Virus record (IMG/VR): IMGVR_UViG_3300029288_000080 | Coordinates: 1 to 64,000 of that record | DNA: 64,000 nucleotides | Origin: a virus | Lineage: Duplodnaviria > Caudoviricetes | Reading direction: 5' to 3' (one strand) | Part shown: positions 1 through 64,000 of the stretch, piece after piece | Position numbering within the stretch: position 1 is the first letter of the stretch | How the letters are laid out: the number at the start of each line of letters is the position of its first letter | The notes under the pieces: model-generated | Told to the model about the DNA's origin: nothing | What the model saw: only the letters and a program-made list of their open reading frames with translations | Databases searched by the model: none | Position numbers and translations under genes: made by a program

Positions 1-86
1 GGAAACCTCCACCTGGGCGATTGGTATCCAGGTGCCTTTGGCGCGAGCACACCTGACGATCCTGTCTTTTCTTTTCGAGGTGGTGA

Positions 87-374
87 ATGAAGCGTGCATC
101 CCGTAGAGCGGCCCGGACTCGCCTGTTGCGTCGCTGGCTCCGAAGGATTCGGGTCAAGTGGCGCCGCAGATTTCCTCCGGGGTCCATTGATCTCCCTGAT
201 GACGAAATCCTACTGGCCGCCACCACCCGGGTCGAGACCCACGCGGATATCAGGAACCACCCACGAAAAACCTGCAGTTACTGCAACCCATGGTTTCGTC
301 GGCGCAAGCAAGAGAAAATCCTGGACCAAGACCTTCGGCGAGAAATGGCCGAACTCTCAACGAAGTCAGAGTAG
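87..374 (+). CDS. Arg-rich small protein with CSxC motif (similar to 13280..13567)
   Basis: GAGGTGG SD before ATG; basic N-terminus and RKTCSYC motif. Confidence 0.6.
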   Translation: MKRASRRAARTRLLRRWLRRIRVKWRRRFPPGSIDLPDDEILLAATTRVETHADIRNHPRKTCSYCNPWFRRRKQEKILDQDLRREMAELSTKSE

Positions 375-400
375 AATAACCCACAACCAAAGGAACCATC

Positions 401-613
401 ATGAACGACATCTCCACCCCTGACCTGCCGTCTGCCCCCGCGGTGATCCCTGGGGACGCCCAGGCCCATCAGGACCTCGTTGCCCTGACGCCCGAGCAGC
501 TTGCCCACCAGGCCCGAATGGCCAGGTTGGCCCAAGCCAACCTGGATGCTGCTGAAGCCAAGCGGCTTCGCCGGCAGGCCAGAAACTTGCTGGTCCAGCC
601 ACGAACCGCTTGA
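401..613 (+). CDS. hypothetical protein, paralog of 645..848
   Basis: AAGGA SD; shares AAEAKRLRRQARNL. Confidence 0.65.
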   Translation: MNDISTPDLPSAPAVIPGDAQAHQDLVALTPEQLAHQARMARLAQANLDAAEAKRLRRQARNLLVQPRTA

Positions 614-644
614 CATCTGCCAGCCTACCTGATAAGGTTTAGCC
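610..644 (+). promoter_or_regulatory. sigma70-type promoter, leaderless
   Basis: TTGACA-17-TAAGGT, 6 nt to ATG 645. Confidence 0.7.
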
Positions 645-848
645 ATGTCACAGGAAACCACCCCGAATATCGCACTCGCTGCTGTCCTGGGCCTCATGGC
701 CCCTTACCTACCTGAGCATCCAGGGGAGCCAGTGTTACCCCTCACCGAGGAAGAGCAGGCCCTGGCCGACAAGATCCGAGACCAACGGATTTCGGCCGCC
801 GAGGCCAAGCGGCTCCGCCGGCAGGCCAGGAACCTGAAGAATCAGTAG
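645..848 (+). CDS. hypothetical protein, paralog of 401..613
   Basis: shares AAEAKRLRRQARNL. Confidence 0.65.
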   Translation: MSQETTPNIALAAVLGLMAPYLPEHPGEPVLPLTEEEQALADKIRDQRISAAEAKRLRRQARNLKNQ

Positions 849-877
849 ATGACCGAGGGGTCGGTCAAGCCCCTTGC

Positions 878-950
878 TCCGGGGTCGACAAATGGTAAGT
901 CACGGGTTTTTGGTGCCCGCATTTTGCAGGTTCGAATCCTGCCCCCGGAA
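878..950 (+). tRNA. tRNA-Gln(TTG)
   Basis: TCCGGGG/CCCCGGA acceptor; CGGGT-TTTTGGT-GCCCG anticodon arm; TTCGAAT T-loop. Confidence 0.9.
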
Positions 951-984
951 AATAGTTCAGGCGTCTAAACAGGAGGCCATTAAA

Positions 985-1206
985 ATGCCAGCAGCACAGA
1001 GGCAGCGCGAGTGGGAATGGGACAACCTTGTACGGGCCCGGATGGTTGAGGTCGGGGATCGGCTCATGCGTGAAGACCCTGCTGCCCCCATGGTGAAGAT
1101 CAGGAACGTGGCCATGGCGATTGCCAGGCAGGAACTGGTTGCAGAAAAGGTTATCCCTGGGGTCTACAGAACCGAGTTGTTACCAACGGTCGGGTTACCC
1201 TTTTGA
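985..1206 (+). CDS. hypothetical protein
   Basis: AGGAGG SD before ATG 985. Confidence 0.6.
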   Translation: MPAAQRQREWEWDNLVRARMVEVGDRLMREDPAAPMVKIRNVAMAIARQELVAEKVIPGVYRTELLPTVGLPF

Positions 1207-1215
1207 CGTAAATGT

Positions 1216-1610
1216 GTCCGGATGGCGAAACTAGGTAGACGCAAGGGACTTCTTGAAATTGGAGCACCGAGGCAGAAATGCCCCTGGTGAATGGAGCCAA
1301 ATTCGGTGAACGGCCTGTTGTCGGGTAAAACTGAACCTCCCCGCTTCTGCGTGGCCTTTCCTTGTTACGACAAGGAATCAGGTTTTACTTGACTGCGACC
1401 CAACGCCGAGCCAAGCCGTGCATTATGTCAGCACAGAAGGTGTAGAGGCCAGACGGTTCCCACCTGACCACTGGGCGAATGCGCTCAGCAGAAGGCGAAG
1501 GCATGGTCCAGACCACGAACGGCCGCTCTTGCGGAACGGCGGCGAAAGCCGAAGTGGTAAGAAAATCCCTCGGGGGCAACCTCGTACCGGTTCAATTCCG
1601 GTTCCGGACA
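1216..1610 (+). tRNA. tRNA-Leu(TAA), intron-containing (exons 1216-1251 and 1562-1610)
   Basis: joined exons give AGGGA-CTTAAAA-TCCCT arm, long variable arm and GTCCGGA/TCCGGAC acceptor. Confidence 0.92.
1252..1561 (+). ncRNA. group I self-splicing intron in the tRNA-Leu anticodon
   Basis: follows exon U, ends in G; core-like elements AAATTCGGTGAA, AACGCCGAGCCAAG, GGTGTAGAGGCCAGACGG, AAGGCATGGTCCA. Confidence 0.9.
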
Positions 1611-1616
1611 TCTTTA

Positions 1617-1700
1617 GCACGGGTGGCGTAATTGGCAGCCGCGCAGGTCCTAGGAACCTGTGGTCGCAAGACCGTGCGGGATCATGGCCCGCTCCGTGCA
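1617..1700 (+). tRNA. tRNA-Leu(TAG), atypical (C33, T-loop ATCATGG)
   Basis: CAGGT-CCTAGGA-ACCTG arm; long variable arm. Confidence 0.8.
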
Positions 1701-1720
1701 TTTCGGTAAAATAGATTCGT

Positions 1721-1804
1721 GCCGGTATGGCGAAATTGGCATACGCAATGGATTCAAAATCCATCGTCTTAACAGACATTCCGGTTCAACCCCGGATACC
1801 GGCA
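1721..1804 (+). tRNA. tRNA-Leu(CAA)
   Basis: ATGGA-TTCAAAA-TCCAT arm; GCCGGTA/TACCGGC acceptor. Confidence 0.92.
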
Positions 1805-1838
1805 TCTAGTTTTCTGCAAGCGAAAGGCACACGATTAA

Positions 1839-3023
1839 ATGTCCACACCCAGTCCCATTGATGTCGCTTTTTCGTTCGACTCGACCGGCAGCATGTTTCC
1901 ATGCCTCACTCAGGTCCGCAGGGTCGTCGGTGAAACCACGAGACAGCTGTTCGCCCTGGTGCCCAACCTGCATGTCGGCATCATGGCTCACGGCGACTAC
2001 TGCGACGGCCCTGACTTCCTCACGGTCCTGGATCTCACTGATAACCAAGCCCAGATCTGCGATTTTGTCCAGACCGTCAAGGCGACCAATGGGGGCGACA
2101 ATCCCGAGGCTTACGAAAGTGTGCTCGCGCGGGCCAGGTCACTCCGGTGGCGCAGCGGCCACGCCAAGGTCTTGGTGCTGATCGGCGACGACGAGCCCCA
2201 CGGGCCCAGTTACCCCCAGAACACCAACCATTTGGACTGGCGCAACGAGGCTGGGCTGCTCCACGAGCAAGGGATCCACATCTACGCGGTCCAGGCGCTG
2301 GCCCGGTATCACGCTGCTCCTTTCTACCGGGAGTTGGCCCAGATCGGCTATGGGGTCCACCTGGAACTTCACCAATTCAGCGCTGTGCAAGAGTTGATCC
2401 TGGCCGTGTGCTACCAGCAGGCGGGCCCCGAGGCCATCCAGCGGTACGAACAGCAGGTCCAGGATTCTGGCCGCATGACCGATTCTGTCGGGGCCATGTT
2501 CGACACGCTGGCTGGCAGGACCGTCCGGGCGGTCCACCGGGCCCCTGCGCCCACGCCATGGCGGATCGGGGGTCCTGGTACCCCCTGCGCCCCCAAGCCC
2601 GCTGGCAAGTCCTCGGGGCCCCTCGGGGCCGTGAAGATCGGGACCGTCGAGGTCAAGGAAGCGGACCTGACCCCGGTGCACCCGTCTAGGTTCCAGATCC
2701 TCGCGGTGGACCGCGACGTCGACATCAAGGGGTTCGTCCAGGAGAACAGCCTGGTCTTCAAGGTCGGGCGCGGGTTCTACCAGTTCACCAAGACGGTGGA
2801 AGTCCAGAACCATAAGGAAGTGGTCCTTTGCTGCGACGCCACCGGGGCCATGTGGACTGGCCGGGCCGCCAGGGCAATCTTGGGGCTCCCGGACGACCGG
2901 ACCGTGTCGTTGCGGGCGGGCCAGATCCCCGGCTACTCTATTTTCATCCAGTCCACAAGCAACAACAGGAAACTCCTGGCCGGTACAAAATTTCTCTACG
3001 AGATGGCTGACCACCCGGGCTAA
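1839..3023 (+). CDS. von Willebrand factor A domain protein
   Basis: MIDAS-like FDSTGSM, GGDNPEAY and LIGDDEPH motifs; Pro-rich linker then C-terminal domain. Confidence 0.85.
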   Translation: MSTPSPIDVAFSFDSTGSMFPCLTQVRRVVGETTRQLFALVPNLHVGIMAHGDYCDGPDFLTVLDLTDNQAQICDFVQTVKATNGGDNPEAYESVLARARSLRWRSGHAKVLVLIGDDEPHGPSYPQNTNHLDWRNEAGLLHEQGIHIYAVQALARYHAAPFYRELAQIGYGVHLELHQFSAVQELILAVCYQQAGPEAIQRYEQQVQDSGRMTDSVGAMFDTLAGRTVRAVHRAPAPTPWRIGGPGTPCAPKPAGKSSGPLGAVKIGTVEVKEADLTPVHPSRFQILAVDRDVDIKGFVQENSLVFKVGRGFYQFTKTVEVQNHKEVVLCCDATGAMWTGRAARAILGLPDDRTVSLRAGQIPGYSIFIQSTSNNRKLLAGTKFLYEMADHPG

Positions 3024-3044
3024 ACCGCCACAAGGAAAACAGAA

Positions 3045-3317
3045 ATGAGACAAGCCACAGACAAAAAGACCAGTCCGTTGAAGTTGTACATCTGGGACGA
3101 CGACCCATATTTCGAACACGCCACGTCCCCTGGGATTCTGTTCGCGATGGCGACATCCGTCAAGCAAGCACGCGAGTTAATCCTGGCTAAGGTGGACCGT
3201 GACCAGAGTATCTCTCCTAGCACTCGTGACGACATTCTGGTGATACTGACACTGCACCATCCCAATGTTCATCGGGTGCCAGCAGCTGGCTACATCCTGG
3301 CCACCGACGGAGGGTAA
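3045..3317 (+). CDS. hypothetical protein
   Basis: AAGGA SD; co-oriented gene run. Confidence 0.55.
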   Translation: MRQATDKKTSPLKLYIWDDDPYFEHATSPGILFAMATSVKQARELILAKVDRDQSISPSTRDDILVILTLHHPNVHRVPAAGYILATDGG

Positions 3318-3318
3318 C

Positions 3319-3879
3319 GTGCCGAAGTTTCGCATTGATTTCAGCCGTTCGGTCTATTCCACTGCCGAGCAGGAAATCGAGGCCCCAGGGTTCATCCAGG
3401 CCAACAGGATCGCAGATGATCGGTTGCGCCAGGGGCAAATACCTTGGGAACCGGATGGCCAGGACGAAAACTTCGACGTCGAGGAAGTGGACCAGGACGA
3501 CACGGCTGACGAGCAAGACGACCAGGACGACGGCCACGATTTGTTCACCAGGGTCAACGGCACCACCTTCATTTCTCGCCGGTCTGCTCTACAGCTTCTG
3601 TACGGAGACGAATGGACCGAGCGAACACGTATGCGCAATTATGAAATCGAAGACGCCTTGCGGGCCAATGGTCACGGGGATCAAGTGTGCATTTCGGAAT
3701 GGTGTCCGTACGACGGCCGTTTTTGCACCCTGCGGGACCACGTGGCACCTCCGCATCCTCCCTGCACGTACGAGTCGCCGCCATACCAGGACGACTCCAT
3801 TGGGGTTCCGTGGAATGTTTTCGGCGGCGGCCAGGTGTCCAGGCACGTCAGAAGTGACGTGGTAGAAAGCGAGGGCTAA
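3319..3879 (+). CDS. hypothetical acidic protein
   Basis: GGAGG SD before GTG 3319. Confidence 0.55.
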   Translation: MPKFRIDFSRSVYSTAEQEIEAPGFIQANRIADDRLRQGQIPWEPDGQDENFDVEEVDQDDTADEQDDQDDGHDLFTRVNGTTFISRRSALQLLYGDEWTERTRMRNYEIEDALRANGHGDQVCISEWCPYDGRFCTLRDHVAPPHPPCTYESPPYQDDSIGVPWNVFGGGQVSRHVRSDVVESEG

Positions 3880-3880
3880 C

Positions 3881-4165
3881 GTGGCCAGAACGATTCGACT
3901 GGAACAGCAGGACAAGATTTGCTCCATGTGGGTAGACCTGGACCGCCCAGGGGCTTCCTCCATCTTGTTGGCTGAACTGTATCCACCGGACCCAATCGAT
4001 GCTCAAAACTTCCGTTGGTACTGGGTGACAGCATCACACGTATTTGTCAGGTGGCTCGGTGACGCACGTTCGGTGGCGTCGTTGGACCACGCCAGAGAGA
4101 CGGGCTTGAGGTTTCTGGCGTATCTCGTGGATCTGGAAGATCTCTTGGGCATGAGGGAACCATGA
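3881..4165 (+). CDS. hypothetical protein
   Basis: abuts previous gene; GAGG SD. Confidence 0.5.
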   Translation: MARTIRLEQQDKICSMWVDLDRPGASSILLAELYPPDPIDAQNFRWYWVTASHVFVRWLGDARSVASLDHARETGLRFLAYLVDLEDLLGMREP

Positions 4166-4469
4166 GCACCACGGTGCGGTTTGGCCAGACTTTTGTCCTG
4201 TGCGACGCCTACCTGGACCAGGGTCACTACGTCGGGGCGACCCTATCGGTCATGCGTGTACCCAGGATGCCGTGGCCCGTCGTCAAAACCACGACGTCTG
4301 TCAAGATTGTTTGAACCTGCTGGAGTCGGGAAATCCACGGGACAGGGCCCGAGTGTCGTGGCAGCCTGGTGGTCCTCGTGAGTTATTTCACGACGACGCA
4401 TGTGGGTGTGCGCAATGTGACCGTGAACGAACCGTAGACTATCGCTACAACGACGATTGGGACTAAACC

Positions 4470-4790
4470 ATGAAGAAACTGAAGCCAGGACAGCAGTGTT
4501 GCTACATCAAGGAAACCGGCGGCTGTGACTACACCATTGGGTGCGGCGAGACCTTGGTGCCGTTGCCCGACAACTGGACCGACCAAGATGTAGTCGACAT
4601 TTTCAATGACTTTGGCCTGGATGGTCAGGACCATGACGTTGAGGTCGCGTTGGTCGTGACGCTTGACCGCGACGTCATGGATTTGTACCGGCGGAACTGT
4701 GAAGTCTTGCGCCAGGCTGACGAGCAGGACAGCCGAGCACGCAAGTTGGCCGAGTTGGCCCGGTTCAAGCGAGAACTGGGGGTGCTGTGA
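4470..4790 (+). CDS. hypothetical protein
   Basis: co-oriented ORF with phage-like codon use. Confidence 0.55.
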   Translation: MKKLKPGQQCCYIKETGGCDYTIGCGETLVPLPDNWTDQDVVDIFNDFGLDGQDHDVEVALVVTLDRDVMDLYRRNCEVLRQADEQDSRARKLAELARFKRELGVL

Positions 4791-5041
4791 TGCCGATTTT
4801 CAACTATCAGCCAGACGTGCCCGACTCCATCGAGATTGAGTTCGAGGTGTACTGTTCATGCGGGGCTGGCCTGTGCAACCAGACATCAGTGGATGACGAG
4901 CATCGCCGGGGTCGCCGCATCACCGTGGAGCCCTGTGAAGCCTGTATGGAAAAGGCTGCCAGCGAGGCCCGCGAAGCCGCTGAACTGGAGACTGCCCAGC
5001 GCGAGGAATCAAGCGAACGGGCCGAGGCAACAGCACCATGA
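4787..5041 (+). CDS. small Cys-rich (CxC/CxxC) protein
   Basis: GTGA overlap with previous stop. Confidence 0.55.
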   Translation: MMPIFNYQPDVPDSIEIEFEVYCSCGAGLCNQTSVDDEHRRGRRITVEPCEACMEKAASEAREAAELETAQREESSERAEATAP

Positions 5042-5418
5042 CGTTCCAGCATGTCCACATCACGGTCGTGAAGCCACAGGATGCCCTGCACTGTGGGGAT
5101 TGCAACTTGTGCGACGTCGCGGATGGCCTGTCGGTACTCGTCTCTTTCCTTTTTGATTTGTTTCACGAAGTCTACTAGGTCTAGGGACATTCCGTTTTGC
5201 GTGGTCGTGGCGTCATCGTTGACCATTTTCATACCGTGTTCATCGCCCACGAGTTTCTTGGAGCCCGTGATGATGGCCAGGCGGGTCGCCGGGGTCATCT
5301 CAGGAAACGCGGCCTCCAGGAGCGCCACGGCCTTGCCGGGATCCTGGTCGTCGGCCCAGAAGGTCCTGGCCTGCTGGGTAATGAACTCGCCGGTGATGTG
5401 GAACCCAAACGTCGCCAT
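4807..5418 (-). CDS. hypothetical protein (3' end overlaps convergent gene)
   Basis: GAGGA SD; last gene of a minus-strand run. Confidence 0.55.
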   Translation of the reverse strand: MATFGFHITGEFITQQARTFWADDQDPGKAVALLEAAFPEMTPATRLAIITGSKKLVGDEHGMKMVNDDATTTQNGMSLDLVDFVKQIKKERDEYRQAIRDVAQVAIPTVQGILWLHDRDVDMLERHGAVASARSLDSSRWAVSSSAASRASLAAFSIQASQGSTVMRRPRRCSSSTDVWLHRPAPHEQYTSNSISMESGTSG

Positions 5419-5421
5419 GGC

Positions 5422-5658
5422 TTATTCCTCGGTGGTAACGGGGTGTAGGTAGAAATTCTTGGCCCCGACGGCAAGGAGATCGGCAGCGTGGCCATCCCAT
5501 GTGTCTTGGGCCCCGACTGTATCGCCATTGAGCCGGATGGCCCCGTTGTCCAGGAGCCGACGAGCTTCCGCATGACCAGCCACGAAGTTGTGGTTAACCA
5601 GGATCTGCAGCCAGGTGCACCCGGGCTGGGCTCTCGCGGGCGTGATGATGACCGGCAT
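5422..5658 (-). CDS. stand-alone S4-like RNA-binding domain resembling the TyrRS C-terminus
   Basis: EARRLLDNGAIRLNGDTV...LLAVGAKNFY resembles the TyrRS S4 pattern EARRLIxQGAVxING...LxVGKRxF. Confidence 0.75.
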   Translation of the reverse strand: MPVIITPARAQPGCTWLQILVNHNFVAGHAEARRLLDNGAIRLNGDTVGAQDTWDGHAADLLAVGAKNFYLHPVTTEE

Positions 5659-5661
5659 GAT

Positions 5662-6126
5662 TCACTCCTTGGGGCTCAGGACCTTCTTGACCGATTCCGC
5701 CAGGGCCGTGCGGGCCTCATCGTAGCCTGGGTCGCCTGGAACCTGCTGGATGAACAGCCGGGCCCTCGCGGCCAGGTCGGCGGCCCGCTGTTCCAGCGCC
5801 GCGATGTCCAGGCGCTGCTGGATCTGCCGTAGCACCAGGTTGAGGTAGTCCGGGATGTAGGGAGGTGCCAGATCAATCTCGACGCCCTGGCAGGTGGCTC
5901 GGACGCAGCCGGGCGTGGACGCGTCGAACGTGACCGTGGGGATGCCGGGCTCGTGCTTCGACGTGATCAGGTGGGACCACCGCAGGGCCGTGACTTGGCT
6001 GTCAGGTGGCCTGGAGGCGTTGACGGCCTTGACGAGCGCATCGTCGTGGTAGTGGGGGTCTGCCGTCATGTGCTTGTTCAGTGCCGTGATGAGGTCGTGA
6101 TATTGCTGGTGGTCCAGGTATTTCAT
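5662..6126 (-). CDS. hypothetical protein
   Basis: AAGGA SD; operonic spacing. Confidence 0.6.
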   Translation of the reverse strand: MKYLDHQQYHDLITALNKHMTADPHYHDDALVKAVNASRPPDSQVTALRWSHLITSKHEPGIPTVTFDASTPGCVRATCQGVEIDLAPPYIPDYLNLVLRQIQQRLDIAALEQRAADLAARARLFIQQVPGDPGYDEARTALAESVKKVLSPKE

Positions 6127-6152
6127 GGCGACTGTGTTTCCTTTCGGTTAAC

Positions 6153-6440
6153 CTAGAAATTGTAGGGCCCGTAATCGTCTGGAAACCCGTAGAGACGATA
6201 AGGATCCCGCACGGGATCCGTGGCTTCCGCGGCCACGGTAGCGGGGTCAGGGCGGCAGGACCGCCCGAGGTACACGGCCCAGCGCTGCTCTCCCAGGTCG
6301 TCGGCCAGCCGGTAGACCTTGACCAGCGGGTGCAGGTTCCCAGCCTTGACCTGGCTGGCTTGGATGCCTCGCCGCATCGCGGTCGCGGCCTCGAAGCTTG
6401 AGAGCACGGCACAGCGAAACCAATCGTTCTTGCGGGTCAT
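6153..6440 (-). CDS. hypothetical protein, paralog of 6954..7430
   Basis: shared WFRC..FEAATA.RR.IQ..HPLVKVYRL block. Confidence 0.7.
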   Translation of the reverse strand: MTRKNDWFRCAVLSSFEAATAMRRGIQASQVKAGNLHPLVKVYRLADDLGEQRWAVYLGRSCRPDPATVAAEATDPVRDPYRLYGFPDDYGPYNF

Positions 6441-6745
6441 GGCTGCTTTTCCTTGTTGGTGGGTGCCTGCAGAACAGCGAGCCGTTGTCGTGCCCCATCG
6501 ACGGCAGCCATGCGACACAGCATCTCGTCGTCGTCCTGGTCACCGTACTGCTCCAGGGCCGCCAGGGCCTGGATGGTTTCACGGAGGTGCAGTTTGGCCG
6601 CCTCCAAGCAGAACCCGCATCCTGGGCCTTGGCACGGCACCGTTGTGGACGCTGGCACCACTTGGTGATCGTGGGTCTGGAGCGGCGTGTCCACCAGGCG
6701 AATCTCGCCTACCCTATCGGTTGCTTGGTACAACTGCCGGGTCAT
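6437..6745 (-). CDS. hypothetical protein
   Basis: GGAG SD; ATGA coupling. Confidence 0.6.
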   Translation of the reverse strand: MTRQLYQATDRVGEIRLVDTPLQTHDHQVVPASTTVPCQGPGCGFCLEAAKLHLRETIQALAALEQYGDQDDDEMLCRMAAVDGARQRLAVLQAPTNKEKQP

Positions 6746-6748
6746 GGG

Positions 6749-6952
6749 CTACTCCTCCACCAGGACGTTGGCGCCGCACACCGCGCACTCCCACACCTTT
6801 TTCGGTGTGGGTCCGTGGGTGACGTCCGTGTGGTCGTAGGGTGCCACCGACTCCAGGAAATCCCCATTTCCATTCACTGCCCATTCTTGGGTGATGTGGG
6901 CAGTTGTGTAGAACCGGTTGTGTTTGGGATCGTTGGGACAGATGGCTTTCAT
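6749..6952 (-). CDS. small Zn-ribbon-like protein
   Basis: CPNDPKH...CAVCG. Confidence 0.6.
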   Translation of the reverse strand: MKAICPNDPKHNRFYTTAHITQEWAVNGNGDFLESVAPYDHTDVTHGPTPKKVWECAVCGANVLVEE

Positions 6953-6953
6953 G

Positions 6954-7430
6954 TTACTTGCCCTCGTGACGACGGATCATTTCGCCCAGGACGGCCCGGA
7001 GGAAGTCGTCGTAGTCGGTGTTGTAGTAGAAGAAATCGCCCATGTTGGCCATGGGGTCTTTAACGATTGCGGACTTCCAGCCATCCAGGTCCATGTAGAA
7101 TCCAGAGAGCATCTCGCTGATCTGGTCCCCCATGGAGCCCCGAAGATCCTGAACCAACTGGTCGTGGGAACGGCGCTTGGACTCGGGAACGCGCCAGAGA
7201 TCCTCGGGGTCCAGGGCCGAGAGCGCCCAGCGGGCCACCAGGTCGGGATCGGGGACCTGGGCGACGTAGACGCCCCAGCCCGGACGCTTACCCACCAGAC
7301 GGTACACCTTGACGAGCGGGTGCCGCCCGCGGGCGCGCTGGTCACGCTGGATCCATCGGCGCACCGCAGTAGCGGCCTCGAAGGTCTTGACCACCGTGCA
7401 GCGGAACCAGTTGTGTCTTTGGGTCTTCAT
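6954..7430 (-). CDS. hypothetical protein, paralog of 6153..6440
   Basis: shared N-terminal block. Confidence 0.7.
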   Translation of the reverse strand: MKTQRHNWFRCTVVKTFEAATAVRRWIQRDQRARGRHPLVKVYRLVGKRPGWGVYVAQVPDPDLVARWALSALDPEDLWRVPESKRRSHDQLVQDLRGSMGDQISEMLSGFYMDLDGWKSAIVKDPMANMGDFFYYNTDYDDFLRAVLGEMIRRHEGK

Positions 7431-7437
7431 GGTGTTG

Positions 7438-7698
7438 TTACCCAATGCAGCCCGCAGCCACGCGGTTGGCCACGGGGCGGTAGTTGGCGTCGGGGCCCTT
7501 GAACGACAGGGCCACGAGGCTGTCGGCGTAGCCCTTGGTGATGGTTCTGAAGGAGTCGTCCATGCCCCACCGATTCGTCTCCCACAGGTAGAACTGGCCG
7601 TCCTGGCCCCGGATGACCTTGCAGTGATCCCAGACCGGGACCACCAGGTCGGCCACGACGGTGTTGATGCAGGGGGTCTTGGTGGTGCTGGTCTTCAT
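7438..7698 (-). CDS. hypothetical protein (probably leaderless)
   Basis: ATG 7 nt downstream of the -10 element. Confidence 0.55.
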   Translation of the reverse strand: MKTSTTKTPCINTVVADLVVPVWDHCKVIRGQDGQFYLWETNRWGMDDSFRTITKGYADSLVALSFKGPDANYRPVANRVAAGCIG

Positions 7699-7705
7699 AC
7701 CTAGA

Positions 7706-7746
7706 CTTGTAGCACCATGGATTGCGTTTGTCAATCTTTTATTTTG
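7706..7746 (-). promoter_or_regulatory. sigma70-type early promoter, copy 1 of a 39-bp repeat
   Basis: AAAATAAAAGA-TTGACA-17-TACAAG; near-identical to 10298..10336. Confidence 0.75.
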
Positions 7747-7791
7747 CTTTGTGTGGAATCGCGGCGACCAAGGGGTAGGTGAAACCCGAGG

Positions 7792-8226
7792 CTACTTGCC
7801 CCGCGGGCTAATCTGCACGGACCGGAAATACTGGCCCTTGCGGACATCCCACCCAGGCCCGAAAAAGTCCTGCAACTTCTTCAGTTCACTGTCCGTGAGC
7901 GTGTTGGACTCGACGTTCATGATGTTCATCACGCAAATGTTTGCTGTGGCACGCACGTCGCGAGCTTTGGGCATTGAAGGTTCTGGCACTGGCTGGAAAT
8001 CCAGGCTGTAGAACGTAGCCCCCGACAACGCCATGGCGATCTCGCAGATGTGTCCGCGGTGAACCCCGAGGTTCTTGGTAGACCGGCCCTCACAATCTCC
8101 CTCGGTCGTGACCTTCCAGAGCCCCACGGGGGAATCAATGGCAATCACGCGGTTGCGCCTGATTTCTGCTCTCCGCTCCAACTCCTGGACAAGGTCAGCG
8201 TCGTTGAACTCAGACAGGTTTTTCAT
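7792..8226 (-). CDS. hypothetical protein
   Basis: AAGGAG SD before ATG 8226; WKVTTEGDCEGRSTKNLG block. Confidence 0.65.
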   Translation of the reverse strand: MKNLSEFNDADLVQELERRAEIRRNRVIAIDSPVGLWKVTTEGDCEGRSTKNLGVHRGHICEIAMALSGATFYSLDFQPVPEPSMPKARDVRATANICVMNIMNVESNTLTDSELKKLQDFFGPGWDVRKGQYFRSVQISPRGK

Positions 8227-9184
8227 TTTTGTTCTCCTTTTCGTAGTGCTCGACTCGGTCGTTGAATCTGCACTTGAAATCCATGCAGAATTTCTTGCAG
8301 ATGGAATCTTCGTGGGAATCGTGCTGGCTAAACCAATCAGCACGCTCCTGCACGTTGCCGGGGCCGAACTGGCCGATTGGCCGTCCCTTTTCCCTCGCGT
8401 ACACGGCACAGGGGTAGTAATCGCGGCCGAAAATCGTGAGGTCGTCGCGGACCAGGTGGCATCGGCCAGTCGTGGCCAAGGCGGAACCCCGCATATTCAG
8501 GCCCTGGTTGAAGTTGTTGACGCGGAACCGCAGGATCGGGTGCCGAGACAACAGCGACTCGGGCAGGTCAAACCGGACGACTTGGTTGTATCGGGTGTCA
8601 GTCCCGACCCTGATGTCCCGGACCCCCAGGGCAGAAATGAACTCCAGGATTTCCCGGTATTGGTTGATGTTGTGGTCGTTGAACACGACCCCGGTGCTTA
8701 CGTAACACTTGGTCGCGAGCACCCGGATATTCTCTACGACCTGGTCGAACACGTTTTTGACCCCAGCGAACTGGGGATTCTGGGCCCTGTCGTGGGTGTC
8801 GAGCGAGATGGAAAATAACTCCACCCCGGCATCCACGAGCCCCAGGTACTGGTCGGTAGCCCTGGACCCATTGGTGGAGATCCCGACGCGCATCCCGTGG
8901 TCTCGGATAATCCTGACGATTTCCACGAGGTCTCGTCTGACCGTCGGCTCCCCACCGGTCAGGTGCACATATCGGCAGTCCATCGCGGCCAGGATCCCGC
9001 AGAACTCGTGGATCTGGTCCAAGCCTGGATCCTGGACTCCCCTGGGTTCCAGTCGGTTGCAGTACGGGCAAGCAAAGTTGCATTTGGACGTGATGATCCA
9101 TTCGCAGTAGGAAATCTTGCCTGGGGACATGGAGGCGGCCCGGGATTCCACGACCTCAAGGAAGCCGATGTCTTGGAGCATCAT
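8210..9184 (-). CDS. radical SAM protein (MoaA-like fold)
   Basis: CNFACPYC (CxxxCxxC), LTGGEPT, STNG, ISLD; C-terminal Cys cluster. Confidence 0.9.
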   Translation of the reverse strand: MMLQDIGFLEVVESRAASMSPGKISYCEWIITSKCNFACPYCNRLEPRGVQDPGLDQIHEFCGILAAMDCRYVHLTGGEPTVRRDLVEIVRIIRDHGMRVGISTNGSRATDQYLGLVDAGVELFSISLDTHDRAQNPQFAGVKNVFDQVVENIRVLATKCYVSTGVVFNDHNINQYREILEFISALGVRDIRVGTDTRYNQVVRFDLPESLLSRHPILRFRVNNFNQGLNMRGSALATTGRCHLVRDDLTIFGRDYYPCAVYAREKGRPIGQFGPGNVQERADWFSQHDSHEDSICKKFCMDFKCRFNDRVEHYEKENKNEKPV

Positions 9185-9616
9185 GGCCTATTCCTCGTTG
9201 AGCGGACATGGTTCACAGCAGTATCCGAACACCAGCCGGCTGCCACCACTGGCCAGCCAGCGGATCCCGGTCATGTTGTCAGGCCAGTGGTCCGGGCGCT
9301 TGTTCAGACATCGGTCCGTAGCCTGCCCAATCTCCACGTTGAGGGCGTTGCCGGGGCGACGCTCCAGCGGAGACACCAACCTGGATTTGCACTGGTCACG
9401 TAGCATCGATCCACCTGCTTCACCTAGTAGATGACGCGGATGACTGTCCCACACATGTTCCCGATGCTACGCTTGGTGCACGCCACGTCAGTGGGCTTGC
9501 ACGCCACGAAGCATGTCTGGCCAAAGGCTGTCCGGTAGGTGATGACTACGGTCGTGTGGTACATTTTCGTTTTCCTTTCAGGTCTACGTGGTTACGTTTC
9601 CTTGTCGTGGCCTGCA

Positions 9617-9865
9617 TTACACCGGAGGTTCGCGATAACTGGCCAGAATCTCGCGGCGCTCCTCCTCCACTTGGTGGAGGTCGATCTCAAAATACCGCGC
9701 CAACAGTACCTCGATGGATTCCCCATTCGGCACGAAATCCTCTCCGCCGCGAGTACACAGAATGATTCTTTCGGACGTTAACCAGTCGAGAAATTCGCCG
9801 AGCTTCTGGCTGTCCTCTTTCACAAGGGACATCTTGTCCAACTCGGGTGTGTTTATGATCTTCAT
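9617..9865 (-). CDS. hypothetical protein
   Basis: GGAGG SD; ATGA coupling. Confidence 0.6.
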   Translation of the reverse strand: MKIINTPELDKMSLVKEDSQKLGEFLDWLTSERIILCTRGGEDFVPNGESIEVLLARYFEIDLHQVEEERREILASYREPPV

Positions 9866-10254
9866 CTATTCCTCCACGCTTCCTTTTCGGTGTCGTACTC
9901 GGTCGTGGTAGGCTCACCTGGGTAATTGTCCTTCCACACCGAAAACTTGATGCGGCACTCCGGTACGTTGGGCTTATGCTCCGTCCTGTACCCACCGTTT
10001 TTGGGGATACAGAAAGTCTCTTCCTTAACGAGTTTCTTGTTCTTGCAGCAGGGACACTCCTCATATTCTGCAGGAGTGTGCTGTACCAGTACGGGCTTCA
10101 CGCCGTCGTCGTTGGTCTGGTCCACCGAGTATGACCAGCAGCGCCGCGCCCCACACTCACATTCGTCTTGCTCGCCATCGCCGCTGTAGTTGCATCCTTC
10201 CGTGTGCTCGTGCCCGTTCTGGCACAACCAAATCTCGTAACCTTCGTAGGACAT
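9862..10254 (-). CDS. Cys-rich hypothetical protein
   Basis: AAGGTG SD; first gene after promoter. Confidence 0.6.
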   Translation of the reverse strand: MSYEGYEIWLCQNGHEHTEGCNYSGDGEQDECECGARRCWSYSVDQTNDDGVKPVLVQHTPAEYEECPCCKNKKLVKEETFCIPKNGGYRTEHKPNVPECRIKFSVWKDNYPGEPTTTEYDTEKEAWRNR

Positions 10255-10295
10255 GGCTCACCTTTTTCGTTAGACGCTTCTGTAGCACACCTATA

Positions 10296-10336
10296 TGTGT
10301 AGCACCGTGGATTGCGCTTGTCAATCTTTTATTTTG
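10296..10336 (-). promoter_or_regulatory. sigma70-type early promoter, copy 2 of the 39-bp repeat
   Basis: TTGACA-17-TACACA with the same A-rich UP-like tract. Confidence 0.75.
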
Positions 10337-10371
10337 GGCGTGGGGAGAAAAAGAAGGCAGCGAGACGAAAA

Positions 10372-11715
10372 CTACTGGGCCTCGTCCTCCGTGATGATCG
10401 AGAGCTGCCCGCAGGCCGCCCCTGCGGTAATCTCAGCCTCGGTTGCCTGATCGTAGGCGTAGCCATCCTGTCGGTGAAGTGCAACACAATAACGGTGACT
10501 GACATCCCCGATGCCTGCAAGCTTAAAACTTCCCGAGACTCGGGTGGAAATTCGGGCTACATGGGTTCCGGCAAACTTTCCCTTGGGTACCACGGCCTTG
10601 ACGATGTCACCGGTGCGGAAGCCAAAATGTGTCGCTTGTCGGGTTCGGTGACGCACGGGAAAACCAAAACGGTCGGTCCCGCACATTCGTCGGGAACCGT
10701 GACCTGTGGCTTTAATTAATAGAGGCTTAGTTTCGGAATCCAAGACAACCGAGGCGCCAGAGCCCCCAACACAGGCAGCATCAATCCAGTGGGCCTTGGG
10801 ATAGTGTTGCTTGGCTCGATTGAATTTGGTCTGTGCGCCGGTGCCAACTTCTACCGAAAGTCCGGTGGAAGTCAAAACCGCTAGCAAAGCATTTCGCGTA
10901 GTGTTGACCGCCGAGGCATCGCGGAGCGGACGTTTCGCTTGGGCCAGGATTTTGGCCAGGACCGCTGGTTTGTTCTTCAAAAACATTTCGACGGGAAGCT
11001 TTCCTTTGCGTTCATTACAATCATGGCAAGCCAGCGTGAGGTTAGAAAGTCGGTTGCTGCCGCTCGACACTTTTGGAACAATATGTTCCACTTCAAAGGG
11101 AACATCCTTGGCCCCACAATAAGCACAGGTACGGTTCCATTTCTCCAGCAGGTATTCTTTGACCGTGTAGCCTTGCAGGGTACCCTGTTGGTATTCGGCG
11201 CCGGAAACTTCCGGGTTCTGCATCAGTTGCATATCAAACTTTATGCGTTCAACCGAAATACCCGTTACGTTGCAAAGTCGTTGGAACTTTTTCACCCACG
11301 TCATAATCGTGAGAACGCGGTGCTGAAGGCTTGGAGGTAACCAGCCTGCGGAACGAGTACGGTTAAGGAACCGTGGTTTACGATATCGGGTTTTCCGGTT
11401 ACGCCGGCTATGTCGGATAGTTTTCCTGGATTCCAACTTAGCTTTGATCGCGGAACCCCTGTGTTCTAACTCTGCCGCGAATAAAACTTTTCCTGCAGGC
11501 CCCACCAGCGCGATCCCGGTAACTTTGCTCCCAGGGTCAAGCTTAACCACCACGGGTGTAACGATTACTTCGGATTTTGTTTCCTTCAGGATAATGGTGA
11601 AGGGGTAGCGGCGCAACACTGCAGCCCTGCCCGACGAAAGCAGCGTCCTGGCTTCACCAGGATGCACTGGATCCAGTGGACGCCGATCATGGTCTAGTAC
11701 AAAACCCAGTTGCAT
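10372..11715 (-). CDS. iscB: IscB RNA-guided endonuclease
   Basis: PLDP (PLMP-like) N-terminus, RuvC-I LDPGSK, RHSRRNRKTRYRKPRF bridge helix, HNH (CAYC..EHIVP..N..LACHDCN), HWIDAA. Confidence 0.95.
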   Translation of the reverse strand: MQLGFVLDHDRRPLDPVHPGEARTLLSSGRAAVLRRYPFTIILKETKSEVIVTPVVVKLDPGSKVTGIALVGPAGKVLFAAELEHRGSAIKAKLESRKTIRHSRRNRKTRYRKPRFLNRTRSAGWLPPSLQHRVLTIMTWVKKFQRLCNVTGISVERIKFDMQLMQNPEVSGAEYQQGTLQGYTVKEYLLEKWNRTCAYCGAKDVPFEVEHIVPKVSSGSNRLSNLTLACHDCNERKGKLPVEMFLKNKPAVLAKILAQAKRPLRDASAVNTTRNALLAVLTSTGLSVEVGTGAQTKFNRAKQHYPKAHWIDAACVGGSGASVVLDSETKPLLIKATGHGSRRMCGTDRFGFPVRHRTRQATHFGFRTGDIVKAVVPKGKFAGTHVARISTRVSGSFKLAGIGDVSHRYCVALHRQDGYAYDQATEAEITAGAACGQLSIITEDEAQ

Positions 11716-11962
11716 CAAAAGATCTCTCCGCTCACGCGGGTAATGTTTTCCTCGCCGATGTCCGGGAAGCTTTTTACACGCAAGACCTTCGCGGTCTCCC
11801 CAGGGACCACAGCATGATCTTGCGCGACAGAGCCACGGACTGGAAAGCATCCGTAGGTGTCGTGACTTCTTGGACGTAGATCGAACAGGGTTACCCGTCC
11901 TTTCTCGGGCTGGTCATGAACAGGGGTTTCAAGCCCCCGAACATAGTCGTGGGGTTCATGAC
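10452..11962 (-). mobile_element. non-autonomous IS200/605-family IscB element
   Basis: removing 10452..11962 restores an in-frame ORF (L)DPRPLP-DQATEAE...; no tnpA present. Confidence 0.7.
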
Positions 11963-11983
11963 CGGGTAGTGGTCGTGGGTCCA
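11716..11983 (-). ncRNA. omegaRNA (HEARO-like) with about 21-nt 5' guide
   Basis: GTCATGAACCCC..GGGGGCTTG..GACCAG..CTACGT..GGATGCTTTCCAGTCC..ACATCGGCGAGG..ATTACC directly upstream of iscB. Confidence 0.85.
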
Positions 11984-11989
11984 GAGGGC

Positions 11990-12018
11990 ATAGTAAGACG
12001 AGTGGCCCCGGGAGTCAA
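11990..12018 (-). promoter_or_regulatory. sigma70-type promoter reading into omegaRNA/iscB
   Basis: TTGACT-17-TACTAT. Confidence 0.7.
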
Positions 12019-12045
12019 GTGGTTATTTTGGGCATGGGGGTCGAG

Positions 12046-12067
12046 ACTGAAGAAGTTGTCGTGATGT
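12046..12067. repeat. inverted repeat, downstream arm bracketing the tRNA array
   Basis: ACTGAAGAAGTTGTCGTGATGT is the reverse complement of 18294..18314 with one extra A. Confidence 0.85.
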
Positions 12068-12082
12068 CAGGTGGGAAAGAAA

Positions 12083-12154
12083 CGGCCCAGGTAGGTGCTG
12101 CCCCCACTACTTTCCGGTTAACTGCCGGACACTCTGCTGGTGAGTTACTGAGCC
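12083..12154 (-). tRNA. tRNA-Asn(GTT), atypical (A33)
   Basis: TCCGG-CAGTTAA-CCGGA; T-loop GGCAGCA. Confidence 0.7.
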
Positions 12155-12157
12155 AGG

Positions 12158-12847
12158 CTAGTCGCGATATTTTTTGAAGTCACGGACAAAATTGGTTTTT
12201 ATTATACGTTGTCTCTCTTCCTCACTGGGTCGTGTGCGGTAGAACTTAGTGGAGCATGTTCTGTTGCAACATTTAGGGCGATTTTCGTGTACATTGTTTG
12301 CCATGTAATACCTGCGTTCCGCTTCAATGTGCTTGCCGCAAGCAGGGCAAACTACTTCTACCCACGCTGCCCCTTGCTGTTTTCCATGCTCCACGGCGTG
12401 TTCTCGTAGGGTCATGATAGTTAGGTTTTCCAACCTATTATCCAGTTTGTCTCCGTTGAGATGGTGGACTATTTCGTCGGATCGCAGCAGACGGCCAAGA
12501 TGCTGCTCCATGACGTACCGGTGTTCAAAAATGTACCGGCCTTCGATGTAGGTTCGGCCCAGATAACCTGGGGGCTTCTGCAACATCCAGCGGCCGTCGC
12601 TGCTGATGAGCCGTTCTTTCTTTCTCCCGATGCCAAGACGTTTCTTTTCTTTGGCGATTCTGGCAACGCGCTGCTTTTTTATCTTGACCTTGACTTCTTT
12701 GGGCACCCTGGTGGCTTCAGTGATGTCACGGACCCAGGTGCTCACCGACGACTTGGCCACCTGAAGGTGCTGGGCTATCGCCAGCAAAGTCCAGCCAAAT
12801 CGGCGCAGTTGTCTCGCTTGACCCATTTCTTTGGTTTTGCTTATCAT
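12158..12847 (-). CDS. HNH homing endonuclease with N-terminal HTH
   Basis: EHRYVMEQHLGR..VHHLNGDKLDNRLENL; AGGAGG SD. Confidence 0.9.
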   Translation of the reverse strand: MISKTKEMGQARQLRRFGWTLLAIAQHLQVAKSSVSTWVRDITEATRVPKEVKVKIKKQRVARIAKEKKRLGIGRKKERLISSDGRWMLQKPPGYLGRTYIEGRYIFEHRYVMEQHLGRLLRSDEIVHHLNGDKLDNRLENLTIMTLREHAVEHGKQQGAAWVEVVCPACGKHIEAERRYYMANNVHENRPKCCNRTCSTKFYRTRPSEEERQRIIKTNFVRDFKKYRD

Positions 12848-12910
12848 GTGAACCTCCTGGTAAAGATTAACGTGGAAGTTCACGTTCATTAGACCGAGGA
12901 GGCAAACCAA

Positions 12911-12982
12911 AGGGCCCTACCCGAGTCGGACGGGTATCTCGCCGGTCGTAGCGGCGGCTCTTTCCCCTTGAGTTAAGGGCCC
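12911..12982 (-). tRNA. tRNA-Arg(ACG)
   Basis: CGCCG-CTACGAC-CGGCG; GGGCCCT/AGGGCCC acceptor. Confidence 0.75.
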
Positions 12983-12993
12983 AGGAAATAAGA

Positions 12994-13066
12994 TGGCCGG
13001 AGAGGAAGTTGAATCCTCAGCCTCGGACGTAAGAAGTCCTTGCTCTGCCAGTTGAGCTATCCAGCC
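12994..13066 (-). tRNA. tRNA-Lys(CTT)
   Basis: GGAC-TTCTTAC-GTCC; canonical D-arm. Confidence 0.8.
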
Positions 13067-13078
13067 GTGGAAACTATC

Positions 13079-13160
13079 TGGTGCGCCGTACAAGACTCGA
13101 ACTTGTAAAAATTTTCCACTTTAGGAGAGTGGTGGGTTATTCCAATTTCCCTAACGGCGC
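13079..13160 (-). tRNA. tRNA-Arg(CCT) with encoded CCA
   Basis: CCACT-CTCCTAA-AGTGG; TTCGAGT T-loop. Confidence 0.85.
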
Positions 13161-13188
13161 AGGCAATATTATAATGAAATCAAACAGT

Positions 13189-13260
13189 TGGGGCCACCGG
13201 AGTACGATTCCGGGCAGCCAACTTAAAAGGATGGTATGCTCCCAATTACATCATGGCCCC
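13189..13260 (-). tRNA. tRNA-Lys(TTT)
   Basis: CCATC-CTTTTAA-GTTGG; T-loop ATCGTAC. Confidence 0.75.
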
Positions 13261-13279
13261 GTAGTTTTTGACTCGGGAC

Positions 13280-13567
13280 TCACGTTTCTTCCTGGTTGGC
13301 ATCGGGTTCCTCCTGGGTCTGTTCTTCCTGGTTGATCTCGGCCATGATTTCCGCCCGGGTGGGCCCTTCGGTGCGGCGCCGATGGCCCCCGCAGACAATG
13401 CAGGAGCAAGGCTTCCGGGCCGACAGATGCATCCTGACGGTCAAGTCCTCGACCTCCTGGGCCGTCTGGGTCTCAGTCTCGCTGATCCAGAAGATTTCGT
13501 GGGCCAGGCGGCGCCAGCGACGCTGCAGCCGAGTAACCTGGGCACGACGGAAATCTCTGGTCCTCAT
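13280..13567 (-). CDS. Arg-rich small protein with CSCxxC motif inside the tRNA array
   Basis: MRTRDFRRAQ..RKPCSCIVCG; own leaderless promoter. Confidence 0.7.
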   Translation of the reverse strand: MRTRDFRRAQVTRLQRRWRRLAHEIFWISETETQTAQEVEDLTVRMHLSARKPCSCIVCGGHRRRTEGPTRAEIMAEINQEEQTQEEPDANQEET

Positions 13568-13602
13568 GGGGACATTTTACCAGTGGCCTCAGGGGATGTC
13601 AA
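13568..13602 (-). promoter_or_regulatory. sigma70-type promoter, leaderless
   Basis: TTGACA-17-TAAAAT, 6 nt to ATG 13567. Confidence 0.8.
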
Positions 13603-13604
13603 GA

Positions 13605-13678
13605 AGGGCCTGGCCGGATGTGCGCCGGCGACCAACGGTTTAGAGGACCGCCGTTCTATCTTGCTGAACTACAGGCCC
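13605..13678 (-). tRNA. tRNA-Arg(TCT), C33
   Basis: GCGGT-CCTCTAA-ACCGT; T-loop CGCACAT. Confidence 0.75.
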
Positions 13679-13683
13679 AGAAC

Positions 13684-13771
13684 AGGAGGATACTGGATTT
13701 GAACCAGTGGAGGCTTTGGGGCCTCTCCGGGTAGCAGCCGGATCGCTTAAACCTGACTCGCGCAATCCTCC
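13684..13771 (-). tRNA. tRNA-Ser(GCT)
   Basis: TCCGG-CTGCTAC-CCGGA; long variable arm. Confidence 0.9.
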
Positions 13772-13776
13772 AAAAG

Positions 13777-13850
13777 GGTGGACGACCGAAGTTGAATCGG
13801 CAACCTCTGCGTTCACAGCGCAGCGCTCTAACCAGTTGAGCTACGTCCAC
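13777..13850 (-). tRNA. tRNA-His(GTG)
   Basis: CTGCG-CTGTGAA-CGCAG; C73. Confidence 0.9.
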
Positions 13851-13851
13851 A

Positions 13852-13923
13852 AGCGGCTGGGGAACAACGATTTCCCACCTTGGGGGCGGAGGCCCCAAAT
13901 GCTGCCAATTACACCACAGCCGC
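13852..13923 (-). tRNA. tRNA-Gly(TCC), C33
   Basis: TGGGG-CCTCCGC-CCCCA; GCG/CGC acceptor end, U73. Confidence 0.75.
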
Positions 13924-13935
13924 AGAAACAAAAAG

Positions 13936-14008
13936 TCGGGAATGCCGGAGTCGAACCGGATCCTAAAGATCCCAAATCTTTCGTGCAACCACTTACACCT
14001 CATTCCCG
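13936..14008 (-). tRNA. tRNA-Pro(TGG)
   Basis: AAAGA-TTTGGGA-TCTTT; C1-G72, A73. Confidence 0.9.
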
Positions 14009-14013
14009 AGATA

Positions 14014-14850
14014 CTATTTATTTTTATTTCGTCTCCGCAGGTCACGTGTCGCCTTGGCGTGTGCCGCACGACATTCTGGACACCTACATTTTCTATAGTG
14101 GTAGTTGGAGTTAGTACCGTGTACTTGGGGTTTTGCTGGTCTTCCGAGAGGACCTTTGCCTGTGTAGTATTTAGCGGAGCATTTTCTGGAGCAAAAATGG
14201 TGAACACCGCGAAAGAATCGTCTGCTTCGTGTGAAGGGAGCACCGCACTGCTCGCAGGTCGTGGTCACCCACGCATCAGGATGGTGCCGCTTTTTATGTT
14301 CTGCATTGTCCGCGAGTAACTCTAGGTTTTTGATGTGGTTATTGCGCTTATCCCCATCTATGTGGTGCACGGTCTCTTCGTCGGTTAGGTCCCGCCCGAT
14401 GTACCGTGACATGACGTAACGATGCTCCAGCACCCTCCCACGTTTGTCAGCCATTGGGTGGCCCGGCACCAAGATGTACACATAGTCACCAACACCCGAA
14501 CTTTCGGTCTTGAACCCCAGGACATATCTAGACCAGCGGGTCCGTTTATTGGTTCCTGGTCTAGGACCTTGCCCCAGCGATAGATTTTTGCGCGACTGCT
14601 CTTGATTATTTTCCCAGTTTTTCTTGCCCCACGCTACTCGGAGTTCTCGGGGAACGGCACGCCCGATCTTGGCGGCGTTGTCTCGCCGTTTTTGCATGAG
14701 CCGTTCCTGTTGTTCCGGAGTCAACACGATGTCGCGCAGCATGTAACTTAGGGTGCTGCGGCCAATGCCGAGTCGGGCATGGATTTCTTTGTAACTGTAG
14801 CCTAGGAGGCGGAGAGCACGGGCTTCTTTTCTGAGTGGGTGGGGCTTCAT
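14014..14850 (-). CDS. HNH homing endonuclease with N-terminal HTH
   Basis: EHRYVMSRYIGR..VHHIDGDKRNNHIKNL; Zn fingers. Confidence 0.9.
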   Translation of the reverse strand: MKPHPLRKEARALRLLGYSYKEIHARLGIGRSTLSYMLRDIVLTPEQQERLMQKRRDNAAKIGRAVPRELRVAWGKKNWENNQEQSRKNLSLGQGPRPGTNKRTRWSRYVLGFKTESSGVGDYVYILVPGHPMADKRGRVLEHRYVMSRYIGRDLTDEETVHHIDGDKRNNHIKNLELLADNAEHKKRHHPDAWVTTTCEQCGAPFTRSRRFFRGVHHFCSRKCSAKYYTGKGPLGRPAKPQVHGTNSNYHYRKCRCPECRAAHAKATRDLRRRNKNK

Positions 14851-14935
14851 GGCGGGTTTTCTCCTGGGAGGAGTTGTCCTCCACTAGAGATTAACGTCAT
14901 GCGGACCTACGTGTTCCCGTGCCCAACCGATTCTT

Positions 14936-15007
14936 TTCCGCTGCCAGGATGCGCGCCTGGAACAAGGCTTTCAGAGAGCCCCGTGTTACTGGTTACACCA
15001 CAGCGGA
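14936..15007 (-). tRNA. tRNA-Gln(CTG)
   Basis: GGGCT-CTCTGAA-AGCCT; U1-A72. Confidence 0.8.
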
Positions 15008-15011
15008 TCAG

Positions 15012-15083
15012 TGTTGGCTAACGGAGTCGAACCGATATCTGGGCGGTATGGGCACCCTATGCTTGCCATTACACCAAGCCAAC
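15012..15083 (-). tRNA. tRNA-Met/Ile2(CAT), C33
   Basis: GGGTG-CCCATAC-CGCCC. Confidence 0.75.
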
Positions 15084-15087
15084 GGAA

Positions 15088-15159
15088 AGCTGGTGGCCGG
15101 GGATGATCCGGCGGCTCCTGGTTACGAAGCAGGTGCTTTCCCAGTTAAGCGACACCAGC
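15088..15159 (-). tRNA. tRNA-Thr(CGT)
   Basis: CCTGC-TTCGTAA-CCAGG; T-loop ATCATCC. Confidence 0.75.
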
Positions 15160-15162
15160 GCA

Positions 15163-15234
15163 AGCCGACACCCGGGTCTGGGCCGGGACCGCAGCCGTAC
15201 CGGGGCTGCATTCTGCCAGTTAAACTATGTCGGC
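15163..15234 (-). tRNA. tRNA-Thr(GGT), C33
   Basis: CAGCC-CCGGTAC-GGCTG; T-loop CCCAGAC. Confidence 0.75.
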
Positions 15235-15238
15235 GAGA

Positions 15239-15313
15239 AGCACCGGGCAAGATTTGAACTTGCGATAAACGGAGGTTGCAGCTCCGCCCCTTCGGCCACT
15301 CGGGCACCGGTGC
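15239..15313 (-). tRNA. tRNA-Cys(GCA)
   Basis: CGGAG-CTGCAAC-CTCCG; U73. Confidence 0.9.
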
Positions 15314-15324
15314 AAGAATCAAAA

Positions 15325-15395
15325 TGGAGCATAAAAGAATCGAACTTTTATTTCCACGGTGCGGACGTGGTGTTCTCCCATTGAACGAATGCCCC
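15325..15395 (-). tRNA. tRNA-Ala(CGC), C33
   Basis: CCACG-TCCGCAC-CGTGG; G3:U70 identity pair. Confidence 0.85.
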
Positions 15396-15399
15396 AAGA

Positions 15400-15471
15400 A
15401 GCGGATTACGGGGTGCGCGCCCGTGCCTGAACCCTGGCAAGGTTCTGTGCTGCTGATTACACCAAATCCGC
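15400..15471 (-). tRNA. tRNA-Gly(GCC)
   Basis: GAACC-TTGCCAG-GGTTC; U73. Confidence 0.8.
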
Positions 15472-15475
15472 GTGA

Positions 15476-15559
15476 CGGTGAGAAGGAGAGTCGAACTCCT
15501 GTGGGGTTGCCCCCGCGCGGGGTCCAGCCGCGTGCCATAGGCCACTAGGCGATCTCACC
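15476..15559 (-). tRNA. tRNA-Ser(GGA)
   Basis: CGCGG-CTGGACC-CCGCG; long variable arm; G73. Confidence 0.85.
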
Positions 15560-15563
15560 AGAG

Positions 15564-15635
15564 TGGGTCCATCCCGCGTTGCACGGGAATCACAGGATCT
15601 TCAGTCCCGCGCTTTACTCTTTAAGCTATGGACCC
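15564..15635 (-). tRNA. tRNA-Phe(GAA)
   Basis: CGGGA-CTGAAGA-TCCTG. Confidence 0.8.
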
Positions 15636-15640
15636 ATGGA

Positions 15641-15731
15641 CGGTGGGTGCAGGGTACGATCCTGCAGAACCCCGATCAAGAGGTTCACCTACGTTCGAAA
15701 TAGGCGCCTTATCCATTTCAGCCAACCCACC
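15641..15731 (-). tRNA. tRNA-Ser(CGA)
   Basis: CCTAT-TTCGAAC-GTAGG; long variable arm; G73. Confidence 0.8.
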
Positions 15732-15734
15732 AGA

Positions 15735-15805
15735 CGGGCCTAACGAGAATCGGACTCGTGTCTCGCGGTAGACAGCCGCGCAGGATACCACTACCCCATA
15801 GGCCC
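15735..15805 (-). tRNA. tRNA-Asp(GTC)
   Basis: CGCGG-CTGTCTA-CCGCG; G73. Confidence 0.8.
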
Positions 15806-16780
15806 AACCGACGTATACCACCAGAAATGTCGTACTCCTGGTGTGCAGTTTTGTCTTTCTACTTTCCCGGCGTACACCTTCGCCCAATAACCTGCCTTGG
15901 GCGTCTCTATACTATAGTTTCTGCACCATTTGACGACTGCGTTGCCGCTTACGCCGAAATAAGTGGAAATGGTACTGATCGGCTGCTCCCACACGAGTCG
16001 TCCGAGCACTACGCTACTGGGGCGCTGTGTTTTTCTACTATTTTTACCAGCACACGTGTACGAGCAATATTTAGCCGCACCATTACCTTCTTTATTTCTG
16101 AAGTGTTCACCACAGGTTAAACAGATAGGTAGAGTAGTGCATTTCTCCGCGTTGGACTTCGCCCTATACTGTTGCGTCCTACTGGGTTGACACTTTTTAG
16201 TGCAATATATTTGTTTAATACGCTTTGTTTTATACTTTGTTGCACACGTAGGACACGTTTTTATTGTGTACTGTTCGGTGTATTGCTCTTCGTTTTTCTT
16301 TTTTATGTTTTTACCCGCGAATGTTTTGGTTTGCGTATGGCAGTTGGGACAAAGTAGACTCAGGTTTGCTAGTCTGTTGTCATTACGCACACCATTTATA
16401 TGATGTAGTTGCAAAGTCAGTGGCATGTCGTTCCACGTGGGTAGCAGGCCACAAGCGGCGCATTTGTTATCCAGCAAGCCTACAAATAGTATTTTACTTT
16501 TTAAGTCGCTATTAGCAGTGCATGCTGAGTGTTCTACGAGAACAGAAGAAAGGCTTTGCATTACTGTTTTGCGGTCTGCGGGTTTTCGTTGGTAGAAGTG
16601 ACTTGTGTCCACCCCTTGTTTTCGCGCACGCTGCCTAATTGTGGCAGCGGTCGACCCTCCTGACCCACCGTAGCCCAGGTCAAGTCTTGCTGTATTGAAA
16701 CTATTGTTGCGTGCGATGACGGCGGCGAACGCTTCATTGCTCAACGCCCAGATCGTGCTGCGCTTCGCTCTATTGGCCAT
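15791..16780 (-). CDS. HNH homing endonuclease, multi-Zn-finger, C-terminal HTH
   Basis: LQLHHINGVRNDNRLANLSLLCPNCHTQT; stop lies inside tRNA-Asp. Confidence 0.9.
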   Translation of the reverse strand: MANRAKRSTIWALSNEAFAAVIARNNSFNTARLDLGYGGSGGSTAATIRQRARKQGVDTSHFYQRKPADRKTVMQSLSSVLVEHSACTANSDLKSKILFVGLLDNKCAACGLLPTWNDMPLTLQLHHINGVRNDNRLANLSLLCPNCHTQTKTFAGKNIKKKNEEQYTEQYTIKTCPTCATKYKTKRIKQIYCTKKCQPSRTQQYRAKSNAEKCTTLPICLTCGEHFRNKEGNGAAKYCSYTCAGKNSRKTQRPSSVVLGRLVWEQPISTISTYFGVSGNAVVKWCRNYSIETPKAGYWAKVYAGKVERQNCTPGVRHFWWYTSVGPMG

Positions 16781-16859
16781 GGTACAGACACCCGTGGGCA
16801 GTCTTTGCCCACTATAAGTTAAGGTGTCCTGGACACTTGAACCGAAACATGAAAAAGAA

Positions 16860-16940
16860 TGGCGAGGGCTGGATTTGAACCAGCAAAGCCGAAGCGTCCG
16901 ATTTACAATCGGATGGGTTAAACCGTTTCCCTACCTCACC
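16860..16940 (-). tRNA. tRNA-Tyr(GTA)
   Basis: TCCGA-TTGTAAA-TCGGA; variable arm. Confidence 0.9.
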
Positions 16941-16955
16941 GAAAATCAGAAACAA

Positions 16956-17031
16956 TGCCTGCGGGCAGAGTCGAACTGCCAACTACGGCTGTCTGAGAAC
17001 CGCTCCTCTAGCCTATTTGGGATACGCAGGC
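16956..17031 (-). tRNA. tRNA-Leu(CAG), short variable loop
   Basis: CGGTT-CTCAGAC-AGCCG; A73. Confidence 0.8.
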
Positions 17032-17036
17032 AAACA

Positions 17037-17070
17037 TGGTCCCGGCTGGACGCGACCCAGCACATTGACA
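17037..17070 (-). pseudogene. 3' remnant of a tRNA (T-arm plus acceptor 3' strand)
   Basis: GCTGG-GTCGCGT-CCAGC-CGGGACCA; no anticodon arm upstream. Confidence 0.45.
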
Positions 17071-17081
17071 CCTCTGTTCGT

Positions 17082-17912
17082 CTACCGCGACGAATGTATT
17101 CCATATTGTCTACACCATTTAGCGACGGTATTGTCTGATACTTTAAATATTTTTGCTATCTTTTTGAAAGATTTTTCAGCGACTAACTGTTGTAGTTTTT
17201 CTGCGGAAGGTCTAGCCACCTTTCTCCGAGATATTTGTGCACACTCCTGTGAGCAATATACTTGTTTTTTGAATAATGCGTCAAAGGTAGCCCCGCACCG
17301 CGGACATTTTTTAACCTTCATGCTCATAAGGGAGAGACGCTTCTTTTTATATGTATTTTTTACTCGCTTTATCCAGCGCAGAATGTACGCTTCGTCTACG
17401 TTGGGTTGCTGACCTGCCATTTGTTGCACGGTAACGGCCGTATCTTTTTCGGCTTTGTAATACGTGCGGCTGTCTTCATAATACACCGCTATTTTTCCTA
17501 TTTTCTTCCCCACCCTAGCCGCCCCATATGCCCCCTTGCATCTGTTTCCGCAAAAAGGACCCGCCATCTTTCTACGCTGCTGTTCCCACAATACGCGTGG
17601 GAGTTGCTCAAAATTTCTACCGCACCACACACATTGTACCTGCGTCATTACACAGCGTAGGCTGTCGTCAGCACTGTGTCGTCCATTAGGAACAATGCGT
17701 AGATTGCTCCAAGCATTATCCGTAAAGTCCCCATTTATGTGGTCTATCGTTTCCGTTTTACGGTCTAACTCCCGGTTGAGCAGTACCTCCACCAAGAATT
17801 TAGGATACGATTTGACCGTTCGCCGCCCGTCTTTAAAATAGACGACGATGTTTTTCCGCCCACTTCCACGGTCAGTGTATGGACCGTAGATATTGGAAAT
17901 TTTTCCACGCAT
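17082..17912 (-). CDS. HNH homing endonuclease, C-terminal HTH
   Basis: ETIDHINGDFTDNAWSNLRIV; AAGGAGG SD. Confidence 0.9.
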   Translation of the reverse strand: MRGKISNIYGPYTDRGSGRKNIVVYFKDGRRTVKSYPKFLVEVLLNRELDRKTETIDHINGDFTDNAWSNLRIVPNGRHSADDSLRCVMTQVQCVWCGRNFEQLPRVLWEQQRRKMAGPFCGNRCKGAYGAARVGKKIGKIAVYYEDSRTYYKAEKDTAVTVQQMAGQQPNVDEAYILRWIKRVKNTYKKKRLSLMSMKVKKCPRCGATFDALFKKQVYCSQECAQISRRKVARPSAEKLQQLVAEKSFKKIAKIFKVSDNTVAKWCRQYGIHSSR

Positions 17913-17971
17913 GGTGCGAACCTCCTTAGCATTTCATTCTACACTAATAGATTAAGGTGGTTGCACTGAAG

Positions 17972-18045
17972 TGGTCCGGGCGGGACTTGCACCCGCAGAA
18001 ACATGGCCCTCGACCATGCGCGTCTGCTGATTGCGCCACCGGACC
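17972..18045 (-). tRNA. tRNA-Leu(GAG), short variable loop, C33
   Basis: CATGG-TCGAGGG-CCATG; A73. Confidence 0.8.
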
Positions 18046-18064
18046 AAACTGCACGAAACGTGTC

Positions 18065-18136
18065 TGGGCAGTATCGGGATTGAACCGATGATCTTCCGGG
18101 TGTTGACCGGATACTCTCCCACTGAGCTAACCGCCC
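18065..18136 (-). tRNA. tRNA-Val(AAC), C33
   Basis: TCCGG-TCAACAC-CCGGA; Val-like GGGCGGTTAGCTCAG body. Confidence 0.85.
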
Positions 18137-18140
18137 TGGA

Positions 18141-18213
18141 TGTGCCTGGAGGAACTTGAATCCCCATAGTACCGCCTATCGAGCGGTCGCCTTACCTATT
18201 AGGCCACAGGCAC
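18141..18213 (-). tRNA. tRNA-Ile(GAT), C33
   Basis: ACCGC-TCGATAG-GCGGT. Confidence 0.8.
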
Positions 18214-18221
18214 GTGGTCAA

Positions 18222-18288
18222 CAGCCCACTGGAGGATCGAACTCCACCGATGACCTTTGGAGGGTCGTCTGCACCCAGTGCGTGGGCT
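18222..18288 (-). tRNA. tRNA-Trp(CCA) with minimal D-arm
   Basis: GACC-CTCCAAA-GGTC; D-arm GCAC-TGG-GTGC; G73. Confidence 0.8.
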
Positions 18289-18293
18289 AATCT

Positions 18294-18314
18294 ACATCAC
18301 GACAACTCTTCAGT
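18294..18314. repeat. inverted repeat, upstream arm bracketing the tRNA array
   Basis: ACATCACGACAACTCTTCAGT is complementary to 12046..12067. Confidence 0.85.
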
Positions 18315-18324
18315 TTTCAAAGCA
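18311..18324 (-). promoter_or_regulatory. rrn boxA-like antitermination element
   Basis: TGCTTTGAAAACTG resembles rrn leader boxA (e.g. TCTTTGAAAACT). Confidence 0.6.
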
Positions 18325-18488
18325 GCCAATCAATCCACCGAGGGGGTCCTGGCGGGCCAGGGAACAGTCGTGACCATTCCATGGGTTCCACCAGGGCGGT
18401 GCCGTCAAGGTCCCTACTCGTCGCCTCCCATCCTGTCTCCCTCTCGACCTCCGCGCCTCGGCATCCATCGGGGCCCTTTGTGGGCCAG

Positions 18489-18526
18489 AAAACAAAAAAG
18501 CCACCCGAGATTTCTCTGGGGTGGCT
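18489..18526 (-). terminator. intrinsic terminator (attenuator) upstream of the tRNA array
   Basis: AGCCACCC-CAGAGAAATCTC-GGGTGGCT followed by TTTTTGTTTT. Confidence 0.9.
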
Positions 18527-18568
18527 CCGGTTCGGTCGTTTCGTCTAGGTCATCCGGGAGCCACCCCG
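18518..18568 (-). promoter_or_regulatory. antiterminator helix, mutually exclusive with the terminator
   Basis: GGGGTGGCTCCCGG (18567-18554) pairs with CCGGAGCCACCCC (18530-18518). Confidence 0.85.
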
Positions 18569-18708
18569 TTCGGATCGCAGGACAGATAATTGTGCGAAAA
18601 CCAACTATCATGTCCTGCGGTAATTGGGCACATGGTACGCCCGAGACCCTGGGGGCAACCCGTGCCCTGGGGCTTCTGCGTCGTGACCATGTGGACTTTT
18701 CTCAACAT
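18550..18708 (-). CDS. attenuator leader peptide, 52 aa (below the ORF-track cutoff)
   Basis: MLRKVHMVTTQKPQGTGCPQGLGRTMCPITAGHDSWFSHNYLSCDPNGVAPG*; last codons cover the antiterminator strand. Confidence 0.75.
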   Translation of the reverse strand: MLRKVHMVTTQKPQGTGCPQGLGRTMCPITAGHDSWFSHNYLSCDPNGVAPG

Positions 18709-18743
18709 GCAGTACCAGTACCTTGCCCCGACGGGTCCGTCAA
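18709..18743 (-). promoter_or_regulatory. sigma70-type promoter for leader and tRNA array, leaderless
   Basis: TTGACG-17-TACTGG (imperfect -10), 6 nt to ATG 18708. Confidence 0.6.
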
Positions 18744-18812
18744 GGGGTTTTTACTGTTTTTCGTGTAGTAATTTGGTTTGGTGGTCCCCAGACCGTTCGC
18801 TGACGATATTTC

Positions 18813-18847
18813 TTGACTTCCTGGTGGTAGACCGGTAAAATCCTTCC
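18813..18847 (+). promoter_or_regulatory. divergent sigma70-type promoter
   Basis: TTGACT-17-TAAAAT, 6 nt to ATG 18848 (10-codon uORF). Confidence 0.75.
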
Positions 18848-18905
18848 ATGGTGCGGTCGAGGTTGACCGCAGCGCCTTGAGGGTTCAGGGCTACAGGAGC
18901 GACAG

Positions 18906-19553
18906 ATGTACGGTGTGGAACGCCCACGGCTATTTTTCCCCCGTTTGCTCGCGCTGGGCCAAGAGGTCAAGAGCGCCAACGGTTCAGTACCGCTGTACCG
19001 ACTTGGCTGGGAACAGTTCGACGCTGCCTTGGCTGCACCCACAGTACCGGCCACAGGCTTAGTTACTCCCCGGCCTCAAACAAGGCCCTCGCTACTCTGT
19101 GCTCCACGCAAAACCTGGTTGGACATGTTGATCTACGCGGTCCCCCAGCACTACCGGGTTGAAATCCGTAGGTGCTGTCGCGAAGCCGTAGCAGAACGTG
19201 AACGTCATCTCCCGTTTCCCAAACAAGTCAAGGACCAGATGCACCGTAGCACTGAAGCTCTGGTTCACATGGCCCTGTTCTTGACCGCCGATTGTCTCTA
19301 CGACACCATGGCCAACCGCTACTCCCGCGGCCCCGACCGTTGTGTGGTTCTACCTTGTCTACTGCTTCGTTTTTGGGAGCATCAGGTCACTACACCTAAT
19401 GGTGCTGTTGATCTATGTGGAGTGCTGTACAACGAGCCATTGCAAGGCCGAAACCCGGCGGAGCAAGAAATTTTTGCAACATTACGCGCCGAGGTGACCC
19501 AGCGGCGACTTGAAATGCAACAAGCACAAAGCACAAACGGAAAGGACGCCTAA
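18906..19553 (+). CDS. hypothetical protein
   Basis: AGGAG SD. Confidence 0.6.
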   Translation: MYGVERPRLFFPRLLALGQEVKSANGSVPLYRLGWEQFDAALAAPTVPATGLVTPRPQTRPSLLCAPRKTWLDMLIYAVPQHYRVEIRRCCREAVAERERHLPFPKQVKDQMHRSTEALVHMALFLTADCLYDTMANRYSRGPDRCVVLPCLLLRFWEHQVTTPNGAVDLCGVLYNEPLQGRNPAEQEIFATLRAEVTQRRLEMQQAQSTNGKDA

Positions 19554-19555
19554 AT

Positions 19556-22500
19556 ATGATAACGTTAGTGGCAGCCATACTATTCGCAGCCGCCGTATTA
19601 TTCGTAGCAGGAGCGCTCGAAAGACTCGACGGTAAGTGCATCTCGCACGCACGACTTTTGCGGGCGCCACCGCTTCCCAGAGACCTAACGACGCACGCAC
19701 ACGCGCAAAACGCAAACACGGCAAGGGCGGAAAAATATAGTTTGGCAGAGGTCGCCGAAATTGTGGACTGGCTGGATGAAAGCTAGAAATAGAACCAGGA
19801 CTATTGAAACTTCAAACCCAAAGTATGGCCGGCACGCTTCGGCGCCGAGCAATAGAAAATGTGGCTCGTGCCATCCAAACAGTTACCTGACGAAAGGACA
19901 CGAATCATGACGCCGGCATGGTGGAAAACCTATCGGGAAATTTTGCTAATGAAGACCAAACGACGTGGCTTTGAGGTAACGTTGAAGCCAGTAGTGTCGT
20001 GTCCTAACCTAGACCCCGACATCTGGGCGCGGGACCAGCATGGCGCGATCATGGTGCTGCGCCAAGGGTGTGAAAAAGGTGTCAAATGATCGATGCCGTG
20101 TCTACTGTCCTGCTTGGGCTGGGCGTACTTATTGTGTTGAACTTGCTAATGGTTATGCTTTATATGGTTGCGCATAAAATTTGCTACTGGTTGCAGTGGT
20201 GCTGGAGACAAGTGTACAGGCGCGACTATCATAATTTTAACAGGAATAATCCTACGGAGTCACCTCCGATAAGCAACAAACAGGAAAAGGAAGGCTAGAC
20301 AATGACAAATGAATTTCACACCGATACGTCTTCTATGTCAGTGGACATCTTTGGCCGCTGCTCTATGCAGGGCACGGAAGTAACTTATAAAGCGCAGCAC
20401 TCCAAGGTGATGGTGCAGTTTGAGCCACAGGCAAACGGCCGCTGGCGAGTCTTCATTGACCCGTTCCAAGATAAGCAGTCAGACCCTCCTCGCGTGATCC
20501 CCGACGATCTCCTAGTAGTGCACAGCGTAGAGACTCCTAACAAAAGCCGCCCTAAAGCGGGCAGCGTGTTACGGGTGCTACGGGTAGCAGGAGTGGAAGA
20601 CGATAACGAAGTACACCAGGCCACTTATATAGGAACCCGCTGGATTGATGTCGTGGTGGAGACCTTAGACGCCAAGTTTAGTTACACTGACAAAACCATC
20701 GTGATTGGAGCCCTGTCATGACCAAAAAACAATTGGCAAAATGGAAGCAGCAGATGCAAGAAATTGCGGCAGGCGGTGACCCGGAGATCGCGCACCCTAG
20801 AGCCGATGACTTGCTTTGCGCTATCCTGCGTGAACTCGGTGCTGGGGAAGTAGCAGATATTTTTGACGCCATGGACAAGTGGTATGTGCAGCTACAGGAG
20901 GACTAGCTATGACCCTAGAAATACAGCGAGGGCTGCTTGAGATCGTAGAGCAACGTAGTCGTCGTGATTTTAGACGCCAGTACGAGGAACGCTTTCCGAA
21001 TGATCCTCTTCCACCTGGATGCGATGATTCGGAGACACGGCCGCTTAACCTTCCATGGCCATTGATCCCAGAAGATCTGGAGGATTAGCCATGAGCGTCG
21101 AGACTACAGGCATGGGCAGGCTCAGGTTCACTGCTCATTATTTCTGGAACCTGATTTGGCATGGACGTTGGGCAGATCTGGCTAACGCGGTAAGTGAGAA
21201 ACTCCACTACGGCACTATACCACCGGACCGTTGGCTGTTCCCTTATTTCGCCGCTGACTACTTGCTGCCGCGCCTGCGGGCCATGAGAGCGTGCAACACA
21301 AAACCACCACGAAGTCTTGTGAGCCTTGACTCCCCAGATGAGTGGCACCAGACCCTGGATGATATAATTTTCGCCTTTGAAACGGTCTACGCCGCCGTCC
21401 CCCTGGCCAGCGCAGATGGAAGCGTGGATATCTTGGACGAACTCACCAGCGAGCGGGTGCTGCGAGGTTTTGCACTGTTCGGTAAACACTTCATACACCT
21501 ACATGGCTAACGACATGAAACAAGAAGCTAACCCACTACAGTGGTATAGGTTAAGCCTGCGTCTGATCATGGTCAGAGCTGGCTTGGCCACTATAGACGC
21601 TGACGGCAAAATGACGCCCACAGCGAAAGGAAACCATTTATTCCGTCCCCAGTTTTGGAGCAGTGCTGAATTTCAAGGTAAGGATGGGAAGGAAAAATCA
21701 CTGTGATGGAAGAAACCACAAACCCAAAAACGGCGGACCAGCAGTGTATCAAACCAGTACCAACACTGGCCTTCCTTTACCCACAAGGTGTTGATGATTA
21801 CGAAGTGTTGTGGCACCGACGACTCAGTTGTTACCATGACAACAACCAACGACGTTCTGCGCGGCCTGAAGGTTAAGTTACCCGTGTTTATTTTCATCTA
21901 TGCTGTCGTTACCACTATGGCGGTATTCCTGTGCAGTGTGTACTTACAAAACGGTTGGTCTCTGCTCAGCCCCTTTGTTATGGCTGCGCTTATGCTGACT
22001 ATGCTGGCACACCAACACCGACTCATTGTCACTAAACGTAGGTGCAAGGAGCAGCTCCGTCAAACCAAGTGGCTGATGAAACATTTGCACGATGCCGTGC
22101 TGTGCAAACGCCGCTACCGTACCTGTCTGGATCAAGAAGTGTCAGACGTACTGACTGGTCGCAAGGAGTTGTAGGGCCGGCCATGGATACCCTTATTTGC
22201 CTTGTGCCACTTATTTGTTTCTGGCTGCTTGTTTGGCCGTACTGCCGCTACAAGGGAGATGAGTAATGAGCAAACGTAAATTCGCCGTCATCATGACAAT
22301 TGTGTTTACACTAGCGTTATTGACGGCTGCACTTAGCTTCTGGCTAAAGGTGTATTTCCACAACCACGTGTTGCACTAAATAGGGCATACCAATCGCCAA
22401 AGGACGCAGCTATGAAACAAGAAAAAGCAAACTCCACGGACAGCGATTACTCCAACCTTCTCGCCAAGGCCAGAAAGGAGAATAAGGAGCCGTGGTTGGC

Positions 22501-23430
22501 AAAGTTAGAAACCATATGTAGACCAACCACAGAAATTGAAGTACACGAGATGAAGTTCCGCTTGATTGGTATAGGAGACGCCATGCAGCGCATGGCTGAG
22601 CTGCGCCGGGACTGCAAAGAAGAAGTGGTACTACTGTGCAAGCGACTTTACGTGTGTACCGAGAACCCGTTTTACTTGGCACTTGGTACTGCCTGCGCCG
22701 CCGATGACCAGATAACGCGCTACGAAGACGAATTAGGTAAGTGCTTAGTCGATGGAGTGTCGACTGACTGGAACGCCAACCCAGACCACGAAAGGAAATA
22801 ACCGTGAACATGACAACCACCAATCGAGAGGTCACCAAGGAAGAGCAAGAGTTACAAAAGCATGTGCAGCATGAACTAGTGACAAAACTGATCGCCGAGG
22901 TGGCTCACTGGCTGGACTCTTGGATACGTTGCAACGGTATCACAGTAAGCACCGAACAATGTTTTCAGGGTTTAGTGATCGCAACGCTACGTCATTGTCA
23001 GGCCGCAGTCATTGAGACAGGAGATTTAGGGTTGCTTGGGGCTATAGACGCGGAACTGCTGAAGCGAATGGGTATCCCTAAATTACCACTCACACTAACA
23101 GAGGCGTCAGAAAAATTGCAGCGCCTGAAGTACGGAGAATAAACCATGAACCCAGACACCAACAAATTTGAACAACTCCATACTGCACTACAAACCGAAG
23201 TTGAAGCGCTGACGCTAAAGGCAAAAGCCGGGATAGAAAAAGCCAGCGCTACTTTGGTACGGCCCAATGGCCAACCTGTACCAGAGACCTGGACACAGTT
23301 TCAGACCGGTGAAACCGTCGTGATCAAGAACTACACCTTCAAGGTCGCGTACATCGGCGAGACTGCCATCCTGTTCGAGCCGGTCGGCCCCGTGCTGGTG
23401 GGCCAGGAGGAAGACGATGCCTTGCTATAG
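19556..23430 (+). other. run of small co-oriented hypothetical ORFs (19556, 19859, 20086, 20302, 20718, 20909, 21091, 21788, 22412, 22804, 23146), several with TM segments
   Basis: tight spacing and SD motifs; visibly more A/T-rich than the flanks. Confidence 0.55.
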
Positions 23431-23539
23431 TAATGGTGGAACGTGTTGGTTCTGCAACATCCGTAAAGGTACCCATTGGGCCTGGGACTGGCTGGTGTGC
23501 CAACAGTGCTGGCACGACTGGTTGGACTAAGGAGCGAGA

Positions 23540-24383
23540 CATGGCTACACAATTCCACACTGTAGTAATTCCACTTGGCACTACCACAACCAAACGTACC
23601 TGTGGTAGCTGTCACTTCTACGGTGACGTTGCCACCGGCGATGGACTGGTCTGTGATCTTTTTGGCGCAAAACTTAGTGGCGGTGCCTCTGCCCCGGTGT
23701 CCAGATGTAGGCGTTGTACCGACCGCGCCGTATTGGATAACTTGTCGCCTACGCTAGCGCTAAAAGAGGGCAACCCGCAGCGCATAGCCCTCAAACTGCG
23801 GTGCACTGACAAACTATGCCACCACTGTAAATTCAAGAGCCAAGATGGCCATTATCGCTGTGATTTATTCCACGAAAGACTTATGATAGACCATCCCGCT
23901 GGGACTGACTTTCTGCGACTCGATGCTTGTTTAGCTAGCGACAGCACTTACAGATCTACATGCACTAAACAAAACGACCGCTTCAAGACTGCTGCTGATA
24001 TCTGTGCCGCACTCATGACCCGGAACGGTCAGCAGCACTGGCTAATTCAGCACCGTGTGGTGCCGGTACGGTTCAAAGAGATCACGCCAGATAAGTGGAG
24101 GATAAGTATTCCGGTGTATCAGGACAACCCAGAAATACCACTTGTCAGGGTTAGCCCTGGCGACCTTCTGGTTGTCTCCACCCGTGAGTACCGAAACGGC
24201 CCAGATCTGGTTGAGACGCTCTACCCCATGGTAGTCTGCAGTGTAGAGCTGTCAAAACTAGAGGAAACGCGCTACGGCTGTGTGTTCCACCAGCCCTACC
24301 TTATTGCAGAAGCGAATCAGCTACCTGGCGATCTCGCCACAGCCAATGGCGTAGTCAGCCAAACCGAGCCAGAAATTTTCTAG
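23540..24383 (+). CDS. Cys-rich hypothetical protein with two CxxCxF..CDLF repeats
   Basis: AAGGAG SD before ATG 23540; CGSCHF..CDLF and CHHCKF..CDLF. Confidence 0.6.
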
Positions 24384-24400
24384 GTAAAAGGAGCACATCT

Positions 24401-25033
24401 ATGACTTTGATCACTAGAGAAACCTACAACGCCATACTAGAAGGTGAATCTGCCAAACGTCGTGCCGAGGCACCACCTAGAGGACTAGCAGAAGGCCAAG
24501 AGATAATTGTGGAAGGTAGGGCGGCCAACCGTCAGGCGGAAACCGAAGTGGGCGAGCCGAGGCGGCAAAGACGGCTCAAGGTCATCACGGCTGACCCAGA
24601 ACCCGCATGGTTCAATGTGGACGAAGCAGAAGCGGCGCGTTGTGGAGAGGTAGCAGGCGCGTACTGCAACATCGCTGACGTGCTGGTGGAAGATCTAGAA
24701 GACCTCTTCGTGGCCGGGGTGAACAAGCTGCCTAAGGTGAAGCGGCGGGGCAGGGTTAAGAACCAAAGCAAGACTTGGAACCGGCTGTTCGCTTACCTCT
24801 GTGCCGCGTGGACCAAGGGGTGCAGGATCGGCACCATGTACTTGACCAGGGCGAAGACGGGCCGGCTGGTCCTACAGATCCCTCTGCGCTGGCACATCAG
24901 TGAAGAGAACTTCAAAGAGCTGGCCCGGATCCTTCACACCACCGAAGCCGAGGCGGCACCAGAGGTCGCCGCGTTCATGGCCGAAGCAGAAGGCCGTGGT
25001 GGCCACAATGAAACCAGTGACGGAAAGAGGTGA
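24401..25033 (+). CDS. hypothetical protein
   Basis: AAGGAG SD. Confidence 0.6.
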   Translation: MTLITRETYNAILEGESAKRRAEAPPRGLAEGQEIIVEGRAANRQAETEVGEPRRQRRLKVITADPEPAWFNVDEAEAARCGEVAGAYCNIADVLVEDLEDLFVAGVNKLPKVKRRGRVKNQSKTWNRLFAYLCAAWTKGCRIGTMYLTRAKTGRLVLQIPLRWHISEENFKELARILHTTEAEAAPEVAAFMAEAEGRGGHNETSDGKR

Positions 25034-25036
25034 GAC

Positions 25037-25351
25037 GTGACTGACCCTACCCCTAAGCAACGGTTCGTTGACAAATTCTGCGCCGAGTATGAACTAAACC
25101 ATCAGGAGTTTGACGCCAAGTACAGTACCATTCCTGGCAAGGTGCGGCTGGACACCGGAGAAGTGGTGCAGTGGCAGATCGTGCGGTGTGTTGACCTGCT
25201 TCAAGTCACGACACACCGTGTATGCAGCAGCGATAGGCTTCCTGGAGTCAGGCTTCTCAGTTACAACGTACACGGTATCAATCCCTTGGTTTATTGTGAC
25301 CTCACAAACTGGCCCTACAGTACTGATCCGAGTAGTTGTTGCGGGTGTTAA
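25037..25351 (+). CDS. hypothetical protein
   Basis: GAGGTG SD. Confidence 0.5.
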   Translation: MTDPTPKQRFVDKFCAEYELNHQEFDAKYSTIPGKVRLDTGEVVQWQIVRCVDLLQVTTHRVCSSDRLPGVRLLSYNVHGINPLVYCDLTNWPYSTDPSSCCGC

Positions 25352-25473
25352 CTACAAAACAACCTGTGAGTACGTTTGTGCTCAGCAAAGCCCCGCCGAT
25401 TCCGTTGAGGTATGCTCGATCTGTTAGGGTTACGGCTGTATAACTCGTAAACGACCAGGAAAGACGGACAAGT

Positions 25474-26208
25474 TTGATGCCAAGAACCACCACCTACAGC
25501 AAGGTTGCCGGTGTTCCGGTAGCGTTGTATGGCTACAACTATGCCGACGATTATATGGTGAGCCAACACGCTGACTGGCTCAGTGCAGCCACTGACGCGC
25601 TGGGTCAGTACCGTGCTAGGAGCAAGGACTTTACCTGGCTACACTGTGGCCACTTTAGGTTGATCATTTTGAACTTTGAGCATCTTGGTGGTGGAGGTAA
25701 ACGGGGAACAAACCAGGGTGGTTGGGTCGAGATCTTCCTCGACGCCCATAGAACAGACTCAACCCAAATCGTCCACACCCTGGCCCATGAGTACGCCCAC
25801 CCGGTGTACAAACGAGCATTGAATCACGCCAAGGCGACCTGGGCCGATTTCTGTACTGCCACCGTTGCGCTGGACCTCATGAGACTACTACAGCTGTGGC
25901 CGGTAGAGACGCAGTACTTATGGGAGTCAAGCCCAGACCTTGCAACGGTAGATCCAGAGTTGTACGCTCAAGTGGAGAGCACGGGATTTTCGCCGGACTA
26001 CGTGGACTGGTACAAAACCGCTACGAGGCATGACGTTGAAGCCATGGTCACGGCCCCACAAGTTCCGGCTAACCCTATAACCGGCTATGCCGTAACGTCA
26101 CCAGAGGAGGCGTTCTGTGAAGCCGCTGCCCTGTGGGTCACCCATGGCGAGGCCACACTGCCGGCGCGAGTGCTACAACAGGTCAAATTTGTGCTAGGTA
26201 CGGTTTAG
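25474..26208 (+). CDS. zincin-like metallopeptidase domain protein
   Basis: HEYAH (HExxH) and downstream YAVTSPEEAFCEA. Confidence 0.7.
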   Translation: MMPRTTTYSKVAGVPVALYGYNYADDYMVSQHADWLSAATDALGQYRARSKDFTWLHCGHFRLIILNFEHLGGGGKRGTNQGGWVEIFLDAHRTDSTQIVHTLAHEYAHPVYKRALNHAKATWADFCTATVALDLMRLLQLWPVETQYLWESSPDLATVDPELYAQVESTGFSPDYVDWYKTATRHDVEAMVTAPQVPANPITGYAVTSPEEAFCEAAALWVTHGEATLPARVLQQVKFVLGTV

Positions 26209-26492
26209 TCGGTGGGCCGCTGTGGAACGTGAAGAAACAGCGAGATCTTAGCCATGGAGACCACGTAAGGCAAGCCCTCGATAGCAATGAGGTCGTTGAT
26301 AACCCCACACTCCATCTTGGCCACTTCTAACAAATGTTCTACATTCTCTAACCATGGTTCAGGTATTTCTTCAAGATAGGCATGCCAGAATCGGAGTAGT
26401 TCCCTGGTGCCGTTTACCTGTACGTCACGTTTGTCTTTGCTCGCTGTACACATACGGTATAAAGCACCAGCGTACTTGATGGTTTTGCTCAT
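26205..26492 (-). CDS. hypothetical protein with shared N-terminal motif
   Basis: MSKTIKYAGALYR; ATGA coupling. Confidence 0.65.
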   Translation of the reverse strand: MSKTIKYAGALYRMCTASKDKRDVQVNGTRELLRFWHAYLEEIPEPWLENVEHLLEVAKMECGVINDLIAIEGLPYVVSMAKISLFLHVPQRPTD

Positions 26493-27541
26493 TTTCCCAC
26501 CTGTTGCTTGGCCTCTCGGCTTCGTTGTCTGGGCAGGTCGTACAGGACTTTGCCCTGCTGGGTCCATAGTTGGTGCCGCCCCATCATCCTGACGACCAAC
26601 TCGCGGATCTTCACCATGGCGAAATCGTCGCGGCAATACAGTACATCCGCGATGGCGTCGTAGTCGGGGCTGCGGGCTTCGGTGTCGGGAACCCGGTGGA
26701 TCTTCACGACTACCAGGATCCGGTTGGCCCCGCCGTACCCCACAGGCTCTACGACGCGGATGCGGTTTTCTTCGCCGTTCAAGACCGGCTCGGTGGCTTC
26801 CCTGAGCTTTTGCAGCACCTGTTCGGCCGCCGCTCGATATTGTTTCCTCAAGGCCATCGGGGCCAGGTCACCCTGGTAGACTGAGATCCATTTGGATTTG
26901 TCTCCCACGAAACCACCCTGGACCTTTTTGGCCAACCAGTACTGGGCCTGGAGCATCAGGGCCCGGGCCAACAGGGGCTTGACCTGCTGGATCCGTTGCT
27001 TCGGCACTTTCCATCGGGCCCGGATGTTGTCCGCAATGTAGTAGCCCGCGATGATGTTCCAGTCAAATTCGTTTCGCCATAGACGTTCCAGAATCGTGCT
27101 GGTATTTTGTGTCGCTGCCGACCCGGCTCCCTGGACAGTTTCAAGATATTCACGCAAGTAGAAATCGTCGCCGCCCAGCAGAAAATCCTCGTCTATCCTG
27201 GTAGTCGGGCTTCTGGTTTCAACTTGGGCCGCGATCATGATGGAATCGCCACCCAGCGCCCTCATGGCCGACCCGGCGTACCCATAGGCGGTCCCGATAC
27301 TGTCGGTGAAGTAGACGCCGCCGTACGTTTCCATGTCGCGGGCGTCCCAGTCAATCCCGTGGGTTTTGCTCAGTTCTTCGGCGGTCAGGTCAAAAACCCT
27401 TTTCTTGGGCTGGGGGTTCAGCCCTTCCTTGAGGATTTTCTTCAAAATAGTATCGTTAGGCCCCGAAGCGGTCCCGTGGTACATCACGGTTTTGGCGGCC
27501 TCGCGGTAGACAGCGCCATTAAACCTGATCATCTTGGCCAT
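26489..27541 (-). CDS. ADP-ribosyltransferase-fold (YHGT) protein with shared N-terminal motif
   Basis: MYHGT..ILKEGL..GGVYFTDSIGTAYGYA; paralogous to the 55947 domain. Confidence 0.7.
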   Translation of the reverse strand: MAKMIRFNGAVYREAAKTVMYHGTASGPNDTILKKILKEGLNPQPKKRVFDLTAEELSKTHGIDWDARDMETYGGVYFTDSIGTAYGYAGSAMRALGGDSIMIAAQVETRSPTTRIDEDFLLGGDDFYLREYLETVQGAGSAATQNTSTILERLWRNEFDWNIIAGYYIADNIRARWKVPKQRIQQVKPLLARALMLQAQYWLAKKVQGGFVGDKSKWISVYQGDLAPMALRKQYRAAAEQVLQKLREATEPVLNGEENRIRVVEPVGYGGANRILVVVKIHRVPDTEARSPDYDAIADVLYCRDDFAMVKIRELVVRMMGRHQLWTQQGKVLYDLPRQRSREAKQQVGK

Positions 27542-27547
27542 GGGTTT

Positions 27548-27934
27548 CTATCCTTTGGCCAAGTCGGCCAACCATGTCCCCATATGGACCTGGCGGTTCG
27601 GCATTCTGGACTTCAGGAACAGCCAGTGTTCCACGACCTTCAGGGCCAAGGTTTCATCGTCGTACCGGCCCATCATGACCCCGTTGGCCGCGATGCACCA
27701 CGCTGGGGACTTGCCTCGTCGGCATTGGCTGATCATTTTATCGGCGAGGTCAGCGGCTCGCTGGACAAACTCTTGCTTGGACATCTGGCCCAGTTCAACA
27801 AAATCCTGCTGGGTCAGGGTGGGGCCGGGCGGGTTGGCACGGGGCGCTGGGTAGAACCGGGGGCCTCGCGGTTCCTCGGGGGCCTGGAGGGCTTCGCGGT
27901 AGACGGCACCATTGTAGACCAGCATCCTGGACAT
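27548..27934 (-). CDS. hypothetical protein with shared N-terminal motif
   Basis: MSRMLVYNGAVYREA; AGGTG SD. Confidence 0.65.
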   Translation of the reverse strand: MSRMLVYNGAVYREALQAPEEPRGPRFYPAPRANPPGPTLTQQDFVELGQMSKQEFVQRAADLADKMISQCRRGKSPAWCIAANGVMMGRYDDETLALKVVEHWLFLKSRMPNRQVHMGTWLADLAKG

Positions 27935-27967
27935 GGTTTCACCTGGAAATGCAAACAATTCCGTTAT

Positions 27968-27977
27968 AGATTAACGT
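27968..27977 (-). promoter_or_regulatory. candidate phage-specific (late) promoter ACGTTAATCT
   Basis: recurrent intergenic motif heading an operon. Confidence 0.6.
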
Positions 27978-27986
27978 TCTGGCCAC

Positions 27987-28016
27987 TTGACACCTGCCAG
28001 CCCGGTAAGGTATATT
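27987..28016 (+). promoter_or_regulatory. sigma70-type promoter
   Basis: TTGACA-18-TATATT. Confidence 0.6.
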
Positions 28017-28143
28017 GGGCCAGGATGGCCCTGCAATGGCCCGAAAGGACATGTCCATGTCGTCGTGGTACCGTTTCTGTCGCGTCGGTTGTCATCGCGA
28101 CTACACCCAGTGTTGTGGCTGATTTTTGCCCCGGAGGACTCCC

Positions 28144-28659
28144 GTGAAGACCCTGCTGCTCAACTGCTCTTACGAGCCGATCCGCTTGATTTCATGGCAG
28201 GAAGCCATCAGTGACCAGTGGCTCGGCAAGATTGACGTCCTCGCCACCTACGAAGCTGTGGTCAGGTCGTGCTATCTGGAGATCCAGATCCCTGCGGTCG
28301 CGAGACTGAAGCGTCGTCATCGCTACCGGTCTGAAGTGGTACCGTTCGAAAGACGATTTGTTTATGCACGCGATCACTGGCGGTGTTGCTACTGTGGGGA
28401 GAGGTTCCCCGACGAGTCCCTGACGTTTGACCATGTGGTCCCGAAGTCCAAGGGTGGCAAGACCTCATGGACCAACATCGTGACGGCCTGCACGGTTTGC
28501 AACGGCCGTAAGGATGACCGCACCCCCGAAGAAGCCGGGATGCCGCTCAGAACCAAGCCGATTCAGCCCCGCTGGATGCCCTCGGCCTTGGTGGATTCGG
28601 TCGGGCGTGGTCCAGTGCCTCCCCAGTGGGCCGACTGGGTTGACTGGCTCGCGGCCTAG
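28144..28659 (+). CDS. HNH endonuclease (McrA-like family)
   Basis: TLLLNCSYEP..RDHWRCCYCG..LTFDHVVPKSKGG..WTNIVTAC..CN..K; GGAGG SD. Confidence 0.9.
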   Translation: MKTLLLNCSYEPIRLISWQEAISDQWLGKIDVLATYEAVVRSCYLEIQIPAVARLKRRHRYRSEVVPFERRFVYARDHWRCCYCGERFPDESLTFDHVVPKSKGGKTSWTNIVTACTVCNGRKDDRTPEEAGMPLRTKPIQPRWMPSALVDSVGRGPVPPQWADWVDWLAA

Positions 28660-28684
28660 CATTTTCACTTTCCGCTAAAAGATA

Positions 28685-28713
28685 TTGACAAGTGCAACCC
28701 ACGGAGGTATATC
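28685..28713 (+). promoter_or_regulatory. sigma70-type promoter related to the 7706/10296 repeat
   Basis: TTGACA-AGTGCAACCCACGGAGG-TATATC. Confidence 0.65.
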
Positions 28714-29335
28714 TACTGGTGAGGAAACCACCATGACGATCCTGCGGCATAAGCAACGACGCCACGAGGTCCAGTGTAACGGCTGTTACGCCACTGCGGT
28801 CCTGGCCGTTCCCGTGGGGCGCTGGTATGACCTCCCTGCTGGCTGGGTCAAACTCTCGGCTCTGCACCTGTGTCCCTGGTGTTTTGAAATGGCGGACGTC
28901 GGCATCAGGGACGCTGTCCTGAACAACCATGGGAGGCCATGATGCTGGCCAAATCTACCGACACCCTGGTGATCAAGATGCAGGAAATCCTCGGGGACGC
29001 CCGGGTCCTGGTGGTCAACCAGCAGCACGACCCGCAGCTCCTCCAGGACCTGGAAACCATCCTGGCCTGGAAGGTCTAGGGGTACAGCATAGGTGATGGT
29101 GACGGTGTAAGAAAAATCGCCGCTGCCGCCGAGGCGATCCGGATGGGCCGCTATGGCCTGGTCGTCGGGACCACCGGGCTGTTTGGCCACCGGCATGACC
29201 GTGCCCTGGCTACGGCGGCCAAGGCGACCAATACCCTGTATGTCAGGGTCAACCGAGGAAGGGTTGGCAACATCATCCGGGAAGTGGCCCGGATGCTGGG
29301 GTTGTCGTAACAGCACCAGAGTCCAGGAGGACAGA

Positions 29336-29614
29336 ATGCTTTACTGTACCATACGGGATCCTAACTTCGCCATCACGGCCGGCGTGACGGAGTTTCAGTG
29401 GCACGTCGGAGAACCCCCGCCGTGGCTGAAGGAAGATTGGTTCTGGCGACTCCGCACCCACGTCGTGGACATCCAGGCCGACGGCGACGAACTCCAGGCG
29501 GTGTACCGACAGTTCCGCAATCTGCCGGAAGCTCCGTACAACAGGGTGGTGACCTGGACCGGTGACTTTGCCAGATTTATCGCGTTGAATCTCGCGCCGT
29601 GGTATAAGTCATGA
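29336..29614 (+). CDS. hypothetical protein
   Basis: AGGAGG SD before ATG 29336. Confidence 0.6.
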   Translation: MLYCTIRDPNFAITAGVTEFQWHVGEPPPWLKEDWFWRLRTHVVDIQADGDELQAVYRQFRNLPEAPYNRVVTWTGDFARFIALNLAPWYKS

Positions 29615-30255
29615 TCGAATATCCTAGCATTATCGCTAGTGCTAAGGCGCCGAAGAAGCCCATGCTGGCCTTCGAGAAAATCGACGGGTCCAACATCCGG
29701 GTCAAATGGACACCGAAGAATGGCTTTTGCCTATTTGGCTCCAGGGAATGTTTGTTGGATGCAACCCACCCACATCTTGGTGGCGTAGTTCATCTATTTG
29801 ACTCTACCCTCAAGGACGAGATGGACCACCTGCTCCGGGGTTACTTCGCCAAGGAGAAAGAGGTGGTGGTTTTCGGGGAATATTGGGGGCCAAACAGTTT
29901 GGCCGGGATCCACGTGGATCCGCCGGACCAGATGCATTTGACTATTTTCGATCTTCTGGTGGTCAAGAAGTCCTACACGGAGTTTGTCCTGCCTCAGGAT
30001 TTTGTCAAAATCATGGCCAACACTACTGTCCCGACACCGCGATTTTTACGCGACGGCAATCTGAACGAGGAGTTTATCCAGCAAGTTCGAGAGAACAAAT
30101 TTGACCCCCCGCTAAACGAAGGTGTAGTTTGCAAGGGCCGGGAACGCAGCGGGGCTCACCGGGGCAAGGTTTGGATGTGCAAGATCAAGACGAACCAGTA
30201 CATGAACCGGCTCAAGGAACGGTACGGGCAGGATTGGGGTCGGTTTTGGGAGTAA
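29611..30255 (+). CDS. RNA ligase-like nucleotidyltransferase (Rnl2-like core)
   Basis: motif I EKIDGSN, III FGEY, IIIa FDL, IV EGVVCK, V KIK. Confidence 0.8.
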   Translation: MIEYPSIIASAKAPKKPMLAFEKIDGSNIRVKWTPKNGFCLFGSRECLLDATHPHLGGVVHLFDSTLKDEMDHLLRGYFAKEKEVVVFGEYWGPNSLAGIHVDPPDQMHLTIFDLLVVKKSYTEFVLPQDFVKIMANTTVPTPRFLRDGNLNEEFIQQVRENKFDPPLNEGVVCKGRERSGAHRGKVWMCKIKTNQYMNRLKERYGQDWGRFWE

Positions 30256-30259
30256 TGAC

Positions 30260-31054
30260 ATGATTGCTTCACTTAAAGTCTCGGCCAAGTCCAAGGTGCC
30301 GGTGGCCTGGTGGGATAAAGCATTCCAAGGGGCACAATCCTGGGAGTTCAAACCTGGTGTCAACATCCTGTGGGGGCCCAACGGATCAGGCAAATCCACG
30401 ATCCTGACCCTGCTGGCTCGACTGCACTGCTGCGAGCACACTGGCTATTCCAAGGTCACGAAACTCGGGTTTGACAACCTGTTTCGAGACGTCAAGCCCA
30501 CGAAGGACGGCAGTAAGCTGCCCAGCGGGATCGAATGCCACCATGATGGCCAGGAAATCAGGTGTTTCAACTCCGGCAAGGTCATCGGGATGGAATTTGG
30601 CAGTGCTGCTTTTGATTTCGAGGTTGACGATCCCGTCGGGGTCTTCATGACTCGAGGATCCAGTGGGCAACTCAACGTTCATCGGTTGGGCCAGGTCATG
30701 AAGGCCAAGCCCCGAGACAAGATCGAATGGACCCGGTCTCCTGACCCCAATTACCAAGCTGAACCGGGTCGCCGTGACCATCACCACGAGAAACAAATGT
30801 GGCTGCAGGACTACCTCAAGGGTAGTCTACCGGCAGGTCCCCGAACTTTCCTGATGGACGAGCCGGATGTCGGGATGGACTGGCCAACCAAGCGGTTGCT
30901 GTGGGATTTGACCCTGGCGACGTCGGGTACCCGCCAGTACATTGTGGCGAGCCACAGCATTTTCGCCATGCAGTTCCCCGGGGCCAATTTCATCGAGATG
31001 AAGCCCGGCTACCTTGAGGAATGCCGCAAGGTCGTGCGCGGCCTCACGGTATAA
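30260..31054 (+). CDS. ABC-superfamily ATPase
   Basis: GPNGSGKST, SSGQ signature, FLMDEPD, VASHS. Confidence 0.85.
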   Translation: MIASLKVSAKSKVPVAWWDKAFQGAQSWEFKPGVNILWGPNGSGKSTILTLLARLHCCEHTGYSKVTKLGFDNLFRDVKPTKDGSKLPSGIECHHDGQEIRCFNSGKVIGMEFGSAAFDFEVDDPVGVFMTRGSSGQLNVHRLGQVMKAKPRDKIEWTRSPDPNYQAEPGRRDHHHEKQMWLQDYLKGSLPAGPRTFLMDEPDVGMDWPTKRLLWDLTLATSGTRQYIVASHSIFAMQFPGANFIEMKPGYLEECRKVVRGLTV

Positions 31055-31070
31055 ACAATTCAGAAAGGAC

Positions 31071-31565
31071 ATGATAATGCAACCAAGAAACAGTATTGAC
31101 GAGATCATCAAGGCGATGGCCAAGCGGTTCGACCAGGATGACGACCGACTTGTCGAGACCACCCACCTGCGCTACTGGCTCGAGAACGCCGTTGAGGCCC
31201 TGGTGGCCTGCGAGGCCGTCCAGGAGGCCAGGGAGCAGCAGATGGACGTGCTACAGGAACAGGTCAATGACCTGAACCAGCAGGTCCTGAACCTCGTGGC
31301 CGACCAAGCGGTGCTGAGTCGCCAGCTTGCTGTCGCGACCGAGGTCCAGCATGTCGACTTCGACATCACGATGCAGTGGGATCCGGATTTAGCCGATCGG
31401 TGTCGTCACCACGCTGACAAGCCGCCCAAACTGGTCAAGACTACCGAAGGTAAGCAGGATTCCTGTGGTGCTGACTCCACGTACGTGACGACGACGCCCA
31501 CGAGCAAGCCCAAGCAGGTCAAGCCCACCAAGCACAAGGTGAGCCGAAAGGACAAGGCCAAGTAG
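31071..31565 (+). CDS. coiled-coil hypothetical protein
   Basis: AAGGA SD; heptad-like region. Confidence 0.55.
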   Translation: MIMQPRNSIDEIIKAMAKRFDQDDDRLVETTHLRYWLENAVEALVACEAVQEAREQQMDVLQEQVNDLNQQVLNLVADQAVLSRQLAVATEVQHVDFDITMQWDPDLADRCRHHADKPPKLVKTTEGKQDSCGADSTYVTTTPTSKPKQVKPTKHKVSRKDKAK

Positions 31566-31567
31566 CG

Positions 31568-31984
31568 ATGCGTGGAAGCCAGGTCGATAATGCTCGCCAA
31601 CTTCTGGTAGCCAGGTTGGAGCACCTGGCCCTCAGGGGCCGCGAGGCCAAGGACCGGTTGTCGGCCGACCTGTTGCTCCACGGCATTGGGGTCACGATCC
31701 TGAACTGCCGCGACGCCTTGGTCCAGGAGGTCCAGGGCCACGTGGCCCAGGGGATTCTGCGACGCATTTCTTCCGAGCCCCTGGGCCACGTCGTCAGGGA
31801 TGAGATGTCCCGACTGGGCCACGGGTGCTACCAGCCCGACGGCAACGACTTCCGCCATGGCATCGTGACCACGACGTTCACGGCCCACCTGGAACTGCTC
31901 CGGTTGCTCCAGGGGTACCTGGAGCGGCTTGGCCAGGCCCTCGTGGCCGAGGGTGTGGAAGATTCTCCCTGGTTAGCAGGATAG
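31568..31984 (+). CDS. hypothetical protein
   Basis: operonic spacing. Confidence 0.55.
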   Translation: MRGSQVDNARQLLVARLEHLALRGREAKDRLSADLLLHGIGVTILNCRDALVQEVQGHVAQGILRRISSEPLGHVVRDEMSRLGHGCYQPDGNDFRHGIVTTTFTAHLELLRLLQGYLERLGQALVAEGVEDSPWLAG

Positions 31985-31987
31985 TGA

Positions 31988-33654
<1,667 letters not shown>

Positions 33655-33806
33655 ACGTCCAGGCCGACGGCAACGACATCGTGGCAGAGATCCGGGCGGC
33701 TTTTGCGGTCGAAACATTGGCGGTGCATCGCTGGGAGCCCACCGGTTAGTTTTCTCTTTTTCGGGTCAAAACTCATCGGTAAAGTCTTGCTACCAAGAGG
33801 TGCTGG

Positions 33807-34076
33807 ATGTCTGCGTCTGATTCTGATGTGATTGCTGCCTTGCATACGGTCAGTGCTGCATTGGCCGGGTCGGGATACTTCCACCGGTCTGCGCAGTTAC
33901 ACGCGATCCGTAGACGCTGTTGCCTGGCTGCTGATGCTTTGGCGAAACTGCTCCAGGAGGCACAAGACGTCGACGCCGTGCGGACTGCCAAGGTTGTATT
34001 TGAGTCTGCCATGCAAGATGTGCGGGCTGTGCTACCGGCTGACCTGGCCGATAGTCTTCCGCTGCTTAAAAACTGA
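33807..34076 (+). CDS. hypothetical protein
   Basis: GAGGTG SD. Confidence 0.5.
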   Translation: MSASDSDVIAALHTVSAALAGSGYFHRSAQLHAIRRRCCLAADALAKLLQEAQDVDAVRTAKVVFESAMQDVRAVLPADLADSLPLLKN

Positions 34077-34141
34077 TCCTGGAATATTTTCTGTTCCTGG
34101 TTAGCCGGCAGGTAAAATGATCCTCGGCCTATTTCCGGGCC

Positions 34142-35290
34142 ATGAGGATACCGATGTATTTAACAGAAGTTCAAGACGTCTTCGACGTCAACAAGTACCT
34201 GTGGGGCCTGGCCCACCCAGTTGACCCGGTTGCCGTGGCGCAGCAGTATGATCTGGATCGTGCTGCTCTGGTGGCCCAGGCGCTCCGTGGCCGTAAGTCG
34301 GATACTGCGCCCAGGTCTAGTGCCGACGACGTAACCCATGACGTCATCCACGATGTTGTATTTTGGCGGGATTTTTGCCATGCTCCCGGGTTCCGTCAGC
34401 TGGTCACGCCGTGCCGCTGTACTAACCTTGACCCAGCGGTTGCTCCGTGTGCCGAGCCTACGGATATCCCCGACGGCATCACTACTCTGGTTCGCCACCA
34501 CAATGGCATCCCGCACGTCATCAAGATTCACTATCCTGTGCTCACGTGCCAAGACGGCGTAGCCACGTTGCATTGTCGTGACTGCGGTGTCGAGGTGACC
34601 GCTTCATCCGCAATCGAGGCGGTATGTCGGTGGAACCGCGAGACCATCGCGGTGGTTCCTGAAGACGACCAGATTACCGCGTATGTACCTAAGCCCGTGG
34701 GGCCTTCTCCCGAAGATGTCGTGGCGCTCCAGGCCGTCAAAGCAGAGCGCCGACTGCATAAAGACAAAATCAGACCGGCACAGGACAAAGCCCGCAGTAT
34801 CGTCCAGCACCTTCTTGCCCACCATCGACTACCAGACAGGAGTGCAGCCACAATCCTGGTGTTGTATCGTGAAAATGCCGTGGTGTACCTTGTGACAACC
34901 TCCGTGAGGAATGGGGACTCGCGTGACTTCTATGTCGGTGAGTGGCGCGGGGCAAAACGTGATTGCGGGGTTTTTGATCGTTATACGGACCCTGCCGCGT
35001 TGGCTCAGTGGGCTGACCAACTTGCCGCGACTCTGCAGGGTCATCAAGCAGTCCTATACTACCACCTGGACGCCGTGAAAAAGAACCAGGGGTGGTACGG
35101 CACCGAAGCAGTTAGGTGCGACGCCGGTTGGTTCGGTCCCATGGACCTGACCACCGTGATCGCCCAGGGGGCCATCCCCCAGGAACCCAAGTTCAACTTT
35201 TTGCTGCCCCGTGACCATCCTGGTCACCCGGATTTCGTCCAGACAGCACCGTCTGTTGACCATGAGGATACCGATGCCCCTTCACTTTGA
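34142..35290 (+). CDS. hypothetical protein with Lar-like Zn ribbon; paralog of next gene
   Basis: FWRDFCHAPGF..PCRCTN..CRDCG..AIEAVCRWN. Confidence 0.65.
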   Translation: MRIPMYLTEVQDVFDVNKYLWGLAHPVDPVAVAQQYDLDRAALVAQALRGRKSDTAPRSSADDVTHDVIHDVVFWRDFCHAPGFRQLVTPCRCTNLDPAVAPCAEPTDIPDGITTLVRHHNGIPHVIKIHYPVLTCQDGVATLHCRDCGVEVTASSAIEAVCRWNRETIAVVPEDDQITAYVPKPVGPSPEDVVALQAVKAERRLHKDKIRPAQDKARSIVQHLLAHHRLPDRSAATILVLYRENAVVYLVTTSVRNGDSRDFYVGEWRGAKRDCGVFDRYTDPAALAQWADQLAATLQGHQAVLYYHLDAVKKNQGWYGTEAVRCDAGWFGPMDLTTVIAQGAIPQEPKFNFLLPRDHPGHPDFVQTAPSVDHEDTDAPSL

Positions 35291-36468
35291 ACATGAGACA
35301 CAACAGCCGGACGCCAACGCCCGTGCCCGGTTGAATATTTGGTTACGTTGGGCCGCTACCGCGCCAGAGAAAATTGTCCAGCAGTGCATGTACGAGGTGA
35401 CACAGTGGTGGTGTCATGGAGATCCCCAGGAGAGTGCCCAGGCCAAGGAAGTGGAGTTTCTGACCAGATTGCGCGCAACAGTAGGGAGCGACGCCCTCCT
35501 CCACGTAGACTTGGCCGCGTACGCAGAACCTAAAGACGTGTTGGACGACCTAGCTTTTTGGCGGTTTTTCTGTGCCCAGCCTGGTTTCCACCAGATTGTT
35601 TGGCCTTGCAGGTGCACCAACAGGCCAGCAGGTAGTTCTGCCGAGGTGCCGACTCCACAGTACCCTAGTTTTGCTCCGGGTGATTCCGTGGTTTTGGCTT
35701 GCCCAAAGTGTTTCGTCAGTGTGGAGTCCGCCACTCCCCTGGGGGGCGATTTGTCGGTGGAATCATGAAACCAAGAAAGCGGCCGAGATTGCAGCGAAGC
35801 TACAGGAGGACAGCGGCGGGTACGGGCCCAGCCCTACGCCGGGAGAACCGTCCCCCGAGGGTGCAGCGCGACTTGAGGCCGTCAGGGCAGAGCGTCAGGC
35901 TACCCGTAGCACTCGTGGCCGCGCCCTGTATGATCGCCTTGCCGGCATCGTTAACTACCTGATGGACTACTGGAAAATCGTGCGACGAGACGGCCAGGTC
36001 GTCACGGTGTTGTATAAGGAAGACCGGGTTCCTTATCTGATCACCCGACAGGTTGACGCCAGGACCGGTACCGCCACGTACGCGGCCAGGTTGGCCAGGG
36101 GTGCAGAACTACTGTGTCTTCCCGGTGCATTAGACCATTTGTTTGTGGGGAAGCAGAAACCCGACCCTGCTGTCCAGCCAGAGGTGGTTAAGCACCAGAT
36201 CACACATCTCATTAATGAAAATGCGATTTTGCACGTACTGGACCACCATGTTGTGACGGGGTTGCTCAACCAAGAAACCCTTCCAGACACCGGTTGGACT
36301 GACCCGGTTGATTTGGCCGTCGCGATGGCAGCCGGGAAAATCCCGAAGGAACCGCCGTTTGCGGCCTCTGGGTCCCAACAGACAGTATCCCAGCAGACTC
36401 CGATCATTCAAATGAACCAGGACCAGGAAGGCCAAGAAATTAAGCAGTTTGCCGATAGCATCTTATAA
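35262..36468 (+). pseudogene. frameshifted paralog of 34142..35290 (extra G in G6 run 35741-35746)
   Basis: FWRFFCAQPGF..PCRCTN..CPKC in one frame continues as AICRWNHET in the next. Confidence 0.7.
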
Positions 36469-36480
36469 AGAGGTGTCCAG

Positions 36481-36969
36481 ATGACGTGTTGGCTTGACTA
36501 TACCCCAGAACCCGACGCTCCATTGGTCCAGCAGGTTCGCCAAGCGCTACAACAGGGTAGTGTTGATTCTTGGCTGCGGGACCTCTTGCCCTGCAGGATT
36601 GACGGCTGGTACGCGTTCAGCAATGCCGTGAAGCGCTATTTTGCCGACCAGCTGGTTTTAACGTGCACCCGTGGGGCCACACATCTTCGGGACGCCCTGG
36701 ACGCTGACCTCAACTGGGTTGTCCCTGATGACCACAAGCTGTTCGGTGTTTACGCCGCTGGTTCAACTCCGCAGCATGATTTTCATGTTCGTGGCCAGCA
36801 CGCGTACTGCACAGTTTGTGGCCGTCCAGTGCAGGTTACCCTATTCGGCAATGCCATTTTGTATGTGGTGCTGTGCCCTACCCTGACCCAGCAATATTTA
36901 GCCCCACCGCAGAAAAATACCGACCCTGGTGACGGAACGTACCGCTGGGTCTGCGAAGCCGTTGTTTGA
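36481..36969 (+). CDS. hypothetical protein
   Basis: GAGGTG SD. Confidence 0.55.
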   Translation: MTCWLDYTPEPDAPLVQQVRQALQQGSVDSWLRDLLPCRIDGWYAFSNAVKRYFADQLVLTCTRGATHLRDALDADLNWVVPDDHKLFGVYAAGSTPQHDFHVRGQHAYCTVCGRPVQVTLFGNAILYVVLCPTLTQQYLAPPQKNTDPGDGTYRWVCEAVV

Positions 36970-36994
36970 CGGGTGCAAGTGAGTATTGTGTATT

Positions 36995-38065
36995 ATGTCG
37001 ACGCAAACGACACCAGTAATTTCGTGTTCAACAGACACACCCCGTTGCGGCCTTGGGGACGCCATGCTGGACGATATGTCGGCATTGGCTGCCCCGCTTC
37101 CGCACAGCAACGTAGTAGGCATAGATCAACCACGGCTTCGGCGATTTCTTGACTATTTGAGCTTGGCCTGGCTTTCCCACGACTGCAGATTTAGCACACT
37201 GTATTTAGAGCACCCTACCGAGACACACTGGCGACTGGTCTGGTGGTGTCGATGGAATCTGTCCCCGACGGTGTGGGATGACGCCCGCCGTGCACTATTG
37301 TCAGACGACCAGGAGCAACTGGACGACAGTATTGACCTAGACTACAACTATGAAGAAGGTGGCCACGAGGGCATGGTGCGGCGACTTCGTGATGGGTTTG
37401 CCCCGTTGCTCGTTTCTGGCGTGACCCAGGGGCAACTACTGGGTCTTTTGCTGCCCTATTTACCTGCAAAACACGGTTCCAACAACGCCAAAGTTCTGCG
37501 GGATTTTATCACGGCTCGTCTTGTGGACCCACTGGCACAAGCGGGTAACCTCTACTACTGGTTTATCGACGATGACGACGCTGGCCCGCCCAACGCTGCT
37601 GTCGTGCTGGATTTGCCAGCTTGGCCTTGGGAAACGGTCTGGGAGCCTATGTGGCAAGAAGCGCAAAAGCGATCCAAAGAACTGCGTGATTGTATGGCAC
37701 GAGGTCACGTCACATACCTTGCCAAGATCGCCGCGATGATCGAGCCGGTAGACGGCCTCGTTACGGTGTACTTAGGTAACGAGTTTCCAGCGATTACCGA
37801 CCGCACCATCCAGGTGACGGCGGTGTGCCGACCAGTAACGCGCAGGGCCGTTCATGACGATGGCTCTCCTGCAAAATCTCCGCTAGTTCTCTCTGGGTGC
37901 TATCATATTCTGGACGACATCGAAGCCAGTGCCGTGTTGCCCACCGACGAGTTATACGTGCGGGTTTGGCAATCAGATTTAGAGCAGTTCGGTAATAAAG
38001 ACTACACAGTCCCTGCAGTTTCAACCAAGCGTTTTCATGAACTTGGTCAGGCGAGCACGAAATAG
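36995..38065 (+). CDS. hypothetical protein
   Basis: long ORF in co-oriented run. Confidence 0.6.
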   Translation: MSTQTTPVISCSTDTPRCGLGDAMLDDMSALAAPLPHSNVVGIDQPRLRRFLDYLSLAWLSHDCRFSTLYLEHPTETHWRLVWWCRWNLSPTVWDDARRALLSDDQEQLDDSIDLDYNYEEGGHEGMVRRLRDGFAPLLVSGVTQGQLLGLLLPYLPAKHGSNNAKVLRDFITARLVDPLAQAGNLYYWFIDDDDAGPPNAAVVLDLPAWPWETVWEPMWQEAQKRSKELRDCMARGHVTYLAKIAAMIEPVDGLVTVYLGNEFPAITDRTIQVTAVCRPVTRRAVHDDGSPAKSPLVLSGCYHILDDIEASAVLPTDELYVRVWQSDLEQFGNKDYTVPAVSTKRFHELGQASTK

Positions 38066-38133
38066 GTCGGTAAAATCTCCTCACGGCATTATTGCCGACG
38101 GCGCCCCTAACACCAACAAAGGAGGCCAGCGCC

Positions 38134-38865
38134 ATGTCGATCGCCCACGATGCCCAGGGAACCATGGATTTATTTGTCCAGTTCAGCAAATGTCTCGGAG
38201 CCTTGCCCTTCGTCGAGGAGGAAGGATTCCAGCAACTTCGCGGCCGGATCATCGCGGCCATGAACAAAATCCTTGACGAGCAGAAGATGCCCCAGGTTAA
38301 TACTCCTCCAGTGACCGAATCGGAACCTGCGGAAAAGGCATTTTCTTTCGCAGGAGGCTGCAGCGACCCCACGGCGTCCAAAAGCAAGCAACCCGCCACT
38401 GACCTGCTGTATCTTCTGCTGAACCTGAATCTTTTGCCCGACGACATTGCCTATTGTCTTTCGGCATCCCCGTGGATGCAAGGGCCTACTGTCGCGATTG
38501 GGACGACACTGGGTCAGGTGTTCAAGATCATGGTGGAGAAACAGGACGCTGAAATCCACGTGGCAGATTTAGTGGTTGATGGTGCGGCACGACGTTGTTG
38601 TGGCCACGATTGTCAGTATGTAACAACCAACTATGGCACTTCTATGAAGTGCGCCCTGAACGCCGCAGACCCACAAGACCTCACTGCTATCCCGAGGGAT
38701 TCTCAAGATTTCGTGATGGACTGCACTGCGCTGTGTGCCATGGCTCGTGGAGTTACTGGCAAGGCTAAAGTAACATTGGTGGACAAGCCAGCGGTATTTA
38801 CCCACGCCCATTCAATGTGGATTCGTAAACTCCAAGATGAGTCCTGTAAACCCTCGGCCGAGTAG
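38134..38865 (+). CDS. hypothetical protein
   Basis: AAGGAGG SD before ATG 38134. Confidence 0.6.
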   Translation: MSIAHDAQGTMDLFVQFSKCLGALPFVEEEGFQQLRGRIIAAMNKILDEQKMPQVNTPPVTESEPAEKAFSFAGGCSDPTASKSKQPATDLLYLLLNLNLLPDDIAYCLSASPWMQGPTVAIGTTLGQVFKIMVEKQDAEIHVADLVVDGAARRCCGHDCQYVTTNYGTSMKCALNAADPQDLTAIPRDSQDFVMDCTALCAMARGVTGKAKVTLVDKPAVFTHAHSMWIRKLQDESCKPSAE

Positions 38866-38889
38866 TCCGTCCTGTTTTCACGATCCCGC

Positions 38890-38899
38890 ACGTTAATCT
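38890..38899 (+). promoter_or_regulatory. candidate late promoter ACGTTAATCT
   Basis: recurrent motif upstream of the KamA-like gene. Confidence 0.6.
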
Positions 38900-38928
38900 T
38901 AACCAAACCCCCGAAAGGAGTTGTTCAA

Positions 38929-39990
38929 GTGGACCCAGTTCCCGACCCTAGTGACGACGTCTCGCTGATCCCTGATTTCTCCCAGTCCAAGCAACAGATC
39001 CATTGGCACGACTGGACCTGGCAGCTGTCCAATAGTTTCGCGCCGCCTGGCCCCGAAGTCCCATTCCCGGCCCGCTGCACCCCGTACTACTGGGACCTGC
39101 TGGAGCAGTTGGGCCCTGACCACCCGTTGCACCGCACCGTCGTGCCCGACGTTGCCGAGTTGATTGTGGCGCCCTGCGAGCAGCAGGACCCACTCGGCGA
39201 GGAACACGACTCCCCTGTTCCAGGTCTCGTGCACCGCTATCCAGACCGTGTCCTCTTGCTCGTGACCAACCAGTGTGCGGCGTACTGCCGGTACTGCACG
39301 AGGTCCAGGCAGGTCGGCCGCAGTAACGGCGGCTACAACTACGAGGCCATCCAGTATATCCGGCAGCATCCAGAAATCCGCGACGTCGTGATCTCGGGTG
39401 GTGACCCCTTGACACTCCCGACCGGCCAGATCGAGACGATCCTGGCGAAGCTCTCGGCCATCCCGCACGTCGAGATGGTGAGGATCGGGACCAAGGTTCC
39501 GCTGGTCTTGCCCCAAAGGATTGACCCTGACCTTTGCGAAGTGCTACGCCGATTTCATCCGTGGATTTCAATCCACTGCACTCATCCCGACGAGATCACC
39601 CCGGAGGCCGAAGCCGCGTTGAACCGACTGGCTTCCTGCGGGTGCCCCCTGGGCGCTCAAACCGTGCTGCTCAAGGGTATCAACGACGACCCTGAGGTCA
39701 TCCGGAGCCTCATGGTCAAGTTGCTGAAGAATCGTGTCCGCCCCTACTACCTCTATCAGTGCGACCCTGTCCCAGGAACCAGCCATTTCCGCACTGATCC
39801 CCAAGTGGGTGTTGGGATTCTGCGGCACCTTCAGGGCAAGATCAGTGGCTACGGGATCCCCAGGTTCGTCATTGACCTACCTGGTGGTGGCGGCAAAATC
39901 CCGTTGAATCCTGATTATGTCGTGGACCGAGACCCCGATGGCATCGACCTGGAAAACTGGCAGGGCGGGCGGTTCCGGTATCCTGGCTAA
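38929..39990 (+). CDS. kamA: KamA-family radical SAM/PLP aminomutase (lysine 2,3-aminomutase-like)
   Basis: DPLGEE..PVPGLVHRYPDRVLL..CAAYCRYCTR..SGGDPL..VRPYYLYQCD..IDLPGGGGKIPL. Confidence 0.92.
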   Translation: MDPVPDPSDDVSLIPDFSQSKQQIHWHDWTWQLSNSFAPPGPEVPFPARCTPYYWDLLEQLGPDHPLHRTVVPDVAELIVAPCEQQDPLGEEHDSPVPGLVHRYPDRVLLLVTNQCAAYCRYCTRSRQVGRSNGGYNYEAIQYIRQHPEIRDVVISGGDPLTLPTGQIETILAKLSAIPHVEMVRIGTKVPLVLPQRIDPDLCEVLRRFHPWISIHCTHPDEITPEAEAALNRLASCGCPLGAQTVLLKGINDDPEVIRSLMVKLLKNRVRPYYLYQCDPVPGTSHFRTDPQVGVGILRHLQGKISGYGIPRFVIDLPGGGGKIPLNPDYVVDRDPDGIDLENWQGGRFRYPG

Positions 39991-40057
39991 AGTCCCCTTG
40001 ACACCGTCCTAACCCACCTTATCTTGGGCCCCACAATTTCCAAGGAGGCCCACAGCC

Positions 40058-40438
40058 ATGTTCTCTCCGTATGCTTCGCTACTTGATTCTCTGCTGCGCC
40101 ACGACTACCAGGACCACGATGACCCTGTGGTGCCCAGGTGCAACCTGTACCCCCAGGACCGAGACTACATTGTGCAGGTCCAGATGCCTGGGGTGCCCCG
40201 CGATGCCATCGACATCCAGGTGGATCGAGGCATCCTGACGATCCAGGGGAAGTCGGAAATCCCCGGGACGCCAGACCCGACTCGTCAAGAATTCAAGTCC
40301 ACTGTTTATCGTCGAGAGTTCCACGTGGCCGACGAGGTGGACGTCGCGAGCATCACGGCCAAACACCAGGACGGCATCCTGACCCTCACGGTCCCGCGAG
40401 GCAAGGCTACCCAGGCCCACAAGATTTCGGTCCAGTAG
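40058..40438 (+). CDS. small heat-shock protein Hsp20
   Basis: MPGVPRDAIDIQVDRGILTIQG..YRREF..ITAKHQDGILTLTVP. Confidence 0.9.
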   Translation: MFSPYASLLDSLLRHDYQDHDDPVVPRCNLYPQDRDYIVQVQMPGVPRDAIDIQVDRGILTIQGKSEIPGTPDPTRQEFKSTVYRREFHVADEVDVASITAKHQDGILTLTVPRGKATQAHKISVQ

Positions 40439-40445
40439 AAAAAGA

Positions 40446-40480
40446 TTGACATCGGCCTGGGTCCACGGTAAAGTACCTAC
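40446..40480 (+). promoter_or_regulatory. sigma70-type promoter, leaderless
   Basis: TTGACA-17-TAAAGT, 6 nt to ATG 40481. Confidence 0.75.
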
Positions 40481-40924
40481 ATGGACCCCAAGGTCACGAC
40501 CGAAATCAGAAACCAAGTGGACCAGGTGCTGGTTCGTCTGGCCCGAGTGCCCGAGCAGCCCCCGGGGCTCGGGTGGGACCCCCAGGATCTCAATGGTGCC
40601 TGTGCCGTGGCCTCGTGGCTGTTGTTCCGCGCCCTACGGGACCAAGGCGTCGAGGCCGACTTCTGCATTTCGGCCGACGAGGGCCATTGTTTCTGCATGG
40701 TCGGGGACTTCGTGGTGGACCCAACTGCTCGCCAGTTCGGTTTCTGCCCTGACGTGGTGGTCGCGGAGACTCAGTACCTGACCCAGCGGTATCGACAGGG
40801 CGACGAGGAGTTCCCTTGGGCCCTGGGCCGCAGGGTCTCGACCGAGCCCGAGATCCAGGAGATCCTGGCGGACTGGACCCCGGACCAGCAGCCCCGCTAT
40901 TATCAGGATAAGGGGATCCTCTAA
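40481..40924 (+). CDS. transglutaminase/papain-like catalytic-triad protein
   Basis: GACAVAS..GHCFC..VVDPTARQF (C-H-D order). Confidence 0.55.
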   Translation: MDPKVTTEIRNQVDQVLVRLARVPEQPPGLGWDPQDLNGACAVASWLLFRALRDQGVEADFCISADEGHCFCMVGDFVVDPTARQFGFCPDVVVAETQYLTQRYRQGDEEFPWALGRRVSTEPEIQEILADWTPDQQPRYYQDKGIL

Positions 40925-41202
40925 TGCCGATTGACCAGTATTGCACGTGCACGGTTCTGGTGGAGCGGGGCCCAGATCGCCCCGTGGGTGGTTGCATCAG
41001 GGCCTTGTCCTACACCATCTGGAGTATCTCGGAGATCCCCGACCATGTGGTCCAGTGGCTCGCGAGCAATTCTATCGTGGTGGGGCCGGGCTGCCAGGGC
41101 CAGCGGTTCAGTATCGCGGCTCGGGGACGAGGCAACCACCAGGATCACTTGCACCTAACCCACTGGGTCCAGGTCGACTGGACCATTGATTCGGGAGATT
41201 AA
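40924..41202 (+). CDS. hypothetical protein
   Basis: TAATG coupling. Confidence 0.5.
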   Translation: MPIDQYCTCTVLVERGPDRPVGGCIRALSYTIWSISEIPDHVVQWLASNSIVVGPGCQGQRFSIAARGRGNHQDHLHLTHWVQVDWTIDSGD

Positions 41203-41210
41203 ACAACGGT

Positions 41211-41294
41211 TTGGCCCATGGGTCGCGGACAGGATTTGATGCTCAGATGCGGGGCACCATAACCAACCCTAATGGTCCGCGGCCCTTGGGTCAA
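41211..41294 (+). ncRNA. unidentified long-stem structured RNA next to a tRNA
   Basis: TTGGCCCA-T-GGGTCGCGGAC pairs with GTCCGCGGCCC-T-TGGGTCAA around a loop of about 44 nt. Confidence 0.4.
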
Positions 41295-41314
41295 TTTTTC
41301 AGGTAAAGGTTTGA

Positions 41315-41386
41315 GGGCCTGTCATCTACTGGCTAGGATCTGGGGCTCATAACCCCATGAACACGGATCGGAACCGTGCGGGCCCA
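41315..41386 (+). tRNA. tRNA-Ile2/Met(CAT)
   Basis: TGGGG-CTCATAA-CCCCA; T-loop ATCGGAA. Confidence 0.8.
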
Positions 41387-41404
41387 TAGTCAGAAAGCTA
41401 ATCC

Positions 41405-41872
41405 ATGCACGGCTACGGTACTGCTAAAAATGACAAACATGCTTGGCTGACACGGTCAGGCTCTCGGTCAACTGTGCCGAGCCCGCGTGGGCACTTCTTC
41501 GACTTGGTTGCACCAGAAAATCTTGAAGAACTGCCCTTGAATCAGCAGCGCAATATTGTTGCGAGGCAGTTTGAACTTGGCTGTGAGAAACTGAAGGCCC
41601 TGAAAGCTGACGCCAAAACGACCGTGCTGTCGCGCCGCCAGTATGACGCCTTGCGGGCCGAGTTGGTCGAGCGAAATACTTTCTGGTCGATTAAGTTGCA
41701 GGAGATCAACCGACAGATCAGTGCCGTGAGCACTCCGCCATTTTCCAAGGTTTTTCTTGAGGTCGCGAAGGAGATGCTCCCGACTGATGTTTTCCGACGA
41801 ATCTACGAGGCAACCCAGAAACGTCTCGAGGAGGTCCAGGAGGCGCGTAAAACAGAGGGTGTTGCTCGTTGA
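41405..41872 (+). CDS. hypothetical protein
   Basis: helical ORF after tRNA. Confidence 0.55.
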   Translation: MHGYGTAKNDKHAWLTRSGSRSTVPSPRGHFFDLVAPENLEELPLNQQRNIVARQFELGCEKLKALKADAKTTVLSRRQYDALRAELVERNTFWSIKLQEINRQISAVSTPPFSKVFLEVAKEMLPTDVFRRIYEATQKRLEEVQEARKTEGVAR

Positions 41873-41997
41873 TCCAGGAGGCAAGATGAACCCGAGTCAG
41901 ACTGGCAGACAAAGGTTTACGTTTGAATGGCTTGAAGGTGGGGAAGCACACTTAACTGCGCTTAAACAGTGTACGTCGAGAATCAGAAATACCTACA

Positions 41998-43470
41998 ATG
42001 GCTTGTAAGTTTACCCCGACGTTCATCGCGGAATTTCCTCTCCGGACCACCGAGGCCGACGAGGTAGAACTGTCCGTCAGGATGGAGGCGGCCCGCCATA
42101 TTTACAACGCCTGTTTGGGTGAGTCACTGCGGCGGCTTGCTCTGATGCGGGAGTCCAAAGCATGGCAGGCCGCCAGGAAACTGCCCAAAAAGAAACGCAC
42201 CGAGGCGTTCAAGGCGACCCTAGAAAAGTTTGGCTTCTCACCGGCTTCCATCCAGAAATTCGCCGAGCAATGCCGAGACGCCTGTTGGATCGGGGACCAT
42301 CTTGGCTCCCACGACACCCAGACCACCAGCCTCAGGGCTTTCAAGGCTGTACAGCAGTATATGTTCGGGAAACACGGTCGCCCTCGATTCAAAGGGTACA
42401 ACAGGCTCCACAGCGTTGAGGGCAAAGCTAACGACGTAGTTCGTTTCAGGGTTGTACATGAGGTGCCCATGATCTTATGGGCTGGATTAGTGCTGCCATT
42501 GTTACTGGACCCACAGGACCGAGGTGGTTGGCAAGCCCAGGCCCTTAAATGCAGGACAAAATATGTCAGAATACTGCGCCGTACTATCGGGACCACAACC
42601 AGATGGTACTGCCAATTGATCCAGGAAGGCACAGCCCCGAGGAAAGCGCGACACCCAACAGGTGACGGAACTGTGGGTTTGGACATCGGGCCCAGCACCA
42701 TCGCGATCGTGGCACAGGACACCGCTCAGTTGGAAACCTTCTGCGCTGGTATAGAGCCACCAGCACGGAGGATCAAGTTGATCCAGCGGGCCATGGACCG
42801 ATCACGCCGTGCCACCAATCCCCAGGCGTACAACCCAAATGGTACCCATCGCCGGGGTGCACGGGCCACCACCAAATCCAAGCGGTACCGCACTTTAGCG
42901 GCCGGAAAAGCCGATCTTGAGCGTCGTCTGGCCGCAGAACGCAAATGCGCCCAAGGCGAACTGGCCAACCGGGTCCTGGCCTTGGGCAACACGGTCAAAA
43001 CGGAGGCCGTGAGTTATAAATCTTTTCAGCGCAATTTCGGACGTAGCGTGCAGTGTAGGGCTCCCGGTATGTTTATCTCGATCCTCAAGCGCAAGGCTGA
43101 AAGTGCCGGTGCTTCCGTGACGGAGTTTTCCACGTACCACACGAAGCTCTCGCAGTTTGACCACATGACTGGTCAGTGCAAAAAAAAGCCACTGAGCCAG
43201 CGGTACCATGAATTTCCAGACGGTACCAGAGTGCAGCGCGATCTGTACTCCGCGTGGTTGGCCCGCTACGTTGAACACGATCGACTCGACGTTTCCCAGT
43301 TGAAAACCGACTGGGCGGCTGCGGAACCGCTGCTGCGACAGGCGGCGTCGAGTTTCAACCAATCTGCGAGTAGGGGAGGCTCTGCCAACCCTTACGGTCC
43401 TGACCGTCAGAGCGGATCGTCTGTCAAAGAGGTAAAGCCGTTTCGTCGAGGCCACGGAGGTGTAGCGTGA
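41998..43470 (+). CDS. tnpB: TnpB RNA-guided nuclease (IS200/605 family)
   Basis: RHIYNACL, GRPRFK, RuvC VGLDIG / KTE / QRDLYSA. Confidence 0.9.
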   Translation: MACKFTPTFIAEFPLRTTEADEVELSVRMEAARHIYNACLGESLRRLALMRESKAWQAARKLPKKKRTEAFKATLEKFGFSPASIQKFAEQCRDACWIGDHLGSHDTQTTSLRAFKAVQQYMFGKHGRPRFKGYNRLHSVEGKANDVVRFRVVHEVPMILWAGLVLPLLLDPQDRGGWQAQALKCRTKYVRILRRTIGTTTRWYCQLIQEGTAPRKARHPTGDGTVGLDIGPSTIAIVAQDTAQLETFCAGIEPPARRIKLIQRAMDRSRRATNPQAYNPNGTHRRGARATTKSKRYRTLAAGKADLERRLAAERKCAQGELANRVLALGNTVKTEAVSYKSFQRNFGRSVQCRAPGMFISILKRKAESAGASVTEFSTYHTKLSQFDHMTGQCKKKPLSQRYHEFPDGTRVQRDLYSAWLARYVEHDRLDVSQLKTDWAAAEPLLRQAASSFNQSASRGGSANPYGPDRQSGSSVKEVKPFRRGHGGVA

Positions 43471-43560
43471 GCGAGAACCGTGGAGAGATGGAACATCGAC
43501 AACCTCGGAACCCCTGGGCTTCAACTCAGGGGAGGTTCAGGGTCAATCCTGACAAAATCT
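43380..43560 (+). mobile_element. IS605-like right end and probable reRNA with downstream guide
   Basis: hairpin CCCCTGGG-CTTCAA-CTCAGGGG then AGGTTCA; no tnpA nearby. Confidence 0.65.
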
Positions 43561-43640
43561 GGCCCGACCCTGATGGCACCATCATGGAGCGGTACCGCCG
43601 GCAGTACGAAGGCATGGATATTTAGGCAAGGAGGTGTATT

Positions 43641-44063
43641 GTGATGGTGACCTTTTTTGACCTTGTGTATGGTGTCATGCTGGGTTTAACGAAACTTGGT
43701 GTGTTCACCATTCGAACCGATGCTGCTGCCCACGCTGCCGCAGGTAAAGGTATTTTAGAAACACTGATAGGTCATAACTATGCAAATGGCCACGGTTGTA
43801 CTTACCACGTGGAAAGAAACAAGGAGGTTAGAGAACTATTTTTCGGCGAGATCGCGTTTACTAATGCTGTACATCTGTATTTATCTCCTGTTCTTCCTTG
43901 GACGCCACAGCAGAATACTAATCTGACGGGTGTGCACATATGGGGGTTTGTTGGTGATACTGCTACGACAGAAAACGTAGTCTCAAAACTACAAAAATTT
44001 TTCTGTGTCGAGAGCACCCCCCCAGAAAATCTGGACCCTCCGGGAAGCCGTGGAGCAAAATAA
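43641..44063 (+). CDS. hypothetical protein
   Basis: AAGGAGGT SD. Confidence 0.55.
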   Translation: MMVTFFDLVYGVMLGLTKLGVFTIRTDAAAHAAAGKGILETLIGHNYANGHGCTYHVERNKEVRELFFGEIAFTNAVHLYLSPVLPWTPQQNTNLTGVHIWGFVGDTATTENVVSKLQKFFCVESTPPENLDPPGSRGAK

Positions 44064-44214
44064 AACTCGACAGCAATGCTGTGTCTGTGGCAAGGCCACC
44101 GTGCGGGTGGCCCTGTGCCTCACGGCGGTCCAGTATTGCCGATGCGTTGAGCATTTGGCGAAATAACGGGTAAAATGCAACCAGGCGGGCACTGGGCCCG
44201 CCGAAAGGATCCAG

Positions 44215-44568
44215 ATGGGTGAATTAATTAATTTGGATGGTACACCAGCTCGCTCTACCAAGGAGCCAGATCAGCCTGACCAGGAGCCCGAGGTCCAGCA
44301 GTTGCCACCCGGCGCCATGGTGATGGTGATCCCGATGGTTTGTCCCAGGTGTCAGGCCCAGGTGGCCATGCAGGTCAGGCCCGTGCTTCTGCACGTCAGG
44401 GCCGACGGGGTCCTGATGGCCGGGCCGGGTGAGCACGACGAGATCGTCGGGCAAGCCTTTACCGTAGGGCTGGACCGCCCCGGGATGCAGTGCCCCCAGT
44501 GTACCGGCAGCGGCCTGGTGGTGCCGTCAGGGATGCCTGGTGGTCTACCGCCGATGGGACCACGCTGA
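44215..44568 (+). CDS. Zn-finger (2x CxxC) protein
   Basis: CPRC..CPQCTGSG. Confidence 0.6.
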   Translation: MGELINLDGTPARSTKEPDQPDQEPEVQQLPPGAMVMVIPMVCPRCQAQVAMQVRPVLLHVRADGVLMAGPGEHDEIVGQAFTVGLDRPGMQCPQCTGSGLVVPSGMPGGLPPMGPR

Positions 44569-44770
44569 TGGCCAAGCGTAAGCCCGAGGGCCCCACAGTG
44601 GACCGGATCACCGTGCTCAAATGGCTGGCCCAGCAGAATCGGGTCAACCGGGACTTGGAAACCATTCTGGTTGACATGACCCGTCAAACTTTGCAGTATC
44701 GTCGGATGCTGCACCGGCTCAAATGGACCGTGCGGCCCCGCCGGTTCAAACTTGCCCGAAAAGGTGTTTA

Positions 44771-45640
44771 ATGCTTCTTGACGAAACCCGCCAAGCCCTG
44801 GTCAAGCAGTTCGAGCACACCGACGTCCTGGACCATGGGTTCGTCCGGCTCGACGATTTAATGGGCGATGACCACGATGTCTGCCGGGCAGCCAGGCTTT
44901 CCACTGGAAATACCAGGGCGAAAATTGACCTCGTGCGAGACGCCAAGCTCATCCATTATTTGATGCGGCACGAGCACCTGACGCCCTTTGAGCAGTGTGA
45001 GATCAAACTGCATATGCGGTTGCCCATTTTCGTAGCCCGGCAGATTCTACGCACCCGCACCGCGTCACCGAACGAAATGTCAGGACGCTACAGCGAGTTG
45101 CCCAACGAGTTCTACATTCCTGAAAATCAGCATATCCGCAAGCAGGACTCGATCAACAAGCAAGGTAGCGCCGAACCCGTCGACGAACTGACGGCGCGGA
45201 GACAAAGTTTTGGTATGCGGAGCGTCTGCGAAGCCGATTTTGACCAGTACCATGTTGGTCTGGACGCGGGTGTGGCACGCGAGACCGCCAGGATTGTGCT
45301 GCCCCTCGGCACCTACACGGAAATCATTTTCAAAATCGACCTGCGAAATCTACTGCACTTCATCGTGCTCAGGACCGACCCTCACGCCCAATATGAAATC
45401 CAAGTCTACGCCGACGTCATGGCCAAGATCGTCAGGGCATGGGTGCCCCAGACCTGGGATGCTTTCGAGCAATACCGGCTCAACGCTACCGTAGCTTCCT
45501 GGGCCGTTATGACGGCCTTGGCTAAAAATCCCAACTGTGTTGCCAGCATTGCTGCGGCCTTGACTGATAGCAACCCTAACGTTGTGGACTTCAGAACTAC
45601 GGCTGACGAGTTCATCGTGGCGCTCAAGTCGCTTGTCTAA
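44771..45640 (+). CDS. thyX: FAD-dependent thymidylate synthase
   Basis: VLDHGFVRL, HLTPFE, PIFVARQILRTRTASPNEMSGRY, ARETARIVLP, HAQYEI. Confidence 0.95.
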   Translation: MLLDETRQALVKQFEHTDVLDHGFVRLDDLMGDDHDVCRAARLSTGNTRAKIDLVRDAKLIHYLMRHEHLTPFEQCEIKLHMRLPIFVARQILRTRTASPNEMSGRYSELPNEFYIPENQHIRKQDSINKQGSAEPVDELTARRQSFGMRSVCEADFDQYHVGLDAGVARETARIVLPLGTYTEIIFKIDLRNLLHFIVLRTDPHAQYEIQVYADVMAKIVRAWVPQTWDAFEQYRLNATVASWAVMTALAKNPNCVASIAAALTDSNPNVVDFRTTADEFIVALKSLV

Positions 45641-45722
45641 ATTAGGCCAGTTGTCCAGCGTGGACAACCACCCCATTTTAAACAACTTCGTGCGGCTATC
45701 TACTAAGTAGTTTTTGATCTGT

Positions 45723-45732
45723 ACGTTAATGT
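45723..45732 (+). promoter_or_regulatory. candidate late promoter ACGTTAATGT
   Basis: recurrent motif upstream of the lysin. Confidence 0.55.
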
Positions 45733-45799
45733 ATCCTACTTACCCACCAGGGTGTTCCTGGTGGTCTACCACCGGGATGGCCCGGCGAAAGGATCAATC

Positions 45800-46597
45800 A
45801 TGTCGCTAATCTTCATCCTGTTGCTACTGGCGATTCCCCAGCAGCACGACACCACGGTGCCCGATGCTATCCGGACGTTCGTGCCCGGCATCGTGGCGCC
45901 CACGACACTGCCGACCGACGCCATGATCGTCAGGGCCATCAAGGCCCTGGAGGCCCGGGGGGTTCCGGTCACGGACGATAGGGCTGCCCAGTACGCCAAG
46001 TTCATCTTGGCAGCAGCTCGACGCCATGGGATTGACCCCTACCTGCTGGTCGCGGTGGCGCGTGTCGAGTCCAACTTCACGCCGGCAGTTCGGCCTGATT
46101 TTCGGTGCAAGACCCCTGGGTACCAGTATTGCAGCCAGGACTGTGGAGTTACCCAGCAGAATTTCTCGGGGCGTCCGAAGTGGGTGTTGGCTCGCTGCAA
46201 GCAAGTCCAGCAGGACCCGGCTGAGTCATTCATGTTGGCGGCCGACGAGTTGGCCAAGCACGCGGTCTGGTGCCGTGAAAAAATCCACCTGGACAGCACA
46301 CCTGAGCGTTGCATCTTGAACCGGTACAACGGTGGCCCCTACTATCGGCGGGTCGAGCAGTGCCGCAAGATGGGGTGTGATGCTCTTCCCCTCGAGCGTC
46401 AAGGGCGTTGCCGATTCAGCCAGCGGCGCTGCATGGTGACCGCCACCTACTGGACCAAGGTCATGTGCTACCAGGAGGCCGCCAGGACCGCGACGACCCC
46501 GACGAAAAACTGCCACTGGTGTTGGAGCGTGGACGACATCCCCAGCCACTTTTCTCAAGGGATCCAAGGTAATGCTGGATCCAAAGCCATTAGATAA
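45800..46597 (+). CDS. secreted SLT-family lytic transglycosylase (Cys-rich)
   Basis: hydrophobic N-terminus; AARRHGIDPYLLVAVARVESNF, GVTQ, YNGG. Confidence 0.8.
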   Translation: MSLIFILLLLAIPQQHDTTVPDAIRTFVPGIVAPTTLPTDAMIVRAIKALEARGVPVTDDRAAQYAKFILAAARRHGIDPYLLVAVARVESNFTPAVRPDFRCKTPGYQYCSQDCGVTQQNFSGRPKWVLARCKQVQQDPAESFMLAADELAKHAVWCREKIHLDSTPERCILNRYNGGPYYRRVEQCRKMGCDALPLERQGRCRFSQRRCMVTATYWTKVMCYQEAARTATTPTKNCHWCWSVDDIPSHFSQGIQGNAGSKAIR

Positions 46598-46630
46598 AAC
46601 TTTTTACCTTGTGGTGAGGCAAGGGATTTC

Positions 46631-46665
46631 TTGACTGTCTTGCCTCGCCATGCTACAGTACCCCT
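46631..46665 (+). promoter_or_regulatory. sigma70-type promoter, leaderless
   Basis: TTGACT-17-TACAGT with extended TG, 6 nt to ATG 46666. Confidence 0.75.
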
Positions 46666-47007
46666 ATGTTTAACCATCCCACCAGTTACCGTAGTGCCAT
46701 GTCTCCGCCTGTTTTGTTGATGGAACGGTCGTACAAGTTTTTCGTCAACAGTCGGGAAGACCCTAGAATGCACATTCATGTGTGCGAAGGGCGTAATCCT
46801 AGACAAGCCACCAAAATGGCCAGATTTTGGCTAGAGCGCGACGGGAGACTGGAAGTTTCTTTGGACGAGTCCCCGACCGAAACGTTCGGGTTTAGTCCGT
46901 CGGAACTGGCCGTTTTTCAGGAAATGGTTGAGGAACACCTAGACGTTTTTGTAGCCGATTGGCAGAAGAGGTTTCCCCGTGCGCCCACTAGAGATCGTCG
47001 CGGTTAG
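46666..47007 (+). CDS. DUF4160-family protein (TA-like toxin)
   Basis: YKFFVNSRED..MHIHV..ARFWLE. Confidence 0.75.
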   Translation: MFNHPTSYRSAMSPPVLLMERSYKFFVNSREDPRMHIHVCEGRNPRQATKMARFWLERDGRLEVSLDESPTETFGFSPSELAVFQEMVEEHLDVFVADWQKRFPRAPTRDRRG

Positions 47008-47224
47008 CGGACAAGGACTAACGCTGCGCCTGTACGACCAGCAACCTGATGGCGACGACGTTGTCCTGTTGTTCACGGATTTCCCGTGGTTCGCTGGCCA
47101 ACCTATGGTCTTGCTACAGCAGTACGATGACATGGGTGGCCAAGTCTGTTGGCCTGCCCTTGACGTAGACCTAGACTACGCCACGATGCGACACCCCGAG
47201 CGGTATCCATTGGTCCACTGCTAG
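46979..47224 (+). CDS. DUF2442-family protein (TA-like antitoxin)
   Basis: FTDFPWF..WPALDVDL..HPERYPL. Confidence 0.75.
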   Translation: MRPLEIVAVSGQGLTLRLYDQQPDGDDVVLLFTDFPWFAGQPMVLLQQYDDMGGQVCWPALDVDLDYATMRHPERYPLVHC

Positions 47225-47288
47225 CCCCCTTCTCCCGTCGTAACCGGCTGGTTCTAGCTGGTCCCCATCCCCGTAGCCTCGGCCCACC

Positions 47289-47298
47289 ACGTTAATAT
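47289..47298 (+). promoter_or_regulatory. candidate late promoter ACGTTAATAT
   Basis: heads the packaging operon. Confidence 0.65.
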
Positions 47299-47335
47299 TT
47301 AATGGAAGGACCCACAGTGGTTCTGGTGTACCCCC

Positions 47336-48028
47336 ATGCCCACTCCCGTCGATATCATGGCGATGGCGCAGGAACTGCGCGATCTCCTGTCACTCCACCT
47401 GGCCCCTGTTTTCGTCGTGGAAGAGAAAATGGAGCGGATCGACGACGCCACCGTGGTCTACACGGTTGACTCAACCGATGAAACTGCTGTGTCGTCGGCG
47501 GTCAAGAAATCCGTGGACATTTTCAAGGTCCAGCGCGAGGACATTGATGTCAAGGCCGAGGGGGTAGCCCAGGATCCCCAGCGGTACCGTGCCACCATTA
47601 CCCTGACGACGGCACCCGAGTCGGTCGCGGGGGAACTGGCGGCCCACAACGCTGCGGTCAAGACCGCCGACACCTCTGGGGTCCTGCCGGTCGCCCTACA
47701 GGTTGGAGAACATCTTTTCGGCCTGGAAGACCAGCAGGGCAAGGTTGTGGTCCTGCAGGACGGGATTGAGGTTGGGTCGGGTGCATCGACCGCTGAGGCT
47801 TTCGGGCTGCTCTTTACCTTGGCGGTCCCGGTGTTTTGGACCGCGTTGTTTCCCACCCGGGAAACACCTGATGATCAAGAGAACCAAATTAATCGTGACC
47901 GAGACATTATTGACGGGATCATGCCGCTCCTGCTGGCCAGCCCAGCGGTCCAGGGTGACGCCGCCGACCTTTTAATTTCGTTTTATGAAGCCGCGACGCT
48001 CCGGAAGGCGCCGCCCCAGGATGCCTAA
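47336..48028 (+). CDS. hypothetical late protein
   Basis: first ORF of the terminase operon. Confidence 0.65.
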   Translation: MPTPVDIMAMAQELRDLLSLHLAPVFVVEEKMERIDDATVVYTVDSTDETAVSSAVKKSVDIFKVQREDIDVKAEGVAQDPQRYRATITLTTAPESVAGELAAHNAAVKTADTSGVLPVALQVGEHLFGLEDQQGKVVVLQDGIEVGSGASTAEAFGLLFTLAVPVFWTALFPTRETPDDQENQINRDRDIIDGIMPLLLASPAVQGDAADLLISFYEAATLRKAPPQDA

Positions 48029-48601
48029 ATGTGGACATTTGCCGCCGATTTGAAATCATGGGAGTCGGTGGGAGGGATCGTGGTCGTGGTGCTGTCGGTT
48101 GGAACCTCGATCGTGTCGTTTTTCCTGTCCCGCAGGGCCAACGCGTTAAAGCGTGACGAGGAACAACAGCGCAAAGAAGCGGAGCAACAGGCCGCGGCCC
48201 TGAAACTTTACTGTGACCAACAGGTCGGGGCTTTGGCGGCGTCACTCCAACAGCTCAAGACCGCGGTAGAGTTCGCGGCCCAAGCGTTCCAAGATGTCAA
48301 GCAGCAGCAGTCCGCCGCCGTCCAGGAGATCTGGGCCACGGTCGACACGATGGAAAAGAATTGCACTCGTCACCAGTCCGTGGGGTTTGGCGAGACCATG
48401 CAGTTGCTCCGGCGAGATGTCGACAAGGTGTTGGCTGGTCTGGACCGTACCGACCAGGAAATGCGCCGCTACGTCTCGACTGAAAGTTATCGGCATGACT
48501 TGAAGTTGTGGACCAACAGTTTCAATACCATGAGACAGTCGATCCACGACCTAGCCTTGCTGGTCAGGGGTATCCTGGAGGCCGGTCGCGATGGCAACTG
48601 A
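48029..48601 (+). CDS. single-TM coiled-coil protein (possible lysis/holin-like)
   Basis: N-terminal TM GGIVVVVLSVGTSIVSFFL then coiled coil. Confidence 0.55.
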   Translation: MWTFAADLKSWESVGGIVVVVLSVGTSIVSFFLSRRANALKRDEEQQRKEAEQQAAALKLYCDQQVGALAASLQQLKTAVEFAAQAFQDVKQQQSAAVQEIWATVDTMEKNCTRHQSVGFGETMQLLRRDVDKVLAGLDRTDQEMRRYVSTESYRHDLKLWTNSFNTMRQSIHDLALLVRGILEAGRDGN

Positions 48602-48890
48602 CGCACGTCAAAACTTTTTAGACACCCTGGATTCAGACCAAGACATCGATCTTGGCGATGAAGTCACGACCTCGGGGATCACGATCGAGGATGACGCGGG
48701 CGAACGGTGCATCACGGCCGTGATCGCCCAGTTCGAGGAGGAAGGTGACCCGGTTCGCGCGGCGTTTCTCGAGGCCATGCGGGCCACGGTCCTGGAAGCC
48801 CGAAATACCGCGATGCTGGCGAGAGCTGCCTGCAAGGTCTTGGCTGAAAAGCGTCAGCGTCGCCAACGGCATGGGTCCCATCCTCGATGA
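48591..48890 (+). CDS. hypothetical protein
   Basis: overlap-coupled to terL. Confidence 0.55.
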   Translation: MATDARQNFLDTLDSDQDIDLGDEVTTSGITIEDDAGERCITAVIAQFEEEGDPVRAAFLEAMRATVLEARNTAMLARAACKVLAEKRQRRQRHGSHPR

Positions 48891-51800
48891 AACGACGCCG
48901 TGCTATTGACCTGGACGACCTCACGGTTGCACCAGGCCCTACTGCTAGTCCAGAACCTGTTGCCACGCCGGACCAGGACTCCTTTGACCAGGATGTCGTC
49001 AACGCCTTGCCCACCAAGGTACAGGACGATATTGATTTCGGCGAGGAAATCAGAGACGACTCTGGCCTGCCTGATCCGGTCGCGATGGTCCGGCAGGCCA
49101 TCGCGGCTGACCTGGATTCCTCGGTGTTCTCTGGTCAGCAGTTCCCGGAAGCACCGAACTGCGTGGAATGGTGCCGCGGGCATCAGTGGCTCAACTACGA
49201 GACCGATCTGTTCGCCCGGCAGATCCAAGTGCTGGTGAAGTTTTTCGAGGACGCCTGTTATTTCTGCAGCGACGTGGAATACATCCACGACGCCCGGGTA
49301 GACGACTCACCCGCCAATGCCCTTTCCCACTACAGTTTATTGCAACGTGGTGTCTGCCCCAACTGCAAGCGAAACCGTACCGAAATCCTTACTGACTGGA
49401 TCAAGGACCCACGGTATGGCAAGTTTAACAGGTGGGACCCCTGCGTGGAGCCTCGACCGGTTCCGCCCAACGAGCTGGTTGGCATCTGGGGCCAGCGGTC
49501 AGGGAAATCGATCACAACCGCGTCATTCATCTGGACCTACATCCTCCACCGATTGCTCGCGATGCCGAATCCGTCCAGGTACTACCGACTCGCGACCAAC
49601 GGGGTCCTGCAGGCTTCGTTTGTTTCGCCGACCCGTGGCCAAGGAAAGGAAAACTTGTGGGATCCTTTCCTGAACGCTTTTGACGCTTCCCCGTGGTTCA
49701 AGCAGGTGGTCCAGTATCTCAAGCAGGAGTCCAAGCGGTTGGGGCTCATGCTGTACCACCGGCAGCAGACCTTTTTGGTTTTCCCTGGCAAACGTTTGGC
49801 TGCACATGTCCAGGCAGCAAACAACGTGACGCTCCGTGGGGCTACGAGAGTATTTTGCCTACCTGGCAACACCCTGGTGAACACTGACCATGGGCTGCTT
49901 TCGCTACGACAAGGTGACGACCTACTGGACAGCAAGGTTTACTTGGGTGGTCATCTGCATGATGTGGTAGGCCACACTAAGGTAGGCAAAAAGCAGGTCA
50001 TGCGGTTGGGGTTGCGGTGGGGCTACTCTTTGGAGTCCACCCCCGAGCATCGCGTGCGTGTGCTGAATCCTGACCTTACGGTGGTGTGGAAGCGCGCCGG
50101 AGAAATAAATCTCGGTGATTACGTGGCGGTGGCGTTGGGTGCAAAGTTCCCAGATCATCTTCCCCTGACGTACGTGCCCAAGCGTGCTCCGAAGCGCATT
50201 TTGCGTGCCTACGAGTACATCGACCAGCACAAGGATCTGTTCTACGCCAAGGATTTGCAGGCATACGCGGGTGTGAAGCATATTTATTCCATAACCAAGA
50301 AACTGATGCGACGTGGGGTGATCAGGAAAGAGTTTATTAAGGGCGGGGAAAGAAACTCGGGTTGCCGTTTTATGGCGACCGAGACCTTCAACCTAGCGGA
50401 ACTCAGTCGGGAACTTCTGAATCATAAGTTCAAGGATCGGGATAACGCTGTGTTCCCCAGCGAAATGACCGAGGACATGGGCTACCTACTGGGGTACTAT
50501 GTTTCGGAAGGATCTTTTGCCGAGAACGCTATTGAGTTTACGTTCACCAACACAGACATGCAGGTCATGAACCATTTCGTGGCATGCTACACTCGCGTGT
50601 TCGGGGTTATTCCACGTATCACACAGTTCATGCCGTCCAAGGGCAAGAAAATGGGGTACAAGGCCAGCGTGGCCTATGCGGTCATTAAAGATTTTCTGCG
50701 CTATGTTGGTATGGCCCCCAGTACGGCCCCAACCAAATCTGTGCCGTGGGCTATCTTGCAGGCACCTAGGCGGGTGGTATTGGCATTTTTGTCCGCTTAC
50801 ATTGAGGGAGATGGTTGTTCCAGCGGTGGCGTCATAAGAATGGCGTCCTGCAGTAAAAAGTTGCTACAGCAAATCCAGTTGCTTCTACTGAACTTGAAAA
50901 TAGTCAGTTCTTTAACAAAAAGCCGAAAGCGTAAACCTGGACGTAGCCGCGAGCACAATGCGCTGTACCAGTTGGGGTTAAACAAGTTAGCCTCTACTCA
51001 ACTGGCTAAACATTTGTCTTGCGTGACCAAATGCAAAAACGTGAGCACTGTTTTTTACAATATGCGCCACGACGCGTACAAAATACCATTTCTGCACCCA
51101 TATTTCGGAAACGTTATGTATGGCAAAAGCAGCGTGTACTATTCTGCGTATGTGCGTAGTAGTCTTAATAAGGTGTCTGAAAATCATGCTTTGCGCTGCC
51201 TGGAGATGGAAGACCCTGAACTGTGTGGGCGAGCCAAAGCACTGGTGGACACTGGTGTTGTATGGATTCCAGTGACCGAGATTAAAAATCTTGGGATTAA
51301 GACAGTGTACGACCTTGCTGTGGATAGCGCGGACCATGCGTTTGTTGGTAGTGGCGTTGTGGTCCATAACTCGGCGTTGGACGAACTCGGTCATTTTTCG
51401 TTCGCGAGCAACGGGACCAAGCGGGCGTCGATCCACGACGGCACAGAAGTCTTCACCTCCCTGACCAACTCGCTCCGGACCATCAGGTCGGCGGCGGAAA
51501 GTCGCCGGGATCAACTCGGCGATTACCATGCCCTCGATGGCTACATGGTGAACGTGTCGAGCCCGTTGGACATCGGGGATCCGATTGAGCAGCGGGCTGC
51601 CATTGCCGATAAGTCGTTCCGGATGTACTTCACTAGGTACCCGACCTGGGAAGTTAACCCCAAGGAAAATGAAAACCTGATCCGTGAGGAATTCGCTGGT
51701 TCCCCCGTGACGTTTACGCGAGACTTTGGTGCGCAACCACAGCGGGCCGCCAACCCATTTATCCAGGATGAGAAAATCGTTGATGTCACCACGGTGGAAA

Positions 51801-52621
51801 AGTCACCTCACGTTTTTGACGTGACCCTCTTGACGGAACCGACCGAGACAGATGTGGCACTCCTGCGGGCCAAACTGACCAGGATCGTCAACGACAAGTC
51901 AATGCCCCGTTGTATCACGGTGGACAACGGAGAGCGGAACAACAGTTTCGCCCTGTGTGTCTCGCGCTATTACCCCGAACAGGACGGCATGCTGGTCGAA
52001 GAACTCGTGGAGTTGGCCCCGACTAAAACGGCATCGGTTGACCTGGCCTGGTGTTATAACGAACTGGTGGTCCCGCTGGTTAAGCAACTTCACTGCGTCC
52101 ATGTCGCGTACGACCGCTGGGAATCTGGCTACGCCGTCGCGGACCTCCGGACCAACTACAAGATCGACGCCCAACGGTACAGTCTCAAGTGGAAAGACTT
52201 TGAGATGTTCCGCGACGACCTTTGTGGCATGCGGGTTTTCATGGCCAAGCCGGAGGTTCCGTGGAAACAGGTCTTGACGGTCCCGTTGGCCGACAGAGCC
52301 CAGTGGCCCAGGGCCCATGCCCAAGCTCAACTCCTGACCGTGAGCGAACGAGCTAAGACGCTGTCAAAACCTACCAACGGCAATGACGACCTGTTCCGTA
52401 CGGTCGTGCTGGCCCACCATTTCATTTCCAAGTACCGCGAAGCCTACCGACACAACCAGCGGGTCGAGGGCAACAGGGCTGCTGACCGTCCCGTTGCCCT
52501 GTTCTTCGGTCGGTCAAGCCACGGGAGCGGGGCTGGTGGTGCTGGGCAACGTGGTCGTGGTCCTGGTGGTAGAAATCGCGGGCGCGGTCAGGGTGCCCCC
52601 ATGGGCCCCGGGGCCCTATAA
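48887..52621 (+). CDS. terL: terminase large subunit, intein-containing
   Basis: Walker A GQRSGKS, Walker B SALDE, C-terminal RNase H-like nuclease (ITVDNG, VAYDRWES, NGNDDL). Confidence 0.85.
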   Translation: MKRRRAIDLDDLTVAPGPTASPEPVATPDQDSFDQDVVNALPTKVQDDIDFGEEIRDDSGLPDPVAMVRQAIAADLDSSVFSGQQFPEAPNCVEWCRGHQWLNYETDLFARQIQVLVKFFEDACYFCSDVEYIHDARVDDSPANALSHYSLLQRGVCPNCKRNRTEILTDWIKDPRYGKFNRWDPCVEPRPVPPNELVGIWGQRSGKSITTASFIWTYILHRLLAMPNPSRYYRLATNGVLQASFVSPTRGQGKENLWDPFLNAFDASPWFKQVVQYLKQESKRLGLMLYHRQQTFLVFPGKRLAAHVQAANNVTLRGATRVFCLPGNTLVNTDHGLLSLRQGDDLLDSKVYLGGHLHDVVGHTKVGKKQVMRLGLRWGYSLESTPEHRVRVLNPDLTVVWKRAGEINLGDYVAVALGAKFPDHLPLTYVPKRAPKRILRAYEYIDQHKDLFYAKDLQAYAGVKHIYSITKKLMRRGVIRKEFIKGGERNSGCRFMATETFNLAELSRELLNHKFKDRDNAVFPSEMTEDMGYLLGYYVSEGSFAENAIEFTFTNTDMQVMNHFVACYTRVFGVIPRITQFMPSKGKKMGYKASVAYAVIKDFLRYVGMAPSTAPTKSVPWAILQAPRRVVLAFLSAYIEGDGCSSGGVIRMASCSKKLLQQIQLLLLNLKIVSSLTKSRKRKPGRSREHNALYQLGLNKLASTQLAKHLSCVTKCKNVSTVFYNMRHDAYKIPFLHPYFGNVMYGKSSVYYSAYVRSSLNKVSENHALRCLEMEDPELCGRAKALVDTGVVWIPVTEIKNLGIKTVYDLAVDSADHAFVGSGVVVHNSALDELGHFSFASNGTKRASIHDGTEVFTSLTNSLRTIRSAAESRRDQLGDYHALDGYMVNVSSPLDIGDPIEQRAAIADKSFRMYFTRYPTWEVNPKENENLIREEFAGSPVTFTRDFGAQPQRAANPFIQDEKIVDVTTVEKSPHVFDVTLLTEPTETDVALLRAKLTRIVNDKSMPRCITVDNGERNNSFALCVSRYYPEQDGMLVEELVELAPTKTASVDLAWCYNELVVPLVKQLHCVHVAYDRWESGYAVADLRTNYKIDAQRYSLKWKDFEMFRDDLCGMRVFMAKPEVPWKQVLTVPLADRAQWPRAHAQAQLLTVSERAKTLSKPTNGNDDLFRTVVLAHHFISKYREAYRHNQRVEGNRAADRPVALFFGRSSHGSGAGGAGQRGRGPGGRNRGRGQGAPMGPGAL
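49856..51370 (+). mobile_element. intein with LAGLIDADG homing endonuclease (505 aa)
   Basis: starts CLPGNTLV, block B STPEHRV, LLGYYVSEG and FLSAYIEGDG, ends VYDLAV..VVHN followed by Ser. Confidence 0.93.
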
Positions 52622-52633
52622 GGAAGATCAAAA

Positions 52634-53014
52634 ATGTCTATTTATGACGACGTTCGTGCCGCTGCCGAGAAGTCTGGTGTGCAACTTGATCAAGGTGGAG
52701 TCTACCGGGTGGCCGGAACCCTCCGGACCGCCTACGGGGAAACCGCCACGTTCGACACCATCATGCAGGAAGTCCTCAATGCAGCCAACCGGGCCAAGCA
52801 GCAGCCCGTAGCCCCGGTCCAGCAGGTCCAGAGCGACGTGGTGGTTCAGGTGCCCCAGGGGGCCGAAGACGGCAGCCAGATTGCCTACAGCAACCTGGAC
52901 ACCGCGCTGGCCCGGGGGATTTGTCCGCGGTGCAGCAAGGCCCTCAAGAACGTCAAGCTCGCGGACTACACGGAAGCCCGGCATTGCGTGGATTGTCGCA
53001 TTACCCTTTGGTAG
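52634..53014 (+). CDS. small Zn-ribbon protein
   Basis: CPRC..CVDC; AAGGA SD. Confidence 0.65.
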   Translation: MSIYDDVRAAAEKSGVQLDQGGVYRVAGTLRTAYGETATFDTIMQEVLNAANRAKQQPVAPVQQVQSDVVVQVPQGAEDGSQIAYSNLDTALARGICPRCSKALKNVKLADYTEARHCVDCRITLW

Positions 53015-53061
53015 ACCAGTCCTGACTTGTAAAATACCACAGGAATACTTAGAGGTGGCAA

Positions 53062-55335
53062 GTGTTTAGACCGCCCAGATATGACTACACCACGGGGCTA
53101 TACCGATTCCCGCAACAGCGGAAGGTCGGGGTGTACAAGCAGCCCCCGAGGGTGCCGGCGGCTCTGCGCCGTGCCTCCATGGATCCGTACTCAGGGATCT
53201 CTGGTTCATTGGGTGGAAACCGCCAGGTCTACACCCCGATGTACGAGAGAGCCGAAGCCCCCACATTGGTAGAGGATTTCCTCCCGACCGACATCAAGAC
53301 CCAGAACAAGATCTTCCGCAACATCCTCCAGTACGACGCGATCGCAGGGCCCGCCACGGAATATTGGTGTAGCATGGCGTTCTCCCGGAACGTCATCCTG
53401 AGCGACATTGACGACCCGACCGTCATGCACCTCTACGAGGATGCCACGACGGCCTGCGGGATTATTCCTGAGTTTCCGTTGCTGCTCCATGACTACCTGA
53501 CGATCGGGCGGTTTGTCTTTTTCATGCAACCGGACAAGCGCCTGGGCTACTGGGTGGACCACAAGGTCCTGGACCCCGATTTCGTCCGGATCAAGGTGCC
53601 GCCGTTCCGGTCCATGGCCCCGATGATCGACTGGCAGCCCAGTAGTGACGAGCGCGACTGGGCCCTGTCGGACGACCCCCGGGCCATGGAACAGCGGGCC
53701 ACGACCGACCCGATGGTTTTGCGCGCTATGATCGCGGGGGAATCGGTTCCGCTGGACCACGAGGACACGGTTTTCCTTCCTCGCCAGCAGCACGCGACCG
53801 ACCAGTACGGCACCAGTTATCTGTGCCGGATCCTTCCGTTCAAGATCTACGAGAAGGCCATCATGGACGCCAGCATCGCGGGGGCCAGGCGCCGCGCTGG
53901 TCCCGTGTGGCTTGCGACAGTTCCCGAGGACTACACGGCCGGCGAAATCTCCGAGATTATTGACCAGATGTTTGCCGCGGAAGACGACCCCGTGGGCGGC
54001 AAGCTCGCGTTCCGCAATGGCGTGACCCTCACGGAAGTGGGGTCCAAGGATTCCGTTGTGAACATCCGGGACGACTGGGACTTCCTCACGCAAGCGAAGA
54101 TGCGGGCCCTTGGACTTAGTGAAAATATATTGACAGGTGAAACTAACTTCAATACCATGGATAAGATCCTGTCGGCGTTCCTGGAGAAACTCCGGGCGGT
54201 CCGGGAGTTGTTCACCCGCCGGATCCTGACCGACAAGATCTACAAGACCTTGGCGAAACGCCACAAGTTCATCAAGCGGACCCAGGCAGAACTGAGCCAC
54301 CGGATCCGCATTTCCGGCAAGCACCACGACGAGTCCAACCTGTTGCTCCCAACGGTCGAGTGGGACCGCCCGCTCGAGCCCACGGCCGACCGGGACTACT
54401 GGGACATGCTGGTGCAGCTCGAGGAGAAGGGCATCCCGGTCCAGATCCGAAAATGGGCTCAAGCGGCCGGCTACGACTTCAAGGCTTTACTTCAGAACCA
54501 GAAGTCCGAGTTGAGCGACCGCGCCCAGATCTACGGGTTGCGCCAGGCTTTGGACAAGCAGCGGAAGCAATATGGGTTTGACGAGGAAGGTGGCATCGGT
54601 GGTGGTGGGGCTGGATTCGGTGGTGAGGCTCCTGGCGGCCTGGACCTCGGTGGCCCGGAAACAGGTGGCCTTGGTGAACCCGGGGGTGCTGGTGGCGGCT
54701 TGGACCTCGGGGCAGAACCTCTGGGTGGTGGCGGGGCCGGTGGCACCCCTGCGGAGCCCACGGCTGCACCAGCGGCGTCCGAGACCACGGCACCGCCCCC
54801 AGGCGGGCCCGCTGGTGCCGGGGCATCCCTGCTGAACCCTCGGTTCCAGGTGGTGGGGCCGCCCCAGCGGTATCGTCGGGCTTCGGTTTATTCAGCCAAG
54901 CCGTACGATCTGGAAATCGAAATCTCCAAGATCCCGATCTGGGAGAATGACATGACGGTCGCGTCGCTGCCCCGTAGACGCGTCGCCCAAATGGTCGAGG
55001 ATCTGGTTCATCAGGACCCCAACGACCGGCAAGGCCGCGAGTTCTACGCGACGATGAAACGGCGCCATGGATTCACGAACCTCCAGGCCGACGTGATCCA
55101 GTATTGTGCGGCTCGCGTCGGGGTTGTCCAAGCCCCTACCATGGCCGAGGAATCCGTGGATTTCCTCCAGCGGGTCCTGGCTGCTCAGGCCGAAAAGGGC
55201 CTGACCCCTGCGGTGGATCGAGAACTGGATTTCCTGGGCCACGTGGCCCATCGGGAATCCCAGGACATCGGGTTCAAGAACATGACCAGCAGGGCTGTCC
55301 CGGCCGACAAGTTGCTCACTGGCCTGACCGAATAA
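53062..55335 (+). CDS. probable portal protein with Gly/Pro-rich C-terminal extension
   Basis: position after terL, portal-sized helical core (YGTSYL..), low-complexity GG-rich tract. Confidence 0.65.
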   Translation: MFRPPRYDYTTGLYRFPQQRKVGVYKQPPRVPAALRRASMDPYSGISGSLGGNRQVYTPMYERAEAPTLVEDFLPTDIKTQNKIFRNILQYDAIAGPATEYWCSMAFSRNVILSDIDDPTVMHLYEDATTACGIIPEFPLLLHDYLTIGRFVFFMQPDKRLGYWVDHKVLDPDFVRIKVPPFRSMAPMIDWQPSSDERDWALSDDPRAMEQRATTDPMVLRAMIAGESVPLDHEDTVFLPRQQHATDQYGTSYLCRILPFKIYEKAIMDASIAGARRRAGPVWLATVPEDYTAGEISEIIDQMFAAEDDPVGGKLAFRNGVTLTEVGSKDSVVNIRDDWDFLTQAKMRALGLSENILTGETNFNTMDKILSAFLEKLRAVRELFTRRILTDKIYKTLAKRHKFIKRTQAELSHRIRISGKHHDESNLLLPTVEWDRPLEPTADRDYWDMLVQLEEKGIPVQIRKWAQAAGYDFKALLQNQKSELSDRAQIYGLRQALDKQRKQYGFDEEGGIGGGGAGFGGEAPGGLDLGGPETGGLGEPGGAGGGLDLGAEPLGGGGAGGTPAEPTAAPAASETTAPPPGGPAGAGASLLNPRFQVVGPPQRYRRASVYSAKPYDLEIEISKIPIWENDMTVASLPRRRVAQMVEDLVHQDPNDRQGREFYATMKRRHGFTNLQADVIQYCAARVGVVQAPTMAEESVDFLQRVLAAQAEKGLTPAVDRELDFLGHVAHRESQDIGFKNMTSRAVPADKLLTGLTE

Positions 55336-55385
55336 CGAAATGGCTTGACTGCTGAACCCCCTTGGGGTACAAATGTATGGAGGCC

Positions 55386-55583
55386 ATGATGCCACGTAAA
55401 ATCCGCAAAGTCGCTGTGCAACATCAAGAAGAGCGACCATCCGGTCTGGACCTCTGGGATCCTGACCTGTCGTTGGCCGACAACATCGTGCTGAACGACC
55501 GTGCCGCGACCCCCAAGGACCAGTACATCGACGACGTTGACGCGATGGTTCGTCGTCTGCTTCCTGATTTCCAGACCCCGTAG
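55386..55583 (+). CDS. small protein, candidate antitoxin
   Basis: GGAGG SD; directly upstream of the RelE-like domain. Confidence 0.45.
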   Translation: MMPRKIRKVAVQHQEERPSGLDLWDPDLSLADNIVLNDRAATPKDQYIDDVDAMVRRLLPDFQTP

Positions 55584-55607
55584 TCCTGCCCCCTTCAATA
55601 TTTTGTC

Positions 55608-64000: not shown

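Follow-up and report, generated by a model that had tools for sequence, protein, structure and literature searches.

Paired, fold-preserving replacements of universal loop nucleotides in the tRNA genes of a huge phage: probably unorthodox rather than decaying tRNAs

A 64,000-nt stretch of a huge phage genome (hereafter the window; the source record spans 177.6 kb, is about 70% complete and encodes terminase and portal at 48.9-55.3 kb) encodes many tRNAs that depart from nearly universal loop nucleotides, raising the question of whether these genes are decaying, have been selected to escape attack, or function under an altered constraint. tRNA calling with ARAGORN and Infernal, complemented by hand checks, gave 31 genes covering 19 amino acids, a nearly complete set. 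With the Rfam tRNA model RF00005 (cut-off 29 bits), 27 of them scored 33-67 bits, all above the threshold; the model misses Arg-ACG, Gly-TCC, Trp and Asn, which are clean ARAGORN or minimum-energy cloverleaves, and a full cloverleaf with standard spacing is present in every tRNA gene of the window. None of the phages in the collection compared had detectable sequence similarity to the phage of this record. The gene order of the main operon is that of a sister phage, L037 (5326-9662). Features are given below in window positions.

878..1806, plus strand: second tRNA group (Gln-TTG, Leu-TAG, Leu-CAA); Gln-TTG and Leu-CAA canonical
1617-1700, plus strand: tRNA-Leu(TAG), anticodon loop CCTAGGA (C33), T loop ATCATGG (A54/U58), Rfam 33 bits; long variable arm and A73 retained
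12083..18289, minus strand: main operon, 27 tRNA genes (ARAGORN, Rfam RF00005), interrupted by four HNH homing-endonuclease ORFs (Pfam/PHROGs HNH)
12158-12910, 14014-14850, 15791-16780 and 17082-17912: HNH ORFs of the main operon
13280-13567: small ORF of the main operon
12083-12154, minus strand: candidate tRNA-Asn(GTT), anticodon loop CAGTTAA (A33), T loop GGCAGCA (G54 G55 C56 A57 G58), D loop ACCAGCA (A18 G19); called by neither ARAGORN nor Infernal
12911-12982, minus strand: tRNA-Arg(ACG), U33, T loop TCCGACT (C55)
13189-13260, minus strand: tRNA-Lys(TTT), U33, T loop ATCGTAC (A54/U58), Rfam 48.7 bits; found by ARAGORN at a lowered threshold
13605-13678, minus strand: tRNA-Arg(TCT), anticodon loop CCTCTAA (C33), T loop CGCACAT (G55), D loop AGCAAGATA (A18 G19)
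13684-13771, minus strand: tRNA-Ser(GCT), canonical in the window phage
13852-13923, minus strand: tRNA-Gly(TCC), anticodon loop CCTCCGC (C33), T loop ATCGTTG (A54/U58), U73
14936-15007, minus strand: tRNA-Gln(CTG), U33, T loop CGCGCAT (G55), D loop AACCAGTA (A18 G19; Infernal puts A under the consensus G18)
15011-15083, minus strand: tRNA-Met(CAT), anticodon loop CCCATAC (C33), canonical T loop
15088-15159, minus strand: tRNA-Thr(CGT), U33, T loop ATCATCC (A54/U58)
15163-15234, minus strand: tRNA-Thr(GGT), anticodon loop CCGGTAC (C33), T loop CCCAGAC (C54:G58, C55)
15324-15396, minus strand: tRNA-Ala(CGC), anticodon loop TCCGCAC (C33), G3:U70 present, canonical T loop
15400-15471, minus strand: tRNA-Gly(GCC), U33, T loop CGCGCAC (G55), D loop AATCAGCA (A18 G19)
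15563-15635, minus strand: tRNA-Phe(GAA), U33, T loop TGCAACG (U54 G55 C56 A57 A58, UGNRA), D loop AAAGAGTA (A18 G19)
15637-15732, minus strand: tRNA-Ser(CGA), T loop ATCGTAC
15733-15806, minus strand: tRNA-Asp(GTC), anticodon loop CTGTCTA (U37, not a purine), T loop TCCGATT (C55)
17971-18045, minus strand: tRNA-Leu(GAG), of the short type that lacks a long variable arm, anticodon loop TCGAGGG (C33), T loop TGCAAGT (G55), D loop CAATCAGCAGA (A18 G19)
18065-18136, minus strand: tRNA-Val(AAC), anticodon loop TCAACAC (C33, A34), canonical T loop
18141-18213, minus strand: tRNA-Ile(GAT), anticodon loop TCGATAG (C33)
41315-41386, plus strand: tRNA-Met(CAT) outside the array, T loop ATCGGAA (A54, G58), anticodon stem G29-31:C39-41

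The Ser-GGA tRNA carries C37.

An earlier note on this DNA had listed nine tRNAs with C in place of U33, and the same nine were found in the ARAGORN structures, with Infernal alignments independently giving C33 for Val, Ala, Ile, Met and Thr-GGT. The Asn tRNA with A33 that it had also reported was located at 12083-12154, where minimum-energy folding gives a cloverleaf of exactly 7/4/5/5 and the gene is syntenic with Asn-GTT of the sister phage. Position 33 is therefore U in 21, C in 9 and A in 1 of the 31 tRNAs, and 15 of the 16 non-U33 bases in the two phages together are C. Taking as reference position 32, where either pyrimidine is acceptable, U33 is still preferred, albeit weakly, because position 33 is far less often C (about 27%) than position 32 (about 60%). 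U32 is retained in four of the nine C33 loops. The occurrence of C33 is statistically independent of that of odd T loops (p=0.25), which argues against decay of whole genes.

Departures from TTCRA affect 15 of the 31 T loops. Those quoted previously are all present, the repeated ATCGTAC belonging to Ser-CGA and Lys-TTT, and six more were detected: CGCGCAC, TGCAACG, TGCAAGT, TCCGACT, TCCGATT and ATCGGAA, carried by Gly-GCC, Phe, Leu-GAG, Arg-ACG, Asp and Met 41315, respectively. The reported retention of C56 holds for 31/31 genes in the window and for 58/58 with the sister phage, across which R57 is also invariant (58/58) and G19 constant. The proposed swap of T54/A58 to A54/T58 was borne out as well: A54 faces U58 in 14 of 15 genes and U54 faces A58 in 34 of 34 (phage and sister; 54:58 covariation p=2e-11), the independent events being fewer than these raw counts, since the search yielded just two genomes of the sublineage and the array tRNAs are partly paralogous. 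This closing pair is U:A, A:U or C:G. Covariation, which the earlier note had proposed comparing, extends to positions 18 and 55, where G18 with U55 or C55 (the tRNA type) alternates with A18 with G55, and Infernal independently aligns A18 under the consensus G18. In the two phages G55 is accompanied by A18 in 7/7 genes and A18 by G55 in 7/8, the exception being Tyr (A18:C55); the Fisher value (p=4e-9, from a 7/0/0/50 table) predates this exception and so slightly overstates the test. The G55 loops perhaps had three or four origins. Odd T loops are placed on GC-richer T stems (3.96 vs 3.24 G:C pairs of 5, p=8e-4), suggesting that the variants carry a cost.

Judged by sequence, A18 combined with G55 corresponds to the generic form of the T loop, YGNRA, into which an adenosine intercalates. 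This motif, found in riboswitches, rRNA and RNase P, accommodates an adenosine between positions 4 and 5 and includes an rRNA-type GGAAG form (bioRxiv 10.1101/2022.12.26.521914). TGCAA of Phe and Leu-GAG would be an exact UGNRA and GGCAG of Asn would be of the GGAAG type, and the residue at the predicted intercalating position is A18, not G18, in all seven G55 tRNAs. Unlike the generic motif, these loops lie within tRNAs, which as a rule have UUCRA with G18, and the CGCRC loops have C instead of A at position 5.

The sister phage, whose portal is 85% identical, has 6 C33 among 27 tRNAs and 10 A54-type loops, whereas in more distant members of the clade just 2 of 65 tRNAs have C33 and the loops are canonical, some of these relatives being of similar GC (54-56%). 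Non-U33 bases occur in 16/57 tRNAs of the two phages vs 2/65 in the distant relatives (Fisher p=1.6e-4) and odd T loops in 28/57 vs 3/65 (p=1e-8), both tests excluding the sister's 27th tRNA, with which the totals are 16/58 and 29/58. The loop pattern is thus specific to this lineage, far beyond chance. Of the seven clear orthologue pairs, three have unlike bases at position 33 and five at one or more of positions 54, 55 and 58, and C33 is common to only two isoacceptors between the phages; Leu-GAG has it in both. The sister orthologue of Gly-TCC (74% identical) combines T loop CGCGCAT with D loop AGTAGTA, both loops having switched together; that of Ser-CGA (85%) has TTCGAGC, U54:A58 replacing A54:U58 with compensatory stem changes; that of Ile-GAT (90%) has TTGATAG (U33); and the sister copy of Ser-GCT shows two differences within the tRNA, U33 to C33 and U55 to C55. 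The nearest sister tRNA to Thr-GGT is Thr-CGT with CTCAGAC, and three neighbouring sister tRNAs have an identical T arm, which points to gene conversion or duplication. Most orthologues are 55-70% identical, vs a 55% background of unrelated pairs. This rapid flipping of states argues that the variants are not fixed per tRNA. Of the claim that they are selected, the functional-looking, non-decaying part stands; stable, tRNA-specific adaptation does not, since states flip among the seven pairs and substitutions come close to being random among close relatives, an outcome that the earlier note had set against its own reading.

The statement that stems and identity elements are intact was confirmed directly from the sequence (G3:U70 of Ala, U73 of Gly and Cys). 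Identity elements also agree with the anticodons read using C33, namely G3:U70 in Ala, U73 with C2:G71 in Gly, and the long arm and A73 in Leu-TAG. The anticodons pair with preferred phage codons (GAC 68%, CAG 69%, ATC 65%, TAC 70%), the most used codons are read by non-canonical tRNAs as often as by canonical ones, and in the phage codon usage the non-canonical tRNAs are not restricted to rare codons. The window tRNAs most probably serve as working adaptors that suit the codons preferred by the phage itself, and we infer that the RNAs would form the L shape, become charged and decode. That they are not decaying accords with the intact cloverleaves and identity elements, the covarying tertiary pairs, the GC-richer stems and the lack of rare-codon bias. 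The suggestion that they work without host modifications follows from the bases at positions 54 and 55: m5U54 is impossible with A, C or G54, and pseudouridine 55 with G or C55. In about half of the tRNAs m5U54, pseudouridine 55 or m1A58 is impossible, and these must therefore work without those modifications.

Among functional tRNAs, C33 and A54 are best known from the eukaryotic cytoplasmic initiator tRNA-Met, which has C33 in vertebrates and plants, together with A54 and A60. That is one specialised tRNA with A54 opposite A58, whereas the window phage has elongators of many specificities with A54 opposite U58. Its array resembles that of phage T5 (AY543070, about 28-41 kb), where over 20 closely packed tRNA genes, serving most amino acids, are intermingled with small ORFs and genes for HNH homing endonucleases; many T5 tRNAs are functional as suppressors (AY543070 record notes). 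T5 tRNA-Ile(GAU) likewise shows elbow covariation, its T loop TTTAAAT with D loop AGCGATCTA being read as A19:U56 replacing G19:C56. In contrast to T5 (U33 in 22/22 called tRNAs, C33 in 0/22, TTCRA in 21/22), U33 is missing here from about one third of the tRNAs and TTCRA from about half. Bacterial L-arrays and the trn operon of Anabaena PCC 7120 (PMC8421152) are also mobile, near-complete spare tRNA sets, and the operonic tRNAs of Anabaena have been linked, together with RtcB, to recovery after translational stress (PMC8421152); these are cellular elements, whereas the window array is that of a phage, and no description of T-loop/D-loop covariation was found for L-arrays (PMC8421152). Mycobacteriophages of cluster C1 similarly carry a large set with anticodon loops that are non-canonical or unlike those of the host (van den Berg et al. 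2023, PMC10264068). Phage tRNAs with altered anticodon loops have been proposed as a backup once host tRNAs are cleaved (PMC10264068), and T5 tRNA-Tyr has been described against retron and PARIS defences (PMC11555353). The cluster C1/T5 tRNA-Tyr model concerns changes, judged against known host tRNAs, in the sites by which nucleases recognise particular tRNAs; in the window phage, unlike cluster C1, the universal positions 33, 54, 55, 58 and 18 are hit, including the T and D loops, and changes are not conserved per isoacceptor.

Loop changes could nevertheless have been selected to remove bases read by host nucleases or modifying enzymes (U-specific HEPN/Cas13-type anticodon-loop cleavage, other anticodon nucleases, T-psi-C-loop readers), such that the phage set would sustain translation once host tRNAs are cut. 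We consider this adaptive explanation possible but not probable. The phage encodes an RtcB RNA ligase (192 bits, G000:C1:174815-175897), a resealer of nuclease-cut tRNAs, which suggests that this lineage is under pressure from tRNA damage; anticodon-loop changes in phage tRNAs are predicted to block VapC, PrrC and colicins (PMC10264068), and activated Cas13b6 cleaves after anticodon-loop uridines, including excision of U33 from tRNA-Val (PMC13692257). The near-complete set of 19 amino acids, the canonical relatives, the Ser-GCT orthologues differing at U33 and U55 alone, and the presence of variants, apparently buffered by stronger stems, in tRNAs for the most used codons are in line with it. 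However, a tRNA-specific nuclease would give a conserved change, whereas C33 is common to only two isoacceptors and states flip; the retained U32 in 4/9 C33 loops argues against a general uridine purge; C33 left cleavage by the K. lactis gamma-toxin, one anticodon nuclease tested, unchanged (PMC2275089); the literature search found no report of a defence nuclease reading T-loop bases; and Cas12a3 touches only the T-arm backbone (PMC12851939).

Decay, with the odd tRNAs being pseudogenes or drifting to loss while the host supplies all tRNAs, appears unlikely. It would fit the 4/31 genes unrecognised by Rfam, the accumulated departures of Asn (A33, G54, G55, G58), U37 of Asp and C37 of Ser-GGA, the states not conserved between the two phages and the near-background identity of most orthologues; but cloverleaves and spacing are complete in every gene, changes at 54:58 and 18:55 are paired, C56, G19 and R57 are constant in 58 genes, non-U33 is C in 15/16 where unconstrained decay would yield purines too, rarely used codons show no association, and gene order is kept despite saturating sequence divergence. 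Self/non-self marking, in which the phage would attack or modify host tRNAs at canonical loops while exempting its own, is more doubtful still. The putative agents would be ART, RelE or GNAT domains of an effector cassette adjoining the portal gene, where large multi-domain proteins match RelE-like, acetyltransferase and Nudix families; ADP-ribosyltransferase toxins modifying tRNA anticodon loops exist (PMC13617354), and several unrelated universal positions changed together in this lineage. Yet half of the phage's own tRNAs are fully canonical and would also be hit, the action of these effectors on tRNA is putative, and states flip between orthologues. The least probable explanation is RNA editing, whereby a cytidine deaminase would restore U in transcripts from encoded C33, C54 or C55. 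Such an activity is known from CDAT8, which edits C8 in Methanopyrus kandleri tRNAs, and all non-U33 states but one are C, with C54 and C55 also occurring; but a search of 177 kb revealed no domain of the CMP/dCMP deaminase type (about 30% of the genome is missing), A54:U58, G55 with A18 and A33 would be left unexplained, and the U33/C33 mix among orthologues fits simple tolerance.

The explanation that we favour, at roughly even odds, is that these are functional tRNAs whose universal loop bases would be under an altered, structure-only constraint, variants being tolerated and spread by array turnover. In this lineage the 'universal' loop nucleotides would no longer be constrained in sequence but in structure alone: position 33 would be held as a pyrimidine, 54:58 as a pair and the 18:55 contact in either form, on an elbow platform that would be built by G19:C56 and purine 57, never altered. 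The variants would more probably be tolerated at a slight cost, which the GC-richer T stems would buffer, and would spread via fast array turnover (duplication, anticodon switching, gene conversion and homing-endonuclease traffic), and individual variants would not be tuned to shield a particular tRNA. Against tolerance, the Ser-GCT pair, differing only at the highly conserved U33 and U55, looks directed rather than random, and the cost implied by the GC-richer stems makes a variant frequency of 50% harder to explain without some benefit. Distant relatives are canonical at similar GC, so something specific changed here, and pure drift does not say what. In summary, U33, T54, U55, A58 and G18 are replaced in about half of the genes by paired, fold-preserving alternatives, which points to unorthodox, not decaying, tRNAs.

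The IMG/VR virus record is 177.6 kb long and an estimated 70% or so complete, and the window represents its first 64 kb. The contigs that carry relatives of its portal protein reach 365 kb, and the source of the window is a huge phage of an uncultured clade. A search of the tRNA region against the phage collection, in both near and distant modes, returned no match even at low stringency. The following features of the window are relevant to the analysis:

10372-11962, minus strand: IscB-type gene (RRXRR and HNH domains, 492 aa) with a HEARO/omega RNA (11740-11962; Rfam 104.8 bits), immediately following the final tRNA gene of the array
12083-18289, minus strand: main tRNA array, whose tRNA genes are interrupted by four HNH homing-endonuclease ORFs
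48887-52621, plus strand: large terminase, 1244 aa, with an intein-sized insert
53062-55335: portal gene

An intein in the terminase ORF is likely because relatives carry intein and LAGLIDADG domains in the portal and in the large gene upstream of it. The ORFs at 4.8-10.3 kb near the array yielded no tRNA-related function, and the radical SAM protein at 8210-9184 matched generic MoaA/SPASM-type models only, all below threshold. The phage T5 tRNA region shares this layout of tRNA genes and HNH ORFs.

The tRNA genes were called with ARAGORN (28 genes), with Infernal and the Rfam model RF00005 (threshold 29 bits), and with a relaxed ARAGORN run. Lys-TTT (13189-13260) and Gly-GCC (15400-15471), missed by default ARAGORN, were added by both Infernal and the relaxed run. 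Asn (12083-12154, minus strand) was called by neither ARAGORN nor Infernal; at minimum energy it folds as an exact 7/4/5/5 cloverleaf, and it occupies the place of Asn-GTT in the array of the closest relative, the sister phage. In total the window holds 31 tRNA genes for 19 amino acids, Glu alone being absent; 27 of them score 33-66.6 bits against RF00005, above its threshold, while Arg-ACG, Gly-TCC and Trp are ARAGORN calls only and, missed by Infernal, fall below the model.

The parsed tRNA structures returned exactly the nine C33 tRNAs that an earlier note on this DNA had listed, together with the A33 it had described in Asn, so that position 33 is U in 21 genes, C in nine and A in one. Infernal alignments independently placed C under the consensus U33 in Val, Ala, Ile, Met and Thr-GGT. 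Position 32, which normally accepts either C or U, carries C at a frequency of about 60%, against about 27% at position 33; U is still favoured at position 33, but weakly. A general avoidance of uridine in anticodon loops was rejected, since U32 is still present in four of the C33 loops. The nine copies of T loops departing from TTCRA (hereafter odd T loops, written from position 54) in the same note were all recovered, and CGCGCAC, TGCAACG, TGCAAGT, TCCGACT, TCCGATT and ATCGGAA bring the total to 15 of 31. These 15 tRNAs depart at position 54, 55 or 58, and six of the 31 carry A18, so that the set as a whole does not conform to the canonical elongator pattern (U33; T54-psi55-C56-R57-A58 with G18 G19). 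C56, which the note had found retained in the odd T loops, is present in 31/31 tRNAs, and so are purine 57 and G19. The note was also right that identity elements are intact, Ala G3:U70, Gly U73 and Cys U73 being read directly from the sequence. In a subset of tRNAs, further identity elements fit the anticodon, namely Gly C2:G71 and G3:C70, the long arm and A73 of Leu-TAG, and the extra 5' G of His. An error in loop register was discarded because the stems flanking the loops are unambiguous, Infernal agrees, and Ala G3:U70 matches the anticodon as read.

To place these loops in their lineage, a portal protein alignment was used to gather 20 related viral loci, whose records were scanned for tRNAs. 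Among 65 tRNAs of distant clade relatives (portal 41-57% identical), U33 is present in 63 and TTCRA in 62; three closer portal relatives (58-73% identical) have no tRNAs on their contigs. The only close relative is the sister phage, a 105-kb Logan contig (L037; portal 85% identical) found by contig walking, with the same array gene order. Its array comprises 27 tRNAs, with C33 in six (Leu-GAG, Leu-CAG, Gln-CTG, Gly-TCC, Ser-GCT and Asn-GTT) and with ten T loops of A54 type or CGCGCAT, plus CTCAGAC, CTCGACC, TCCAAAT and CCCAUAC. With the 27th sister tRNA left out of the count, non-U33 occurs in 16/57 tRNAs of the two-phage sublineage versus 2/65 in clade relatives (p=1.6e-4), and odd T loops in 28/57 versus 3/65 (p=1e-8). 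Therefore, the loop habit is real and confined to the sublineage; T5 also differs, with U33 in 22/22 tRNAs as against 21/31 here. GC pressure alone was rejected as the cause, since some distant-relative contigs have 53-56% GC and canonical loops, and the A54:U58 swap is GC-neutral. Single-protein searches for further relatives with two array-flanking ORFs gave no match in viral contigs, the sole homologue of ORF 18906-19553 lying on a 3.1-kb contig without tRNAs, and an exact-pattern search of viral and metagenome contigs with the conserved Ser-GCT D arm gave none either.

The arrays of the two phages differ in setting. The array is inverted relative to the portal gene (12083-18289 in the window versus 5326-9662 in L037), at a distance of about 35 kb here versus about 10 kb in the sister phage; the HNH ORFs occupy different places, and the sister phage has no IscB insert at the corresponding point, where the flanking sequence is conserved.

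Counts pooled over both phages revealed that U54 faces A58 in 34/34 cases, A54 faces U58 in 14/15, in agreement with the swap to A54/T58 pointed out in the earlier note, and C54 faces G58 in two. Moreover, seven tRNAs carry G55 (CGCACAT, CGCGCAT twice, CGCGCAC, TGCAACG, TGCAAGT and GGCAGCA), and all seven have AG in the D loop exactly in place of GG, with the A aligned by Infernal under the consensus G18. Elsewhere A18 occurs only in the sister phage's Tyr, with C55, and G19:C56 is invariant in both phages. Of the Gly-TCC orthologues (74% identical, same anticodon arm), one combines D loop AATTGGCA and T loop ATCGTTG, and the other combines AGTAGTA and CGCGCAT; the Ser-CGA orthologues (85% identical) have A54:U58 versus U54:A58, with compensatory changes in two stems. 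These orthologue contrasts bear out fold-preserving covariation independently of the raw counts.

T loops outside tRNA are reported to follow the consensus YGNRA, in which a near-invariant adenosine intercalates between positions 4 and 5, as contrasted with the tRNA-type UUCRA, and a rare rRNA type is reported as GGAAG (bioRxiv 10.1101/2022.12.26.521914). The TGCAA loops of Phe and Leu-GAG, with A18, fit the YGNRA motif exactly in sequence, CGCRC with A18 fits it save at position 5, and GGCAG in Asn is similar to the rRNA type. Because these loops match or approach generic types, the G55 tRNAs seem, from their sequences, to rely on the generic T-loop design in place of the tRNA-specific one. 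The papers searched gave no description of such a riboswitch-type A18:G55 elbow for tRNAs. In T5, tRNA-Ile(GAU) (L143, 6211-6287) combines T loop TTTAAAT with D loop AGCGATCTA, and may be read as having A19:U56 in place of G19:C56; with a changed anticodon this tRNA acts as a suppressor (T5 record note).

Comparison of the two arrays also exposed rapid turnover. Identity between unrelated tRNAs of the two phages is 55% (SD 7%), and only seven pairs are clear orthologues (73-93% identical). Position 33 differs in three of these seven (Ser-GCT, Ile-GAT and Thr) and position 54, 55 or 58 in five, and C33 is common to both phages in Gly-TCC and Leu-GAG only. Per-isoacceptor conservation of a protective change among related phages, as in the van den Berg model of nuclease-evading phage tRNAs, was not observed. 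The array is evolving quickly by other routes too: the T arms of three adjacent sister-phage tRNAs are identical, the window's Thr-GGT has its match in Thr-CGT of the sister array, and Arg-CCT pairs with Arg-CCG. A separate tRNA-Met (41315-41386, plus strand), whose anticodon stem is initiator-like (GGG:CCC) and whose T loop is ATCGGAA, adjoins a transposase ORF (PHROG 'transposase'; 41998-43470, plus strand); in its sister orthologue (73% identical) the T loop is canonical.

Several features favour function over decay for the non-canonical tRNAs (odd T loop, C33 or A33, or A18). T stems contain 3.96 G:C pairs under odd T loops versus 3.24 otherwise (p=8e-4), and C accounts for 15 of the 16 non-U33 bases. 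No statistical link was seen between C33 and odd T loops (p=0.25), and therefore damage is not concentrated in a few genes. The anticodons match phage-preferred synonymous codons, and the codons of non-canonical tRNAs, including GAC, ACC, CAG, GGC and ATC, occur as often as the codons of canonical tRNAs, which dismisses the idea that odd loops go with rare codons. Promoter-like sites, one of them strong, lie on the array strand. In most window tRNA genes the CCA end is not encoded, and a search of the phage gave no CCA-adding enzyme. The earlier view that these loops do not reflect decay holds. Position 37, nearly universally a purine, is C in Ser-GGA (15474-15560, minus strand) and U in Asp-GTC (15733-15806, minus strand).

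Some tRNA identities are unusual as well. Bacterial tRNA-Leu has a long variable arm; the window 'Leu' tRNAs GAG (17971-18045, minus strand) and CAG (16955-17032, minus strand) are 73-78 nt long without one, short 'Leu' tRNAs also include CAA, TAG and AAG in relatives (contigs L023, L028 and L029), and their D loop is of the CAATNGGCAGA type clade-wide. The 'Cys' tRNA (GCA, U73; 15239-15313, minus strand) has a short variable region but shares an identical 23-nt D-arm stretch with cellular tRNA-Ser and tRNA-Leu genes from many soil bacteria, and has the look of a Ser-type tRNA that was converted to Cys. Searching with this D-arm pattern retrieved cellular tRNA-Ser/tRNA-Leu genes from diverse soil phyla (57-72% identical overall) and one viral contig without a called tRNA, and disclosed no host and no further phage relatives. 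To our knowledge, bacteria have A34 in Arg-ACG only, where it is converted to inosine; the window also has it in Val-AAC (18065-18136, minus strand), and relatives (contigs L023, L027, L028, L031 and L032) in Leu-AAG, Asp-ATC and Thr-AGT.

One gene of note lies in each of the two phages:

174815-175897 of the full record (G000:C1), outside the window, plus strand: full-length RtcB RNA ligase, 192 bits
12680-13222 of L037 (sister phage): Tpt1/KptA-type RNA 2'-phosphotransferase (PF01885)

Both are RNA repair functions, RtcB being a ligase that repairs nuclease-cut tRNAs; the sole Tpt1 match in this phage is weak and below threshold. That the loop changes were selected for escape from nucleases, as the earlier note proposed, is plausible. 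The change is lineage-specific and alters several unrelated universal positions at once with the fold intact, the Ser-GCT copies differ within the tRNA at U33 and U55 only, and the phage encodes RtcB, which has been linked with operonic tRNAs in an Anabaena array (PMC8421152). Uridine-specific cleavage of anticodon loops, including at U33, has been published (PMC13692257), and phage tRNAs have been proposed to escape such nucleases (PMC10264068). However, gamma-toxin cleavage is unaltered by C33 (PMC2275089), four C33 loops keep a uridine next to it at position 32, our literature search found no nuclease that reads T-loop bases, and the proposal is weakened by the flipping of loop states between sister-phage orthologues. 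RNA editing that restores the canonical bases is unlikely, since no deaminase was found in the phage (177-kb record, about 70% complete) and editing would leave the other loop changes unexplained. A broader proposal, which we regard as doubtful, is that the lineage rewrote U33, T54, psi55, A58 and G18 into covarying, fold-keeping alternatives, a natural A18:G55 elbow included, yielding a translation-competent set that would be invisible to host enzymes or phage effectors reading canonical loops.

Few nucleotides in biology are as conserved as U33, T54, psi55, A58 and G18, and two related phages replace such universal loop bases in roughly half of their 58 or so tRNAs, with the fold kept by covariation. 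To what had been noted before, the analysis adds the 18:55 covariation, the comparison with the sister phage and the controls. Since standard finders miss or under-score such genes (4/31 fall below the Rfam model), tRNA counts of metagenome phages may be underestimates. If these tRNAs work, the loops would be under weaker, or more structural, constraints than textbooks hold, nature would provide examples of tRNA elbows that use a generic YGNRA T loop and an intercalating adenosine, and native and reverted tRNAs would offer a ready panel for testing whether tRNA-targeting defences and modification enzymes read the loop positions.

Follow-up and report, generated by a model that had tools for sequence, protein, structure and literature searches.

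The 26-tRNA array of this phage is probably organized for transcription and processing in the manner of an rRNA operon. Its leader carries a boxA element of the Terriglobia (Acidobacteriota) type, and the 3′ end of this boxA opens one strand of a 21-bp helix whose other strand lies beyond the far end of the array, closing a loop of 6.2 kb. The original prediction, that the phage borrows the rrn antitermination and processing machinery for its tRNA block, is supported by the near-identity of the phage boxA to the Terriglobia motif (16/17 bases), by the shared register of boxA and helix in bacterial rrn operons, and by the pattern of conservation in a diverged relative, L046. From this arrangement we infer its function, namely the loading of Nus factors, read-through of an internal promoter, formation of the helix in vivo and its cleavage by RNase III, as well as an acidobacterial host. 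The features discussed below lie in the window, a 64,000-nucleotide stretch of the 177.6-kb phage genome.

18348 to 18396 (approximate), minus strand: candidate boxB-like hairpin region, from the MFE fold of the leader
18306 to 18322, minus strand: boxA, CTTTGAAAACTGAAGAG, a single copy in the 177.6-kb genome
18294 to 18314, minus strand: 5′ (leader) strand of the helix, ACUGAAGAGUUGUCGUGAUGU, ending 5 nt before tRNA-Trp
12911 to 18289, minus strand: array of 26 tRNAs, Trp to Arg(ACG), from ARAGORN and Rfam
17082 to 17912, 15791 to 16780, 14014 to 14850 and 12158 to 12910, within the array: four HNH_3 homing-endonuclease ORFs, from Pfam
13574 to 13602, minus strand: internal sigma-70-like promoter, TTGACA-17-TAAAAT with TG, the best promoter-like site in the region
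13280 to 13567, within the array: small ORF
12083 to 12154, minus strand: tRNA-shaped element, the last of the array, its MFE structure an exact cloverleaf
12046 to 12067, minus strand: 3′ (trailer) strand of the helix, ACAUCACGACAACUUCUUCAGU, 15 nt after the tRNA-shaped element
11990 to 12018, minus strand: promoter of the downstream neighbour, TTGACT-17-TACTAT, from a promoter scan; outside the helix
11740 to 11962, minus strand: HEARO/omega RNA, Rfam RF02033, 104.8 bits; outside the helix
10372 to 11850, minus strand: IscB, Pfam RRXRR and HNH; outside the helix

The boxA element and the array behind it

What kind of boxA precedes the array? The 17-mer lies 17–33 nt upstream of the first tRNA, on the array strand. 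It shares 16 of 17 bases with a recurrent Terriglobia motif, CTTTGAAAACTGAATAG, and is identical at all 17 positions to the copy in the CRISPR leader of an unpublished Terriglobia metagenome-assembled genome (G003). Allowing at most one mismatch, the 17-mer occurs in 20 of 201 Terriglobia genomes, with 21 matches as against 7 for the reversed control, and 13 of the 21 are the single variant CTTTGAAAACTGAATAG. In five of the 12 Terriglobia loci examined, the motif lies 170–260 nt upstream of the 23S gene on the same strand, that is, in the 16S-23S spacer; in G200 it is followed after 15 nt by a CRISPR array with at least 21 repeats. Against this, the phage element matches the gamma-proteobacterial consensus GYTCTTTAANA (PMC5725501) at only 8 of 11 positions. 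Similar boxA cores also occur in a Mycoplasma spacer primer (PMC3019172) and in cyanobacterial boxA (bioRxiv 10.1101/2021.01.08.426015), and the host assignment is therefore tentative.

A candidate boxB-like hairpin containing CCTGG-CCCG-CCAGG lies about 25 nt upstream, and Terriglobia spacers have a hairpin at a similar distance ahead of boxA. In the bacterial spacers a GAT stands ahead of the motif, which the phage lacks, and no boxC was identified in the phage leader. Since boxA lies downstream of the leader terminator (approximately 18490–18524), it cannot aid the polymerase past that terminator.

The placement of the motif ahead of 23S and CRISPR arrays agrees with the published role of boxA ahead of long non-coding RNAs (PMC7862264, PMC5725501). 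For example, boxA elements occur in the leaders of CRISPR arrays, according to the account of Stringer et al. given in PMC7862264. In the CRISPR leaders of Terriglobia (G200, L049), as in the phage, boxA fronts a long, untranslated, highly structured, multi-unit RNA, which would keep transcription going; unlike the phage array, a CRISPR array is not closed by a leader-trailer helix, and Cas nucleases free its units. Similarly, the nut sites of phage lambda (boxA-boxB with the N protein) are a case of a phage employing host boxA and Nus factors for antitermination. Lambda, however, depends on an N protein of its own and controls operons that encode mRNA, whereas the cargo here is a helix-closed stable RNA and no N-like factor is known.

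The array itself resembles the tRNA clusters of phages such as T4 and the tRNA array units of bacteria (PMC6409571, PMC5966550, PMC8421152), which are likewise dense tRNA blocks and, in phages, harbor homing endonucleases. All of its tRNAs are on the minus strand; ARAGORN called 24, and Lys(TTT) at 13189–13260 and Gly(GCC) at 15400–15471 were added from Rfam and a relaxed ARAGORN run. The terminal element at 12083–12154 is more ambiguous. It folds into a perfect 7/4/5/5 cloverleaf with 21 of 21 pairs, but it was called neither by ARAGORN, even at a 70% threshold, nor by Rfam, and it has an anticodon loop of CAGUUAA (GUU with A33), a T loop of GGCAGCA and a D loop that lacks GG. In L046 its place is taken by canonical Asn(GTT) and Val(CAC) tRNAs.

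The proposed long-range helix and its bacterial counterpart

On the plus strand the two arms read ACTGAAGAAGTTGTCGTGATGT (12046–12067) and ACATCACGACAACTCTTCAGT (18294–18314). As originally described, they are reverse complements of 21 Watson-Crick pairs with one extra base, which lies in the downstream arm; RNAduplex extends the duplex to 23 pairs with two bulges. The predicted 5-nt spacing to the first tRNA also holds, the acceptor stem of tRNA-Trp beginning at 18288, as does the overlap of the upstream arm with the boxA-like element: TGCTTTGAAAACTG covers the first four bases of the arm, and with the full 17-mer the overlap comprises the first 9 nt of the leader strand, which are the 3′ end of boxA. 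The placement of the other arm 15 nt after the last tRNA is correct if the element at 12083–12154 is counted as a tRNA but not for the canonical tRNAs, the last of which ends at 12911. In the trailer strand, which is free of local structure when folded, the first 14 nt are ancestral flank and the last 8 nt are complementary to the 3′ end of boxA. The complementary arms lie on the same strand, bracket the genes and reach the length of at least about 17–20 bp expected of a leader-trailer helix.

Each arm is the other's best partner genome-wide. When the upstream arm was scored against 3550 windows from the two strands of the genome, its best partner other than itself was the trailer site, at −34.0 kcal/mol; the runner-up reached −26.7, and the windows averaged −15.5 (sd 2.6). 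Inverted repeats were also counted, as exact runs interrupted by one bulge at most. Eight dinucleotide shuffles of the genome, which served as the control, yielded no pair as long as 21 or longer; the real genome contains one other, unrelated pair of 22. Could the complementarity be due to chance? Analytically, about 0.15 such pairs would be expected in 177 kb, BLAST-type scoring ranks the arm pair no higher than a 14-mer, and a second pair, that of 22, does exist. The significance of the arms thus derives from their placement at both ends of the array: they lie 5 and 15 nt from its ends and one of them overlaps the sole boxA, a joint placement whose probability is estimated at below 1e-5. We therefore regard chance as a most improbable explanation.

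A closely similar arrangement exists in the rrn operons of two Terriglobia genomes, G034 and G068. There the boxA is nearly identical to that of the phage (16 of 17 positions), the 5′ strand of the helix starts inside the 3′ end of boxA (ACTGAA...), and its complement is located just past the final gene that the helix encloses. Specifically, ACTGAATAG together with 9 further nt is paired with the 23S trailer (GACGCCACACTATTCAG and GACGCCGTGCTATTCAGT), and two helix positions differ between the two genomes on both sides, as compensatory double changes. The phage arm begins at the homologous ACTGAAGAG, so that boxA and helix overlap in the same register. The two systems differ in that the bacterial outer helix has 17–18 bp, as against 21–23 bp in the phage, and encloses the 23S rRNA in a loop of about 3 kb, whereas the phage helix encloses 26 tRNAs and four endonuclease genes in 6.2 kb. 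Furthermore, the phage has no inner helix adjoining mature ends, and outside the boxA part its helix sequence is unrelated to that of the bacteria. In the E. coli rrn leader (boxB-boxA-boxC), boxA likewise adjoins the leader strand of a long-range helix, which is cut by RNase III (PMC10250234, PMC4807359, PMC5725501), and the 16S leader-trailer helix needs more than 17 bp (PMC10250234). Compared with that leader, the phage has a boxA that departs from the gamma-proteobacterial consensus, no identified boxC and a boxB-like hairpin that is a candidate.

Origin of the arms

All copies carrying both arms (L005, L009 and L047) are 100% identical and hence provide no direct covariation for the phage helix. 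The one diverged relative, L046 (~84% nucleotide identity), is without the big array and the leader. It lacks window positions 13602–28570, and its homology to the window begins exactly at the −35 box of the internal promoter, which heads an ancestral 3′ sub-array common to both phages and is kept in L046. At the position corresponding to the downstream unit (10372–12018) L046 has an empty site. Of the arms, it retains only the 14–15-nt core of the downstream one, GACATCACGACAACTC, and where the phage has TCTTCAGT it has CCCCCGAT, so that the boxA-complementary half of the trailer is missing. Neither a complementary partner of this core, in 21 kb, nor a complement of boxA was found in L046. 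As judged by these sequence comparisons, each arm is part ancestral and part made to fit the other, giving the two arms a mosaic origin.

This mosaic bears directly on the possibility that the arms are the neutral footprint of a DNA rearrangement in which recombination rebuilt the array locus and a patch of about 21 nt was copied in inverted orientation, with no function, whether or not boxA works alone. The locus is indeed a hot spot of rearrangement: close relatives show three architectures, and HNH and IscB insertions add to these; the arms are perfectly Watson-Crick, with no G-U pair, and their similarity breaks off sharply at their ends; and the other pair of 22 in the genome has no plausible role. 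However, the boxA part of the leader strand and the trailer core shared with L046 must both be older than the repeat, and a single inverted duplication cannot explain both: copying in either direction would need the chance recreation of 9 nt of boxA or of 14 nt of ancestral flank. The 5- and 15-nt placement and the bacterial rrn register would also both be coincidence. We consider this explanation unlikely, though it is the strongest of the alternatives.

The arms might instead be sites for a DNA-binding protein, for instance an ancestral operator, lying ahead of the next promoter, that was duplicated to regulate or loop the array. In keeping with this, the downstream core, which L046 retains, is situated about 28 nt ahead of a conserved −35 box, and the HNH proteins of the array carry HTH domains. 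Yet the site lacks palindromic symmetry, the upstream copy has no promoter after it, the motif has no further occurrence anywhere in the genome, and the extension of the repeat into boxA is left unexplained, all of which makes an operator very improbable.

The original prediction had also raised a mobile or invertible DNA cassette, and neither form of this alternative withstood analysis. In an invertible switch the repeats would flip the 6.2-kb array relative to its leader, as would suit inverted repeats that flank a cassette with the promoter outside it; but no serine or tyrosine recombinase gene (PF00239, PF00589) was found in the 177.6 kb, the array has one orientation in all four independent assemblies, and a 21-bp repeat that contains an indel offers little length for homologous inversion. 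We give such a switch very little credence. Terminal inverted repeats of a mobile tRNA cassette would account for 21–22-bp repeats around 6.3 kb of cargo and for relatives without the array at this site. Against this, there is no target-site duplication and no transposase inside, just HNH genes, the indel boundaries relative to the relatives fall at 18850 and 13602 rather than at the arms, and L046 retains the downstream core without the element. A mobile cassette is thus equally hard to credit.

A model for transcription and processing of the array, and its implications

We propose that the nascent leader of the tRNA array presents a boxA of the type that Terriglobia put before 23S rRNA and CRISPR arrays. 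As in rrn operons, it would be bound by NusB and NusE (S10), and these would bring the remaining Nus factors to RNA polymerase, which could then withstand Rho-dependent termination over 6.2 kb of mostly untranslated RNA. The 5′ strand of the 21–23-bp helix would consist of the last 9 nt of boxA and the following 12 nt, and if the factor-bound leader stays with the polymerase, the two strands could meet once the trailer emerges. In length the helix would suffice for RNase III, which the host would have to supply, as a search of the phage fragment found no gene for this enzyme. Finally, the helix would set the ends of the array precursor, shield them, and keep the precursor apart from the omega RNA/IscB unit behind it.

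RNase P is expected to sever the RNA 5 nt beyond the leader strand well ahead of trailer synthesis, which counts against the model, although the meeting of the strands could still work after such a cut if the leader remained bound. The four translated HNH genes inside the loop also count against it. In addition, the strong and conserved internal promoter (13602–13574) means that many trailer strands may derive from leaderless transcripts.

How general is this layout? Our search found no published description of an rRNA-precursor-like layout in a phage tRNA array, and in the tRNA-array papers that it returned boxA is unmentioned except for two passing occurrences in PMC9025141. Also counting against the model, both the helix and boxA are absent from the other tRNA clusters of this phage and from the arrays of other phages (L026, L033). 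We suggest only tentatively, as a possibility we think rather doubtful, that boxA with a leader-trailer helix frames a widespread, unpublished class of phage tRNA arrays, in which phages would copy the solution used for rRNA and CRISPR arrays. In such a class the leader, bound by Nus factors, would travel along with the polymerase, outlast RNase P cutting and complete the helix around the precursor several kilobases on, and boxA would be a host-clade marker for uncultured phages, pointing here to Acidobacteriota. In the present phage the helix would in addition insulate the array from the IscB omega RNA unit inserted just behind it.

Large phages carry dozens of tRNA genes, and how a 6-kb untranslated, structured transcript escapes Rho and is trimmed has so far been unaddressed. 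If our model is true, the phage reuses two devices of the rRNA operon, boxA with its Nus factors and the leader-trailer helix, by a mechanism that is directly testable. Furthermore, the boxA sequence could help to predict which hosts uncultured phages infect; in this case the indication is Terriglobia, and very few phages of Acidobacteriota are known. The arrangement also suggests a compact design rule for expressing long non-coding RNA arrays.

The tRNA array and the pairing of its ends

What marks the ends of the tRNA array? The window forms the first 64 kb of a 177.6-kb phage record with an estimated completeness of about 70%, whose terminase and portal are about 27% identical to their counterparts in cultured jumbo phages, that is, only distantly akin to them. 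ARAGORN identified 24 tRNA genes in the array, to which Rfam and relaxed ARAGORN add Lys(TTT) and Gly(GCC); the series is broken up by one small ORF and four genes for HNH_3 endonucleases. The elements discussed here are as follows.

18306-18322, minus strand: boxA 17-mer, its 3' end being the first 9 nt of the upstream arm
18294-18314: upstream arm (leader strand)
18289 to 12911, minus strand: the 26 tRNA genes
13602-13574: strong internal promoter
13280-13567: small ORF (MRTRDFRRAQ...)
12154-12083: cloverleaf element behind the last HNH gene
12046-12067: downstream arm (trailer strand)

The arms form 21 Watson-Crick pairs with one bulged base, as originally predicted. Their placement directly outside the first and last tRNAs held in part: the upstream arm lies 5 nt before tRNA-Trp, and the downstream arm lies 15 nt after the 12083-12154 element, which is tRNA-shaped but was called by neither ARAGORN, including its relaxed mode, nor Rfam. 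This element folds as an exact cloverleaf (21/21 pairs) with the anticodon loop CAGUUAA, anticodon GUU and A33, and the conserved D- and T-loop bases are all missing. It occupies the place of canonical tRNA-Asn(GTT) and tRNA-Val(CAC) in L046, an approximately 84%-identical relative, and in its 5' half it can be aligned with the Val gene. It may be an odd working tRNA, a decoy or a relic.

Under BLAST scoring the arm pair is equivalent to a 14-mer. When 3550 genome windows are scored as RNA duplexes with the upstream arm, the trailer is well ahead of all other non-self partners, at -34.0 kcal/mol versus -26.7 kcal/mol for the runner-up. Eight dinucleotide-shuffled genomes contain no inverted pair of at least 21, and the real genome contains one other, unrelated pair of 22 (window 44524-44546 with genome 129875-129896; one bulge), which joins GC-rich, coding-looking stretches 85 kb apart and is probably meaningless. 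Given that second pair, the decisive point is the placement of the arms, both at the extreme ends of the array and one overlapping the sole boxA-like site in the genome. At the borders of the arms similarity breaks off abruptly, with no homology beyond them, and the arm motif has no further copy anywhere in the genome. Likewise, no comparable complement was found for the phage's other tRNA clusters or for the arrays of two other phages.

Homologous HNH_3 genes, 45-56% identical, recur directly upstream of tRNA-Pro(TGG) in the tRNA arrays of several otherwise unrelated phages. This pattern suggests that one lineage of homing endonucleases is tied to tRNA-Pro(TGG).

HNH_3 homologues next to tRNA-Pro(TGG)
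Window 14014-14850
L021 2028-2843
L026 1551-2387
L029 10001-10483
L033 2849-3568

The boxA motif and the helix of Terriglobia rrn operons

The Mycoplasma detection primer GTTCTTTGAAAACTGAAT targets the rRNA spacer. The phage motif resembles both this primer (PMC3019172) and a cyanobacterial spacer boxA, which is accompanied by D4, GAACCTTGAAAA and CTGCATA (bioRxiv 10.1101/2021.01.08.426015). Against GYTCTTTAANA, which is the gamma-proteobacterial consensus (PMC5725501), it scores only 8/11, a level expected by chance in a leader of 200 nt. The idea that the motif was copied verbatim from a host rrn leader was rejected: a 19-mer search of GTDB species representatives gave 11 matches, one of them in the Terriglobia MAG G003, and none adjoins rRNA. 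The link to rRNA emerged only when the boxA 17-mer was searched against the class Terriglobia. At one mismatch or fewer, it is present in 20 of 201 genomes (21 matches, whereas the reversed control gives 7), and a single variant, CTTTGAAAACTGAATAG, makes up 13 of the 21. At five of the 12 loci examined, the motif lies on the same strand 170-260 nt upstream of the 23S rRNA 5' end, which is the position of a spacer boxA.

The motif known from 23S rRNA leaders also occurs ahead of long CRISPR arrays in Terriglobia, at 15-20 nt from their first repeat. In genome G200 (L049 1501-1517) it is 15 nt ahead of an array of at least 21 copies of 36-nt repeats, and in G003 (L048) it likewise precedes CRISPR-like repeats; no CRISPR spacer of either genome matches the phage. 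Where it cites Stringer et al., PMC7862264 indicates that boxA elements ahead of CRISPR arrays are already published. Because the phage motif is 16/17 identical to the Terriglobia spacer form and 17/17 identical to the copy in G003, an unpublished genome, and because these occupy spacer and CRISPR-leader positions, we conclude from sequence and position that it is a genuine boxA of the Terriglobia type, which bears out the boxA-like element of the original prediction. Assignment of the phage to a Terriglobia host is tentative. In a Raoultibacter MAG (Coriobacteriia; L040 537-647), the 19-mer TTTGAAAACTGAAGAGTTG lies 3 nt after a long-arm tRNA gene and may be another boxA-type site beside a tRNA. 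Our literature search found no publication in which boxA is connected with phage tRNA arrays.

The bacterial rrn operons also contain the helix. In the Terriglobia genome G068 the leader ACTGAATAGTGTGGCGTC pairs with GACGCCACACTATTCAG, 40-60 nt past 23S, and in G034 the leader ACTGAATAGTACGGCGTC pairs with GACGCCGTGCTATTCAGT; between these two genomes (the contig of a third ends short of the trailer) two positions have changed on both strands in a compensating manner. Thus, the 5' strand of the outer pre-23S helix starts within the boxA 3' end, and the phage upstream arm similarly starts at the homologous ACTGAAGAG.

Relatives and the downstream IscB element

Three further assemblies (L005, L009 and L047) are 100% identical and in the same orientation, and so carry no information on covariation. 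Sequence of this phage and its relatives is present in the public runs ERZ27247363, ERZ27247837, ERZ27249449, ERR3094302, SRR18595300 and SRR22315506 and in JGI 3300037067, 3300014205 and 3300014208. In relatives with 84-90% identity to the right of 18850, the DNA to the left is unrelated to the window. L046, an NCBI contig, is about 84% identical to, and collinear with, the window's reverse strand between 33789 and 5207, and lacks window 13602-28570. It retains the internal promoter, the small ORF and a five-tRNA mini-array ending with the canonical Asn(GTT) and Val(CAC) genes, from which we infer that the 3' part of the array is an older operon and that the larger Trp-to-Arg(TCT) block joined it later on the upstream side. 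Five nucleotides past the mini-array stands GACATCACGACAACTC, the first 14-15 nt of the downstream arm, followed by CCCCCGAT, where the window has TCTTCAGT. The 21 kb of L046 contain neither a complement to GACATCACGACAACTC nor a boxA.

Megablast and blastn found no match to the locus in cultured phages, and IMG/VR contains neither the arm 21-mer nor the anticodon arm of the tRNA-like element; the five matches of a tRNA-Trp 20-mer in JGI metagenomes are all chance. Protein queries (the flanking 215-aa ORF, a spurious ORF spanning the leader and an array HNH) returned identical copies, relatives without an array at the site and distant arrays without the helix, and no diverged relative with both arms. 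G001, with a 57%-identical portal, has no tRNA genes, and G002 shares only the radical SAM gene.

Just downstream of the array come a promoter-like site, a HEARO/omega RNA (104.8 bits) and IscB. The empty site of this element is seen in L046 (window 10300-12018; L046 7840-8724), where a radical SAM gene of 264 aa stands under the promoter TTGACT-17-TATACT. The window has lost 53 nt that include the ribosome-binding site and start codon, and omega RNA and IscB stand in place of 774 nt after ...CACTACCCGGTC. As a result, the guide of the omega RNA consists of coding sequence from the radical SAM gene, with 34/34 identity to L046, and the promoter, now captured, faces the omega RNA. A link between arm and IscB element was rejected: nothing more than a 9-10-nt CACGAC-type patch is common to the arm and the guide region, and 84 nt separate the arm from the element. 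An intergenic repeat of about 40-60 nt follows several genes in both orientations, one copy just beyond the IscB stop codon.

Copies of the dispersed repeat
Window 7683-7747 and 10300-10336
Genome 173230-173281 and 148346-148369
L046 8854-8916 and 10949-11007

Proposed working and origin of the complementary arms

We propose that the array is built as an rRNA-style unit, with boxA antitermination and a leader-trailer helix that would be cut by RNase III. The alternative first raised, that the complementary arms are inverted repeats of an invertible or mobile cassette, did not hold up: no serine or tyrosine recombinase gene (nor one for RNase III) was found in the 177.6-kb fragment, there is no transposase or target-site duplication, all four assemblies have the same orientation, and in relatives the indels end elsewhere than at the arms. 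The idea that a promoter spans the upstream arm was likewise rejected, as such a promoter would have a 20-nt spacer.

Two points bear on how an rRNA-style unit would work. The internal promoter may yield trailers without leaders, which counts against the model. In addition, an early RNase P cut should fall 5 nt after the leader strand, so the model needs the Nus-bound leader to remain with the polymerase after the cut. Such retention of the leader has been proposed for rRNA. Related papers are PMC4807359 and PMC10250234.

Finally, each arm is a composite. The upstream arm combines the boxA 3' end with the complement of an ancestral flank core; the downstream arm combines that core, which L046 also has, with the complement of the boxA 3' end, a part missing from L046. 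If a single inverted duplication had produced the arms, chance would have had to recreate either 9 nt of a boxA specific to the clade or 14 nt of the ancestral flank. Selection for pairing predicts either construction from both sides or, once L046 had lost the leader, decay of the half that it no longer needed.

Follow-up and report, generated by a model that had tools for sequence, protein, structure and literature searches.

Leader-peptide attenuators of enterobacteria include trpL, hisL, leuL, thrL, pheL and the ilv leaders. Upstream ORFs of the bmrCD, vmlR and lmo0919 type are ribosome-mediated attenuators that sense general translation inhibition. Leader-peptide attenuators of amino-acid operons are also described in actinobacterial versions (PMC1262725, PMC11857589); the general mechanism is treated in PMC5314783 as well, where the class of ribosome-mediated attenuators is mentioned. 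This mechanism is textbook knowledge. Its use in the control of tRNA genes has, as far as a literature search shows, not yet been published: a full-text search returned no paper on leader-peptide attenuation acting on tRNA genes or phage tRNA arrays, and none on the tRNA-block leader of phage phiCbK considered next. The purpose of phage tRNAs is debated, the proposed roles being codon compensation and escape from tRNA-targeting defences (PMC10264068).

In the Caulobacter phage phiCbK (JX100813.1), depositor-annotated rho-independent terminators stand directly before three tRNA blocks. The leader at 51305-51502 presents TTGACA-17-TAGGGT-7-ATG before the Phe-Val-Ile-Ile-Val-Gln-Gln block. Its ORF of 32 codons includes QFVRQIQVV (codons 7-15), codons read by those tRNAs, and contains a near-copy of the terminator 3' arm; the antiterminator duplex reaches -36.5 kcal/mol (P<1/1000). 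Records of Shapirovirus, Poindextervirus and Bertelyvirus retain this leader ORF and differ in it by synonymous changes. CcrSC shows a C-to-T substitution in the terminator 5' arm together with G-to-A both in the 3' arm and in the leader copy, a three-way compensatory change that costs an Ala-to-Thr replacement in the leader peptide. At least one group of cultured phages, the phiCbK relatives, thus provides good comparative sequence evidence for leader-peptide control of phage tRNA genes, and the prior for the locus described below is therefore higher.

This locus belongs to an uncultured phage (virus record of 177,603 bp, about 178 kb, 58% G+C); the window analyzed here is the first 64 kb (64,000 nt) of the record. 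Public phage records contain no close relative of this phage; its family-A DNA polymerase is <30% identical to any match there. IscB- and TnpB-type elements are present in the genome, along with a Cas3 HD-helicase gene and numerous HNH genes. The best matches of Cas3 are about 40% identical and spread over several phyla, and no single host is indicated by them. Early genes on the plus strand start at 18906 and the main tRNA array is encoded on the minus strand, so that the locus sits in a 600-bp divergent control region. With moderate confidence, it is read as a ribosome-operated attenuator governing transcription into this array. Its elements are the following.

18813-18841, plus strand: divergent promoter TTGACT-17-TAAAAT, driving the early genes (215-aa ORF from 18906)
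18738-18743, minus strand: -35 hexamer TTGACG; an A-rich tract lies before it, a feature shared with other promoters of the phage
18715-18720, minus strand: -10-like hexamer TACTGG, 17 nt past the -35, with 6 nt between it and the ATG
18550-18708, minus strand: leader ORF, 52 sense codons and TGA (18552-18550), ATG at 18708, predicted leaderless
18669-18688, minus strand: segment 0 (codons 7-14), predicted partner of segment 1 and the stop-codon region in the terminator state
18667-18626 and 18619-18576, minus strand: two strong hairpins inside the ORF
18554-18567, minus strand: segment 1, putative antiterminator 5' arm GGGGTGGCTCCCGG (codons 48-52), ending 1 nt before the stop codon
18518-18530, minus strand: segment 2, shared arm CCGGAGCCACCCC, for which segments 1 and 3 compete
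18488-18506, minus strand: segment 3 GGGTGGCT (18506-18499) and a T6GT4 tract ending at 18488
18315-18487, minus strand: purine-rich spacer of about 170 nt from the terminator to the array, structure not significant (z=-1.75)
12911-18289, minus strand: putatively regulated unit with 26 tRNA genes (ARAGORN and/or Rfam)
12080-12157, minus strand: cloverleaf resembling a tRNA, anticodon GTT (Asn), A33, counted as the 27th tRNA in the preliminary description

Like the attenuators of amino-acid operons, the locus combines a promoter-adjacent short ORF with an intrinsic terminator and a mutually exclusive antiterminator; as in those systems, a ribosome at the stop codon is predicted to favor the terminator and a stalled ribosome the antiterminator. 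A predicted protector helix between segments 0 and 1 would resemble helix 1:2 of the trp leader. Unlike the classical attenuators, the leader has no run of any one codon and thus no regulatory run for a single amino acid. It also differs in being a phage element with a predicted leaderless mRNA, which would control tRNA genes instead of biosynthetic enzymes, and in its predicted default without translation, which is mixed or readthrough, whereas theirs is termination.

With the bmrCD, vmlR and lmo0919-type systems the locus shares an upstream ORF free of amino-acid-specific runs, in which any stall would shift the balance to readthrough; those systems, however, gate antibiotic-resistance genes of Firmicutes and respond to drug-stalled ribosomes, whereas phage tRNA genes would be gated here. 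T-box riboswitches likewise sense tRNA status through a choice of terminator or antiterminator, but they bind uncharged tRNA directly and need no ORF. The phiCbK leader has the same order of a sigma-70-type promoter, an ATG 6-7 nt past the -10, a short ORF, a terminator and tRNA genes, and a near-copy of the terminator 3' arm lies within the ORF in both phages. The two leaders are analogous, not homologous. They have no sequence similarity, and the present one is longer (52 codons vs 32), of generalist composition and without relatives, whereas the phiCbK core QFVRQIQVV matches the seven tRNAs behind it, the modelled default there is termination, and compensatory conservation extends over three genera.

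The proposed mechanism would begin at the host-type promoter TTGACG-17-TACTGG, giving a transcript that opens with the ATG of the leader ORF. The last five codons would constitute the antiterminator 5' arm, which would compete with the terminator for segment 2. A ribosome reaching the end of the ORF close behind RNA polymerase would cover this arm, the terminator would form, and most transcripts would stop about 200 nt before the first tRNA. If translation lagged, stalled in the first ~45 codons or did not start, the arm would be free, the antiterminator would form and the array would be read through. Slower decoding would thereby result in more transcription of tRNA genes. The transcription start, translation of the ORF, ribosome-polymerase coupling, the efficiency of the terminator and any physiological signal are inferred.

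An ATG at +6/+7 after TTGACN-17-TANNNN is found at 14 of 39 sites in the genome against 1.03 expected (P=6e-13, about 14-fold), and this promoter-then-ATG (leaderless) geometry is a real class in the phage. By its sequence, the site at 18743 fits the class, the A-rich tract before the -35 included. The coordinates of TTGACG-17-TACTGG-6-ATG are confirmed, as is the statement of the preliminary description that other promoters of the phage have the same geometry. Its caveat about an imperfect -10 also holds, since TACTGG is weak (last base G) and among the weakest of the leaderless class, in which several other TAnnnn -10 hexamers likewise lack the final T. The -35 at 18743 is situated inside a hairpin resembling a weak plus-strand terminator. 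A promoter at the second CCTTGACGG (18410) was ruled out for want of a usable -10 at 16-18 nt, and the spacer 18315-18487 contains no convincing promoter and no late motif.

The leader ORF (18708-18550) was reproduced with its 52 codons, 35 of them distinct, and 19 amino acids, Glu being absent. The predicted peptide is of low complexity and rich in G, P, T, Q and C, with no family match in Pfam or PHROGs. For coding potential the ORF scores neutral (0.008 vs 0.23 for real genes), and none of the gene callers reports it. An ORF that opens at the transcript start and ends within a window of about 8 codons has a chance expectation of ~5%, as estimated from stop-codon frequency; the window comprises the stop positions at which a terminating ribosome masks segment 1 and not segment 2. 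In the present leader, the stop codon lies 20-22 nt before segment 2, the start of which is taken as 18530 or 18528.

Segments 2 and 3 form an intrinsic terminator (18529-18488) with a G+C-rich stem of 8-10 bp followed by T6GT4, at -18.5 to -21.9 kcal/mol. Its orientation and its placement between the leader ORF and the array are correct for the minus strand. The last leader codons, GGG GTG GCT CCC GGA TGA, contain segment 1, and their pairing with the terminator 5' arm, proposed earlier for the G-V-A-P-G-stop end of the ORF, is borne out. The duplex reaches -29.1 kcal/mol, vs -13.2 +/- 2.4 in dinucleotide shuffles of the upstream 109 nt, none of which (0/3000) attains -29.1; against random windows of the phage genome, P=4e-4 (0.04%). 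The antiterminator motif occurs nowhere else in the genome. The pairing is non-random (P<=4e-4).

The folding of both conformers, suggested earlier as a check, gives near-equal energies when the transcript is folded from 18708 through the terminator stem: -91.5 kcal/mol for the terminator together with the segment 0:1 helix and -89.9 kcal/mol for the antiterminator. These folds are consistent with the four-segment layout of classical attenuators. The two hairpins within the ORF could possibly act as pause or timing elements for RNA polymerase.

The effect of ribosome position was modelled by masking a 29-nt footprint at each codon, with pair probabilities taken at equilibrium and folding kinetics ignored. 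With the A site at codons 45-53 (stop included), the terminator probability is 0.95-0.98; at codons 4-19 it is 0.00-0.08, and at codons 20-44 it ranges from 0.02 to 0.55. Without a ribosome, the equilibrium probabilities are 0.38 for the terminator and 0.50 for the antiterminator. The model shows that the ORF is placed so that completed translation favors termination and early stalling favors readthrough. The earlier proposal that ribosome position selects the terminator or the antiterminator is supported by the model values at codons 45-53 (>=0.95) and 4-19 (<=0.08); its stronger form, in which the antiterminator would be freed by stalls at nearly every codon, disagrees with the mixed outcome predicted at codons 20-44 and with the predicted termination at codons 45-52. 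The switch may be leaky because the ribosome-free state is mixed and stalls at codons 20-44 have variable effects.

The same elements could be those of an ordinary small early unit, consisting of a promoter, a gene for a 52-aa peptide or a small RNA and its own leaky terminator; this reading is possible though unlikely. The upstream complement would then only make the terminator leaky, or it would respond to something besides ribosomes, for example an antitermination protein of the phage or its host, and the array would be a delayed-early readthrough product. T4 tRNA genes, which are delayed-early and located behind small ORFs, provide a precedent. Within the present genome, promoters of the same type head small, real-looking genes: besides the 543-aa Cas3-HD gene, several protein-like small genes stand behind leaderless promoters, and one such gene encodes a 47-aa protein that is ribbon-helix-helix-like by eye and has no family match. 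Two other tRNA groups lie directly behind leaderless ORFs with no intervening terminator (645-848 before Gln/Leu; 13567-13280 before Lys/Arg), also in agreement with a small unit. The competing helix of segments 1:2, however, outweighs the terminator (-26.3 vs -21.9 kcal/mol, each folded alone) and ends at the stop codon, which would be needless for the terminator of a plain gene. The low complexity of the peptide and its lack of a family match also speak against a small gene, as does the fact that none of the other leaderless ORFs of the genome has a terminator switch behind it.

The surroundings of the leader bear on a different explanation, in which the locus is a non-functional by-product of a mosaic junction, with the hexamers and the ORF incidental and the hairpins relics or elements of the opposite strand. 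It is judged improbable. Homologues of the flanking 215-aa gene, 93% identical, occur on five metagenome contigs, whose sequence is unrelated to the window from about 55 nt upstream of this gene (~18850); they hold another gene there, 51 codons long and equipped with a Shine-Dalgarno site. Since homology with the nearest relatives breaks at ~18850, the whole module would be a recent acquisition, and the leader module is a lineage-specific mosaic block. This break favors the by-product explanation, as do the weak -10, the abundance of ORFs of this size (597 of 45-70 codons in the genome) and the finding that the amino-acid-set match considered below is also achieved by 5 of 405 similarly sized ORFs. 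Drift, however, would not be expected to produce the three-way complementarity (P<=4e-4). The approximately 14-fold enrichment of the promoter class and a terminator correctly oriented and positioned for the minus strand are likewise at odds with a by-product. The region is also identical in contigs from several samples, though these represent one strain: the contigs holding the leader are 99.995-100% identical over 20 kb.

Homologues of the leader were found only as identical copies. A blastn search of the leader against INPHARED phages gave no match, and pattern scans of viral_contigs for the terminator and tRNA-Trp gave 0 matches. A search of 5.8 billion proteins with the 184-aa ORF antisense to the leader, used as a stand-in for the leader DNA, returned identical copies only. 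The inverted-repeat pattern of the array flanks had 23 matches in metagenome contigs, all of them by chance and without similarity to the array. The relatives of the radical-SAM gene (52-65% identical) are accompanied by small tRNA clusters only.

A ligand- or tRNA-operated switch (riboswitch or T-box-like) with an incidental ORF is very improbable. In its favor, the leader is highly structured (whole-leader z=-5.3) and segment 1 bears a loose likeness to the T-box motif GGGTGG-N-ACC. Against it, Rfam gave no family match, T-box (RF00230), amino-acid leaders (Trp, His, Thr, Leu) and riboswitches included (E<=10 in 18250-18900, 651 nt; E<=1 in 12000-20000, 8 kb), stem I and specifier-loop architecture are absent, and such a switch would not account for the placement of the ORF and its stop codon. 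The sole Rfam match is terminator-like (BjrC68, 15.9 bits vs a gathering score of 39).

The array that the ribosome-operated attenuator would control comprises 26 tRNA genes by ARAGORN and Rfam taken together, among them Lys-TTT (13189-13260) and Gly-GCC (15400-15471); Asn and Glu are both absent. Three HNH_3 (Pfam) endonuclease genes and one 329-aa ORF are located between the tRNA genes. The latter falls into a very large family (19,047 matches) without a Pfam match; it has no close relative, and a search of viral_contigs was also empty. The array is flanked by 21-bp inverted repeats (18314-18294 and 12067-12046). The preliminary description counted 27 tRNAs. The 26 above agree with it; the remaining one, the Asn (GTT) cloverleaf at 12157-12080, was called neither by ARAGORN, even at a relaxed threshold, nor by Rfam, and its stability is no higher than that of shuffles.

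Internal promoters, anticipated in the same description as a caveat, are present. A strong one at 13602 (11/12 match to the consensus) feeds part of the array independently, and late-motif copies before the HNH genes also feed parts of it. The suggestion that complete translation of the leader keeps the array off is accordingly not supported. Because parts of the array have their own promoters, the switch would chiefly govern early array expression, above all that of the first four tRNAs. If the attenuator is real, the phage would gauge ribosome decoding and adjust its own tRNA supply. The conditions that open the switch would then reveal the purpose of the array and provide a regulatory handle on the question of why phages carry tRNAs.

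It was further proposed that the leader is designed to sample the codons read by the array. Its diversity, in codons as in amino acids, does not exceed chance (P~0.1): P is 0.10-0.63 for the 35 codons and 0.06-0.19 for the 19 amino acids, the nulls being windows of genes, similarly sized ORFs, shuffles that preserve composition and stop-free windows of any kind. Coverage is above the usual level, though only nominally significant. A cognate or wobble codon occurs in the leader for 24 of the 26 called tRNAs (P 0.003-0.027), or for 25 of 27 if the Asn cloverleaf is counted (P 0.0016-0.02). The latter figure is the one originally given, and its two exceptions, Arg-CCT and Ala-CGC, are confirmed; on called tRNAs it becomes 24/26. 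Two kindred measures give weaker values: the array could read 43 of the 52 leader codons (P 0.04-0.09), and 18 tRNAs have an exact cognate codon there (P 0.08-0.21). A codon-sampling design is not borne out by these values.

Two particular correspondences had been emphasized. The Ser codons AGT, TCG and TCC do match the Ser tRNAs GCT, CGA and GGA one-to-one, which is unremarkable (P~0.16). Glu is the only amino acid missing from both leader and array if the Asn cloverleaf is included; the called set lacks Asn as well as Glu. The lack of Glu in 52 codons has P~0.08 and is likewise unremarkable. With the cloverleaf counted, leader and array have the same 19 amino acids and both lack Glu (P 0.002-0.008); the same match is found in 5 of 405 genome ORFs of 45-60 codons. 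The leader/array match is suggestive, with design not demonstrated.

It is doubtful that the leader is shaped to sample the array repertoire and to act as a multivalent sensor of failed decoding, responding to tRNA loss induced by a defence such as an anticodon nuclease; the earlier link to PrrC-type defences, and with it a role as defence sensor, is speculative. If it were true, shortage or cleavage of any one host tRNA would cause a stall, the antiterminator would form, and a near-complete replacement tRNA set would be released. Such a sensor would also exert negative feedback once the phage tRNAs became abundant.

In the annotation of the window, gene callers place the spurious 184-aa ORF antisense across the whole leader; elements of the leader-attenuator type are concealed by automated annotation.

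The putative switch, composed of the minus-strand 52-codon leader ORF (18708-18550) and the terminator (18529-18488) preceding the tRNA array, is overlapped on the opposite strand by a 184-aa (or 172-aa) ORF (18214-18768, +), which gene callers reported in three public assemblies and which spans the entire leader, the terminator and tRNA-Trp. Since its coding score is negative and the relatives of the 184-aa form are identical copies only, this ORF is probably a spurious call that masks the control region.

Host-type promoters with an ATG located 6-7 nt past the -10 were found at 14 of 39 sites of the whole genome (P=6e-13). Examples of the leaderless-type sites are:

610, 31988, 40446, 46631, 121440, 127953, 159325, 173230, 174142 (+, whole-genome coordinates)
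13602, 7734 (-)

Judging from sequence, this promoter class implies that leaderless mRNAs would be widespread and that the host should be able to translate them. Two sites of this type head ORFs placed ahead of tRNA genes. At 13280-13602 (-), a leaderless ORF of 95 codons lies behind a strong internal promoter (TTGACA-17-TAAAAT, with TG). This ORF is Arg-rich (Arg codons AGG, AGA, CGT, CGC and CGG); tRNAs Lys-TTT, Arg-CCT, Lys-CTT and Arg-ACG begin 19 nt past its end, with no terminator in between. The region 610-950 (+) contains a leaderless 67-codon ORF (645-848) with a paralogue directly upstream (401-613). Here tRNA-Gln and the Leu tRNA cluster start 29 nt past the end of the ORF, and a terminator is again absent from the interval.

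Transcription of the array could also begin internally. Within it, motifs of the ACGTTAATCT type precede the HNH_3 genes and also the 329-aa ORF; if these candidate late promoters are functional, late transcription would come into the array at points beyond the switch. These motifs, together with further elements in and around the array, are:

14851-14935, 16781-16859, 17913-17970 (-): ACGTTAATCT-type motif copies or variants, candidate late promoter
12080-12157 (-): tRNA-like cloverleaf whose anticodon is GTT, with A33 and a T-loop that departs from the canonical form
18294-18314 and 12046-12067: inverted repeat (21 bp, one extra base) flanking the 6.2-kb tRNA array
18725-18770 (+): hairpin followed by T5ACTGT5, overlapping the minus-strand -35

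The cloverleaf sits just within the right inverted repeat and is called neither by ARAGORN nor by Rfam. The repeat itself might form a processing stem like that of rRNA operons, or else mark the termini of a mobile cassette; scanning metagenomes with it returned chance matches only. The hairpin could act as a weak terminator against antisense transcription leaving the array, or as an operator-like palindrome.

A mosaic breakpoint lies at ~18850, as seen by comparison with five metagenome contigs carrying a 93%-identical 215-aa gene (L007, L009, L010, L011, L013). All their similarity to the window is lost ~55 nt upstream of that gene; beyond the breakpoint the contigs each carry a TTGACA-17-TAAAAC promoter of their own, and the divergent gene there is a different one, 51 codons long, with a Shine-Dalgarno site.

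A leader ORF, antiterminator and terminator also precede the Phe/Val/Ile/Gln tRNA block of phiCbK (JX100813.1, 51305-51502; L123 segment, 5306-5503). The leader ORF is conserved in Caulobacter phages (31-32 codons, core QFV(R)QIQVV; L123-L127, L129) and is common to three genera of them, and a three-way compensatory change is observed in the CcrSC leader region. In phiCbK, two more depositor-annotated terminators stand ahead of the Glu/Asp and Pro/Pro tRNA blocks. A distantly related NCBI metagenome-assembled contig (L016; radical-SAM protein 65% identical) has a tmRNA gene (7241-7588) adjoining a small tRNA cluster.

Other genes of the window include:

10372-11850 (-): IscB-like RRXRR+HNH protein
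32023-33654 (+): Cas3 HD-helicase, best cellular matches ~40% identical and spread over several phyla
41998-43470 (+): TnpB-like protein
48887-52621 (+): 1244-aa ORF with an intein bearing a LAGLIDADG domain
57971-60052 (+): fusion protein with GNAT and NUDIX domains and a weak, sub-threshold PARP-like match
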